Origin: Eledone cirrhosa
Lineage: Eukaryota
Length of the DNA stretch: 64,000 nt
Direction: 5' to 3'
NCBI GenBank assembly: GCA_964016885.1
Contig: OZ024753.1
Coordinates: forward strand, 8,370,001 to 8,434,000
Shown here: positions 1 to 64,000 of the stretch, piece after piece
Numbering within the stretch: position 1 is the stretch's first letter
Layout: each line of letters starts with the position of its first letter
Translations under genes and position numbers: made by a program
Notes under the pieces: model-generated
Told to the model about the DNA's origin: nothing
Databases searched by the model: none
What the model saw: only the letters and a program-made list of their open reading frames with translations

Positions 1-215
1 TGTCTTTAATCCTTACGGGGGTCGATAAAATAAAGTACCAGTAATACACTGGGATATTTGCTGGCCTTGTGCCAAAAGTAGAAACAATTATTATTATCTG
101 AGTTCAAAACCCACCCAGGTTAACTTTGCCTTTCATCCTTACGGGGTAGATAAAATAAAGTACCAGTAATGCACTGGGTAATTGCTGGCCGTGTGCCAAA
201 AGTAGAAATAATTAT
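1..215 (+). mobile_element. Two 5'-truncated tandem copies of the Deu/Nin-domain tRNA-SINE
   Basis: CTTTGCCTTTCATCCTTACGGGGTCGATAAAATAAAGTACCAG core and GCTGGCCTTGTGCCAAAAGTAGAAACAATT(ATT)n tail, both recurring throughout the window. Confidence 0.85.
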
Positions 216-351
216 TATTATTATTGTTGTTGGTGGTGGTGGTGGTGGTGGTGGTGGTGGTGGTGTTGTTGTTGTTGTCGTCATATCATCCTCAACATTC
301 AGAAATATTGAAGGTCAACAAAATGAATCATAGTTTTAGAAATGTGAATGT

Positions 352-452
352 CTGAATGTCGCGGAGATTGTGTTGTGAATGTCGTGGAGATTGTGTTGTG
401 AATGTCGTGGAGATTGTGTTGTGAATGTCGTGGAGATTGTGTTGTGAATGTC
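352..452. repeat. 23-bp minisatellite (GAATGTCGTGGAGATTGTGTTGT) x~4
   Basis: Direct tandem units visible. Confidence 0.9.
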
Positions 453-674
453 AGCCTTGAGAAGAATAATTCTTTATATCATTGTTCTATGCTAAAGAAG
501 TTTTCTGTCCTGTTATTGTATTGATTTCAAATAAATGTATTTAATAAATACATTTCTATGTCTTTGATATGTGAAAACCCTGTTCATTGTTAATTTGGTG
601 ATTGAGAGATGAGAGTGAAGTTATTTCAGAATGGCGAATATATCAAAGAATCTTAGCTACTGGTGTGAGACAGC

Positions 675-925
675 ATTCATCACCATCATCATCACCATCA
701 TCATCATCATCATCATGGTGTGAGACATTCATAATCACCACCATCGTCATTACCATCACCATCATTACCACCACCATCATCATCATCACCACCATCATCA
801 TTGTCATAATCATGGTGCAAGACAGCATTCATCATCATCAGCAACACATCCATCATCATCATCATCACCATCATCATTACCATCACCATCATCATCACCA
901 CCACCACCACTACCACCATCATTTA
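675..925. repeat. Degenerate (CAT/CAC)n microsatellite, the expanded tail of a minus-strand retroposon
   Basis: Triplet runs followed by the ...ctatgctagcatgggttggac tail motif shared with Meta-type SINE copies. Confidence 0.8.
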
Positions 926-1256
926 ATATTCATTTTACTATGCTAGCATGGGTTGGACAAGTTGTCCTATTGTGACACAAGCCAGATGAAGTCACCATGT
1001 CTTGCTCATATGGAACTGTTTCTGGCAGACAATAGACCTATATAGTGTTATAACCTGTCACATGATTTGGTGTGGTTGAATGTGGACAATGTAGTGGAAA
1101 ATGCAGGCTTAGTAATGTTTTTTAATGAGTAAGAAGTATCACTGTAAAGTTTAGCTTATTGTATTTGAGATAATGGTGTAAATTAACAATCACCAACCAG
1201 TGGTCTACAGAAAAATTTGGACATTATTTGCAATTTTTATGTTTTATTAATTATAT

Positions 1257-1423
1257 AACTCCAGGTAGAAGCAGCAACGTGAAATAAAGTGTCTTGCTCA
1301 AGGACATAATGCGTCACCCAGTCCGGGAATCGATGGAATTGCAACCGATAAATAGTATTAGCAATTGGAAAGACCAATGGAAACATTGTTTCCTTGGTCC
1401 AATTTGACGAATGTCGATCATTC
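1257..1423. mobile_element. CORE-type SINE copy with inverted 5' half
   Basis: 1257-1332 is the reverse complement of about 52167-52243, while 1334-1423 is colinear with about 52239-52323. Confidence 0.75.
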
Positions 1424-1530
1424 CTAATTATAAAATTACCTACATGATTACATAAGCATTTATAATTTTGTTTTATAATTAATAGGTATATTTCATATTA
1501 ATAAAATGGATGTTCTCTGATAATTATTTT

Positions 1531-1721
1531 ACCGGTGGATTGGCAGTATCGGTAGAGGGTCGGACGCCATGCTTTGACGCATTGAGTTACACCCCTTGCC
1601 ATTCTGAGTTCAAATCCTGCCGAACTTTACATTGCCTTTCATCCTTATGGGGTCGATAAAATAAAGTACCAGTAATGTACTGGGTAATTGCTGGCCTTGT
1701 GCCTAAAAACAGAAACAATTA
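1531..1721 (+). mobile_element. Full-length Deu/Nin-domain tRNA-SINE
   Basis: A-box-like TGGCAGTATCGG, B-box-like GAGTTCAAATCC, Nin-like core and tail. Confidence 0.85.
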
Positions 1722-1986
1722 TTTTACAAATGTATTTATCTTTTTAAAAAAATTCATAATAGTGGTCCACTGGATTTAAAATTAGGAATTTAGTGGTCCA
1801 TGAGGTCTGAAAGGTTAGTGACCGCTGGTTTATACCATACTGGGAGGAGTCATCCATTGTAAGGTTAGCTTAGGGCCCTAAATACAGAGGCACCATTCTG
1901 ACCTCTGGTGGACTAGGACCAAGAATTGTATCAAGTCAAACAATTGGCACAGTCTCAACGAAATGTACTTAAATATAAATTAAAAT

Positions 1987-2420
1987 AATTGTTTCTACTA
2001 TAGGCACAAGGCCAGCAATTTTGGGGGAGGGGGGGGGGAATCGATTAAGTCGACCCCAGTGCGTGACTGGTACTTTATTTTATCAACCCTGTAAGGATGA
2101 AGGGCAAAGCTAACCTCGACAGGATTTGAACTCAGAATGTAAAGGGCCGTAACTCTATGCTGCGAAGCATGGTGTCTGACGCTCACCAATACTGCCAATC
2201 CATCGCATAGTTTCTGATTCAGGCACAAGGCCAATAATTTTTTTGGGGAGGGGCAAAAGTCAATTAAATCGCCACCAGTGCATTACTGGTACTTTATTTT
2301 ATCAACCTTGTAAGGATGAAAGGCAAAGTTAACCTCAGCGGGAATTGAACTCAGAACGTAAAGGGCTGCAACTCTATGCTGCAAAGCATGGTGTCTGATG
2401 CTCACCAATACCGCCAATGA
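1987..2420 (-). mobile_element. Two tandem long-form Deu/Nin SINE copies
   Basis: Reverse complement of the SINE consensus, with the extra GGTCGA(C/T)TTAATCGA...CCCCTCCCC segment. Confidence 0.85.
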
Positions 2421-3376
2421 CGTAGTTTTGGAAGAATTTGAAATATTGGAAATAAAACTATTTCAACATTCGTCTTTTCTGGTGGATGGCAAGGTTTTCT
2501 GTTTTAATAGTTGTGTAGTTTGAAATCAATATATTACACAAATTGGGAACTAGAAAAGCACCACCTACTAAAACTATCATCTGACATGTGATATATAGCT
2601 TTCTGTTCATCGCCCCATCTAATATCAGCAACACCTCACTTTCTCACCCATCTCATTCTAACATTTTTACATTTTTCATGTCTTTTTCCAATGTATTTTT
2701 CATTGTTAATCATTTTGTTTTTCTAATGTATTTTTATATTATTTTATTTATTTTTTCATTAATTTTTTTTTTTTTTTTACTGTTGTTGTATTTTTGGTTT
2801 TGATTTTTTTAAAATTATTTTTATTATATTTTTTTAAATATTTTTTTGTGTTTTTAAATTTGCTTAGCCATTTTCTATTCTCTATCTTTTTATTTCTTAT
2901 CTTACAACAAGATGGAATGTATTTTGATTTTCGAGGAAGCAAAACGCTTTTCTCATTTTTCTGACCACCGTTTCCTCTAATAGAAACAAACTTGTGTGTA
3001 TATGTGTGTTGGCAACATTTGTCTGAACTTTAAGTTAAGTGGACATAGAGAGCAATGATTATTTAACATTTTTTTTTAGATTTATTTCTTCTATATTTTC
3101 ACAAGATCAGTTTTAGAATTGTTAGATAATGTAAAAATATAATATTATTTATTTATCATTGTCCTCTGGAGAAATCAGGACTAAACAACATGAATAATCA
3201 AATTAAGGAGTATGGCTCCATTTGAATTCAAAATTCAGTTTTGAACCTAGAAAGTAAAGTTATTGTGTAATTTCATTGTTATGTTGGCTGTAGCTAAATC
3301 AATAGCCTCAGATATTTGGTCAATTTGAGACACATATGTAGTAACATATTATCTGGTTTTATTTCATAGCTGGTAA

Positions 3377-3725
3377 TCTTCTTCTTCTTCTTCTTTTTCT
3401 TCTTTTTTCTTTCTTCTTTTTCTTCTTTTTTTTCTTCTTATTCTTCTTTTATTTCTTCTTCTTCTTTTTCTTCTTTTTCTTCTTTTTCTTCTTTTTCTTC
3501 TTTTTCTTCTTTTTCTTCTTTTTCTTCTTTTTCTTCAACTTTTTCTTTATCTTTTTCTTCTTTTCTTCTTTTTCTTCTTTTTCTTCTTTTCCTTCTTTTT
3601 CTTCTTTTTCTTCTTTTTCTTCTTTTTCTTCTTTTTCTTCTTTTTCTTCTTTTTCTTCTTTTTCTTCTTTTTCTTCTTTTTTTTCTTCTTTTTCTTCTTC
3701 TTCTTCTTCTTCTTCTTCTTTCTTC
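3377..3725. repeat. Polypyrimidine (TTC)/(TTCTTTTTC)n repeat, probably the expanded (GAA)n tail of a minus-strand retroposon at ~3726-3810
   Basis: Pure pyrimidine tract. The adjacent minus strand reads ..EAVAFDRTH*, resembling an RTE C-terminus. Confidence 0.8.
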
Positions 3726-4039
3726 ACCCACTTATTCCTGCGAGGGTTGTGGGGGGACAGAATTCTTGAACATCCCTTTCAGTGGGTCCTGTCAAAAGCA
3801 ACTGCCTCTAATTGATCTGGCTAGAATCCCAAACAAGACCAGTTGACCTTTTTGCCTGTAAAATCTGTCCAGTGGTTCTTTCCAGGGACATTCTAACCAC
3901 ATATCTGTAGTATTGGAGCTGTGACCTCTCAATTTGGGACTTAATACACACTGTTTCTAGTCAAATAACACACATATTTGCTTATATAATATCTGGTTAT
4001 ATCTCATAGCTGTTTATATATTGTGTCCATATCGAAGGC

Positions 4040-4270
4040 ATTTAATACTCACAGGTTCTGGTCCAGAACATATACCGGAGAACACATGTAGCAAATTAAT
4101 CATTCTATGGCTCACACCTTTGCATTTCTAACTTCGTAGGCTCTCATTAGCCAGACATGTGAAATGTCACAATGAACCTACTGGCAGAGTTCTTCTCTGG
4201 AAACCTCATTTGTACAGACAAGTTGGGAGACCAACTATCACACTGAAGGATGTTCTTGAAGATGACACTT
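4040..4270 (+). pseudogene. Degenerate RTE-clade LINE ORF C-terminal fragment
   Basis: Reads ..LRRLSLARHVKCHNEPTGRVLLWKPHLYRQVGRPTITLKDVLEDDT (RRL..GH / LW.P / GRP motif). Confidence 0.6.
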
Positions 4271-4336
4271 TGAATAAAATGTTTTTGCCCACTTAATGCA
4301 ACTTTCTTATGTAAAATTATTTTGTAAAGTTTTAAT

Positions 4337-4564
4337 TTAACCCTTTAACTTTTATGTTACTCTATATTTACTATTGTATTTTCACAGTAAAGACTTTATC
4401 TCACATAATATCTCAGGTAATATTGAATCTATTAGATTTTGATATTATTTATTTTGAGAACAATACCTTAATGTAGGTATGAGTGACCAGTTACACTCGG
4501 TTTGAGCAGAAAGAAGTGAGAGAATTCTGGCTGGATTTGACCAGTTTAAATGCTAAAGGGTTGA
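4337..4564 (+). mobile_element. ~225-bp piggyBac-type MITE
   Basis: TTAA|CCCTTTA...TGCTAAAGGG|TTGA termini and a shared internal body. Confidence 0.8.
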
Positions 4565-4772
4565 CATAACCACAAGGTACGATCGGTGTGGCAAAGTTAC
4601 AAGATAAGGTCACCTGAATCAATAAGCCTGGTAATTGGATGTCACATTACTTTAGCCATCACTAAATGATGGCAGAAAAATTTGACTTCAATGAAATTAC
4701 GATTCAAAACGTTGAATAAACTTATTATTTACTAACTGGCCCATGCTGTCAAAAATAGCAGCTAATTGTAAT

Positions 4773-5040
4773 ATCTATACATAATATAGAAAAGAGATGT
4801 TTGTTTGTTTATTGGTTGGTTCCATCACGCTCACTCACACAAGTGATACAAACATATAAACACCCACCTCCTTCCTAAGTCGATATAATCCCCCTCCTTT
4901 CTCAGTCAATATAATCACCCCTTCCCTCCTCAGTCAACGTTATCACTACTTCCTTCCTCAGTCGACATTATCACTCCTTCCTTCCTCAGTCATCTCTACT
5001 GCATTACAGACAAATACACACAGCTATTATATTAGTAGAT
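4773..5040. mobile_element. Possible non-autonomous Helitron-like remnant(s) with an internal ~27-bp degenerate tandem repeat
   Basis: The left end A|TCTATACATAATATAG..(TTTG)n and the right end on the minus strand A|TCTACTAATATAATA both resemble Helitron 5' TC ends. The CCTTCCTCAGTC unit repeats at 4865-4992. Confidence 0.35.
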
Positions 5041-5139
5041 TATTTAATACTGCAAAGAATTTACCTGATTTCTCAACTCTTTTTGCTGTTTATTTCTGCT
5101 TATTACTTGAAATATTATTGTGAAATGTTGAGCTAATAT

Positions 5140-5330
5140 AATTGTTTCTACCTTTGGCACAAGGCCAGCAATTACCCAGTACATTACTGGTACTTTATTT
5201 TATCGACCCCGTAAGGATGAGAGACAAAGTTGACCTCAGTGGGATTTGAACTCAGATCGTAAAGGGACGTAACTCTATGCGTCAAAGCATGGCGTCCGAC
5301 CCTCTACCAATACTGACAATCGACCACCAT
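5140..5330 (-). mobile_element. Full-length Deu/Nin SINE
   Basis: Reverse complement of consensus. Confidence 0.85.
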
Positions 5331-5484
5331 TGAGCTAATATAATGTTAAAAAAATTCCTGGAAGCTAATAAATGAATAAATGAATAAATAAATAAAATAA
5401 ATAAATAAATAATAACAACATTATGATGATGATTTATAACAATAATAATAATAATGATAATAATAATAATAATAATAATAATAA

Positions 5485-5824
5485 TGCTTTCTTTATTAAC
5501 CACAAGGGTTTACACAAAGTAGACATTAAGGACAGAACAGGACAATACAGGACGGTACAAATGGGCATTTCTGTGTGTAATAAAAAAGCAAAAAAAACAG
5601 AGGATGTAATAAAAGAGCAATGAAAAAATTCCCCAATAGGGGGGAGACTTCTGAGGGCCATCGTCGAGAAAGCCCATTAAAAAAAAGCCACGGTGACCCC
5701 CTGACCACCAGGGCAAATGTCCTCTCCCAGTTTTCCACCTTCAATTTACAGGCATATACTCAGAGTAGGTCCATTCACTCGGGCCATTCTTGCCTCTCTC
5801 ACCCATCTTTCAACAAAAAGCTGG

Positions 5825-5826
<2 letters not shown>
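5485..5826 (-). mobile_element. 3' end of a non-LTR retrotransposon (L1/Tx1-like) embedded in (AAT)n
   Basis: The minus strand reads SQLFVERWVREARMARVNGPTLSICL*, then a 3'UTR, AATAAA and (ATT)n. Both flanks are (AAT)n. Confidence 0.5.
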
Positions 5827-5877
<51 letters not shown>

Positions 5878-6660
5878 GAAATAATAAAAATAATAATATA
5901 ATGATGATGATGACAATTTCTAATAAAAATAATAATGATATGATAGAAAAAGAATCTAATTATTAAAATCATATTTTTCTTAATTAATCATACCTAGATT
6001 TCTTTGAAGTTTCAAAAAAGATGAAAGATGAAAATTAAAGAAAGAAAAAACGAAAAAAACCCCACAAAAATACCCCCCCCCCACACACACACACACAAAA
6101 AAAAACCCCAAAAAACAACAACAACAAATCCTTTGGTTGATATTAGATATTCTTTGTTCAGATATCAATGCAAACTTCCATTACATGTAAAGTAAAAAGT
6201 TACAATTTTGAGATTTGTATTGCAATGAGATTGTATTGATATTTTCTTTAACCTTCATTGTTAATTCTCTTGAATGAGGCAAGACTTAGAGGTTCAAAGA
6301 AATGACTATTACAGATCTGAGTATTAAAAAAAAAAATCTATTCACATTGTTTGTTGTACAGTGGAGACGTCACAAGATGTAAAGTAATGCATGGAATTGA
6401 TTCTGTCACAAGCTGAGATCTATTAGGTCAAGGCTAGTTCTAGGCATAGTCTTAACTTTTAATCCATAGTCGTTACTGGACACCAGCAAGATGTTGGTGC
6501 CACTGTTGAAATAACATATAAGAAAATTGAATATCAGTAAAAGAAAGAACAAGAAAAGTTAACGATAACATTTCATAACGTGGATTCTGCTGACAAAGCT
6601 TTGTGTTCAGACATGCTGATTGGCGCCAATAACTTTTAAGATCCTGGTGGCCTTGTAATA

Positions 6661-6684
6661 ACACACACACATACGTACATACAT

Positions 6685-6776
<92 letters not shown>
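6661..6776. repeat. (CA)n microsatellite
   Basis: Direct. Confidence 0.95.
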
Positions 6777-6779
<3 letters not shown>

Positions 6780-7816
6780 AGTTTACTTTACCAAAATGTT
6801 AAAGACAGCTAAATAATATTTTTCTTTTATCCTTTTTTTCCCCTATTTAAAAAAAATATCTTTTTTCAATTTTTTAAAAATCTTTTCCCTCTCCAAATAT
6901 TTTATTTTGACATCTGTTTACGCCCAACCAAATATTGCTAAGCTTGCCTGAAGAAGTTTTCGATATGTTGGAATCAGATTATATTTTTTTCATTTATTTA
7001 TTTACTCCTGATGTACATTTTAAGAAAAAATATATAAAATATAATTCTTTTTCTTTTTTCTTATTGCAACAACATGTTATATTTTTAGTGTCTAACCTTC
7101 TGTTTAAAATATTTACGTAATGTGGATATTAACGTCTCATTTAGTATTCATCATTCCTTCACATTCAACCTGGTTGACTGTTATTTGTGTAAAATATGAC
7201 TGCTTGCATGTTAATTTATAAATATAAAATCTAGATTTTGTGAAGTCAGAAATATGTCAGCTTAGATGCTTTAAAGTTGGAGCAGGTAAACTTTTATAAT
7301 ATCACAGGTGAATGGGAAATACTTAAGAAGAGTTGGAGGTATATTAGAGCTGAGAAACACAATGGATCTTTTATTTTACAAATTCATGTGTATGTAACAT
7401 ATAATAGGAAGGGTATCCAGCTGTAGAAGCTTGCCAAACAAAGGGTTTCCTTCAGTTGAGTAAAAAATATGACAACATCTCCTGTATACATGGTAGAACA
7501 TGAGACCATTCATAAGCCAGATAAGACATGTAGCTGGTTTTGGTAGTCAGTAACTCCGCTTCAGTACTGACTTGGTCCATACAGACATGTCTAACCCTTG
7601 CTTGCAGGGAAAGTGAACATTAAAGTGACAATGATGATGATGTAACATAATTTGATAATAAAATGTTATAGTTTGCTTGAAGCATTGTAAATAATATATA
7701 ACGTTGAAAGAGATAGAAGGCTAAACAATACAAAATAGACTGTAAGATGAGGTAATGAAAAGTAAAAGTTACCTGGTAATCTTTGTTTTGTTTTTTCTTG
7801 TTGTTCTTTTATCTGT

Positions 7817-7852
7817 CCAATATTTCGGGACCCAAAAGTCCCTTCATCGGGG
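7817..7852 (-). ncRNA. Minimal hammerhead-ribozyme-like motif (core variant CCGAUGA) at the end of a decayed Penelope-like remnant (~7770-8200)
   Basis: Minus strand: CC CCGATGA A GGGAC-TTTTGG-GTCCC GAAA TATT GG, with a 5-bp stem II and palindromic AATATT. Upstream minus-strand traces NVIY..TGRKFST resemble a GIY-YIG domain. Confidence 0.55.
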
Positions 7853-8339
7853 TTTAAGGAACTTTCAGTGGATAATGTTCCAATTTCCTCTCTTTGGGAT
7901 TAAATTTTGATTTTGATTTAAATTTTTTCTAAGTCGTTTTCAAGCATTTTTCAGTGGTTATTTCGCTTTCCACATGAATGACATCAATTGCCAATATAAT
8001 ATTTCACAAAATTAATTTTCTTTTTCGTATGAGATGTTTAGTTTGTGTGCCTGTGGGTGAGTCTTTTTATATCAAGTACTGTGTGCTGAGTTTAATTGGA
8101 TGTTGAGAACTTTCGGCCAGTATTGGTCCAGACCATGTCTAACTTAATAGCACCTCCTGCATATATTACATTTCTCTTATGGTCTTAATGCTTGAAACAT
8201 TTCTTTTTTATTTTCATATGAGTTTTTAGCAACTTCGACAGAAACTTTTAAGTTTCGAAATTGAGCAAAATTTCCCCCACTGGCAAGATGGTGTCTGCTC
8301 TTTCTTTACAGTATTTCATTTTGAATGCCAGAGCTTGAA

Positions 8340-8590
8340 TGAACTGAGCGAGAAACTGGGTTTAAGAGGAGTCTGAAATGGTGTGCAAGAAAAACTGTGT
8401 TGGTATGGACATGTGATTTACATGGAAAAGTCATCGGGTGAAGAGGTGTCAGAAAATCTCAATGGAGGGAGGATGCTGTAGAGATAGACCAAAGAAGACC
8501 TGGGAAGAGGTTGTGAGAACTAATCTCAAATCACTGAAACTCATAGAGGAGGTTACAAAGGAATGTAGCAAGTGGAGAATTGTTGGCTGA
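8340..8590 (+). pseudogene. RTE-clade LINE C-terminal fragment
   Basis: ..LCWYGHV.. and ..RDRPKKTWEEVVRTNLKSLKL..KW motifs, frameshifted. Confidence 0.7.
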
Positions 8591-9929
8591 CACTCGTAGA
8601 ATTATTTAGTCAAGTTCTTTAATTGTTTCCGTTTCTGAACCACCCTGGTAAAAAACCAATATCGAGTTCTAAATCTGTCAGAACAAATACAAATTTGTAG
8701 GCTAGTGATGAGTAATATAATCGATTATACAATCATTCCAAATATATTACTGGTAGAGCTTATTTTATTGATAACACAGAGATGAAAGTTGCGGTGAACA
8801 ACATCTCAATCTAGAATATTAGGAAACAGAAATAAATATTGAAACAAAATTTGTCTGACTCATTATAATTTTAACCAAGGAAAGCACATTAACCTTTCCA
8901 TTACCATATTTCTGATGCCATACATTTAATTAATGAGGAATTTGGAGAGGTTTACTAAAACTATTGATTATTCCATTATTAAAATAGTATTTGTAACATA
9001 ACTTAACAACAGGTCTTTAGATTAAATTATATCCCAAGGTTTTAATTTAAATAAACAACCTTTAAATTTGTGGATTCATTGAACCAGCCAGAACCAGATT
9101 TGACTATGTTAGCTTAAGAAGGGTGGATCCCCCCCCCCCCCAACCACCCTCAAATTCTTGATAATAGAAATTCTGTTTCCTTTTTTGGCTATATTTAAAA
9201 CAATAATAAAAATATCAAGAAATCTTTTAAAATGATTCTTCACACAGAATTCTCGATGTCTGAATGTATAATTTTATTAGATTATATTGTTGACATATAG
9301 TGTCTTTTCCTTCTTGTACAGTTTTCCTTTTACACTTCAGCTGATGCGCAAAATGTGTCCCCTCTTTCCTCTCTCCTCTCCGTCACCATACTTAATTTCT
9401 TGCTACTTCATTTCCTCTCTATGCCCAAATACATTATTCACAACAAAGCATAGTGCTAAAGCAGAACTCATTCATTATTCATTCTAAAATCAAAGCCTGT
9501 TGTTTAATCAAAATATCTTATTACATAGAAACACTGTAAAACTGTTGTCCTCTAACATTATCTTTCACACACACTTTCTTTTTTTTCTTTCTTTCTCATG
9601 CTTGCTTTGCTGCTGTCATCTGAACTGTTTGCCTTGTTGATTATGATCCTCACCTTCATATTTCACCTTTGCAGCTGTTCTTATTGCATAATATGTCACT
9701 CTTGTAATTACCAATTCCATGGCTTTGATAAAACACCCAGCAATACATAAAATGTTTTTATTTTATATTTTGAGAATTTTGAAGGCACCAATGGCCATGA
9801 TAGATGTGTCTGTAATCAGGAGGTGTGTTAATAACAAAACTGAAGCAATGTTAGCAAAGATATTTTCAAAATGTTAAACTTATGAAGCAATTATTTTTCG
9901 AATTTGTAAAATATCAAAGATTGTAGAAG

Positions 9930-10650
9930 TCGTCGTCGTCATCATCATCATCATTATTATCATTATCATTATCATCATCATCATTATCATCATCATTATC
10001 ATCATTATTATCATTATCATTATCATCATCATTATTATCATTATCATCATCATCATTATTATTATCATTATCATCATCATCATTATTATCATTATCATCA
10101 TCATTATCATCATTATTATCATCATCATCATCATTATTATCATTATCATTATCATCATCATTATTATCATTATCATCATCATCATTATTATCATTATCAT
10201 CATCATTATCATCATTATTATCATCATCATCATCATTATTATCATTATCATCATTATTATCATAATTATTATCATTATCATCATCATTATTATCATTATC
10301 ATCATAATTATTATCATTATCATCATCATCATCATTATTATCATCATCATTATCATCATCATCATCATTATTATCATTATCATTATCATCATCATCATTA
10401 TTATCATTATCATCATCATCATTATTATCATTATTATCATCATCATCATCATTATTATCATTATCATCATCATCATCATCATTATCATTATCATCATCAT
10501 CATCATTATCATCATCATCATCATCATTATTATCATTATTATCATCATCATCATCATCATTATTATCATTATCATCATCATCACCATCATCATTATCATC
10601 ATCATCATCATCATTATTATCATTATCATCATCATCATCATTATCATTAT
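9930..10650. repeat. ~720-bp compound (ATC/ATT)n microsatellite
   Basis: Direct. It explains the poly-M/I and poly-D/N ORFs. Confidence 0.95.
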
Positions 10651-10835
10651 TGTGGATTGGCAGTATCAGTAGAGGGTCGGACGCCATGCTTTCCAGCATA
10701 GTTACGTCCCTTTACGATCTGAGTTCAAATCCCGCCGAGGTTGACTTTGCCTTTCATCCTTACGGGGTCGATAAAATAAAGTACCAGTAATGCACTGGGT
10801 AATTGCTGGCCTTGTGCCTAAAGTAGAAACAATTA
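10651..10835 (+). mobile_element. Full-length young Deu/Nin SINE (short form)
   Basis: Near-identical to copies at 16817, 29388, 32761(-), 38078 and 63106. Confidence 0.9.
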
Positions 10836-10889
10836 TTATCATTATCATCATCATCATCATCATCATCATCATGCAGTTTTTGATTATAC

Positions 10890-11105
10890 AGGACACAATT
10901 AGTCCATAAGTAGCGGTGGGTCGTGCCTGACAGTGGTGCTTCTTACCACCCCTCTTCATGTGTTTCTGTCCACTGGTCTCACTTGCACCAAGCTGAGCTT
11001 GATCGCGATGGACATCCTCTATCCAAGTCCTTTTTGGTCTTCCTGGGTCTCTACTTCCTCCTGGATCAACATTCATCACTTTGCTGATCCAGTCCTCACT
11101 GGATA
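10890..11105 (-). pseudogene. RTE-clade LINE 3' fragment
   Basis: ..NVDPGGSRDPGRPKRTWIEDVHRD.. followed downstream by a (GAT)n tail. Confidence 0.7.
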
Positions 11106-11194
11106 ATTTAATAAGTGGGTGGTGGGTGGTGGTTGGATGGGGGAAGATTATTCAAGACCTGAGAATAATCTACAATATTTACCAAATTGATTTT

Positions 11195-12155
11195 ATAATA
11201 ATAATTAAATTATTGTGTATAGTGCTCAGGTGCACTACAACTCATCAAAGATACTTGTATAGTACATAGAATAATGTACACATTTCAGGAAAACGAACAG
11301 AGTATGAGTCATGATATGCATGTGTGCATGTGCATAGAGGAGGTATATCAGGCATAGTGTTGGCAAATTTCAGGAAGCATGGAGGTTTTAAAGGATGCAG
11401 TGTTTCAACAGCTAACAACTGATGGAGGTAGTTTATTCCATGGAGGTTTTAAAGGTTGCCGTGTCTCGACAGCTAACAACTGATGCAGGTAGTTTATTCC
11501 ATGGAGGTTTTAAAGGTTGCAGTGTTTCAACAGCTAACAACTGATGGAGGTAGTTTATTCCATGGAGGTTTTAAAGGTTGCAGTGTCTCGACAGCTAACA
11601 ACTGATGCAGGTAGTTTATTCCATGGAGGTTTTAAAGGTTGCAGTGTCTCGACAGCTAACAACTGATGCAGGTAGTTTATTCCATGGAGGTTTTAGAGGT
11701 TGCCGTGTCTCGACAGCTAACAACTGATGCAGGTAGTTTATTCCATGGAGGTTTTAAAGGTTGCAGTGTCTCGACAGCTAACAACTGATGCAGGTAGTTT
11801 ATTCCATGGAGGTTTTAAAGGTTGCCGTGTCTCGACAGCTAACAACTGATGCAGGTAGTTTATTCCATGGAGGTTTTAAAGGTTGCAGTGTCTCGACAGC
11901 TAACAACTGATGCAGGTAATTTATTCCATGGAGGTTTTAAAGGTTGCAGTGTCTCAACAGCTAACAACTGATGCAGGTAGTTTATTCCATGGAGGTTTTA
12001 AAGGTTGCAGTGTCTCAACAGCTAACAACTGATGCAGGTAGTTTATTCCATGCTTCATCAACTCTGAGTGCGAAAAAAATTTTCTGAAAGTCTTAAGAGC
12101 TGTACTGTTTTCTGACTGTGTAGGCATGCCCACATGTTTTAGACATATGGAATTT
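11195..12155 (-). mobile_element. CR1-type LINE 3' end with an internal 61-bp tandem array
   Basis: The minus strand reads TCGHAYTVRK..IFFALRVDEAWNKLPASVVSC..FKTS (CR1 ORF2 C-terminal TRGH/RV..WN.LP motif). The 3'UTR is shared with 34165-34360 and 62925-63100. Confidence 0.8.
11378..12052. repeat. 61-bp tandem array x11
   Basis: CATGGAGGTTTT recurs every 61 nt from 11378 to 11988, with a closing CATG at 12049. Confidence 0.95.
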
Positions 12156-12200
12156 TACTGAGATGTTTATCTTAACTTGTTTTTGTCTATTTAATTTCAG

Positions 12201-12322
12201 GTAAACATCAACGACATGGGAAACAAGGACCAGAGTTGATGTCAACTCCTACTAATGTATCAGTAACTAGGGGAGAGTTGGCTGTTTTGAAGTGCACTGT
12301 TAAAAATTTGGGAACCAAAACT
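12201..12322 (+). CDS. Internal coding exon of an Ig-superfamily cell-surface protein (Dpr/DIP/lachesin/IgLON-like), N-terminal half of the first Ig domain
   Basis: Acceptor ttttgtctatttaatttcAG at 12181-12200 and donor GTAAGT at 12323. The 122-nt exon is phase 1 to phase 0 and open: (x)KHQRHGKQGPELMSTPTNVSVTRGELAVLKCTVKNLGTKT. This matches the Dpr-type motif NVT..G..A.L.C.V.NLG.KT|V.W. Confidence 0.88.
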
Positions 12323-12534
12323 GTAAGTCAAAAGATTCTTTGTTAATTTCACATGTATTCATGTTTTCTAACAGAAAAAATAATTCTGATTTCTTCAATT
12401 GTTGTAGTTTTTGTTATTTCTAATAGCAATGTAACCCTCACTTCCATATATGGTCATTTGTTATGTATACCAGAAATTAACTTAAGCTCCATTGACTTCA
12501 ATGAGTATGAGGGAAACTGGGCATTTTTGTTTGC

Positions 12535-12912
12535 ATGTATGTGTGTGTGTGTGTGTGTGCGTGTGTGTGTGTGTATGTGTGTGTGTTGTATGTATGTGTT
12601 TGTGTAATGTATGTATATGTGTATGTATGTATGCAACGTACGTGTGTATGTATGTGTGTATGCTATGTATGTATTATGTATGTATGCATGTATGTGTGTA
12701 TGTATATATGTATGTATGTCTGTATGTATGTATGTATGTTTGAGTGTATGTATGTATGTATGTATGTGTGTGTATGTGTGTTTGAGTGTATATGTGTTTG
12801 AGTGTGTATGTATGTATGTATGTATGCATGTATATATGTATGTATGTGTGTGCATATATGTATGTGTGTGCATGTATGTATGTATGTATGTATGTATGTG
12901 TGCGTATGTGTG
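12535..12912. repeat. (TG)/(TATG)n compound microsatellite
   Basis: Direct. Confidence 0.95.
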
Positions 12913-13231
12913 ATATCTGAATGATTATCATCCATCCCCACCCCTTGGTCTCAGCTGACAGGTTGAAGAATTCATTGCCGGAGAGGAAGAGGAAGAAGAT
13001 AGACTGGAACAACCCACCCACTTCACGGGGATTACTTAAGCTTCCATCAGATGCACTGCTCTGTTTTAAACCATTGAATATTCATAAGTAACATTTCCAG
13101 CAGCATAACAAATTTATTCTCATCTATTGCATTATGTATCTCATAATTATCTTGAGAATAAACAGTAGCTAATGGTGATGAGATTTATTTGGGAAGGTAA
13201 GCGTTTGAACAGATAAAACTTGTTACAATTC

Positions 13232-13728
13232 AACCAATCTTGCTATATGGACGTTTTCTACCAAACAACAAAAGCACCTTGATGGCAATCCAAACAACAA
13301 AAGCACCTTGATGGCAATCCAAACAACAAAAGCACCTTGATGGCAATCCAAACAATAAAATCACCTTGATGACACCTACACTCGCCTACTTTGACACATT
13401 CAGAACATAAGCTGACGACATCTGATTTTGAGAGGGATATATGCTGGCCTCCCACGCATATCTATCGTTGTACGTAAAAGGAGAGTAAGATTTGCTGGCC
13501 ACTGCCATCATGCCACCTATGAGGCTGTGTCCCCATTAATGCTCTGGAAACCACAAGCAGTCACTAATAACAGGGGGCACAAGCTCTCCTATCCTGATGT
13601 CATCTCTAGAAATTCTGGTATTGAAATCCAGGACTTGGCAATGGCAATGAACGACAGACTCACCTGAAGATCAATTGTTGAGTCTGTTTCGGCTGAGGCC
13701 AGTGGATGATGATGATGATGATGATGAT
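13232..13728 (+). mobile_element. RTE-derived element, copy 1, with an internal 29-bp tandem x~3.7 (13261-13370)
   Basis: PILLYG.., LDG/TYTRLL, KRRVRFAGHC..LMLWKP..SYPDVI..MNDR, ending in a (GAT)n tail. Confidence 0.8.
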
Positions 13729-13899
13729 AATATCCAATATTTGACTAATCTGAGTTCTGATCCTGGATCAGGAAAGATGTTTAAGTATTATACACCAATT
13801 TATTTGGACTACTGTCCACATTTTAGTTTTTATAACCATTTTATTTTGGCTATTGTACTCTCTACCAATCTTGAAGAGGATCTGAATCATCTAATCCTC

Positions 13900-14272
13900 G
13901 GGTAAAGGATAAAGATTTCCTTTGGTCATGAATGACCAAGGGATGTGCTCGTAGGAAGTTTCCATTTGGTCGTGAATGGCCAAGGGATTTGCACCTAGAA
14001 AGTTTCCCTTTGTCTGGGCAAGCTTGTTTGTGGAAGACCAGTAGTCGCTCATACATGCCAGTGGTCATGTAGGTGCCATGAGAAAAAGCCCCCAGCACAC
14101 ACTGTAAATGTGGTTGGCACTAGGAAGGTCATCCAGCCATAGAAAACCAGCCACAAACAGTTCTATATGAGTGAGACATGGTCACCCAACCCAACTTGTC
14201 TCTAAATGGGATAAACTCGTCTAACCCATGCTAGCGTCGAAGATAGACGTTTAAAAATGCTGATGATGATGA
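13900..14272 (+). mobile_element. Older Meta-domain-type SINE with (GAT)n tail
   Basis: GGTTGGCACTAGGAAGGTCATCCAGCCATAGAAAA motif and CCCATGCTAGCG..GACGTT..(GAT)n tail. Confidence 0.65.
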
Positions 14273-14607
14273 TATATACATACATATATATATATATATA
14301 TACATAAATATATATATATATATAACTTTCTGTTGTTAGGACAGTGGAAATTAAAACGTGTGTGTATATGTAATTATGTAATTATGCAAATGAAGAGGTC
14401 AAGGAGGAAGGAGAATGCACTACTTTGAATTTAAATATGTGTTTATCAAATGAGATGTCTGCAGCTCAAATATTTAGCTGGACTGCGTGTGAAACTTGAA
14501 CTTGAAGTAGTGCATTAAGCTAATGTAATTTAATAAGTGGGTAGAAATATGAATTCAGCCACACTGTCGTGTTCTAGAAGTGCAGTGTAATAATATATCG
14601 GACTTAA

Positions 14608-14985
14608 TCATCATCATCATCATCATCATCAGGTTTAGCGTCCGTGTTCCACGCTTGCATGGGTTTGGACGGGGGTAGTCCCACTTGAGGCAAGAGTGGT
14701 TGTCTTGCTCGCATAGGACTGTCTGGCGGGTTTTCTACAGCTGGATGCCCTTCCTAACACCAACCACATTTACAGTGTGGGGCTGGGAGGTTTTTACCGT
14801 GTTGCCTACACGGCCACATTTACAGCGTGGACTGTGTGTTTTTTGTCGTGACACCTACACGATCTCATTTGTTTCGGCCTGGATGTTGTGGGACCAACAT
14901 AACTTTACATTGAAAGGGGCGGTGTGGGTGGGGTGGAGGTGGTGGGACGGGGGTGTGTTTTGATAGAGATGCCTACTGACTGTAG
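14608..14985 (-). mobile_element. Meta-domain retroposon; paralogous copies at 32024-32393 (-), 53150-53440 (+) and 59825-59995 (+)
   Basis: Shared TTTCTACAGCTGGATGCCCTTCCTAACACCAACC, ~50-bp internal modules, and a common far end GCCTACTGACTGTA in the two minus-strand copies. Confidence 0.75.
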
Positions 14986-15303
14986 TAGATTAATGTTCAG
15001 AGATATCAAGAAGTGTGAGAATTAATTTGTTTCCGTGTTTAGAATTTCTTCTCAAAGTCTTTGATTGATTCAGTTATGAGAACTAGGACATTAGCATACA
15101 GTAATCCCCATGGAGAAGGAGCTAGTCATTAACTAGTCTATCAGGGCATAAAGAACTATAATAGTTAAGTAGATGAGAATTGAGCCCTGAGGAACACCCA
15201 CAAGATCCCAGACTTCATTCGCTTGCCTCAAACTGGACAACCTGTCTTATTCATGATAGCGGTGAAAAATGGATGTTAAACAGTGATGATGATATATATA
15301 TGA

Positions 15304-15364
<61 letters not shown>

Positions 15365-15367
<3 letters not shown>

Positions 15368-15790
15368 GAAATTGGCAGAGTCGTTAGGATATCAGATAGA
15401 ATGCTTTACGGTATTCATCCACCTCATTGCGCACTCAAATCCCACCAGGGTCAACTTTGCGTTTCATCTTTTCGAGGTTGATAAATAAAGTACCAGTCTA
15501 GTACTGGGGTCGATTATTCCTCTATAGAAAAAAAATCGGCTGTGTTCAGACCTGGAGAGGGTTGAGCTCTGCCAGGATTAAAAGTTTAAAAGTGCCCTAA
15601 ACACGCCATTTGACGGTGCCTCTATGACTCCACAAGGAGTTATGGTACCAGTGCAGTACTGGGTTGATTCTTCCTCTATAGAAAAAATCGGCTGTGTTCA
15701 GGCCTGGAGAAATTTGGGCTCTGCCAGGTTTAAAAGTGCCCTAGACATGCCGTATGATGGTGTCTCTATGACACCACAAGGGGTTATGAG
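15365..15790 (+). mobile_element. Nin-type SINE with an alternative 3' tail, duplicated in tandem (~155 bp x2); related copy at ~39040-39290
   Basis: GTACCAG..GTACTGGGG(T/G)..GATT.TTCCTCTATAG...GAGTTAT is repeated at 15490 and 15645. Confidence 0.7.
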
Positions 15791-15908
15791 ATCTTTATCC
15801 TTTTATATATATACCATGGAAGATAGACGTTAAACGATGATGATGATATAATTCATTATATATCTATTTATATATATATATAAAATTCATTATATATATA
15901 TAATTCAT

Positions 15909-15938
<30 letters not shown>

Positions 15939-15939
<1 letters not shown>

Positions 15940-16122
15940 GCAGTGGATTGACAGTATCAGTAGAGGGCCGGACGCCATGATTTGAAGCATAGAGTTACCT
16001 CCCTTTATGATCTGAGTTCAAATCCCGCCGAGGTTAACTTTGCCTTTCATCCTTATGGGGTCGATAAAATAAGTACCAGTAATGCACTGAGTAATTGCTG
16101 GCCTTGTGCCAAAAGTAGAAAC

Positions 16123-16174
<52 letters not shown>

Positions 16175-16308
16175 CATTATATTTATATATATATAGTTCA
16201 AATCCCGCCGAGGTTGACTTTGCCTTTCATCCTTACGGGGTCGATAAAATAAAGTACCAGTAATGCACTGGGTATTTTCTGCCCTTGTGCCTAAAGTAGA
16301 AACAATTA
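15939..16308 (+). mobile_element. Deu/Nin SINE plus a second 5'-truncated copy, in (TA)n
   Basis: Consensus match. Confidence 0.85.
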
Positions 16309-16387
16309 TATTTATATATATATATATAAATGGCTTCTACAAGACTAGGACTGTTTCATTAGAGCTTCCTGATGATTTCTCCCAAAT

Positions 16388-16438
16388 GGCTTCTACGGGA
16401 CTAGAACTGTTTCATTTGGGAGAAATCATCAGGAAGCC
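16388..16438 (-). ncRNA. Type I hammerhead ribozyme in a fold-back PLE-like element (16328-16551)
   Basis: Minus strand: GGCTTC CTGATGA TTTCTCCCAAAT GAAA CAG-TTCTAGTC-CCG TA GAAGCC, with a 6-bp stem I and GUA site. Stems II and III each carry a mismatch relative to the 28.6-kb copy. Confidence 0.7.
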
Positions 16439-16557
16439 CGAATGAAACAGTTCTAGTCCTGTAGAAGCCATTTCTATATTAAATATTTATACTCTGCTAT
16501 GTATTCAGTACCTTACTTACTGTGGTTACCTCCGATTGAACCCGGGATAAACATATA

Positions 16558-16568
16558 TATATATCACC

Positions 16569-16609
<41 letters not shown>

Positions 16610-16710
16610 CACTGTGTATATGTATATATCACTGTATATATATATATAGTTATGTAATAAACAACATAAGGCAATTATTTCATTTACCAGTGGTTTCTTA
16701 TAATATCACC

Positions 16711-16751
<41 letters not shown>

Positions 16752-17077
16752 CACCATATATATATATATATATATATATATCACATCACCGTATATATAT
16801 ATATATATATATAAAGGGCGGTGAATTGGCAGTATCGGTAGAGGGTCGGACATGCTTTCCAGCATAGTTACGTCGCCTTACGATCTGAGTTCAAATCCTG
16901 CCGAGGTTAACTTTGCTTTTCATCCTTACGGGGTCGATAAAATAAAGTACCAGTAACGTACTGGGTAATTGCTGGCCTTGTGCCAAATGTAGAAACAATT
17001 ATGTATATATATATAATATCACCATATATATATATATATATATAATATCACCGTATATATATATATATATAATATCA

Positions 17078-17134
<57 letters not shown>

Positions 17135-17183
17135 CACCGTATATATATATATATATAATATCACCGTATATATATATATATAT
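16558..17183. repeat. Compound minisatellite [AATATCACC(G/A)T(AT)n] interrupted by a Deu/Nin SINE at 16817-17001
   Basis: About 12 ATCACC/ATCACT anchors separated by variable (AT)n. Confidence 0.85.
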
Positions 17184-17233
17184 AGAAAAGATGAATATAA
17201 AATGAATGTGCTTTTATAAAGGAATTTATTAGG

Positions 17234-17351
17234 TATTGACATATGTTTCTGTAACAGATGGAATACCTATGTATCGCTGCTTGCGTAATCATATAATGTT
17301 AGCAAGTATTTGATAGCAAATGTATAATCAGTTGTCACTTCTTCAGAGATA
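17234..17351 (-). ncRNA. Hammerhead-like motif with a long stem II insert in the PLE 3' region
   Basis: Minus strand: TATCT CTGAAGA A GTGACA..~75 nt..TGTTAC A GAAA CATATGTC AATA. Palindromic stem III ACATATGT and GUC site; stem I is imperfect. Confidence 0.55.
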
Positions 17352-17814
17352 TTGGATAAATTGGAAAAAATCAGAAAAATTAAAGTATTTATATTAGTTG
17401 TAAGAAAGGAAGAAGACAGATGGCAATTCAATTTACTGGTAAACAAGTATATAGAAGGTTTTTAATGAGAATACAATGAGTATATGGCTTATTTATCTAA
17501 ATAAGAATTTTTGGGAGTGCCTATTTTAATCTATATTTGACCAATTGAACAATGGACAGGGTTGGTCGTTTGGTGTAGTAGTATTAATACAGATATAAAG
17601 TGTCAAGTAAGGAAGAGAGAGATTTTCACTGTTACTGTATAACAACAATGCTGGTAGCCTGCTGGTATATGCATTAGGGAATTGAATTAAGAAATCTCAT
17701 TTTATCTATAGCAGTTTATATTAAATAGTAAAGAATAGAAGAGTTGATAGAATTAAGACTAATAGTGAATATTAATATGTATTTTGACAATCAAACGGAG
17801 ATGGAGACAGGCGT

Positions 17815-18248
17815 TCAATCCTGGTAGCGTTTGTAATATGAAAATGTAGATTTCAAGCGATGTTTACAGTATAACGATCGCTCTATTCTGTTATTTAATA
17901 AAATATTTTTGGATTTCATAATACAAAATATTTCCATATTACACGATTTACAAAATTCCTGTCCCTGGTTTATGCATGGGTTATCACTATTATATCCCAT
18001 TTTAGGTTAAATTGTTGGTTATTTTCGCGCAGCTGCCAAACCTTGTCTGCGATTGTTGTTAATTAACGCTGGTTTTCATGTTTTATCGAGTAACGATGTC
18101 TACAAAGGCGAGATTTGAAGGTAGCTGTAGATCCCACATAGTACCACTTCTGGCTACCCGATTCGATAGTACATTTGTATATGATGTTGCATTCAAGACA
18201 CTAATTGTTCAACGGACACATTCCTGGTTGGACACAGTTACAGTTATA
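17815..18248 (-). pseudogene. Penelope-like element (Neptune-type) Cys linker + GIY-YIG endonuclease remnant; element spans ~17185-18310
   Basis: Minus strand: YNCNCVQPGMCPLNN*CLECNIIYKCTIESGSQKWYYVGSTATFKSRLCRHRYSIKHENQR*LTTIADKVWQLRENNQQFNLKWDII /fs/ FCKSCNMEIFCIMKSKNILLNNRIERSLYCKHRLK. Two stops and one frameshift. Confidence 0.85.
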
Positions 18249-18365
18249 TATAAACGGAAAAAATGAAACAAAATTTCATTTCTCACTCTTAGTACGGCTG
18301 TTACTTAAATATAAGTATGTATACGTACATACATATATGTATACAGACGTATATATATATATACA

Positions 18366-18397
<32 letters not shown>

Positions 18398-18915
18398 CTA
18401 CTGTACGTCTGTATACATATATGTATGTACGTATACATACTTATATTTATATATATATATACATATATACATTCAGAGAGAGAGAAGGAGAGAGGTTACA
18501 TTTTATTGTTGCTCCAATATTAAATTATTTCTTCAAATTTTATGTCATTGTGTATAGGAACTTTTGACTCCTTAGCAAAATCATCAATTCAACTTTTCAC
18601 TTGCTATAAATACATCACAGTGTAGGCAACATTTTACAGTTATTGTAATTTTACTTTTAGTTTTTAGTTCTAAAAATTGAATCAATATTTATCTTTTTTT
18701 CTCAAATTAAACAATAAAAAAAGAAAAGAACAATTTGCTTTGAGATTCTGAGATATTTTTACATTTTAGCTTTTAGCTGTATATTCTCATGATAGTACAT
18801 GTAACAAATACATGTATATATATACACACATACACATGCAATACGTGTGTGTATATATTTATTTATTTATCTATGCATATATATATTTACATATATAAAT
18901 ACACACAAACATACC

Positions 18916-18967
<52 letters not shown>

Positions 18968-19639
18968 TTCACACATGCAATACGTATCTGAGTGTATATA
19001 TTTATTTGTTTATTTATATATATACACAGAAACATACATACATGTATATATATATATCTATCTATATATATATACACACATGCATGCATACATATATACA
19101 TACACACACCATACACGCACATATATATACATGCATGCCTACATTAATTCGGTGTTTCTTTATCACATAGATCAATATCTTTCTACTTTTGCTTTCAGAG
19201 GCTTAATGATGTTAAAGAGATGGGATTTTATCTCACTCCATTTTATTCTTCTTTCTTTGCTTTATATATTTATTTGACATTATTTGTTCTTTCGTTGGAG
19301 TTCCATTGTTAGTTTTGTATACAATGACCTGATATATAAAATACTGTTATACAGTGTTGTCGTGATTGTTTTTTTTATATATTTCATTCATGTATATATA
19401 TATATATTTTATTTTGGTTTCCATTAACTCTTGTTTCCTGTAACAAAAACCAGTTTCTTAATTCAAATGTTTATAGTGTTTTTACAACTGGACAGGAAAT
19501 CGTTGTGAACAATTTTTGCTGTATTTGAGTAATTAGTTAATTTTTTAAGTGATTCAGTCTTAGTGATGTTTAGAACTTTTTAAGAATAAAGTAATATCTC
19601 TGCAAATACAGTGTGTGTAACTGAGCTTGCTGGGTATAT

Positions 19640-21738
19640 AACCAATCTTGCTATATGGAAGTGAAACATGGATGATTTCATCCAAACAACAAAGGCACCT
19701 TGATGGCACCTACACTACTACTACCTTGATGGCACTTACACTACTACTACCTTGATGGCACCTACACTACTACTACCTTGATGGCACCTACACTACTACT
19801 ACCTTGATGGCACCTACACTACTACTACCACCTTGATGGCACCTACACTACTACTACTACCTTGATGGCACCTACACTACTACTACCTTGATGGCACCTA
19901 CACTACTACTACCTTGATGGCACCTACACTACTACTACCTTGATGGCACTTACACTACTACTACCTTGATGGCACTTACACTACTACTACCACCTTGATG
20001 GCACCTACACTACTACTACCTTGATGGCACCTACACTACTACTACCTTGATGGCACCTACACTAATACTACCTTGATGGCACCTACACTACTACTACCTT
20101 GATGGCACCTACACTACTACTACCTTGATGGCACCTACACTACTACTACCTTGATGGCACTTACACTACTACTACCTTGATGGCACTTACACTACTACTA
20201 CCTTGATGGCACCTACACTACTACTACCTTGATGGCACTTACACTACTACTACCTTGATGGCACCTACACTACTACTACCTTGATGGCACCTACACTACT
20301 ACTACCTTGATGGCACCTACACTACTACTACCTTGATGGCACCTACACTACTACTACCTTGATGGCACCTACACTACTACTACCTTGATGGTACCTACAC
20401 TACTACTACCTTGATGGCACCTACACTACTACTACCTTGATGGCACCTACACTACTACTACCTTGATGGTACCTACACTACTACTACCTTGATGGCACCT
20501 ACACTACTACTACCTTGATGGCACCTACACTACTACTACCTTGATGGCACCTACACTACTACTACCTTGATGGCACCTACACTACTACTACCTTGATGGT
20601 ACCTACACTACTACTACCTTGATGGCACCTACACTACTACTACCTTGATGGCACTTACACTACTACTACCTTGATGGCACCTACACTACTACTACCTTGA
20701 TGGCACTTACACTACTACTACCTTGATGGCACCTACACTACTACTACCTTGATGGCACCTACACTACTACTACCTTGATGGCACCTACACTACTACTACC
20801 TTGATGGCACCTACACTACTACTACCTTGATGGCACTTACACTACTACTACCTTGATGGCACCTACACTACTACTACCTTGATGGCACTTACACTACTAC
20901 TACCTTGATGGCACCTACACTACTACTACCTTGATGGCACCTACACTACTACTACCTTGATGGCACCTACACTACTACTACCTTGATGGCACTTACACTA
21001 CTACTACCTTGATGGCACTTACACTACTACTACCTTGATGGCACCTACACTACTACTACCTTGATGGCACCTACACTACTACTACCTTGATGGCACCTAC
21101 ACTACTACTACCTTGATGGCACCTACACTACTACTACCTTGATGGCACCTACACTACTACTACCTTGATGGCACCTACACTACTACTACCTTGATGGCAC
21201 CTACACTACTACTACCTTGATGGCACCTACACTACTACTACCTTGATGGCACCTACACTACTACTACCTTGATGGCACTTACACTCGCCTGCTTCAGCGC
21301 ATTCAGAACATTTAGAACAGAAGCTGGCGACATCTGACTTTGAGAGAGATATATGCCGACCTCCCACACATATCTGTCATTGTACGTAAAAGGAGAGTAA
21401 GATTTGCTGGCCACTGCCATCGTGCCACCTCTGAGACTGTGTCCCCATTAGTGCTCACTCTGGAAACCACAAGCAGTCACTAATAACAGGGGGCACAAGC
21501 TCTCCTATCCCGATTTGCTGGCCACTGCCATCGTGCCACCTACAAGGCTGTGTCCCCATTACTCCTTTGGAAACCACAAGCAGTCCCTAATAACAGGGGG
21601 CACAAGCTCTCCTATCCCGATGTCATCTCCAGAGATTCTGGTATTGAAATCCAGCATTTGGCAGCGGCAATGAACACCAGACCATGTGGAGATCAAATGT
21701 TGAGTCCGTTTCAGCTGAGGCCTCTGGATGATGATGAT
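19640..21738 (+). mobile_element. RTE-derived element, copy 2, with a 26-bp array and an ~120-bp internal duplication (21402-21512 / 21513-21620)
   Basis: PILLYGSETWMISSKQQRHLDGTYT..RLLQRIQN; colinear with 13232-13728; (GAT)n tail. Confidence 0.85.
19698..21285. repeat. 26-bp minisatellite (CCTTGATGGCACCTACACTACTACTA) x~60
   Basis: Near-perfect units with C/T variants and a few +3-nt units. Confidence 0.97.
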
Positions 21739-21837
21739 ATAAATATATAAACATGCCTCCAAATTAGATATATCATCATCATCATCATTTTACGTCCGCT
21801 TTTCCCTGCTTGCAGATATGACTTTATTATATACTTT

Positions 21838-22025
21838 GGCAATAGATTGGCAGAATTGGTAGAGCGTCAGACACCATGTTTTGCAGCATGGAGTTGGGGC
21901 CCTTTACGTTATGCGTTCAAATGCCGCTAAGGTTAACTATGTTTTTCATCTTTACGGGGTCGATAAAATAAAGTACCAGTAATGCACAGGGGTAATTTGC
22001 TGGCCTTGTGCCAAAAAATAGAAAA
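21838..22025 (+). mobile_element. Deu/Nin SINE, diverged
   Basis: Consensus match. Confidence 0.8.
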
Positions 22026-22398
22026 GTATATACTTCGGCCTTACACATTTCTCACTATATGTCTTTTTTAAGAATGACTTGTTAATGCTGTTTTATGTGG
22101 TACAGGACGTTAGGTGTTATTATTCTATGCTTACATTTTTGTTATTAATGTGAAAATAATATCACACACACACACGCACACACACACATGAGCATATGCA
22201 CCCAGTACACTCTGTAAAGTGGTTATGCTGGAGGTGCATTCAGCCATGAAAGTAATTCTAAATATGGAACATGTACAAGACAATGTTCCCTAACAAGTTT
22301 AGTTTTGGACTGTGACAATCCATCAAACCCTTTCCAGTTTCGAAACCAGACATAAAATGTTGATGATGATGATGATGTATATATGAAAATATACAGTT

Positions 22399-22837
22399 TT
22401 AACCCTTTAACATTTACATTAATCTATATATACTATTGTATTTTTGTGGTAAAGGTTTTATCTTACATAATTATCTCACATAATATCGAATCTGTTAAAT
22501 TTTGATGTTATATATTTTGAGAACAATATCTCAACATCAGTATATGGGGCTAGTTACAGCTGGTTTGAACAGAAAAAGGTGAAAGAATCCTGGCCAGATA
22601 TGACCAGTTTTAAATGCTAAAGGATTAACCCTTTAGCATTCACATTACTCTATATAGACAATTATATTTTCACATAAAAGCTTTACTTCACATAATTATC
22701 TCGCATAATATCGAATCTACGAGATTTTGATATTTATTTCAAGAACAATACATTAACATCAGTATGAGTGGCCAGTTACAACCAGTTTGAACAGAAAGAG
22801 GTGAGGGAATTCTGGCAAGATATAGCCTAAGGGTTAA
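22399..22837 (+). mobile_element. Head-to-tail dimer of the piggyBac-type MITE sharing one TTAA (22625-22628)
   Basis: TTAA|CCCTTTAAC...GCTAAAGGA|TTAA|CCCTTTAGC...CTAAGGG|TTAA. Confidence 0.85.
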
Positions 22838-23643
22838 GCCAAATTTGCTGTTATTCTGTGGTAGCAAAATCTTGAAACTTTCTAACTATTCAATTGCTCT
22901 AAGATTAATCATACACATAAAAGGAAGGGAATAAGATTTACACCCAGTACACTCTGTAAAGAGGAAATGCTGGTGCATTCAACCATGAAAACCATTCCAA
23001 AATATGGAACATATGAACAAAACATGGCTCCCTAACCAGTTTCGTTTTGGAGAGTGACAACCCATCAAAACCTTTCCAGCTTCGAAACCAGACATAAAAT
23101 GTTGATGATGATAATGTATATATGAAAATATACACAGAATTAAACAGAATTCACTGTTATTCAGTGGTACAAAAATCTTCAAACTTTCTAACCATTCAAT
23201 TGCTCTAAGATTAATCATATATATAAAAAGAAGGGAGTAAGATTGTAGGAAGAATTTATAATTGAAATGTCTGCTGCTAAAAGTTGCTTGCCACAGGCTT
23301 AATGACATGAAATGTCAGAGGAGAAAAACCAACTAGCCTCTACTTGTCAATGTAATGAGTGAAGTACATTCAATATATGTAGCTCATTCACTTAACTTGT
23401 CAACTAGTTTATAGCCAGGGACCAATACTTTATATATATATATATATCTGTGTGTGTGTATTTATATATGTATATGTATGTGTATATATATATATATATA
23501 TATAGTAATAATAATAAATTTGAAGACTAAAATCCAAAGAGGGCTCGATAGGGATAAATATATATAAAATATATAACAACCATAGAGCAAATATTTATTA
23601 AAATAACAGATATTTTGCTTAAACTTTAATGTTATTTTAATAA

Positions 23644-23709
<66 letters not shown>

Positions 23710-24122
23710 CTGTGTGTGTGTATTTATATATGTATATGTATGTATGTATATATATATATATATATAGGTATATATGTCTGTGGAAGAATGGCCATAAAAC
23801 AGTGATGGTGGTGATGATGATGATGACATATATGTAGATATATATATAAATTTATATATATATATTTACAAACACACACCTACATACATACATGTATATA
23901 TATGATCAATAATTGTTTCTACGTTAGACAGAAGGCCAGCAATTACCCAGTGCATTACTGGTACTTTATTTTATCGACCCCGTAAGGATGAAAGGCAAAG
24001 TTAACCTTTACAACCAAGGAAGAATTATACAATTATGCTTGTATATATATGTATGTATATATATGTTTATATGTACATCTGTTTATATGCATGCATGCAT
24101 GTATATATGTATAATTCACTAC

Positions 24123-24165
<43 letters not shown>

Positions 24166-24168
<3 letters not shown>

Positions 24169-24486
24169 TCATCATCATTTTACGTCCACTTTTCCCTGCT
24201 TGCAAGGGTGGGATGGGAACTGATTCTGGCTTGATTTCTACAGCTGGATGCCCTTCCTAACACCAACCTCATTTACAGTGTGGGCTGGGTGCTTTTTTGC
24301 CGTGGCACCTCCACGACCACTTTGCAGTGGAATGATAGGGACCCCAGTCCCTATCATCTCATTTCTACAGCTGAGAAAACTGGAACAATGTGAAATAAAG
24401 TGTCTTGCTCAAGGAAACAACACATCTGAGAATTGAACTCACAACCTTTCGATTGCAAGCTCTAACCACTAAGCCATGTGCCTCCA
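24166..24486 (-). mobile_element. Composite tRNA + CORE + Meta SINE with (GAT)n tail; other copies at 50738-51080 (+), 52787-53125 (+) and 62285-62672 (-), and a head starting at ~63971
   Basis: tRNA-like head GGAGGCACATGGCTTAGTGGTTAGAGC..GAGTTCAATTC, CORE-like CCTTGAGCAAGACACTT, and Meta-like AGGAAGGGCATCCAGCTGTAGAAA. Confidence 0.8.
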
Positions 24487-24507
24487 TATATATGTATATG
24501 TATATGT

Positions 24508-24577
<70 letters not shown>

Positions 24578-24611
24578 GTATGTATACATAGATACATACA
24601 TATATATATAT

Positions 24612-24669
<58 letters not shown>

Positions 24670-25164
24670 GTATATATGTATATATGTATAATAATACCAT
24701 CCCAGATGACAGTGTTCGTGAATAGAGTTTGAGTGGTTCTTTATTTACACATACATACATACACACTTACACAGTACACACATGCACAAACACACTTGCC
24801 CAGTACACACACACATGTACTATTTAATTAGTGACAAACGTACACATTCGCAAACATTTTATAACTCCAAGCACACCTGTCTTATGTTTTTTTTTTTTCT
24901 GTTTCAACATCAATTTTGTTTGTTTGTTATGTTTTGTTGTTTTGTCTTTTTTCTTATATTAATGTCTGCCTTTCAACACTGACAAGCATTTCTCAAGTTT
25001 GGGGAGTCCCAGAATATCTCCAAACTATGAAATCATCTCAGCTTTAAATGATCTCCCCTGAGAGAGTGAGAGGAGAAGTAGCTCTCCATTTCTTTCATTT
25101 TATTTCATCATTGCCCAATTTTTCTCTCTAATAATTTTAACCACTCACAATCAACTCAAGACGA

Positions 25165-25748
25165 CTATTCTACATGTTTACATGGCTGTATAGCCATACG
25201 ATTCCTACATGTTTACATGGCAGTATAGCCATACCATTCCTACATGTTTACATGGCTGTGTAGCCATACGATTCCTACATGTTTACATGGCAGTATAGCC
25301 ATACCATTCCTACATGTTTACATAGCAGTATAGCCATACTATTTCTACATGTTTACATGGCAGTATAGCCATACCATTCCTACATGTTTACATAGCAGTA
25401 TAGCCATACTATTTCTACATGTTTACATGGCAGTATAGCCATACCATTCCTACATGTTTACATAGCAGTATAGCCATACTATTTCTACATGTTTACATGG
25501 CAGTATAGCCATACTATTTCTACATGTTTACATGGCAGTATAGCCAGCCATACCATTCCTACATGTTTACATAGCAGTATAGCCATACTATTTCTACATG
25601 TTTACATGGCAGTATAGCCAGCCATACCATTCCTACATGTTTACATAGCAGTATAGCCATATTATTTCTACATGTACATAGCAGTGTAGCCATACTATAT
25701 CTACATGTTTATATAGCAGAATAGCTGCTCTCTTTTTACATGTTTACA
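25165..25748. repeat. 35-bp minisatellite x~16 with alternating A/B variants
   Basis: Unit CTACATGTTTACAT(G/A)GCAGTATAGCCATAC(CATTC/TATTT). Confidence 0.95.
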
Positions 25749-25895
25749 CATTAACCAATTCTTTTGAGGTGAAACTACTTTGATGAAATACATAAGTGCA
25801 GTCGTTCTCATAAACTGACATTGGAACACTCTGTGTCAATATTTAACTCATTACAAAGTAGTGTAGTTATTGATTATATTTTATATGTAAATGGT

Positions 25896-26124
25896 TTAAC
25901 CCATTACCATTTACATTACTCTATATTTACTATTATATTTTTGAGGTAAAGGCTTTACCTCAGATAATTATCTCTCATAGTATCGAATCTATGAGATTTT
26001 GATATTATTTATTTTGAGAACAATACCATAACATCAGTATGAGCAGCTGGTTACAGCCAGTTTGAACAGAAATAGGTGAGAGAATTCTGGCTGGATATGG
26101 CTGGTTTAAATGCTAAAGGGTTAA
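25896..26124 (+). mobile_element. piggyBac-type MITE
   Basis: TTAA|CCC...TGCTAAAGGG|TTAA. Confidence 0.85.
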
Positions 26125-26204
26125 ACTGCACTGCTTATAGTTCTCCATGCTGCATACTCTTTGAGGAATCTTACTCCAAAGGCATTTGATCTTTTGAGAA
26201 AACT

Positions 26205-26435
26205 TGTGCATTGCACTCTACTTGTGAATGGAGTTACACTGAAGCTGGTGGAGAAGTTCAAATATCTTGGGGTCACTTTTACATGTAATGGAAGGCAGGA
26301 GACTGAATTAAAGGCAAGAACTGCTGGAACTAGTTCAATAATATGCCAACTTCAGCAGTTGGTCAGGGAGGAAGGTGTAAAAGCCAAACTCATTATCTTC
26401 AATTCAGCGTTTGTGCCAACACTTGCCTACTGTAA
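26205..26435 (+). pseudogene. RTE-clade reverse transcriptase fragment (thumb region)
   Basis: VNGVTLKLVEKFKYLGVTF..GRQETELKAR..KAKLIIFNSAFVPTLAY. The rest of ORF 26161-26652 runs into a SINE. Confidence 0.75.
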
Positions 26436-26711
26436 GAATATGATCACAAATGCAAATGGTCAAAATGTGGATCGTCCAAAGGGTGAGATAAAGTTAGTAG
26501 CTATAAAATATTGTTTCTACTTTTGGCACAAGGCCAGCAATTACCCAGTACATTACTGGTACTTTATTTTATCGACCCCCGTAAGGATGAAAGGCAAAGT
26601 TAACCTTGACGCTATAAAATATAGTCAGATAAGTTGGGTAAAAGATCACTAGAGGTAGGAAAATGTAGACAGTGGCACTTGTGTGGATTAAACAATCCAT
26701 CTCGTGTGTGT

Positions 26712-26810
26712 GTTTGTGTGGGTGGTACTGTAGTGTTTGTGTGGGTGGTACTGTAGTGTTTGTGTGGGTGGTACTGTAGTGTTTGTGCGGGTGGTACTGT
26801 AGTGTTTGTG
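26712..26810. repeat. 23-bp minisatellite (GTTTGTGTGGGTGGTACTGTAGT) x4
   Basis: Direct. Confidence 0.9.
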
Positions 26811-27071
26811 TATGTAGGTAGATATCCTCAACACACTTGTTGCCAATCCCTTGCTCGAAACACTTTTAACACAAGGGAGAATTAACCATGCTTATATATT
26901 TATAGTATAAAGCATATATATATATATATTTATAGTATAAAGGATATATATATATACATACATATATATATATATATTGTTATACTTTGGGAGGGTCATG
27001 TGCCAATAAAAACACATGCACCTGTTGGTTGGTCGGTTTGATAACCAGAAGGCTGTTATATATATATATAT

Positions 27072-27215
27072 ATAATGAAGGAAATGTGGTAATGAACCAG
27101 ATGGACCATAACACACCAAAGTACTCAATACTTAGGGTAGTAGAGTGGGTAATAGGAACGAGTAGGACCCCGACGGCTGAGCTCAAGCCGTTTCGACGGC
27201 TAATTCTGGACTCTA
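27072..27215 (-). mobile_element. Small (TA)n-embedded repeat carrying the 3' half of a hammerhead; second copy at 39683-39846 with fold-back
   Basis: Minus strand: GAAACGGCT-TGAGCTC-AGCCGTC GGGGTC (stem III plus GUC). The two copies are colinear over ~120 bp. Confidence 0.6.
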
Positions 27216-27554
27216 ATATATATATATATCAGAATTTGCCTTCTCCTAGAATTCTGCACTATGTGTCAATAATTGTCACAAGTGTAGTGTTTGTACCAGG
27301 GTTTTCAAGTCGCTCGCTGGACTAGAAAGTCACACTCGTTCAGCGCATCGGTAGGAGTTCTCCTACATGGATATAAAGTAGTGCCCGTACTCGAAAACGA
27401 GTTGGCAGCCACCATATATATATATAGTAATAATAATAAATATGAAGACTAAAATCCAAAGAGGGCTTGATAATAATAAATATATATCAAATATATAAGA
27501 ACCTGAGAGCAAATATTTATTAAAATAACAGATTAAGGGTGAAAGCAGCGATCC

Positions 27555-27783
27555 TTTGCTTAAACTTTAATCTGTTATAACAACACAATTGGTACAGTAT
27601 ATGAAAGGAATATATAAGGTTAATGCTTGAAATAGCAGGAAGAGGGTCTTAACGTTTCGGATACTAGTCCTTCAGCAGAAGAAAGAATGAGAAATAAGAT
27701 AGATTGAAGGGAGGGACGGGCATGGTGGAATTGGAAAAATGTCTTTAGATAAAAATAACATGTCCATTCATGTTGACATCTCC
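27555..27783 (-). mobile_element. PLE-like terminal fragment; paralogue at 40240-40555 (+)
   Basis: Reverse complement of ~40337-40540. It carries an HHR motif at 27647-27682 with a mutated core CTGCTGA. Confidence 0.7.
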
Positions 27784-27927
27784 ATATATATAATTGTTTC
27801 TACTTTTGGCACAAGGCCACAATTACCCAGTGCATTACTGGTACTTTATTTTATCGACCCCGTAAGGATGAAAGGCAAAGTTAACCTCGGCGGGATTTGA
27901 ACTCTCTATATATAATGCATGTATATA

Positions 27928-28100
27928 TACACTAAAATTCTGTTATAACAAAATTCACGGGGTATAAAAAAAATTTGTGGTAACGGAAAATTCTTTATAA
28001 CGAGATCAACTGAACACATAGAGCGTGTGGCTGGGAATTGAAAAAAAATGTTGTTATACTGAAAAATTCCTTATAATAGTATTTGTTATAATGGAAAAAA
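27928..28100. mobile_element. Tigger/pogo-like MITE; second copy at 36408-36600
   Basis: AAATTCCGTTATAAC..GTTATAACGGAATTT inverted ends, repeated GTTATAAC motifs and TA flanks. Confidence 0.65.
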
Positions 28101-28290
28101 CCACAGACCCTCCATCTCAACTCTACTTTTGAAAAGCAGAACTGCGAAACCAGTAAAGGAACCAAATAAATATATATATTTTTTTTAAAAATAAGACTCC
28201 AGTTGCATTTTCGATTTCATCTTTTTTTCTCTATACTTTCACTCATCTAGGACACCTTGGTTATTTTTCATTTTGTAAAAAAAACCTCAC

Positions 28291-28362
<72 letters not shown>

Positions 28363-28578
28363 ATAATAATAAATTTGAAGACTAAAATCCAAAGAGGGCT
28401 CGATAAGGATAAATATATATCAAATATATAAGAACCGTAGAGCAAATATCAGAAGATCCCGTTAAGGGTGAAACCAGCGATTCTTTGCTTAAACTTTAAT
28501 CTGTTATTTTAATAAATATATATATATATATATATATATGCATATTTATATATATACATATACATATAGTATAGAAAT

Positions 28579-28629
28579 GGCTTCTACAGGACTAGAACTG
28601 TTTCATTCAGGAGAAATCATCAGGAAGCC
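28579..28629 (-). ncRNA. Type I hammerhead ribozyme, apparently intact, in a fold-back element (28570-28770)
   Basis: Minus strand: GGCTTC CTGATGA T TTC-TCCT-GAA T GAAA CAG-TTCTAGTC-CTG TA GAAGCC. Stems I, II and III all pair around the canonical CUGAUGA/GAAA/NUH core. Confidence 0.8.
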
Positions 28630-29077
28630 TTCACGATTTCTCTGGATTGAAACAGTTCTAGTCCTGTAGAAGCCATTTCTATATTGAATATTTATACTCT
28701 GCTATGTATTGAGTACCTCACTTACTGTGGCTATCCCCGATTGAACCCAGGATAAACTTATAAACTTATATTGGGAGCATGTATATACATTGTATATGCA
28801 TGGTATTTGCATATATAATGTGTGTGTAGGCATGTAAGTGTATATACATCTATGTATGTGTGTATATACATGTACATTAAAAGCAAAACTTAAAACAAAA
28901 TCTTATCACTGGAATTCATTCCCATTTCAAATGTTTCTCTTGTTTTATATCTGGTATTTATTTTCTGTTAGTAAAATAAATATATCTATAATGATATAAT
29001 TTCACTGCTAAAAGCTATCTCACTCATGTGCTTGAAACATTTCATGAAAAGAAAATGAGATTAGACATATATATATT

Positions 29078-29138
<61 letters not shown>

Positions 29139-29181
29139 TGTGAATACATATATAGATATAAACACACATTATATATATATA

Positions 29182-29217
<36 letters not shown>

Positions 29218-29298
29218 TCATTCTTTAACGTCTACCTTCGACGCTAGCATGGTTTATATATATATAAAACACATTATATATATATATAATGTATATAA

Positions 29299-29367
<69 letters not shown>

Positions 29368-29387
29368 TATATATACACATTATATAT

Positions 29388-29570
29388 GTGGATTGGCAGT
29401 ATTGGTAGAGGGTCGGACGCCATGCTTTCCAGCATAGTTACGTCCCTTTACGATCTGAGTTCAAATCCCGCCGAGGTTCACTTTGCCTTTCATCCTTACG
29501 GGGTCGATAAAATAAAGTACCAGTAATGCACTGGGTAATTGCTGGCCTTGTGCCTAAAGTAGAAACAATT
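29388..29570 (+). mobile_element. Young Deu/Nin SINE in (TA)n
   Basis: Consensus match. Confidence 0.9.
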
Positions 29571-29602
29571 ATATATATATATTATATATATATATATATA
29601 AA

Positions 29603-29640
<38 letters not shown>

Positions 29641-30160
29641 TTTAGACTGACGTCCCTTACCCGTCCCCCAAGGGAATGGTTGGCCTGCTAGGAGGGTTAT
29701 GATGTCCACTAGAAATGTTTACTACGTCATCATATTCTGAGTGTTGATCTTTGAATGTAGGCAAAGTGAAGATGACAGAAGCACTGGAACGCTGTAAACA
29801 CTGGAATTAAACGGTCAATTGATTTCATTTAATTAAATAAATTTAAGCATATTGGATTACCATTGTACCAGGTTTGAATATAGTAAGCGATAATGGGGAT
29901 GCACCGAATGTACCTTACAGCTTGATATGTATAGTTACATCTATACCTAGATGACTTGGATACTTTGAGTCATTCGTTACACCACGTGGTATGCTGGGAA
30001 ACTTAGGATTGCATGGATTCACAGCTCCACCGCTATGATGCGGAGGTATTGATCACAGCATGAGACTGGAGTAGATGATATTGTAATCGTAAGGGATAAC
30101 ACGGACGAGTGGAACACGTAGATACATGTATGTATGTATATATATATATATATATATATA

Positions 30161-30996
30161 CAGGATGCGGACGATATCTGTTAGCAAGATTACTGTCTAG
30201 GAAAAAATAACACAGTAGTTTTATTTTTTAAGATTTATTTATCACACTTGGGTCAGTTTGTCTTCATGACTTGTTCTTTCGATCTCACTCGATAAACCCG
30301 CCATTGGCTTTGATGACGGCCTCGGAACCGGCTACAGGCCTTCGTCACTGTCCCCCGACTTAGGCCCCTAAAGGCACTTGTAATCCTGGCCTTCAGATCG
30401 TCTTTCGTATTGCAGCTAGATCTGTTGGTGTCTTGTTCCACTGTGCTTCACACAAAGAAGTCGAGGGGGTTGCAGTCAGGCGAGCTGAGAGGCCAGATGT
30501 CAGGTGAAGTGTGGTCGACGAAGTTCTCTGACAGCCAGGCTTGGGTCTTTCGGCTGGTATGGCAGGGAGCTGAGTCTTGCTGCCACACGTATGGCCTACC
30601 TGCATCTACCTGGTCGATCCAGGGCTTTACTACCTCGCTCAGAATGCAGATGTGGCCATCGGTGTTCAGCTTGAGGCCCTCAGGGAAGACCAATGTTGTT
30701 GCTGGAAACTTTGTCTGCATGACTCTGGGCACATCTTTGGATGAGACAGCGAGCCACCTGTAGTCCTGGGAGTTGATCTTCTGGTCTTATTTGTCCTCCC
30801 GGCTCGGATTCCAAGAAGAACTCCGTGTCTCTTCCAAAAATTTGGAGGTTCAAAATTATTCATAATCAATTATTCTGTAAATAAATAATGGAAATATAGT
30901 CACTGTTTTTATGAAGTCAAGAGTGACAACAGAAGTAAAACAAATTTGCATAAAATTAGCAGTTGAAAAGTGCGAACAAATATCGTCCGCACCCTG
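30161..30996 (-). mobile_element. Internally deleted Tc1/mariner DNA transposon of DD37D (maT) type
   Basis: TIRs CAGGATGCGGACGATATCTGTTAGCA and (reverse complement of right end) CAGGGTGCGGACGATATTTGTTCGCA, with TA flanks. The transposase remnant WQQDSAPCH..WPLSSPDCNPLD has 37 residues between the 2nd and 3rd D. Confidence 0.9.
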
Positions 30997-31748
30997 TATA
31001 TATATATATATATATGTGTGTGTGTGCGTGGGTCTATGTAGACTAACACACACACACACGCAAACGTTATATTCTACTGATATATATGATGATTGCTTTC
31101 ACCTGCTTCCACTACACTTTGCTTTACCTGTATGTTCTGTGAACCACACAGATAAATTGCATTTGAACGCCACCTATAACACTTGTTGCCATACGGTGAT
31201 GGATACATGGAATTCCACTATATGATCGCTATATCTGGCTCCCGCTATATCTGACTCTGCTTACATTTATTTTGGTTGATACCATTCTTAAATTGTCACC
31301 CCTGAAATCCTCTACTGTCTACAACCATATTTACTTGCATTTATTTGCATTGCTTATCTTTTGTTTCATTTTTATTTTTATTTTTATCACCTCCTATTTT
31401 TTATTCTAATGTTTATTTCTATTTTTTATTATTTGTTATTATTTTTTTATATTTCCTTATATTATCATTACTTTATTGTTATTTTTATCTTATGCTTACT
31501 TCTAGATTCTACTCTTTACGTTTTATCTCTTATCTTTAATTTCCTTATCTTTTATTTTTCCTTATCTTTAATTATTTTTCCTTATCTTTAATTATTGTAA
31601 CTGATTTTGGTCTTAATATGTATTGGCTTCTAGCGGTGACGTGTCATCCAAGCACCCCACTCTTCTTAGTCCTCTGTGCTACATATAGATCGTTCTTGTG
31701 ATATAGGTCGGTAGAGTTTATACTGTTGATCTAATTCCTCTTTATAAC

Positions 31749-31793
31749 GCTCTGATGAATCCTGCAATTATGCAAGGATGAAACACTGTCAGC
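31749..31793 (+). ncRNA. Type I hammerhead ribozyme at the 3' end of a probable PLE-derived insert (~31060-31832)
   Basis: GCT CTGATGA ATCC-TGCA-ATTA-TGCA-A-GGAT GAAA C-ACT-G TC AGC, followed by AATAAA and then (TA)n. 8-bp bulged stem II and GUC site. Confidence 0.78.
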
Positions 31794-32760
31794 AAATAAA
31801 GATTAATTGATGATGTAAGCGCTCTTTGTTCCATATATATATATATATATATACATTATATATATATAATGTATGTGTATATATACACATTATATATATA
31901 TATTTATATATATAATCATCATAATCTCCGTTTAATGTCCATCTTCCACGCTATAATGTATACTCTTTTACTCTTTTACCTGTTCCAGCCCATCCGGCTG
32001 AAGCCATGCTATATATACACATTCATCATCATCATCATCATCATCGTTTAACATCTATCTTCCATTCTAGCATGGGTTTAGATGGGAATTGTCCCACGTG
32101 AGGCAAGATTGGTTGTCTTGCTCGTATAGGACTGTCTGGTGGGTTTTCTATGGCTGGATGCCCTTCCTAACACCAACCATGTTTACAGTGTGGACTGGGA
32201 GGTTTTTACCGTGTTACCTACACGACCACGTTACAGCGTGGACTGTGTGTTTTTTTTGCGTGACACCTACACGACCTCATTTATTTAGGACTGGATGTTG
32301 TGGCACCAACATAATTTTAGGTGTAGATGGGGGTGGGGGTAAGGGTAGTGGGATGGGGATGTATTTTTGGTTAGGAGGTGCCTACTGACTGTACATTATA
32401 TATATATATATATATACACCACCCACTAATACATATCACTATCATTTGATAATGCATAAAAATGATGAAACTGGTAATAGACAATTGTTGTCACCCAACA
32501 CCTTAAACACCTCTATGCTCCCAAAATCAGAAAAACCCAGAAAAGTAAAGTAAGCGTCAAAAATTCTATGTCGATATCTTATTTACAAATCTGTTACTAT
32601 TTCTAAAAGTTGTCACAGTATTGTTCTGAAACCATTTACGTGTTATATCTATTGGTTTTATTGTTTAATTTCTTAGTTGTTGTTATGATTTATTTGGCAA
32701 ACTAAATGTGCCCGAGTGTTATTTTCTCAGCTATATAATTTCTGAGTGATCTACTAAAAT

Positions 32761-32950
32761 TAATTGTTTCTACTTTAGGCACAAGGCCAGCAATTACCCA
32801 GTACATTACTGGTACTTTATTTTATCGACCCCCGTAAGGATGAAAGGCAAAGTTAACCTCGGCGGGATTTGAACTCAGATTGTAAAGGGACGTAACTATG
32901 CTAGAAAGCATGGCGTCCAACCCTCTACCGATACTGCCAATTCACCGCCA
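32761..32950 (-). mobile_element. Young Deu/Nin SINE with probable TSD (TACTAAAATT)
   Basis: TACTAAAATTAAT precedes the copy (32752) and follows it (32951). Confidence 0.85.
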
Positions 32951-33244
32951 TACTAAAATTAATGTTTGCAGTTTGTCTTTAGTATTTCATATTAAATTTT
33001 ACTCTGTATTCACTAGTTAACACATAAGCTGCCTCTTTTTCTCTCTTATGTTACATGGTGATTATACATTCAGCCTATTCAAAACTTACAAGAACAGATC
33101 TATAAAACCAATGACAGCAATGATGGCTCTACTTTCTAGTTTTCTTCTTCTCTTCTACTTCATTCAATCTCCTGTCATTATCCCTCTTTCCTTGTTTTCT
33201 TTCCTCCTCTGTCTTGACCCTCTTTCGTCCTCGTGGTCGTCGTC

Positions 33245-33443
33245 TTTTTTTTCTTCTTCTTCTTTGCCTTCTTCTTCTTCTTTTGCCTTTTTTAACCTTC
33301 TTCTCCTTCTTCTTTCCCTTCTTTTTTTGCCTTCTTCTTCTTCTTCTTCTTCTTCTTCTTTATCTGCTTCTTCTTTGCCTTCTTCTTTTTTACCTTTTTC
33401 TTCTTTGCCTTTTTCTTCTTCTTTTTCAACTTCAACTTCTTCG

Positions 33444-33474
<31 letters not shown>

Positions 33475-33491
33475 CTTCTTCTTCTTCTTCG

Positions 33492-33522
<31 letters not shown>

Positions 33523-33550
33523 CTTCTTCTTCTTCTTCTTCTTCTTCTCT
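33245..33550. repeat. (TTC)n-rich polypyrimidine tract
   Basis: Direct. It explains the poly-S/E/L/K ORFs. Confidence 0.95.
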
Positions 33551-33795
33551 GTCTCCCATCTTTTGTCTTCCTCTTCACATCTCCCTCCATTCCCCACTTC
33601 TAAAATGTCTTGAATTGAATAATTTTATCATCATTTCAAGTAAAGAAATGGACTCTATAAACATTGTAGTAAAACCTCGTACTTGAGATAAACTATCACA
33701 TCATAGTCATCTGAATATCCTTCCATATAAAACTACAGATATTCATATCAACAGTAGTGTTGCTCAATATGCTAAAAATAACAGCCAAATGACCA

Positions 33796-34569
33796 TTAAC
33801 CCTTTAGCATTCCCATGACTTGTGGAAATATTTTTTCATGCTCAGAGTTGTTGAAGCATGGAACAAACTACCTGCATCAGTTGTTAGCTGTCGAGACACT
33901 CCATCCTTTAAAACCTCCATGGAACAAACTACCTACATCAGTTGTTAGCTGTCGAGACACTGCATCCTTTAAAACCTCCATGGAACAAACTACCTGCATC
34001 AGTTGTTAGCTGTCGAGACACTGCATCCTTTAAAACCTCCATGGAACAAACTACCTGCATCAGTTGTTAGCTGTCGAGACACTGCATCCTTTAAAACCTC
34101 CATGGAACAAACTACCCGCATCAGTTGTTAGCTGTCAAGACACTGCATCCTTTAAAACCTCCATGCTTCCTGAGATTCACCAACACTACACCTGATATAC
34201 CTCCTCCATACACACGCACACATGTATATCATGACTCGTACACTGTTCATTTTCCTGACATTTGTACATTATTCTATGTACTATACATGCACCTTGATGA
34301 GTTGTAGTGCACCTGAGCACTGTACACAATAATTTCATTATCATTATTATTATTTTATTATTACTCTATCTTTACTATTGTATTTTCACGGTAAAGGCTT
34401 TATCTTACATAATCATCTCACATAATATCGAATCTATGAGATTTTGATATTATTTATTTTGAGAACAATACCTTAACATCAGTATGAGTAACTGGTTACA
34501 GCCAGTTTGAACGGAATGAGGTGAGAGAATTCTGGCCAGATACGGCCAATTTAAATGCTAAAGGGTTAA
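33796..34569 (+). mobile_element. piggyBac-type MITE interrupted by a CR1 3' fragment (33813-34360) containing a 61-bp array x5 (33857-34165)
   Basis: The MITE left end is TTAA|CCCTTTAGCATTC. The body resumes at ATTACTCTAT (~34360) and ends AAAGGG|TTAA. Confidence 0.85.
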
Positions 34570-34694
34570 ATCACATACTCTGAAGGTTGGCTGAAATGTT
34601 AATAGGCTGAGAATTAATAGTCTGACCAAGATACTCTCATGGAATGACCAAATGAGGTTTATTTTTCAATATAGTCCATGGAAAGAAACAATGC

Positions 34695-34708
34695 TACCTC
34701 TGCTGCTA

Positions 34709-34739
<31 letters not shown>

Positions 34740-34870
34740 CTCTACTACTACTGCTATTACTGCTGCTACTAGTACTACTACTACTACTGTTGCTGCTGCT
34801 ACTACTACTACTACTACCAACACAACTACTACTACTACTAACACAACTACTACTACTACTACTACCGCTG

Positions 34871-34911
<41 letters not shown>

Positions 34912-34912
34912 G
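34695..34912. repeat. (CTA/CTG)n microsatellite
   Basis: Direct. Confidence 0.95.
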
Positions 34913-35321
34913 TTGGGCAGCTTTCCCATTTATATTCACACCTTTCAGTGTTTGTATAAATCACGTTAAATAAAGAGGCAAGAATGTCTTGACACTGGTT
35001 ATAAGAAAACTGAGAAATATGAGCTACTAAAGAATATAGTTTAAAATAGTCAATTTAGTTCTCTACTATTTGTGATTTGTGTAACTTTTGTTATCTCCAT
35101 GAAAGGAAATAATATTTGATTCCTGTCAATTTGTGAGACACATCATTAGGTGTTGTATGGGGTAAGGTGGAGGATATAACTAAATAAATTATTAACACTT
35201 TCCTTAACACCATCACCACCACTATCATCATCATCATCATCATCATCATCATCTAATGTCCACTTTCCCTGCTAGCAAGGGTTGGACGGGTCTCTATAGA
35301 CCAAGTATTGAAGTGGGGGTA

Positions 35322-35786
35322 CCATCATCATTATCATCATAATCACCATTTTACGTCCATTTTCTTCCATGCTAGCATGGGTTAGATGGGTTGTGGGCAG
35401 TGTCCAGTCGGCTGACCTTGTCTTGCTCATACAGGAACTGATTCTGGCTTGATTTCTACAGCTGGATGCCCTTCCTAACACCAACCTCATTTACAGTGAG
35501 AGCTGGGTGCTTTTTTTTCCGTGGCACCTACACATCCACTTTACAGAGTCGGCTGGGTGCTATTTTGTTGTGGCACCTCCACGACCACTTTGCAGTGTGT
35601 GTATGTGGGGGGGGGGGGAGCATATTGTCTAAATGGTTCAACTTCAGCTTGTACGCATGGGAAGTCAGGTCTTCTGTGTGACGCCAGAGATTACGGTCCT
35701 GTGTCATCACCTTTGAGAGGTGTAATTGGGTAAGGTCGGCTTTTATCACCTCATCCCAGGTCTTCTTGGGTCTCCCCACTCCACGT
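35322..35786 (-). mobile_element. RTE C-terminus + Meta-domain composite retroposon; paralogue at 60360-60880 (+)
   Basis: GRPKKTWDEVIKADLTQLHL..DR..WR is followed by ~50-bp modules, the Meta-like motif and a (GAT)n tail in both copies. Confidence 0.8.
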
Positions 35787-37869
35787 ACTATATTTCTAAA
35801 AAAAAAATTAAATGACTAAAAAAACTATTGCCTATAATTTCAAATTATTTCGAAAATAAACAAGAATTTTGAAGGATTTAATAATGAAACAAGGGTTGAC
35901 TAAAACGTTCATAGGCTAAGGTGGAGGATGTAACCAAATAAATTATTAACACTCTCCTTAACACCAGCACCACCACCACCACCACCACCATCATCCTCAT
36001 CATTTAATGTCCACTTTCCCTGCTAGCAAAGGTTGGATGGGTCTATATAGACCAAGTATTGAAGTGGGGTACTATATTTCTAAAAAGAAATTAAATGACT
36101 AAAAAAAACCATTGCCTATAATTTCCAAATTATTTTGAAAATAAATAAGAATTTGGAGGGATTTAATAAGGAAACTAGGAGGTTCGGCTCAAAATTTCAT
36201 AGGCTGATCAAGATACTCTCATGGATTAGATGATCTGGAAGAGGTACCAGATTATCAGAAAGTGTTACTTACCTGTAATAAACTGTGATCCTTATCTCTT
36301 ACCTACTTCACACTAGAAAACATTTTATTGAACCCAGAAAAAGAAAAGACAAAATTGATTTTGCTGTGATTCATTCCTAGAGCCTAGGACAAGACTATAT
36401 AGAGTAATACATGAAATTCCGTTATAACGAAATTCACGAGGTATAAAAAAAAAATTCGTTGTAACGAAAAATTCTTTATAACGAGATTGACTGAAACAAA
36501 TCAAATGTTTGTTTGTTATTACATCAGTGATTGAAAAAAATTTCGTTATACTGAAAAATTTGTTATAATGGTTTTTGTTATAACGGAATTTTACCAGTAT
36601 ATCTATTACAGCCCTATACCACCTCTCTCTCCCTCCCTCCCTCTTTCTCTCCCTTTACCCCTTGGAAAGTAAATATTTACAACACTTTAACCAAAAACAG
36701 AAGTGAAATTCAAGTATTCATAAATTATGGAATATTACTACGAGACAATATATATCTTTTTCCTGTAGATTATTCTTTATTAAAAAGACGTTTGATTTAT
36801 GATGAGTCTACTTGCCTGAACTTCTAAAACTTTGAAACCAGAGAAGAAAGTTAGCTGAAGCTAAGAAGTGATTTTTTGAAATCAATACAAAACCAAATTA
36901 AAAGCACAAAATCCAAATTTATCAATTTATCATCGTCATCCTTACTTCATGCTTGAGGAAACATTGTGGTATTATTATTATTACTAATGGCACAATAAGT
37001 AAGTTAAATATTTCCTGTCAGCAATGTCTGTGATCAATCATGTATAAATTAACTGATCTAGAAATATTATCAATTTTGATGATGGTGTTTTTGTGCTGTT
37101 TCTTTAAAAAAAAAAAGATAAATAAAATAAAAAGATTCTGTAGCCTTTTAAGCCTTCAGTATTCATATGGTAAAAGCAAAACCCCTCCAAAAACGAAAAA
37201 AAAAAAGAAGCTAAAATAACAAGTTCGAAATAGTTATTGACATAGAAAAATGGCGAAAGGTGGAGAGTGAAGGGAAGATAAATCTGTAACGATTTAACAA
37301 AGCAAATATGGCTTATGTCATTCAAGAAAGAGTTATTGTCTCTTGTTTGTTTGGAGTCAGAGTAGAAACTAAACTTCAGTCTTCCTGACACTTTTGCCTT
37401 TCACTTGACAACCTTTAACCCTGTTTTCACCCCATTGATGTTCAGAATATTATATGTTCTTCAGTTTATTTTAATTTTATTTTCATTTTTTTTTTATGCT
37501 TTGGCATTTCTATTGGTTATTTGCTTTAACCTGTCTGCTACTTCATCACCTCTTCCCTTCCCAACTCCATCTTAAAACTTGCTGGTTGTACATTGGCTTC
37601 AATCTAGATAGTTCACTGCACTTGTCGCGCGTATGTCTGTATGCGTGTGCTTGTTTGTGTGTGCGTGTGTTAGTGATCTACCGATTCATAATTTGTCACC
37701 TTTCTAAAACATCACACCACCCATTCTTAGTGTACCCTGCCTTACCTTACCTTACCTGTTCTCTACCAACAATGTGTATTTGGTAATTAGAGAGTCCTAT
37801 TTACCATAGTAACTAAATCTCCTCAGAATGCTGTCCTCTGTCTATGAATGCTAATATTTACTTTACTAG

Positions 37870-38265
37870 TAATTGTTTCTACTTTTGGCCCAAGGCCAGC
37901 AATTATTTCAGTGCATTACTGGTACTTTATTTTATCGACTTCGGAAGAATTAAAGGCAAAGTTGACCTCGGCGAGAGCAGAAACGAATGCCATAAAGCAT
38001 TCTATCCGACATTCTAACGACTCTGCCAATTCGCCATCTAGCTTTCTGAAAGCAAAATTAATTTCATTATTATTACCTGTGGAGTGGCAGTGTCGGTAGA
38101 GAGTCGGACGCCATGCTTTCTAGCATAGTTACGTCCCTTTACGGTCTGAATTCAAATCCCGCCGAGGTTAACTTTGCTTTTCATCCTTACGGGGGTCGAT
38201 AAAATAAAGTACCAGTAATGTACTGGGATAATTGCTGGCCTTGTGCCTAAAGTAGGAACAATTAT
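37870..38265. mobile_element. Divergent (head-to-head) pair of Deu/Nin SINEs, 37870-38038 (-) and 38078-38265 (+)
   Basis: Consensus matches on opposite strands about 40 bp apart. Confidence 0.8.
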
Positions 38266-39841
38266 TACCTAATCTTCCATTAGTTTATTGACTTAGCTAT
38301 GTCTAAATAGAAAATCACATTAAAGAACAAAACAAAAGCTTAGTTAAACTTCCAGTGTTAAACCCAATGTATATATTATATAAACTATTCTTCACTGTAA
38401 GTCTTCCTTGTTGCTATACAGTGAAATACAGGAGTAATCCCATTTAAAGCTTATTATCAAATCATTATCACATTCTGTATATAGTAATCTGCTCCCTCAG
38501 CTATGTCATTCCTCATTCCTCTTTCCTCTCCTCAAGTTTGTATTCAATTTCTGAAATGTCTTCTTATTTTCTTCGTCTTTCCTGCTTTCCTAATTATATG
38601 CTCCTGATATCTTTGGCTTTTTATTCAAAACAATTTTCACTGCAATATTATGTTTACATACAATGGAGATGTGATGCTCAACGATGATAATTACTGGGTG
38701 AAAAAAAGTGCCAAGTATTCCCAGTGGAGGGAGGTTGTGGTAGGGGAAGACCAACGACTTGTCCAACCCATGCAATCATGAGGCAATGGATGTAATATGA
38801 GGATGATGATGATGATGATGATGATGCACAGGCATGGGCTTCTGCTTACAGAGTTCATTTCACAACCATGTAGTTCCAGGTTCAGTTCTACTACATAGCA
38901 CCTTTACTAATGATTTAGGTGTTGAAATTTGGTAGTCAGAAACAGTGTGGATGCCCATCATATATATGTGCACAGTTGTGTTGGCATTTACCGTTTGTTG
39001 AAATCAATAAAATAAGTACTAGGATTGATATGATCAATGGGATATTTTGAAGGCAGTAACCCTGCATTTTGAGTTCAAATTCTGCCAAGGTTGATAAAAG
39101 GTTACCAGTTAAGTACTGGGGTTGATTCTTCCTCTGTATCTCTTTCTCACTTCCTATCCTTCTCTGGAAGAAATCTGTTTTACTTGGACCTGGAGAGGTT
39201 TGGGCTCCACCAGGCTTTAAAAATGTCCAAGAAACACTGTATGGCAATTCCATAGCCCTACAACTCCATCGGGTGTCACAGGGTTTAAAATACCCAGTAA
39301 AATGGCAGTCTAATGACTGAAACAAGAAAAGAATAAAAGATTCAGTCATATGCTATGTTGTAGAAGATTTTCCCTTTTTTGTTTGCGTGTGTGTGTATAT
39401 ATATATATATATATGTGTGTGTGCGTACATATATATATTGTTATAATTTGGGAGGGTCATGCTGCCAATAAAAACCTCATACACCTGTTGGGTTTCACTT
39501 CAATTTACTGTTATAATTTCTCAGTCAGTTAGTTTAATGACCTGATGGTTGTTTAGTTGTTGATTGTCAAAGTTCTTTCATCACACATTCTGTGACCTCC
39601 TCAGTGACTACTTGTTGCTTTCTGTCTCTCATTCATTTTGTTTTACACCATCTTGTTTTTAGCAATATATATATATATATATATAACGAAGGAAATGTGG
39701 TAAGGAACCAGGTGGACCATAACGCACCAAAGTACTCAATACTTGAGGTAGTAGAGTGGGTAATAGGAACCAGTAAGACCCCGACAGCTGAGCTCAAGCC
39801 GTTGAAACGGCTTGAGCTCAGCTGTTGGGGTCTTACTGGTT

Positions 39842-39874
<33 letters not shown>

Positions 39875-39960
39875 AAAATTAAAATTAAGGGTTGTCATGT
39901 CTGAGAGACATGCGCCATATCCACCGTAGAATAAGCTCAAAGATTAGATCTGAGCATTAC

Positions 39961-40228
39961 ATATCAACTAGAAATAGATTGACATATATATATATATAAA
40001 ATAAATACATGAAACAATTACAGGGAATAATTTGTAAAGAATGTAAGCACACATAGCTGATTAATCAGATTAATCATTTTAAAAGGTATCTATATTTGAA
40101 GTTCTAGTCAAACTTTAATTAGTTACCTACCTACCTAGCTATGTGTGCTTACATTCTTTACAAATTATTCCCTCTGATTGTTTCATGTATTTATTATATA
40201 TATATGTCAATCTATTTCTAGTTGATAT
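39961..40228. repeat. Inverted repeat with ~95-bp arms and a ~78-bp spacer
   Basis: ATATCAACTAGAAATAGATTGAC...CACACATAGCT vs AGCTATGTGTG...GTCAATCTATTTCTAGTTGATAT. Confidence 0.9.
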
Positions 40229-40434
40229 ATATATATATAAAGCAAAGGAAATTTCTGTGATAGAAAGGATTTCCTGGTGGAAGTTCAGGTAAAGTCTGGG
40301 ATGATATCCATTTTCAGGGTGAAAATCCAACGAATTTGAGATGTCAACATGAATGGACCTGTTATTTTTATCTAAAGACATTTTTTCCCATTCCAACCAG
40401 TCTGTCCCTTCAATCTATCTTATTTCTCATTCTT

Positions 40435-40470
40435 TCTTCTGATGAATGACTAGCGTCCGAAACGTTAAGA
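40435..40470 (+). ncRNA. Minimal (dimer-type) hammerhead ribozyme motif
   Basis: TCTT CTGATGA AT GAC-TAGC-GTC C GAAA CGTT AAGA, with stem I TCTT/AAGA and palindromic AACGTT stem III. Confidence 0.7.
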
Positions 40471-40554
40471 CCCTCTTCCTGCTATATCAAGCGTTAACCT
40501 AATATATTCCTTCCATATACTGTACCGATTGTGTTGTTATTTCTGTTTACCTTT

Positions 40555-40605
<51 letters not shown>

Positions 40606-41316
40606 CATTAAATACTATGTAATGTAAAATATAATTAGAGTGCTCCTTCTCTTTCTGGGGTTGTCTTGATGATACAGTTCACACGGTAATCTAATGGGGT
40701 AGAAACGTCTATTGTTTGTTAGTCATAATAGTAATTGATTGAAAAAAAAAACTATTTTAAAAAGAAAGTTATTTTACATACTTGAAAGTCATAATTTCTT
40801 CACCTATTCCCATTGCTTCTATTAGTTCACATTATTCCCAAGCTCTCCCTCATTATATCATTATCTCATCATATCTCCATTAATAATAGTAATAATAATA
40901 ATAATAATAATAATGACAACAATGACAACAACAACAAAAATAATAATGATGAATATGATTGCTTTTTTTTTTCAAAATAATACTGATCGAACCTGCTTGT
41001 TTGCTTCTTCAATACTCTAATTATTTCTGTTTTCAATGTAAGTTTACAAAATGTCTTGCATTTGTTTAGTTGTGTTTTGATTTATATTTCATATTAGACA
41101 AATACTTCTCCAGACAGATTTTATTTTATTGTATTCTATTCTATTTTCATTTCACCCCTCATCAACCACACACTGACAGTTGCTGTTGTCAGCTTATTCA
41201 CATTATTTTTTATTAGTATAAACATGTTGTGGTAATGTTGATTTTTATCTTTGTCTCTCTCTCTCTCTCTTTGACTCCCCCCTTCCTCTCTCTTTTACCC
41301 CCCCCCTCTCTCTCTA

Positions 41317-42646
<1,330 letters not shown>

Positions 42647-43027
42647 ATCATCTCTATTGAATGGTTTTATTTTACTTTATTATCATCCTCTTCAGTGCAA
42701 GTTTACAATATTGTTTTTACTAAACAAATAAAAGCAAATAATTAAACAATTGAAGTACTAACTGCCACAGATAGGTTGTTTTTAAACATTTAGCTTTCAA
42801 CAGGAAAATATAAACTCTTCAATGAGAAAAAAAAAGAGATAGAAAAATGAAAGTGGTGAATCACATTAACTGTACAAAGTAATTTGGCTAACTAACAAAT
42901 TCTAGATGAAATTATATTGTTTTTTTTTATATATATTAATATGTCTCTATAACCAAAGTTAGAATACAAACTAATTGCTTTATTTAGTTTATTTAGTCTA
43001 AGTTTGTTGTGGTTTTAAATATTTTAT

Positions 43028-43255
43028 TTAACCCTTTAGTGTTCAAACTGGCCAAAACCGGCCAGAAGTCTCTACCTCTTTCTGTTGAAACTGGCTGTAA
43101 CTGATCTCTCAAACTGATGTTAAGGTGTTGTTCTCAAAATAAATACTTTCAAAATCTCATAGATTCGATATTATGTGAGATAATTATGTGAGGTAAAGCC
43201 TTTACCATGAACATATAATAGTATATATAGAGTAATGTGAATGCTAAAGGGTTAA
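43028..43255 (-). mobile_element. piggyBac-type MITE (variant subfamily); near-identical inverted copy at 45820-46047 (+)
   Basis: TTAA flanks. Both share AAACCGGCC and AAATACTTTCAAAATC variants. Confidence 0.85.
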
Positions 43256-43339
43256 GCTATGTAAATCCTCTAAGACTCTGACATATATACTATCAACTCT
43301 TAACAACCTGTAATGATTTAGCAAAAAATATCTAAAAGC

Positions 43340-44072
43340 AGGTTTGTTAATCCAAATGTTTATTGTATCTTTACTAGAGAACAGATAGATATTTGTGAAA
43401 ATTTGCAATATTAGAGTAAAGTTTTAATATTCAATCTAATGTAGTTACACTGCTGTTTTGTACTTTTCAAGTGTGTCTTGCTAATGTGCTTTGTTAATTC
43501 AAATATTTATAGTATCTTTACTAGAGAACAGATAGATTTTTGTGACAATTTGCAATATTAGAGTAAAGTCCTTAATATTCAATCTGATACAGTTGCAGTA
43601 ATAAAGTATCTTGCTCAAGGACCTGAAGTTGCAACCAATAGACAGTAAATGCAATTGGAAAGACCCATGGAAACATTGATTCCTCGGTCCGATTTGATGA
43701 AAATTGATCGACTGACATAGTTACAGTGCTGATTTTTACTTTTCAAGTATGTCTTGTTAATGTGGTTTCATGTGGTTTGTTAATTAAATGTTTATAGTAT
43801 CTTTATTAGAGAACAGATAGATATTTGTGAAAATGTGCACAATTAAAGACATTAATATTTAATGCGATGTAGTTACAGTGTTATTTTGAACTTTTCCAGA
43901 ATGTCTTGTTAATGTGGTTTCATGTGGTTTGTTAATTCAAATGTATCTTTAATCATGGATAGATTGTTGTAAAGATTTACAGGATTTGAAAAAATACATG
44001 TATTTTAATGTGATGTAGTCATAGTGCTGTTTTGTTTCTTTCAAGAATGTTTTACTAATGTGGTTTCATGTG
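43340..44072. repeat. Degenerate ~150-bp tandem repeat x4, with a 5'-inverted CORE-SINE fragment at ~43600-43712
   Basis: TTGTTAAT..ATCTTTA..AGAGAACAGATAGAT..TAGTTACA..TAATGTG recurs. Confidence 0.75.
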
Positions 44073-44399
44073 CCACAGGAGGTTAGGAGTTAACATAGTG
44101 GTATGTTTTAGGAGGGCAAATAATTTGCAGCATTTCATCCGAGACATTCTGTAATGGCTGCTTTTTTTGTTTTTTTTATTTACTCAAAATGTTTACATAT
44201 TTCATTGGTAGTGGTTGTGATTGTCATTTAACCCCATCCTTAATCAACAGGTTTACAATCAATGGTATTCCAACATTGATCACCTTGTGTCTTTGTTTAC
44301 CTAAGACTACATTAGGTAATGTGCCCTTCCTTTTTAGCCATGTAGTCTGATCCTCCACTAATATTACCAACCTGACACCCCAATAATAATAATAATAAT

Positions 44400-44823
44400 A
44401 ATTGTTTCTACTTTTGGCACAAGGCCAGCAATTATCCCAGTGTATTACTGGTACTTTATTTTAATAATAATAATGGCTTCTGATTTAGGCACAAGGCCAG
44501 CAATTACCCAGTGTATTACTGGTACTTTATTTTATGCACCTTCTAATAACGATGAAAAGCAAAGTTAACCTCAGAACGTAAGGGGCCATAACTCTGTGCT
44601 GCAAAGCAGGGTGTCTGATGCTCTACATACAATGTACCAATCCACCACATAATAATAATAATCATCATCATCATCATCATTGATTAACGTCTATCTTCCA
44701 TGCTAGCATGGGTTAGACAGCTTTGTCCTATTTAGAGGCAAGTTGGGTCAGGTGACCGTGTCTCGCTCATATAGGAGAGTTTCTGGTTGGTTTTCTATGG
44801 CTGGATGCCCTGCCTAACCCCCA

Positions 44824-44859
<36 letters not shown>

Positions 44860-45041
44860 TGTTTCTACTTTTGGCACAAGGCCAGCAATTACCCAGAACA
44901 TTACTGGTACTTTATTTTATTGACCCCGTAAGGATGAAAGGCAAAGTTAACCTCAGCGGGATTTGAACTCAGCAAGGGCCATAACTCTATGCATCAAAAC
45001 ATGGCGTCCGACCCTCTACCGATACTGCCAATTCACCGCCT
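44400..45041 (-). mobile_element. Cluster of three Deu/Nin SINE pieces and one Meta-tail piece nested in (AAT)n/(CAT)n
   Basis: Consensus matches. Confidence 0.8.
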
Positions 45042-47668
45042 AATAATAATAATAACACATTTTATTTAAAATTTAATATCTCCTCACATTTACTTTTCCT
45101 ATCTCTACCCAATACCAAATCAATATTTTTGTTTACAAATACATCCACTTTACCCCAATAATAACTGTTGTCTTGTTTTCTGTAATTTGATAAATATATT
45201 TAAGATCAATTTCTTACTTATTCAAACACTTGTTTTCCTCTTCTCTAAGAAGTTGTTAACCAGTTTCTTGATTTATGAAATCTCAACATACACACTACAA
45301 TATTTATTAATCATCTTTAATTTTCTCTGCTTAAAAATCTGCATTATATCACAACTGAATAATAACTTATGTCTCATTATATTTAATTAGTCATTATTCT
45401 TCAAAGATAATTCTGACACATCTTAACGAAGAAATTTATCCTCTTTCGCTGTAAAATAAATTTATGAATAGTGATTTTCATCTGAACAGTTTTTTGGGGG
45501 GTTTTAATTTGCAATCCATTCTCATCTGATTATAACATTCTTAATAGAAATAGTAACTCATGAATGGAAAAATAAATAATTTTAAAAATGATACTCTACA
45601 CTTTTAATGACAAACTTCTACAAATAATTTTAATTAATTTGCTGTTATTACCATCTAACCTATGCTAGCATGGAAATAGACATTAAACGATGATGGTGAT
45701 GATGATGGACAAAAGTGGAGCTGAAACAGTTCAAAACAAAACGAACGATAAATATGTTCTTCTTTAATTGGCTTATATCCCACACTTAGCCCATCTCAAA
45801 TCAAACTTTACCCGACATCTTAACCCTTTAACATTCACATTACTCTATATATACTTTTATATTTTCATGGTAAAGGCTTTTCCTCACATAATTATCTCAC
45901 ATAATATCGAATCAATGAGATTTTGAAAGTATTTATTTTGAGAAAAATACCTTAACATCAGTTTGAACGACCAGTTATAACCAGTTCCAACAGAAAGAGG
46001 TAGAGAATTCTGGCCGGTTTTGGCCGGTTTGAACATTAAAGGGTTAATAAACAAGAAAAAGAACACATTGAGTAATACAGTATGTCTAGAAAGAGAAAGA
46101 AAAAAAAAGATAGGGATAGCCAGAAGGCTTTGGTTATAGGCCTTCTTGGTCAGCAACACCTCTACCTTTGATATCATTACTACAACTGTGAAAACCATCA
46201 CCAGAATCATCACCTAAATAAATGAACCACTTCTCAGTCTCTCAATCTATAAAAAGATAACTGCAAAATCTTTCTGAAATCACACTCTGCTGTCTTAACT
46301 AAAACCAGGATAAACTGAATAATCTAGTTCCTGCTATACGAAAAATACATGATGGTCACGTTTGGAATTCTTTTGATCGTAGGTATGCTCAGTGGGAGAA
46401 CGACCTTGTATCTAAGAAACAATTTCAAGTTGTAATTTATATCACTAAACCTACCACTCTGATCGTCATCATCATCATCATCATTATCCTCATCCCCATC
46501 ATCACCATTTCATCATTCCACTCACTAGAATTGTGGATTGGCAGAATTGCTAGAGCATTAGACAAAAAGCTTTGCAGCATTTACCTATGGCTCTTTATGT
46601 TCTGAGTTTGAATCCTTGCAAGGTCAGCATTGCTTTTTATCGTTCGGGGGGGGGGGGGGGGTAAAATAAAGTACCAGTAAAGTACTGGAGTCAATTTAAT
46701 CAAGTTTCTCCTCTTCCTAAATTACTGGTTTTGTTTCGATGTCAGAAACAATTATTCAACCCATCATAACTGCAGGGTTTACACATCCTGTTATATTAAC
46801 ATTGCAAAAAAGGTGATAGCATACTTACAGGTCTTTTCCTTTCCTTCATTCCCTTCTCAGTATTTATATATACACATGTTAGCTAATAATATATGACAAC
46901 AATAATGGTACTATTAATATTTCATAAATACTTGAAGGAAATCATCAAATATTCAGAGTATGATTTGATCTAGTTTGGGTTTGGTTTAATTTGGTTTGGT
47001 TCCAATTTTTGCATTTCCCATTTCCCATTACATCTAGAAATGTCTTTAAACATTTTAACATAAAAAAAAACTAAAAAAAAAACTAAAAAATGAAAGCGAA
47101 CAAGCAAAACTACTATTCTATGATAGAAATGTCTCTAAATTATTAAAATACAAAAAAAAAAAAAAAAAGTAAAACAACTATTTTATGACGCACCGATGAT
47201 GCAAAAAACACAAAAGTAACAACTAAAAGAAATTCTGTTTTTTTTTCTGTTCCGAAAGTAACTTACAACATATATAGTGCTTTTGTTAGTTTACTAGTCT
47301 TTTACCAAATGCTTTCTTCACTACCACAGTAAAATTACCTAATCTAATAAGTTATAGGTAAGATATCAACCAAACTGCAAGTATTGTCAGCTGGAATATA
47401 TCAGAAAAATTGGTCAACCAGTGACAGAATGATTTGCTAAGTATAGAAATTTAGCACATTTATATATTTATGTATTTATTTACTTCTTGCTTGGATAGGG
47501 GGAAGCTGATGAAGGTATATTCTTTGTTTTGATTTTTTGTTACGTTTTTTACTTAGCAATTTGATTTTTGTTTTGTATTTCACCATAAATCTTTCAGATG
47601 TTTAGATTCAAGCAATGTAAATATTTCTTTTCTTGTCTCACTCTTTTTCACACACACACACACTCTCT

Positions 47669-47849
47669 GTATATATATATATATATAGATATATATATGT
47701 GTGTATATATGTATATATATGTATATATATATGTATATATATATGTATATATATGTATATATATATATGTATATATATGTATATATGTATATATATATAT
47801 GTATATATATATATGTATATATATGTATATATATATATATGTATATATG

Positions 47850-47902
<53 letters not shown>

Positions 47903-48029
47903 ATATATATATATATATGTATATATATGTATATATATGTATATATATGTATATGTATATATGTATATATGTATATATATATATGTATATGTATATATGT
48001 ATATATGTATATATATATATGTATATATG

Positions 48030-48061
<32 letters not shown>

Positions 48062-48137
48062 TGTATATATATGTATATATATGTATATATATGTATATGT
48101 ATATATGTATATATGTATATATATATATGTATATGTG

Positions 48138-48171
<34 letters not shown>

Positions 48172-48190
48172 CATATATATATATGTATGT
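47669..48190. repeat. (TA)n-TG compound microsatellite
   Basis: Direct. Confidence 0.95.
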
Positions 48191-48440
48191 GACTGAATAC
48201 ACACACAATCGCATTCAAAACTGCACACACACACATGCACGCACGCACGCACACACACACACACACACACACATTCCATTTGCTCATTTTCTCTTTTCCC
48301 TCCTTAAAAACTTCTCTCCCATCTCCCGCTCCTCCTCCCTCGTGTCTCCCTCTCCCCTCTCCTCTCACCACCACCACCACCAAGAAATGGTATTCTAAAT
48401 TTTCAGATTAACTTAGCCAGCTAGACATTCATTTGAAATG

Positions 48441-48957
48441 TCCAACAACAACTACAACCACAACTGCAACTACAACATCTCCAACAACAACTACAACCAC
48501 AACTGCAACTACAACATCTACAACAACAACTACAACCACAACTGCAACTACAACATCTCCAACAACAACTACAACCACAACTGCAACTACAACATCTACA
48601 ACAACAACTACAACCACAACTGCAACTACAACATCTCCAACAACAACTACAACCACAACTACAACATCAACAACAACAACTACAACCACAACTGCAACAA
48701 CAACCACTGCAACAACAACCACAACAACTACAAAAACTGCAACTACAACATCTCCAACAACAACTACAACCACAACTGCAACTACAACATCAACAACAAC
48801 AACTACAACAACAACAACTACAGCCACAACTGCAACTACAACATCAACAACAACTACAGCCACAACTGCAACTACAACATCTGCAACAACAACTACAGCC
48901 ACAACTGCAACTACAACATCTGCAACAACAACAACAACAACTACAACAACTGCAACA
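48441..48957. repeat. ACA-rich minisatellite with a ~39-bp unit
   Basis: CAACAACAACTACAACCACAACTGCAACTACAACATCT(C/A) repeated with variants. Confidence 0.9.
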
Positions 48958-50147
48958 GAAATGACAAACAAATAACAGAAAGTGCTGCCCCCTACCATAG
49001 AACAAACAAACTATTTTGTTACATGTTTTAATATTTTCTACTCTAATCAACTTGGATAAGCCAGCGATTCTTTTCATAGAAACACAGTATTTCAGATTTT
49101 AACAAAAAAAAAAAAAAAAAAAATAACTGCAATAGCAATGAATCATGTCATTCCTAAAATGGGGAATGTACATTTGTCACTAGTTGGTCTCTTTGATTGA
49201 GGTGCTTGCTTCCTCTCAATTGCAACAGTTCTTTCATATTCCTGCATAAGGTGTGTTGGCCTAGTGGTTAAAGTGTTGGGCCAATGGCAATAAGCTTGTG
49301 AATTTGATTCAATGACTGGGAGGTGTTTTTTTAGCATGACTCTTTATTTCTAATAGCTCCTGTCTTTCTTAGATGAAAGTTGCAATGACATCCTTGTCAG
49401 GCTGTATCCTACAATGCCTTTCCTTTGGACAATATTGGCACCGTGGAGAGAGAAAATTAGCATGCATGGGTAACTCTTTGTCTTCCTCCTTGCCAAGAGT
49501 CATATCTTGGAGAGGAATTTTCTAGATGGACACCGAAGGTCAAACATGACTAAGGAAGGCTTCATGTCATTTTTGCACGGAAAAAGGGTTACACAATTTT
49601 CTAACAATGTAGCACAAGCAAATCCAAACAGTCAGTCTTCAGAATTGCAATAATAATTGCTTCATACTTTGCTATGAGGTTTAACCTGGCCACATCCGGC
49701 CAGAATCCTTTCACCTGTTTCTGTTCAAACTGGCTGTAACCATACCAACGTTAAGGTATTGTTCTCAAAATAAATAACAACAAAATCTCGTAGATTCAAT
49801 ATTATGTGAGATAATTATGTGAGGTAAAGCATTTACTGCGAAAGTACAATAGTAAATACTGAGTAATGTAAATGTCAGGGGAGGCTTCATAGTTAATTGA
49901 ATTCATTATACCATGTGACTAGTATTTTATCAAATCAACTTCCACGTAATAAAATTTCTACTTTGAACTCAGATGATTAACCCACAGGGAAAATCCTTTT
50001 GATATCAACAGAAGCAGTAGTTCCCTGAACTTTTTCCAGCCAGTAATACTCTAGCTACTATACTTTCAGAGCAGCTGCCATATATTTATTTACATTTATT
50101 TATACAAACACATACATACATAAATGTATATATATATATATATATAT

Positions 50148-50510
50148 ATATATTGGTAAATGGAATAGAAAATGCTGAAAAATAGTTTAATTAGGAATAA
50201 ATGAGAATTAGTAATAGTATTGGTTAGTATTCAGTTTTGGTTATAAGTTTTACCGGTTGGGCATTTCTAATGATTTGCAAAAATAATTTTGAGATAGAGT
50301 GTCCGTGATATTTGCACAGATCAGAGCAAACATCACGGACACTCTATCTCAAAATTATTTTTGAAAAGCATTAGAAATGCGCAACCGGTAAAACTTAAAA
50401 CCAAAACTGAATACTAACCAATACAATTACTAATTCTCACTTATTCCTAATTAAACTATTTTTCACTGTGAACAATTTGTCAGCATTTTCTATTCTGTTT
50501 ACCAATATAT
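50148..50510. repeat. ~360-bp palindrome (arms ~170 bp, ~10-nt loop)
   Basis: ATATTGGTAAA..GAGTGTCCGTGATATTTGC / GCAAACATCACGGACACTC..TTTACCAATAT, with one ~17-nt indel in the right arm. Confidence 0.92.
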
Positions 50511-50540
50511 AATAACTTGTGTGTTACACCTCCAATCTTT

Positions 50541-50586
<46 letters not shown>

Positions 50587-50670
50587 TATATTGGTAGAAT
50601 ACTGGTGGGTTATATCTGTAATAGTAGAAGTAGCTCTTAGAAATGGTGAATTAACTGTTGTGGAACTACT

Positions 50671-50707
<37 letters not shown>

Positions 50708-52112
50708 GTATATATATATATAATATATATATATAATGGAGGCACATGGCTCAGTAGTTAGAGCATTGGCCTTGCAATCGAAAGGTTGTGAGTTCAATTC
50801 TCAGACCGGGTGATGTGTTGTTTCCTTGTGCAAGACACTTTATTTCACATTGCTCCAGTTTACTCAGCTGTAGAAATGAGATGATAGGGACTGGGGTCCC
50901 TATCATTCCACTGTAAAGTGAACATGGAGGTGCCATGGCAAAAAAGCACCCAGCACTCACTGTAAATGAGGTTGATGTTAGGAAGGGCATCCAGCTGTAG
51001 AAATCAAGCCAGAATCAGTTCCCGTCCCACCCTTGCAAGCAGGGAAAAGTGGACGTAAAATGAAATGATGATGATGATGATATATATATGTATATGCACA
51101 CAAAGTGTGGGTGTCAAACTCCTGGTCCTATAATCAAGAGTTGAACACATTTACCACTCAGCCAACAGCTTTCAGATGTACTATAGAACAAATATATATT
51201 AGTTAGACAAAGTAAAAGTTTAAGCACAGAGTCTTTGTTTACAATCTGTTCAGGATCTTCAGAAACTGAGATATATATCTTGCTGGTAAGGAAAACAGAT
51301 GCTAAATGACGATAATGATGATGATATATATCGTAAGAGTGTTAGCGTTTGTTCATAAACAAAATATCAAGTTTTTCATGTAATCTTAAAGCATATTGTG
51401 TGATACTAAACAATCATTATTGAAGGACATTGTTAATCTTAACTATAATATATCTAATGAAACGACTGTAGCTGACTTACAGGTATATTTGAGACACATG
51501 GACAGCAATTAACTTATATAAAGTTCCCCAAATTTATTCACCTCTTCTATATCACTTTCTATATTGTAATTATACAGATTTTTTAAAGAGGTTTCACATT
51601 GAAAACACGTTATTAATATTAGTAGAATCTCATATAATTATCATTATAGTTCAAACTGGTTCTATGAAGAATCTCTTTGAAACATCTTCATCTTCATTCC
51701 ACTTTCTATATTAGAGAGCTATCTGTTCACTTGATCATTTCCTAGCTCTCAGACATTCCACCATCTTAATTAATCCATTGAATGCCTCTAAAATTGTGAA
51801 CATGACAATTAATGTTATATTCAGACACTGACCCTCACAGACAAGCTGGCATACAGATATGTCAGCTCTGGAATATGAATTAAACAAATTTAAAGCAAAA
51901 TGGAGCAATGACTACTTGGAGAAAAACATTTCCTTTACATGATTATCAATGTCACCTCACTGACATATGCCTTAGTTTCAATTCTAGAATCACTTGATTG
52001 AATTAGCTCCATGTCTGTGTATGTCTCTGTGTGTGTGTGTGTGTCTGTGTGTATATGAGTGTTTCTGTGTGTAAATGTACTTATATATGTATGTATATAT
52101 ATATATATGTGT

Positions 52113-52325
52113 GGAGGCGTGTGGCTGAGTGGTTAGAGAATTGGATTCGCAATCGTAAGGTTGTAAGTTCGATTCCTGGACCAGGTGATGCGTTATGTCC
52201 TTGAGCAAGACACTTTATTTCACGTTGCTCCTTCTACCTGGAGTTGCGACCGATAGATAGTATTAGCAATTGGAAAGACCGACGGAAACATTGTTCCCTC
52301 GGTTTGACGAAAGTCGATCGTTCAG
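52113..52325 (+). mobile_element. tRNA + CORE SINE with a different 3' tail; longer copy at ~53815-54125 (-)
   Basis: GGAGGCGTGTGGCTGAGTGGTTAGAG..GTTCGATTCC..CCTTGAGCAAGACACTT, then tail GATAGTATTAGCAATTGGAAAGACC. Confidence 0.8.
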
Positions 52326-53437
52326 AATATATATATATATATATCTGTATTTATGTATATATAAATATATACACATACACATATATATATGTATGTATGT
52401 GTGTGTATGAATAAATGTTTTTATATATGTATATATCTCTGTCTATTTATATATGTATATACATATATATGTGTGTGTGTATATATATGTATATAGCCTT
52501 ATGTATTTATGTATGTATATATGAATATGGGCAAGATCTGGTCACTTGACTAGTCTAACCCCAAAATGTACCAACCCACCTCACTCGTGCAAGAATGGAA
52601 TATACATTAGATGATTGGTCATGAAATATGTATGCATGTATATATGTATGTATATATGTATGTATGTATGTATGTACATATATATGTATGTGTAAAGAGA
52701 GAGGAAGAGAGTGATGTATGCATATACACAGATGTGCATATTTAGACATATATGTATATGTATACATATATATATATATATATGTAGGCACACGGCTTAG
52801 TGGTTAGAGCATTGGCCTTGCAATCGAAAGGTTGTGAGTTCAATTCTCAGACCAGGTGATGTGTTGTTTCCTTGAGCAAGACACTTTATTTCACATTGCT
52901 CCAGTTTACTCAGCTGTAGAAATGAGATGATAGGGACTGGGGTCCATATCAATCCACTGCAAAGTGGTCGTGGAGGTGCCACGGCAAAAATGCACCCAGC
53001 ACTCACTGTAAATGAGGTTGGTGTTAGGAAGGGCATCCAGCTGTAGAAATCAAGCCAGCATCAGTTCCTGTCCCACCCTTGCAAGCAGGGAAAAGCAGAA
53101 AAATGATGATGATGATGATGATGATATATATATATATACCACCCTTTCTCTGTAAAGCTATGTTGGTACCACAACATCCAGTCCAAAATAAATGAGGTTA
53201 AAAACACACAGTCCATGCTGTATTGTGGATGTGTAGGTAACACGGTAAAAACTCCCAGTCCACACTGTAAACGTGATTGGTGTTAGGAAGGTCATCCAGC
53301 CGTAGAAAAGCTGCCAAACAGTCCTATACAAGCGAGACATGGTCACATGACCAATCTTGCCTCAAGTAGGACAATTCCCGTCTAAACCCATGCTAGAGTG
53401 GAAGATAGACTTTAAACGATGATGATCATCATGATGA

Positions 53438-53468
<31 letters not shown>

Positions 53469-54607
53469 ACCCATGCTAGTGTGGAAGATTTAAACGATGA
53501 TGATGATGATGATATATATATATATATATATATAACCCATGCTAGTGTGGAAGATGGACATTAAATGATGATGATGATGATGATGTTGATATATATATAT
53601 ATATATATATATATAATGTTGATCATATTTTATTCACTGCACTCCTACGCTGATTGGCAGACGACATCTTTGCTCATACCTTCCACATCTGGCACTGGTT
53701 GCTACATCTGGATGCTCTTCCGAGTACAAACCATAGGTCCTAATTACTACAGCAACTTAATATAAATATCAAAGAAGAGAAAAATAAAACATTTGAATAT
53801 TGTTTTGTGGATATGGCAGTGCCCCAGAATGACCTCAGCCTGTCGGCTGGAACGTATAACAGAGTAATGTCGACAGTCGATTAACAAGATCCCAGGCCTC
53901 ATTCGCTTAACACGTGGGATGGATCCCATCAAATCAGACCGAGGAAACAATATTTCTATTGGTCTTTCCAATTGCTAATACTATCTGTCAGTCACAAATC
54001 CAGGCAGAAGAGGGAATGTGAAATAAAGTGTCTTGCTCAAGAAGATAACGCCTTGCCCAGTCTGGGAATCGAAATCACAACCTCACGATTGTGGATCCTA
54101 TTCTTGAACCACTCAGCCACTCACCTTTATAGGGTATTATATCTATCTGAAATTCTCTTATTGATTCTTGAACATATTTTTAACTAATTGCTAATTTGCA
54201 GTAGCACAACACCTAAAATTACATTCTGTAATTACTGTCCTTGCTTAGGTTTGTCAGATTTCAGATTTATTTACATTGTAAAGAAGAAAGTATTGTATTA
54301 TGACTTTAGTTAAGCTATACTTAAAATAAACAACAAACAGTGTTTTGTTGAACTATTGTTTATTGTATGGCAAACATTTACATTTAAGGTGGAAGATCCT
54401 GCACTTGAACTTTTAGCCAACACTGGACATCAATAGCTACCACAGTAATGCCCACTATTCTCAGAAGTCACAGAACTAAATATTTGACAAAGGTTTCATT
54501 TACTCTTCTGATACTAAATCCCTTAAAATTTTCTCCCTTGGTTCCACAATAACAAAACTGTTTGTTTTAAATTGTTTATATTTATCTTGGCACCTTCCAC
54601 CAATATG

Positions 54608-54800
54608 TAATTGTTTCCACATTTGGCACAAGGCTAGCTATTAATTACTCCAGTGCATTACTGGTGCTTTATTTTATCGATTCCGTAAGGATGAAAGGCA
54701 AAGTTAACCTTGGCAGGATTTGAATCCAGATCGTAAAGGACTGTAACTCTATGCTGCAAAGCATGGCGTCCGACCCTCTACCAATACTGCCAATCCACCC
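54608..54800 (-). mobile_element. Deu/Nin SINE; further copies at 23910, 26510, 27792 (partial, -), 46532 (+), 56822 (-), 58144 (+), 58354 (+), 63106 (+) and 63733 (-)
   Basis: Consensus matches. Confidence 0.85.
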
Positions 54801-55619
54801 AGCTATATAATGCTAGTATAACTGTAGTTAAGCTATACTTAAGATAACAACAGTGTATTGTTGAACTGTTCTTTGTGTGACAAATATTTACATAGTGTAA
54901 GGAGGAATGGTCAGCACCTAAAGTCTAGGTCTTGGTAGTCGCTTAAGCAGAAGTCTCTTCACTGTCGACCAGTTTAATAATCTGTCCACAGTAAAATCTT
55001 TCCTTCAGTAGTTTGCCTTGACAACTTGCAACAATGCTCTACAGCATAAACTTTTTGTATCCTTTGAAAGATAATATTTTTGTCTTCTTTCCAATCTCTC
55101 TTGTATCTTATATCTTAGAGACTTTTCTGAATTCTTGCTTGATTGGATTGAATATTACTTACCATTACCATATTCTGCAGATGTTAATTTAGATATGGCA
55201 ACATTAAATCCCATTTCATTTTCAATATTGCATTACCAAATTGTGATTATCGAGATGTGTGTTATTCCTAATTTCACTGTGTTTAAAACAAACTTATAAC
55301 AATTGTCTTAAGAGCTATTGTTGAATAAAGAATCTCCCAATACTATCATTTAATGGGCTAACAGGATATACACATAGCATGGAAAATAACTGACATTAAA
55401 ACAAGTATTAAAATATCGTTGGAGCCATTAGGTTTATGTTTCAAATTCTATTAGCTGTTATCAAAAGACTTGCATACATTCAAAACTAAATGTTCAATAA
55501 ATTCAATTCCAATGGTTTTAAAGACTAGTTTAGGATTGAATAAAGACTACATGTTTGGCAACATGTAGTGGCGAACAAAAATACTTTTAGACGGGGTTTG
55601 GTTGGAAACTTCACAGGAT

Positions 55620-56082
55620 AAAAGGTTCATAGCTTGACCAAGGTACTCTCATGGAATGACCAAATGAGCTATATCTTTCACATAATCCCCAAAATGAAAC
55701 ATTGCAGTTATTAATGCATACAAGATTTCACTGCACTAGCATCACTACTTCATATGCTGATCACAATACACTCATGGAATATCCAAATTAGATATATTTT
55801 TCAACATAATCCTCAGAATGAAACATTGCGATTACTTATAAGAAGTGTTGAAATTAATGCATACAAGATTTCACAGCACTAGCATCACCCCTTCATTGGC
55901 TGATCATGATACACTCATAGAATGACCAAATTACATATATTTTTCCACATAATCCCCAGAATGAAACATTGCAGTTATTAATAAGGAGAGTTGAAATTAA
56001 TGCATGCAAGATTTCACAGCTCTAGCATCATTGCTGCATAGGCTGACTAAGATACACTCAAGGAATGACCAAATTACATATA
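55620..56082. repeat. Degenerate ~125-145-bp tandem repeat x3-4 built on a mariner-like MITE end also seen at ~34580-34680 and ~36180-36225
   Basis: CATAGGCTGACCAAGATACTCTCATGGAATGACCAAAT motif recurs. Confidence 0.65.
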
Positions 56083-56326
56083 GTTCAAGATGTCAGTCTA
56101 TCATAATGGCTAAATCCCTATTCTCACTGGTACTCACTTTCAGCTGAGTGAACTGAAACAATGCAAAATAAAATAGCTTGCTCGGGGCAGATGTCTCATG
56201 GACTGGGAATTGAACCTTTTGTCTTATCATTGTGAGTTCAACGCCCTAACCAATAGGCCACATGCTTAATCTAAGTGTATATATTCTAAATAGAATATGC
56301 CTAGTTTGGTCTACAACTCAGCTTTA

Positions 56327-56747
56327 TTAACCCTTTAGCATTCACATTACTCTATATTTACTATTGTATTTTCACAGTAAACACTTTATCTTACATAATA
56401 TCTCACACAACATTTACATTACTCTATATTTACTATTGTATTTTCACAGTAAACACTTTATCTTACATAATATCTCACACAACATTCACATTACTCTATA
56501 TTTACTATTGTATTTTCACAGTAAACACTTTATCTCACATAATATCTCACACAACATTTACATTACTCTATATTTACTATTGTATTTTCACAGTAAACAC
56601 TTTATCTTACATAATATCAAATCTATGGATTTTGTTATTATTTATTTTGAGAAAAATACCTTAATGTCAGTATGAGGAGCTGTTTATGGCCAGTTTGAAC
56701 AGACAGAAGGGAGAGAATTCTGGCTGGATATGGCCGGTTTAAATGCA
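56327..56747 (+). mobile_element. piggyBac-type MITE with an internal 72-bp tandem x~4 (56340-56618), right TIR eroded
   Basis: TTAA|CCCTTTAGCATT left end. The 24-codon periodicity is visible in ORF 56364-56675. Confidence 0.85.
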
Positions 56748-57266
56748 GATTATGTGAGGAAAGTGGCTCCAGGAAGCATTGTTTATGCTAAATACACATG
56801 TGGTGTGGTCTCACATTTGTAATAATTTCTACTTTTGGCACAAGGCCAGCAATTATCCCAGTGCATTACTGGTACTTTATTTTATTGACCCCGTAAGGAT
56901 GAAAGGCAAAGTTAACCTCGGCAGGATTTGAACTCAAATCGTAAAGGGACGTAACTCCATGCTACCAAACATGGTGTCCAACCTTCTCACAATACTGCCA
57001 ATCTACTGCACTTATGTAATAATATGTGAGTTAAAAACTTCCATTAACTGATTATCCATGCAATTGGTAGAAATAACTCCCTCAATGGGTGTTTCAAATT
57101 TATATGCAGCAGTATATAACAGTTTAGCTGTAATTGTGTATTTATATGTCACAGGAAAAGGTCTACACTTTAGGTAATAGTTAAACTTTGACATCGGCAC
57201 TTTAAGATCTATAGGTTTGTTTTTAAGAATTTCTCATTTATCTGCTAACCATGTGAGAAACTTCCT

Positions 57267-57478
57267 TTAACCCTTTAACATATAAACCGGCTGTATCCAG
57301 CCAGAATTCTCTCACCTCTTTCTATTCAAACTGGCTGTAACTGGCTGCTTATACTTGTTACGGTATTGACATCAAAATCTCATAGATTCGGTATTATGTG
57401 AGATAATTATGTAAGATAAATTGTTTACCATGAAAATACAATAGTAAATATAGAGTAATGTAAATGCTAAAGGGTTAA
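57267..57478 (-). mobile_element. piggyBac-type MITE
   Basis: TTAA|CCCTTTAAC...GCTAAAGGG|TTAA. Confidence 0.85.
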
Positions 57479-58708
57479 AATCCTGTCTCAGAACCTATCT
57501 TAGGAGGTTTTAGTGGGGTATATCCTGTCTTTTGTTGTTTGTCTGTTATATATCATTGTTAATCAACAAGAAGGCATCACAAGAATCTTTGATATCTGTG
57601 TGAAACCTTCTAAATCTGAAACCATTCACTGTGACCAGAAATCTTTACCTGACAGGCAATTTCTTTGTTATCTTTTGTGTTATGAAATCTACTTTGAAAA
57701 GTTATCGTAAATCATTTCTCAAGATCATTTACTCAAATAGAAAGCTGCTGTTTTTCTTCTGTGTAAACTATTCACTTCTCACTTGAAGAAATCTACTTAA
57801 CAATTGTTAAACATCTTACTGTTGCGCCATCACAAATAAGAAACATCACAGTTCCTATGTAGCTTCTTCATTAATGGCAATCAAGGAACAAAGCCAGAGA
57901 TTTCTGGCAATTATAATTGCAGCTACAGTTCCTTAGCCTATAGAACTATGGTGACAAATTGCCGGGAATGGTAGTCATATATTAGACTAAAGATTTAAAA
58001 TCATATCTCAGTTGACTTGGCATTTTATCTTGTGATAGTTGATAAATTAAGTACCAGTTATATACTAGAGTTAATTGAGTCAGTTATATTAGCTCCCTTA
58101 TCAAAATTATGTATTTACCTAGTGGGAAGAAATCACTATAAAAGGGCAGTGGATTGGCAATATCAGTAGGGCATCAGACACCATGCTTTGCAGCATAGAG
58201 TTATGGCCCTTTACGGTCTGTGTTCAAATCCCGTCAAGGTTTACTTTGCCTTTCATCCTTATGGGGTCGATAAAATAAAGTACCAGTAATGCAGTGGGAT
58301 AATTGCTGCCCTTGTGCCTATACTAGAAACAATTATTATTATTAATATTCTAAAGGCAGTGGATTGGCAGTATCAGTAGAGCATCAAACACCATGCTTTG
58401 CAGCATAGAGTTATGGCCCTTTACGTTCTGAGTTCAAATCCCACCGAGGTTTGCATTTCATCCTTACAGCTTGATAAAATATAGTACCAGTTAAGTACTG
58501 GGGTTGATATAATTGTCTGTTCCTCTGCTATCAAATTTCTAGCTGTGTACCTATGTCAGAAATAACTGTTATATATGTTGGGGTCTCCTTAGAATAGACA
58601 AGGGAAGAAATGTAAGTTAAGGGATTAAAATGTTAAGGGCTTGAAATGTGCTTCAGTGCTTCACTTTACTGCTTATTCTACAATATTTACTTTCTTGGCT
58701 AAACATTG

Positions 58709-58936
58709 TTAACCCTTTAACATTTAAACCAATCATATCTGGCCAGAGTTTTCTCACCTCTTTCTTTTCAAACAGACTGCAACTGGCTGCTCATACTAAC
58801 ATTAAGGTATTGTTCTCAAAATAAATAATATCAAAATCTCATAGATTCAATGTTTATGAGATAATTATGTGAGATAAAGTCTTTACCACAAAAATAGAAT
58901 AGTAAATATAAAGTAGTGTAGATGCTAAAGGGTTAA
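58709..58936 (-). mobile_element. piggyBac-type MITE (a degenerate copy also lies at ~49681-49880)
   Basis: TTAA|CCCTTTAAC...GCTAAAGGG|TTAA. Confidence 0.85.
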
Positions 58937-59721
58937 GCTATTTGATTGGATTTCCTTTTGACATTAGTACAATCCACGCTTGAAGAAATGTTATCATTCA
59001 TCCTTTTGGTTTCAATATTATACAACAACAGGCGTTTTATTAGGCTATTTTCCCCTTGCTAATGTAGAAGCCAGCCATGCTGATCCTATCACAGGCTTCA
59101 GCATGTTTATCTAGGAGTTATTTTGTTGTTGTTTTTTGAGGCAATATTTTATAGTCAAATGTCCTTCTTTTAGTCACCTCTTATGACAAGCGGGGATACA
59201 ATATACCAATTCTTTATGATACATCAACATAAAATATTTAGATGAAGCTTTGTTCTAAATGTGAAGTTGTCTATAGGATTTTAAAGGGATGGATTATGAA
59301 ATACATTATAATATCTAAGATTTGGCTTTCTATGTTGAGTTTAAATCCGACCTGGGTCAGTGCTAATCTTCTCTCTGTCTGAAATGAAGGAGATAAAAAC
59401 CTATAATATTTTGGATTCAAATCAGTTAATTTTACTGTGCTATCTTTCAAAACAAATTGACTTTGTATTTATGTAAGAAAAAATATTTACACAGGATTAT
59501 GAAAACTGATGATAAGCCATAATGTAGACCTGTCTAAACTGTGTGTCAGAATGGTAATATCGATATCACAGCAATGATGATGATGATGATGATGGTGATG
59601 ATCAAATATATTCTAAATCAAAATAGTTATAAGTTAGGATCATGTTACTCCTCAAATGTATGTGTACTTACATAGAAAGCTCACATATATACACACACAT
59701 GCGCACACACATTTTCTCACC

Positions 59722-59813
<92 letters not shown>

Positions 59814-59993
59814 GTAAATGTGGTTGGCCTACACTGTAAATGTGGTTGGTGTTAGGAAGCGCATCCAGCTGTAGAAAACCCGCCAGACAGTCCTATGCGA
59901 GCAATGACAACCACTCTTGCCTCAAGTGGGAAAACTCCCGTCCAAACCCATGCAAGCGTGGAACATGGACGTTAAACGATGATGATGATGATG

Positions 59994-60029
<36 letters not shown>

Positions 60030-60165
60030 ATATTTATTAAAATAACAGATTAAAGTTTAAGCAAAGAATTGCTGCTTTCACCCTTAACGGGATCTTCTGA
60101 AACTATCTTTCGAAATATATATATATAGAGAGAGAGATGGGAAAAGACATATATATATATTTCCA

Positions 60166-60204
<39 letters not shown>

Positions 60205-60324
60205 CCCGCGTCAAATGGAACAAAACCGTCAAACCCATGCTAGCATGGAAGATGAACGTTAAATGATGATGATGTGATGATGATGATATATATATATGTG
60301 TGTGTGTGTGTGTGTCCTTTCTCA

Positions 60325-60355
<31 letters not shown>

Positions 60356-62924
60356 TTGTATGAACATGTGATGCGTATGAAGGATGACAGCTGCATAAAA
60401 AGGTGCAGAGCACTAGAAGTTGATGGAAACCGCGGAGTGGGGAGACCCAAGATGACCTGGGATGAGGTGATAAAAGCCGACCTTACCCAATTACACCTCT
60501 CAAAGACAATGACACACGACCGTGACTTCTGGCGTCATGCAGTAATACAGAGTACCCGACCTCCCATGGGTACAAGCTGAAGCATATAGACAATATGCTC
60601 CCCCACCCCCACTGCAAGGTGGTCGTGGAGGTGCCACGGCAAAAAAGCACCCAGCCCACACTGTAAAGTGGACGTGTAGGCACCACGAAAAAGCACCCAG
60701 CACTCACTGTAAATGAGGTTGGTGTTAGGAAGGGCATCCAGCTGTAGAAATCAAGCCAGATGAGTTCCTGTATGAGCAAGGCATGGTCAGCCGACCAGAC
60801 ACTGCACACAACAGGACAACCCGTCTAACCCATGCTAGCGTGGAAGAACGGACGTAAAACGGTGATGATGATGATGATGATTTATTTACCATCTCTACCT
60901 CTCTCTCAAATCCTGTCAATGTCACAATATTTATAACTCCAAAGTTGAAAACTTTTCAGATATAATATAAATGTTCAAGTGAACTGATAATATAGAATTT
61001 GAGTAGTTTCTAGATGATTAACTATCTATTAGCAATGAATGTCCCCATAATTCAGACACTGTGTCAGTTCATTTATTTGGTGTTGTTGCAACAAAACAAC
61101 AAAACTCTCTGCTCTTTACTCTACTACAATGTCATTAATCATGTTTGTTTTTGTTTGATATTTTTTGTTTTAATTTAAAACATATTGAATTGAAAAATTC
61201 ATTTTTCTCTTCAACTTGCTTAAGCAATACAACATCAGACACACTAATAAATTCAAAGAAATTTGATAAAGCTTGCTGATAAGGAGTAAAGTTTTAAAAA
61301 AAACTTATATGAAATTTCTTTCTTTTCTCTGAAGCCAACAAGAGGTTATCAACGATATTTTAGCAGGATTTGTGATTGAAGCCAATGTCTGTTTTACATA
61401 ACAAAACTACTCTTAATTAAACTGCTATCTTTTAGTAATGAACTGGAATATTTAGCATTGGAAAGTATTTCAAGAAGTTTATCATTTGCAAGGGTGAAAT
61501 AGTCATTGTTGCTGAGTCTCAGACAACTTTTACTTTGATTTTGGCTTCCTTTCCACTTATCTCAGAGAAATTATCAATGTTTGATCTTGAAATATTTTGA
61601 TAAACATGACTTCAACACCGGGTCATGAATTATTCAAGTATTTATTCATTCACTGATATTTGTTAAAGTCAAATTTTGTTTCCTTGTCACACATTACACT
61701 GAAGAGAGAGAGGAAAAGCAATTTACATACAATAGAAATGTTGCTTAAATCACATCAGCCAACAATTTGAAATAACACAGGACATCATTCATATTAAATG
61801 GGAAAAGATTTTCAAAGAAGTGAAATACTTTCTGAAGCTTTAGATGAAAATTAATGTATCCACATCATCTATTTCAATTCATATTCTTTAGATTACAATT
61901 TCAATTTCAGTAGTCCTTTGAGGAATTTTTCCCCTTTTCCTTATATTCCTCTTTGTTTAGGCTTAAACAATCTCTTCTGTAGAGAAAACAACCAAATTAA
62001 GGGAAAAAATAAAAGAAAATATTGAATGCTATTATGTCTGTTTGTTTTTAATATTCTACCACTTAGTCAAAGATTGTGTAGAAGTAGACATAATAGTGCC
62101 AAAACAAATGTATTCAAGTATTAACACAACCCTAACTAGCTCTGGTTCTTGGAAACCAAACCACATATTTTAGTTAAAGATTTCCAATTTAATAAAATTC
62201 ACCTGACATAATTTTATATAAGAATCATAATTACTATCTTAGAAACAAGATAATTATTGTTTTTAATGAATCTTTCACAGTTCTTCATCATCATCATCAT
62301 TTTACGTCCACTTTTCCCTGCTTGCAAGGGTGGGATGGGAACTCATTCTGGCTTCATTTCTACAGCTGGATGCCCTTCCTAACACCAACCTCATTTACAG
62401 TGAGTGCTGGGTGCTTTTTTTCCGTGGCACCTACACATCCACTTTTACAGTGTGATCTGGGTGCTTTTTTGCCGTGGCACCTCCACGACCACTTTGCAGT
62501 GGAATGATATGGACCCCAGTCCCCATCATCTCATTTCTACAGCTGAGTAAACTGGAGCAATGTGAAATAAAGTGTCTTGCTCAAGGAAACAACACACCAC
62601 CCGGTCTGAGAATTGAACTCACAACCTTTCGATTGCAAGGCCAATGCTCTAACCACTAAGCTATGTGCCTTCATTAAAGAATAAATAGCAGATGGCTTTA
62701 AGGAACAGTTATTACATTTTTCTGTTTAGTTGTGTGTGTTTATGTGTGCTTCCTTGTATATTACTTGCAAATACAGTTAATTACCTGTTAATTATTCGGG
62801 TTAATTTGACAGTACCATCGTTAGAAATTTGTGGCTTTGTGTTAACATTATTAATATTATCATCATTATTATTATTGTTGTTTTTATTGTTATTAATAAT
62901 AATAGACATAGCTCCCCACTTCCA

Positions 62925-63103
62925 ACACCTCCATACACACGTACACATGTATATCATGACTCATACACTATTTACTTCCCTGTCATTTGTATATTATTCT
63001 ATTTGTATATTATTCTATGTACTATACATGCACCTTTGACAAGTTGTAGTGCACCTGAGCACTTTACACAATAATTTCATTATTATTATTATTATTATTA
63101 TTA
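62925..63103 (+). mobile_element. CR1 3'UTR-only fragment with (ATT)n tail
   Basis: Colinear with 34200-34360. Confidence 0.75.
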
Positions 63104-64000
63104 TATGGCGGTGGATTGGCAGTATCGGTAGAGGGTCAGACGCCATGCTTTGACGCATTAAGTTACGGCCCTTGCCATTCTGAGTTCAAATCCCGCCGAG
63201 GTTAACTTTGCCTTTCATCCTTACGGGGTCGATAAAATAAAGTACCAGTAATACACTAGGTAATTGCTGGCCTTGTGCCAAAAGTAGAAACAATTATTAT
63301 TATTATTATTATATACATATATGTATTTCACACTCCTTCTCTTTCCCAGTGTTAAAGTTAGGAATATTGATTGGTATGCACCACTTTCGAAAGAATAATG
63401 TGTGCTGCTGATTTGAAAGTAAGATGATAAAAATGGAAAAGTTTATTAAGCAACCTAAATTGCTTGAATATTAATTGAGATAGGGAATTTTTCAATAGAA
63501 ATATGATCATGCCATGAATGAGTTTATTTCTCCTCTTTTGTATCTCATATTTGAATCTCGCTGAGGGCAGTCTTGTCATTTATCTCTTCAGGTTTGATAA
63601 AATAAATACCAGTTATGATCTGGACATCAATTTATTCAAATATACTTCTTCATTATAAATGTGTGGCCTTGAGCCAAAATGATTAATCAATATTTTATAA
63701 TTTGCTTGCAAATATTAGGGTTAGGGAAATAATGGCTTCTGACTTAGGCACAAGGCCAACTATTTTGAGGGAGGGGAAAGATGATTAAAATGACCCCAGT
63801 GCATTACTGGTATTTTATTTTATCGACCGTGTAAGGATGAAAAGCAAAGCTAACCTTAGTGGGATTTGACCCCAGAACGTAAAGGGGCGTAACTCTGTGC
63901 CATGAAACATGGTATCTGCTGTTCTATCGATACTACCAATCCATTGCCATTGGTTTGAAGAAGGCACATGGAGGCACATGGCTTAGTGGTTAGAGCATTG

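Follow-up and report, generated by a model that had tools for sequence, protein, structure and literature searches.

What kind of sequence carries the nine short hammerhead-like stretches in a 64,000-nt stretch of the Eledone cirrhosa genome (hereafter the window), and do they still act as ribozymes there? A sequence check confirmed all nine at the positions and on the strands given by an earlier, sequence-only reading, which had sorted them into six families; as it noted, the family 6 stretches (27166-27194 and 39804-39832) are 3' halves only. We found that every motif belongs to a Penelope-like retrotransposon (PLE) present at high copy number in this 3.0-Gb genome, of which it forms the 3' end, or pseudo-LTR (pLTR). 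The motifs very probably lie in the 3' terminal repeats of six PLE families, four with Hydra-clade motifs and two of Neptune/Nematis type, and the window copies are 5'-truncated insertions that are likely inactive.

Table 1. Hammerhead-bearing PLE copies and their parts in the window.
Feature	Positions	Strand	Details
Family 5, PLE 3' end	7700..8096	-	CX4CxxC linker, GIY-YIG; motif at 7817-7852
Family 1 compound insertion	16307..16564		three partial arms
Cluster 8, further hammerhead family, 3' half + tail	16551..16703	-	absent from the sequence-only reading
Family 4, 3' part of young Hydra-type PLE	17183..18248	-	motif at 17234-17351
Family 6 short copy	27073..27212	-	hammerhead 3' half + tail, no 5' core
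Family 3, second copy	27577..27782	-	motif at 27647-27682
Family 1 hairpin insertion	28558..28762		pLTR of Hydra-type PLE, (TA)n-rich flanks
Family 1 tail-less arm	28558-28629	-	same hairpin insertion (28558..28762)
Family 1 type I hammerhead motif	28579..28629	-	family-typical, GUA triplet
Family 1 tail-bearing arm	28635-28762	+	head to head with tail-less arm
Family 2 3' UTR + pLTR, Hydra-type PLE	29644..31885	+	interrupted between 30151 and 30995
Family 6 hairpin insertion	39684..39846		no 5' core
Family 3, 5'-truncated end, Neptune/Nematis-type PLE	40338..40563	+	first copy

A first look at families 1 to 6 gave 3966, 1476, 869, 1061, 1389, and 2304 candidates, respectively, and longer copies of all six contained ORFs, bearing out the earlier suggestion of PLEs with type I hammerhead motifs. 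In agreement with the definition of PLEs (EN+), one ORF combined the reverse transcriptase (RT) with a C-terminal GIY-YIG endonuclease, and pLTRs, partial tandems, inverted 5'-truncated copies, and an optional tail were observed. Families 2 and 4 encoded the motifs R-x-W-R/K, DKT, YRDD, CxCX5C, and CxxC..E..N..CxH, and the same endonuclease motifs were found in family 6, ~1.1 kb upstream of the hammerhead motif. The family 1 pLTR continued into a Hydra-type ORF in copies L365, L369, L370, and L371, with at least 587 codons and the motifs RWR, DKT, and YRDD in L371; pLTR–ORF junctions were present in copies L171 and L365-L371. Family 1 had been taken for ORF-less, with a colinear upstream ORF in none of 15 long copies, but its ORF sits downstream of the pLTR. 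No 3' pLTR was seen after this downstream ORF.

Hydra-clade elements are distinguished by RWK, DKT, and CxCX5C motifs plus a C-terminal GIY-YIG that lacks CCHH, according to PMC8557442. An RWK-like motif, DKT, CxCX5C, and CxxC/CxH around E and N, without CCHH, were found in families 1, 2, 4, and 6, with the family 1 frame read up to the linker only and family 6 read without its N-terminus. Insertion at (TA)n was found in families 2 and 4 and, by counts at tail ends, in families 1 and 6. The RTs of families 2, 4, and 6 were 43-58% identical to that of family 1, and families 1 and 6 shared 13 of 14 bases of a tail motif. These four families appear to belong to the Hydra clade, as judged by motifs rather than by a tree with references. 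The description of the families as unrelated therefore does not hold, because four share Hydra-clade motifs and homologous RTs. Families 3 and 5 had a CX4CxxC linker and GIY-YIG, conforming to a CX2-5CxxC linker with an endonuclease CCHH, and family 5 matched RVT_1 (E 3e-10) and GIY-YIG (E 1e-4) in Pfam. Both are probably of Neptune/Nematis type, a joint assignment to the two clades; family 3 is presumably Neptune-like, and a Hydra-type assignment of it was rejected. Pfam did not recognize the Hydra-type RTs, a PDB search with them gave no match, and RT look-alikes in the Atlas were eukaryotic RT/HTH_animal clusters. An ORF-anchored strand test, which missed family 6 and caught nested elements, found a sense motif in 7 of 20 endonuclease families and an antisense motif in 5 of 20.

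The core CUGANGA/GAAA/UH with three pairable stems was present in the majority forms of families 1, 2, 3, and 5. In the window, the core said to be kept read CUGANGA in five of the seven complete motifs, while the copies at 27647 (CUGCUGA, A6C) and 7817 (CCGAUGA, U4C) departed from their family majorities. Minimal forms with a palindromic stem III, as anticipated earlier, occurred in families 2, 3, 4, and 5. The family 1 motif at 28579..28629 had a 6-bp stem I, a U.U plus 3-bp stem II, and a 4-bp stem III; its counterpart at 16388-16438 (-) had one mismatch each in stems II and III. The family 2 motif (31749-31793) had a 3-bp stem I, a stem II, the palindrome ACACUGU, and a GUC triplet, with A-U at 10.1-11.1 where the family has G-C. 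The family 3 motif at 40435-40470 was minimal, with an extra A after A9, palindromic ACGU, a GUU triplet, and G10.1 changed to U, and that at 27647-27682 had a stem II mismatch besides its core change. The family 4 motif (17234-17351) combined a 90-nt stem II region, the palindrome ACAUAUGU, and a GUC triplet with a stem I that was weak, as in the family generally; an endonuclease remnant of this copy, with a weak GIY-YIG match in Pfam, lay at 17818-18248. The family 5 motif (7817-7852) had a 2-bp stem I, with a decayed endonuclease frame upstream. Family 6 relatives had U3-A8 and the main long subfamily C3.A8; a core with N7 deleted was rejected, as the relatives show U3-A8 with a free N7. 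With core or stem lesions in four window copies and the hammerhead 5' half missing from both family 6 copies, most window copies are damaged and likely inactive.

Could such short motifs arise by chance in AT-rich, repeat-rich DNA? The sequence-only reading had proposed shuffled controls, Rfam models, and stem covariation as checks. Our strict descriptor matched 22 times in 57 evenly spaced 10-kb genome stretches (570 kb in total), compared to 2, 0, 0, 0, 1, and 1 matches in six shuffles. In the window alone it found one site, the family 2 copy, where 100 local dinucleotide shuffles averaged 0.11, and a relaxed descriptor recovered four of the seven complete motifs. A first descriptor, which barred an extra base after A9 and was replaced as too strict, found three window sites against a mean of 0.34, and 1 of 100 shuffles reached three; other settings gave null results. 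Covariation, counted among related copies, was seen in family 1, where stem I was GGCUUC/GAAGCC or AGAUUC/GAAUCU and loop II varied around a kept stem, and among the relatives of family 6, five rows from 4 loci had the sequence UUGA-N-AAG, in which N was variously G, A, U, or C. The Rfam search gave no hammerhead among the 150 of 210 window matches listed, nor any hammerhead match in three focused scans. Rfam also gave spurious miRNA matches on the hairpin insertions.

Monomer folding, which says little on dimer-type motifs, produced a hammerhead shape in none of eight sequences (z -1.8 to +0.6). Dimeric PLE hammerheads are reportedly the subject of a study by Lunse et al. Within-family mismatch showed no consistent excess conservation of core over flanks across the six families: core and outside values were 0.063 and 0.055 in family 1, 0.082 and 0.071 in family 5, and 0.015 and 0.019 in family 6, and the core was also lower in families 2, 3, and 4. 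This pattern fits neutral decay and gives no independent sign of function. Chance thus keeps in its favor that single copies lack a hammerhead fold, that Rfam misses the motifs, and that one site passes the strict descriptor, but the shuffle contrast, the location of the motifs in pLTRs, the compensatory stem I changes of family 1, and the core variants of family 6 refute it at the family level and leave it a negligible probability. The six motifs are real and of a known kind, and add families to a known catalogue.

The motifs had also been described as scattered through one gene region. Gene evidence in the window was confined to a single Ig-like exon, positions 12201-12322, whose match to Pfam Ig_3 (E 0.04) fell below the cut-off, and the 9 hammerhead loci compared with 5.8 expected from the genome sample (P=0.14, with the families chosen from the same window), which is background. 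That the copies were retained in introns as functional ribozymes acting on host pre-mRNA would agree with this exon and with a same-strand family 2 copy passing the strict descriptor; given the average density, the mixed strands, and a majority of damaged or half copies, we regard it as extremely unlikely. The expectation of a diverse fauna was borne out: the fetched DNA, 1.79 Mb enriched for the studied families, contained 21 recurrent motif clusters.

Families 1 and 6 occurred mostly as ~140-nt pieces, often hairpins, at an estimated ~90,000 and ~130,000 loci. Leaving out search seeds, 13 of the 20 tail-bearing arms in family 1 had an inverted arm next to them, as did 37 of the 64 in family 6; no inverted arm was present in 12 non-seed copies of family 3. 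A TA run followed the tail end in 16/20 and 55/64 cases, respectively. Both families had two fixed 3' ends, with tail and tail-less, and many different hairpin junctions; in the window, the insertion at 39684..39846 joins a tail-bearing arm (39684-39812, -) to a tail-less one (39797-39846, +).

The abundance of these short, ORF-free copies recalls non-LTR retrozymes. These are tandemly repeated, non-autonomous elements that contain canonical type I hammerheads and move via circular RNA, and a pLTR origin has been proposed for them (bioRxiv 10.64898/2026.07.22.740005). Family 1 showed a single head-to-tail junction, in L250. However, all six families connect to PLE ORFs, the copies seen are dispersed, single or inverted, and short family 6 copies could not self-process in cis because their 5' core is missing. 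In the copies examined, short tandem monomers that each carry a hammerhead and have no ORF link were not found. The retrozyme label, also raised by the sequence-only reading, is therefore very unlikely to apply to these dispersed 5'-truncated ends of ORF-bearing elements. Animal non-LTR retrozymes resemble the short copies in being small and non-coding, with a type I hammerhead and a pLTR link, but they consist of monomers in tandem, every one of which has its ribozyme (PMC7229834, bioRxiv 10.64898/2026.07.22.740005), whereas the pLTR pieces found here are dispersed or inverted and in many cases lack a complete ribozyme.

The 5' ends of the short copies were fixed as well. Among family 6 arms reaching the site, 73 of 93 stopped within 16 nt; in family 1 a span of 14 nt took in the stops of 38 of 41 arms, about 5 of the 38 being long copies of other subfamilies and BLAST edges blurring positions by a few bases. 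Family 1 short copies started at stem I and those of family 6 inside loop II of the hammerhead, and only 2 of 25 sampled family 6 loci reached the 5' core. Of 11 junctions that were informative, 9 had a non-genomic G at -1 (P=0.001, post hoc), and such a G also stands before the 27073..27212 copy, which begins at the hot spot inside loop II. The sign of a cap is thin: when genomic bases were counted, as in the test set beforehand, G made up 9 of 21 (P=0.056). A start at an AGTC initiator was considered for both families and given up for family 1, where the arms end closer to stem I. Such 5' ends, gathered at a single position and frequently preceded by a non-genomic G, point to a short, capped transcript. 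Families 1 and 6 may accordingly be SINE-like mini-Penelopes, a tentative reading to which we give slightly less than an even chance: capped ~140-nt RNAs from a pLTR promoter, copied in trans by a Hydra-clade enzyme onto both (TA)n-cut strands, would have yielded ~200,000 loci, many of them hairpins, and the pile-up would mark the PLE transcription start on the evidence of DNA alone. The family 6 ribozyme would then be dispensable for spread in vivo, since the short copies start inside their own hammerhead and the main subfamily has a broken core.

The pile-up could instead reflect RT stalling, a splice acceptor, or RNA cleavage, the short copies being ordinary truncated copies of full-length mRNA. 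An acceptor-like AG lies a few bases from both hot spots, many family 6 arms extend upstream by 1-4 further genomic T, and in Drosophila, helix I is where the intron of Penelope ends (PMC4209133). Yet the AG is usually kept in family 6 arms, family 1 subfamilies with differing upstream sequence stop at about the same position, stalling leaves the extra G unexplained, and L129 has an RT fragment fused to the arm at the very hot spot, as expected of run-off and jump. We therefore consider truncation rather doubtful, if still a serious rival to capped starts.

The Hydra-clade PLEs described in PMC8557442 likewise have RWK/DKT/CxCX5C motifs and a GIY-YIG at the C terminus but no CCHH, insert at (TA)n, carry a hammerhead at the 3' end, and leave inverted copies that are 5'-truncated and may bear a tail; the U.U at the stem II base of family 1 matches its published Hydra hammerheads. 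In contrast to that description, this genome has four or more Hydra-type families, of which two approach 100,000 loci, with tails of ~70-80 nt rather than 30-40 and short copies whose 5' ends are fixed. Names may be lacking for the families, although a Hydra-clade PLE with a hammerhead, Hydra-1_Obim, is listed for Octopus bimaculoides (Craig et al. 2021, PMC8557442). Compared by eye, its listed hammerhead differs from all six motifs. A further published hammerhead system shares type I motifs, an extra base between 9 and 10.1, a palindromic helix III, a variant with U3-A8, several families per genome with single copies in the thousands, and opposite-strand pairs, whereas stem III is monomer-stable in families 1 and 6 here, the stem II region reaches 90 nt in family 4, and C3.A8 occurs in the commonest long family 6 copies. 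Poseidon of Anolis carolinensis (Frangieh et al. 2024, PMC11167929) also has tail and tail-less 3' ends, AT-rich targets, and an ORF start near the hammerhead in tandem; its hammerhead is protein-assisted and unneeded for insertion in vitro. Poseidon belongs to another clade, and the present elements are known from sequence alone.

By analogy with published PLE work, the PLE endonuclease would nick AT-rich DNA, RT would start at two internal RNA sites to give the two 3' ends, and two cDNAs would be joined at their far ends into hairpins. The hammerhead would be selected only in active master RNAs, through dimeric or protein-assisted cleavage, and decay after insertion. With about equal chances for and against, the short copies of families 1 and 6 would derive from capped RNAs starting at the pLTR promoter, so that they could multiply with no ORF and, in the case of family 6, with an incomplete ribozyme. 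The role of PLE hammerheads is still open (PMC8557442, PMC11167929), and these families offer a natural contrast: family 4 is young with an intact core, family 6 is very abundant with a C3.A8 core and short copies that omit half the ribozyme, and stem I is the starting point of the short copies of family 1. Should the fixed 5' ends prove to be capped starts, they would locate a Hydra-clade promoter and show the origin of non-autonomous PLE derivatives. More speculatively, hairpins read through in introns might form double-stranded RNA, a possible substrate for editing or small RNAs. If both its arms were transcribed, the family 1 hammerhead at 28579..28629 is predicted to be buried in a long hairpin, with calculated energies of -9.0 kcal/mol for the hammerhead fold and -80 kcal/mol for the whole hairpin.

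All nine hammerhead motif stretches that the sequence-only reading had placed in the window were found at their positions, and genome searches (scores from the best 40 candidates per search) showed that every motif is part of a dispersed repeat. ORF-bearing copies tied all six repeat families behind the motifs to Penelope-like retrotransposons (PLEs), with the hammerheads in the pseudo-LTRs (pLTRs) at the 3' ends of these elements. The proposed PLE hammerheads are real and abundant, and the retrozyme origin suggested alongside them was not borne out. In 570 kb of the 3.0-Gb genome (57 evenly spaced 10-kb stretches), loci of at least 80% identity numbered 17 for family 1, 25 for family 6, 9 for family 3 and 1 for family 5, with none for families 2 and 4. 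Scaled genome-wide, families 1, 6, and 3 would have about 89,000 (52,000–143,000), 131,000 (85,000–194,000), and 47,000 (22,000–90,000) loci, respectively. The window, G000:C13:8370001-8434000, with 33% GC and many microsatellites, contained 9 loci against 5.8 expected (P = 0.14), an ordinary density rather than that of a special gene region.

The hammerhead signal was real at the family level. A strict descriptor that tolerated an additional base following A9 as well as palindromes in stem III, features known from PLE hammerheads (PMC4209133), matched 1 site in the window compared to a shuffle mean of 0.11; across the 57 stretches it matched 22 sites, above the 0–2 in shuffles. A relaxed descriptor recovered four of the seven complete window motifs, and its 269 matches in the fetched DNA (1.79 Mb, enriched for these families) included 21 recurrent clusters. 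No hammerhead was among the Rfam matches listed for the window and focused scans, and folding of single copies did not yield the hammerhead fold. Only the window motifs at 28579 and 31749 looked whole, and the former would be buried within a predicted hairpin of -80 kcal/mol. The motif at 17234 has a weak stem I, yet is typical of family 4. The CUGANGA core, described as kept throughout, held in the complete motifs except for A6C at 27647, a change reported to lower Mg2+-dependent cleavage strongly (PMC7151607), and U4C at 7817.

Family majority sequences formed type I hammerhead folds. The family 1 majority had a 6-bp stem I, a stem II of U.U plus 3 bp, as in published Hydra hammerheads (PMC8557442 supplement), and a 4-bp stem III, while stem III was palindromic (dimer type) in families 2, 3, 4, and 5. 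Among 112 intact-core copies, family 1 subfamilies exchanged stem I pairs on both strands of the stem, and loop II was variable. Within families the core had decayed about as much as the flanks, a pattern that dead copies would show. In family 6 the 5' half was present in long copies only, and most of its 42 matched rows (2 of them unrelated) read CUGAGAAG. Because family 6 relatives at four loci read UUGA-N-AAG (N7 being any of the four bases), the U3-A8 variant known in Schistosoma PLEs (PMC3088659), the main family 6 subfamily has a C3.A8 core and a ribozyme that is probably impaired.

In families 2 and 4, long copies contained frames for RT and endonuclease in which R-x-W-R/K, DKT, YRDD, CxCX5C, and CxxC..E..N..CxH could be read, and an endonuclease of the same kind lay about 1.1 kb upstream of the family 6 motif. 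Motifs of this type define the Hydra clade, which targets (TA)n (PMC8557442) and includes Hydra-1_Obim of Octopus bimaculoides, with a listed hammerhead (PMC8557442 supplement). No colinear ORF was found upstream of family 1 in 15 long copies; in tandem copies its pLTR reads into a Hydra-type ORF, with 587 open codons up to the locus edge at one locus (L371). RT identity to family 1 was 44% for family 2, 43% for family 4, and 58% for family 6, the last measured on the fragment at locus L179 that is flanked by family 6 arms. A CX4CxxC linker and a canonical GIY-YIG mark families 3 and 5 as Neptune or Nematis type, an assignment made, like that of the other families, by motifs rather than an RT tree. 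Six other loci (L166, L176, L189, L294, L296, L309) represented more families of the Hydra type, marked by a long stem II region and a ACAAUUGU palindrome, several with U4C cores.

An inverted arm, one pLTR piece of a hairpin insertion, adjoined the tail-bearing arm in 13 of 20 cases for family 1 and 37 of 64 for family 6 (search seeds left out). Partner arms were mostly tail-less, and junctions were many and distinct. Arms resembled their partners more than the reference copy (0.945 vs 0.906 in family 1; 0.955 vs 0.930 in family 6), and TA runs lay behind most tail ends, matching the published pattern of PLE insertions. By analogy with the anole Poseidon element, in which two internal RT starts were shown and the hammerhead, itself dependent on the protein, was dispensable for insertion (PMC11167929), the two 3' end forms here would stem from two internal RT starts.

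The 5' ends of family 1 and 6 arms were unevenly distributed. In family 6, 73 of 93 arms reaching the pile-up site (hot spot) ended in a 16-nt interval of loop II; the 5' core was reached at just 2 of 25 sampled loci. In family 1, 38 of 41 ended within 14 nt at stem I, about five of these stops being long copies of other subfamilies. The distance from hot spot to tail end was about 140 nt in both. These ends may reflect a capped start in the pLTR, comparable to the internal promoter within the Penelope pLTR (PMC2377424), or else RT stalling or a splice acceptor. The -1 base was G in 9 of 11 junctions where it was neither genomic nor from the inverted arm (post hoc P = 0.001), and at the junctions of full-length L1 copies an additional G has been ascribed to the cap (PMC11702581); the pre-set test, genomic bases included, gave G in 9 of 21 (P = 0.056). 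We give the capped start roughly an even chance. At L129/L179 (G000:C4 near 57.72 Mb), the two arms of a family 6 hairpin enclose about 520 nt of Hydra-type RT sequence, which suggests that the template was switched at the hot spot. Family 3 5' ends (L031-L060, L205-L229) were likewise bunched upstream of the core, at a distance of about 100 nt, in a set biased by query start.

PLE hammerheads are well described, and the six families are additional members of this known kind; they could already stand in Repbase, Dfam, subscription journals, bioRxiv supplements, or the Craig supplement. In a repeat annotation of O. vulgaris, 31 Penelope-like families are given as recently active, ribozymes being unmentioned in the portions consulted (PMC13282606). 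In the literature surveyed (open-access texts and a few parts of the Craig supplement), we found no description of fixed-start Hydra pLTR hairpins. The Pfam scan of the window covered 20 of 47 candidate frames.

Further features of the window
Feature	Position	Strand	Remarks
Ig-like exon	12201-12322	+	flanked by canonical AG and GT splice sites; Pfam Ig_3 match (E 0.04) short of the cut-off
Family 4 endonuclease remnant	17818-18248		retained in the family 4 insertion
3' half of hammerhead cluster 8 (further motif cluster)	16551-16703	-	stem III ACCACUGGU; overlooked by the sequence-only reading
End of another repeat, hammerhead-like layout	28440-28530, 27530-27577	+	resembles motif in locus L108; A at core position 4 in 28440 copy; possible further PLE family
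Segment upstream of family 3 end	40240-40345	+	150-nt segment in common with locus L049; unlike usual family 3 3' UTR
Long inverted repeats beside TA runs	50147-50511, 39958-40231, 37867-38267, 18317-18438		possibly other families inserted head to head
Transposase-like fragment	30317-30763	-	within family 2 copy; presumably Tc1/mariner
Very abundant ~200-nt dispersed repeat	1-230, 1490-1740, 16819-17002		about 25 further places
Tandem arrays	19697-21285, 11378-12052, 33857-34165		26-nt unit in 61 copies; one 61-nt unit arrayed at two of the places, opposite strands
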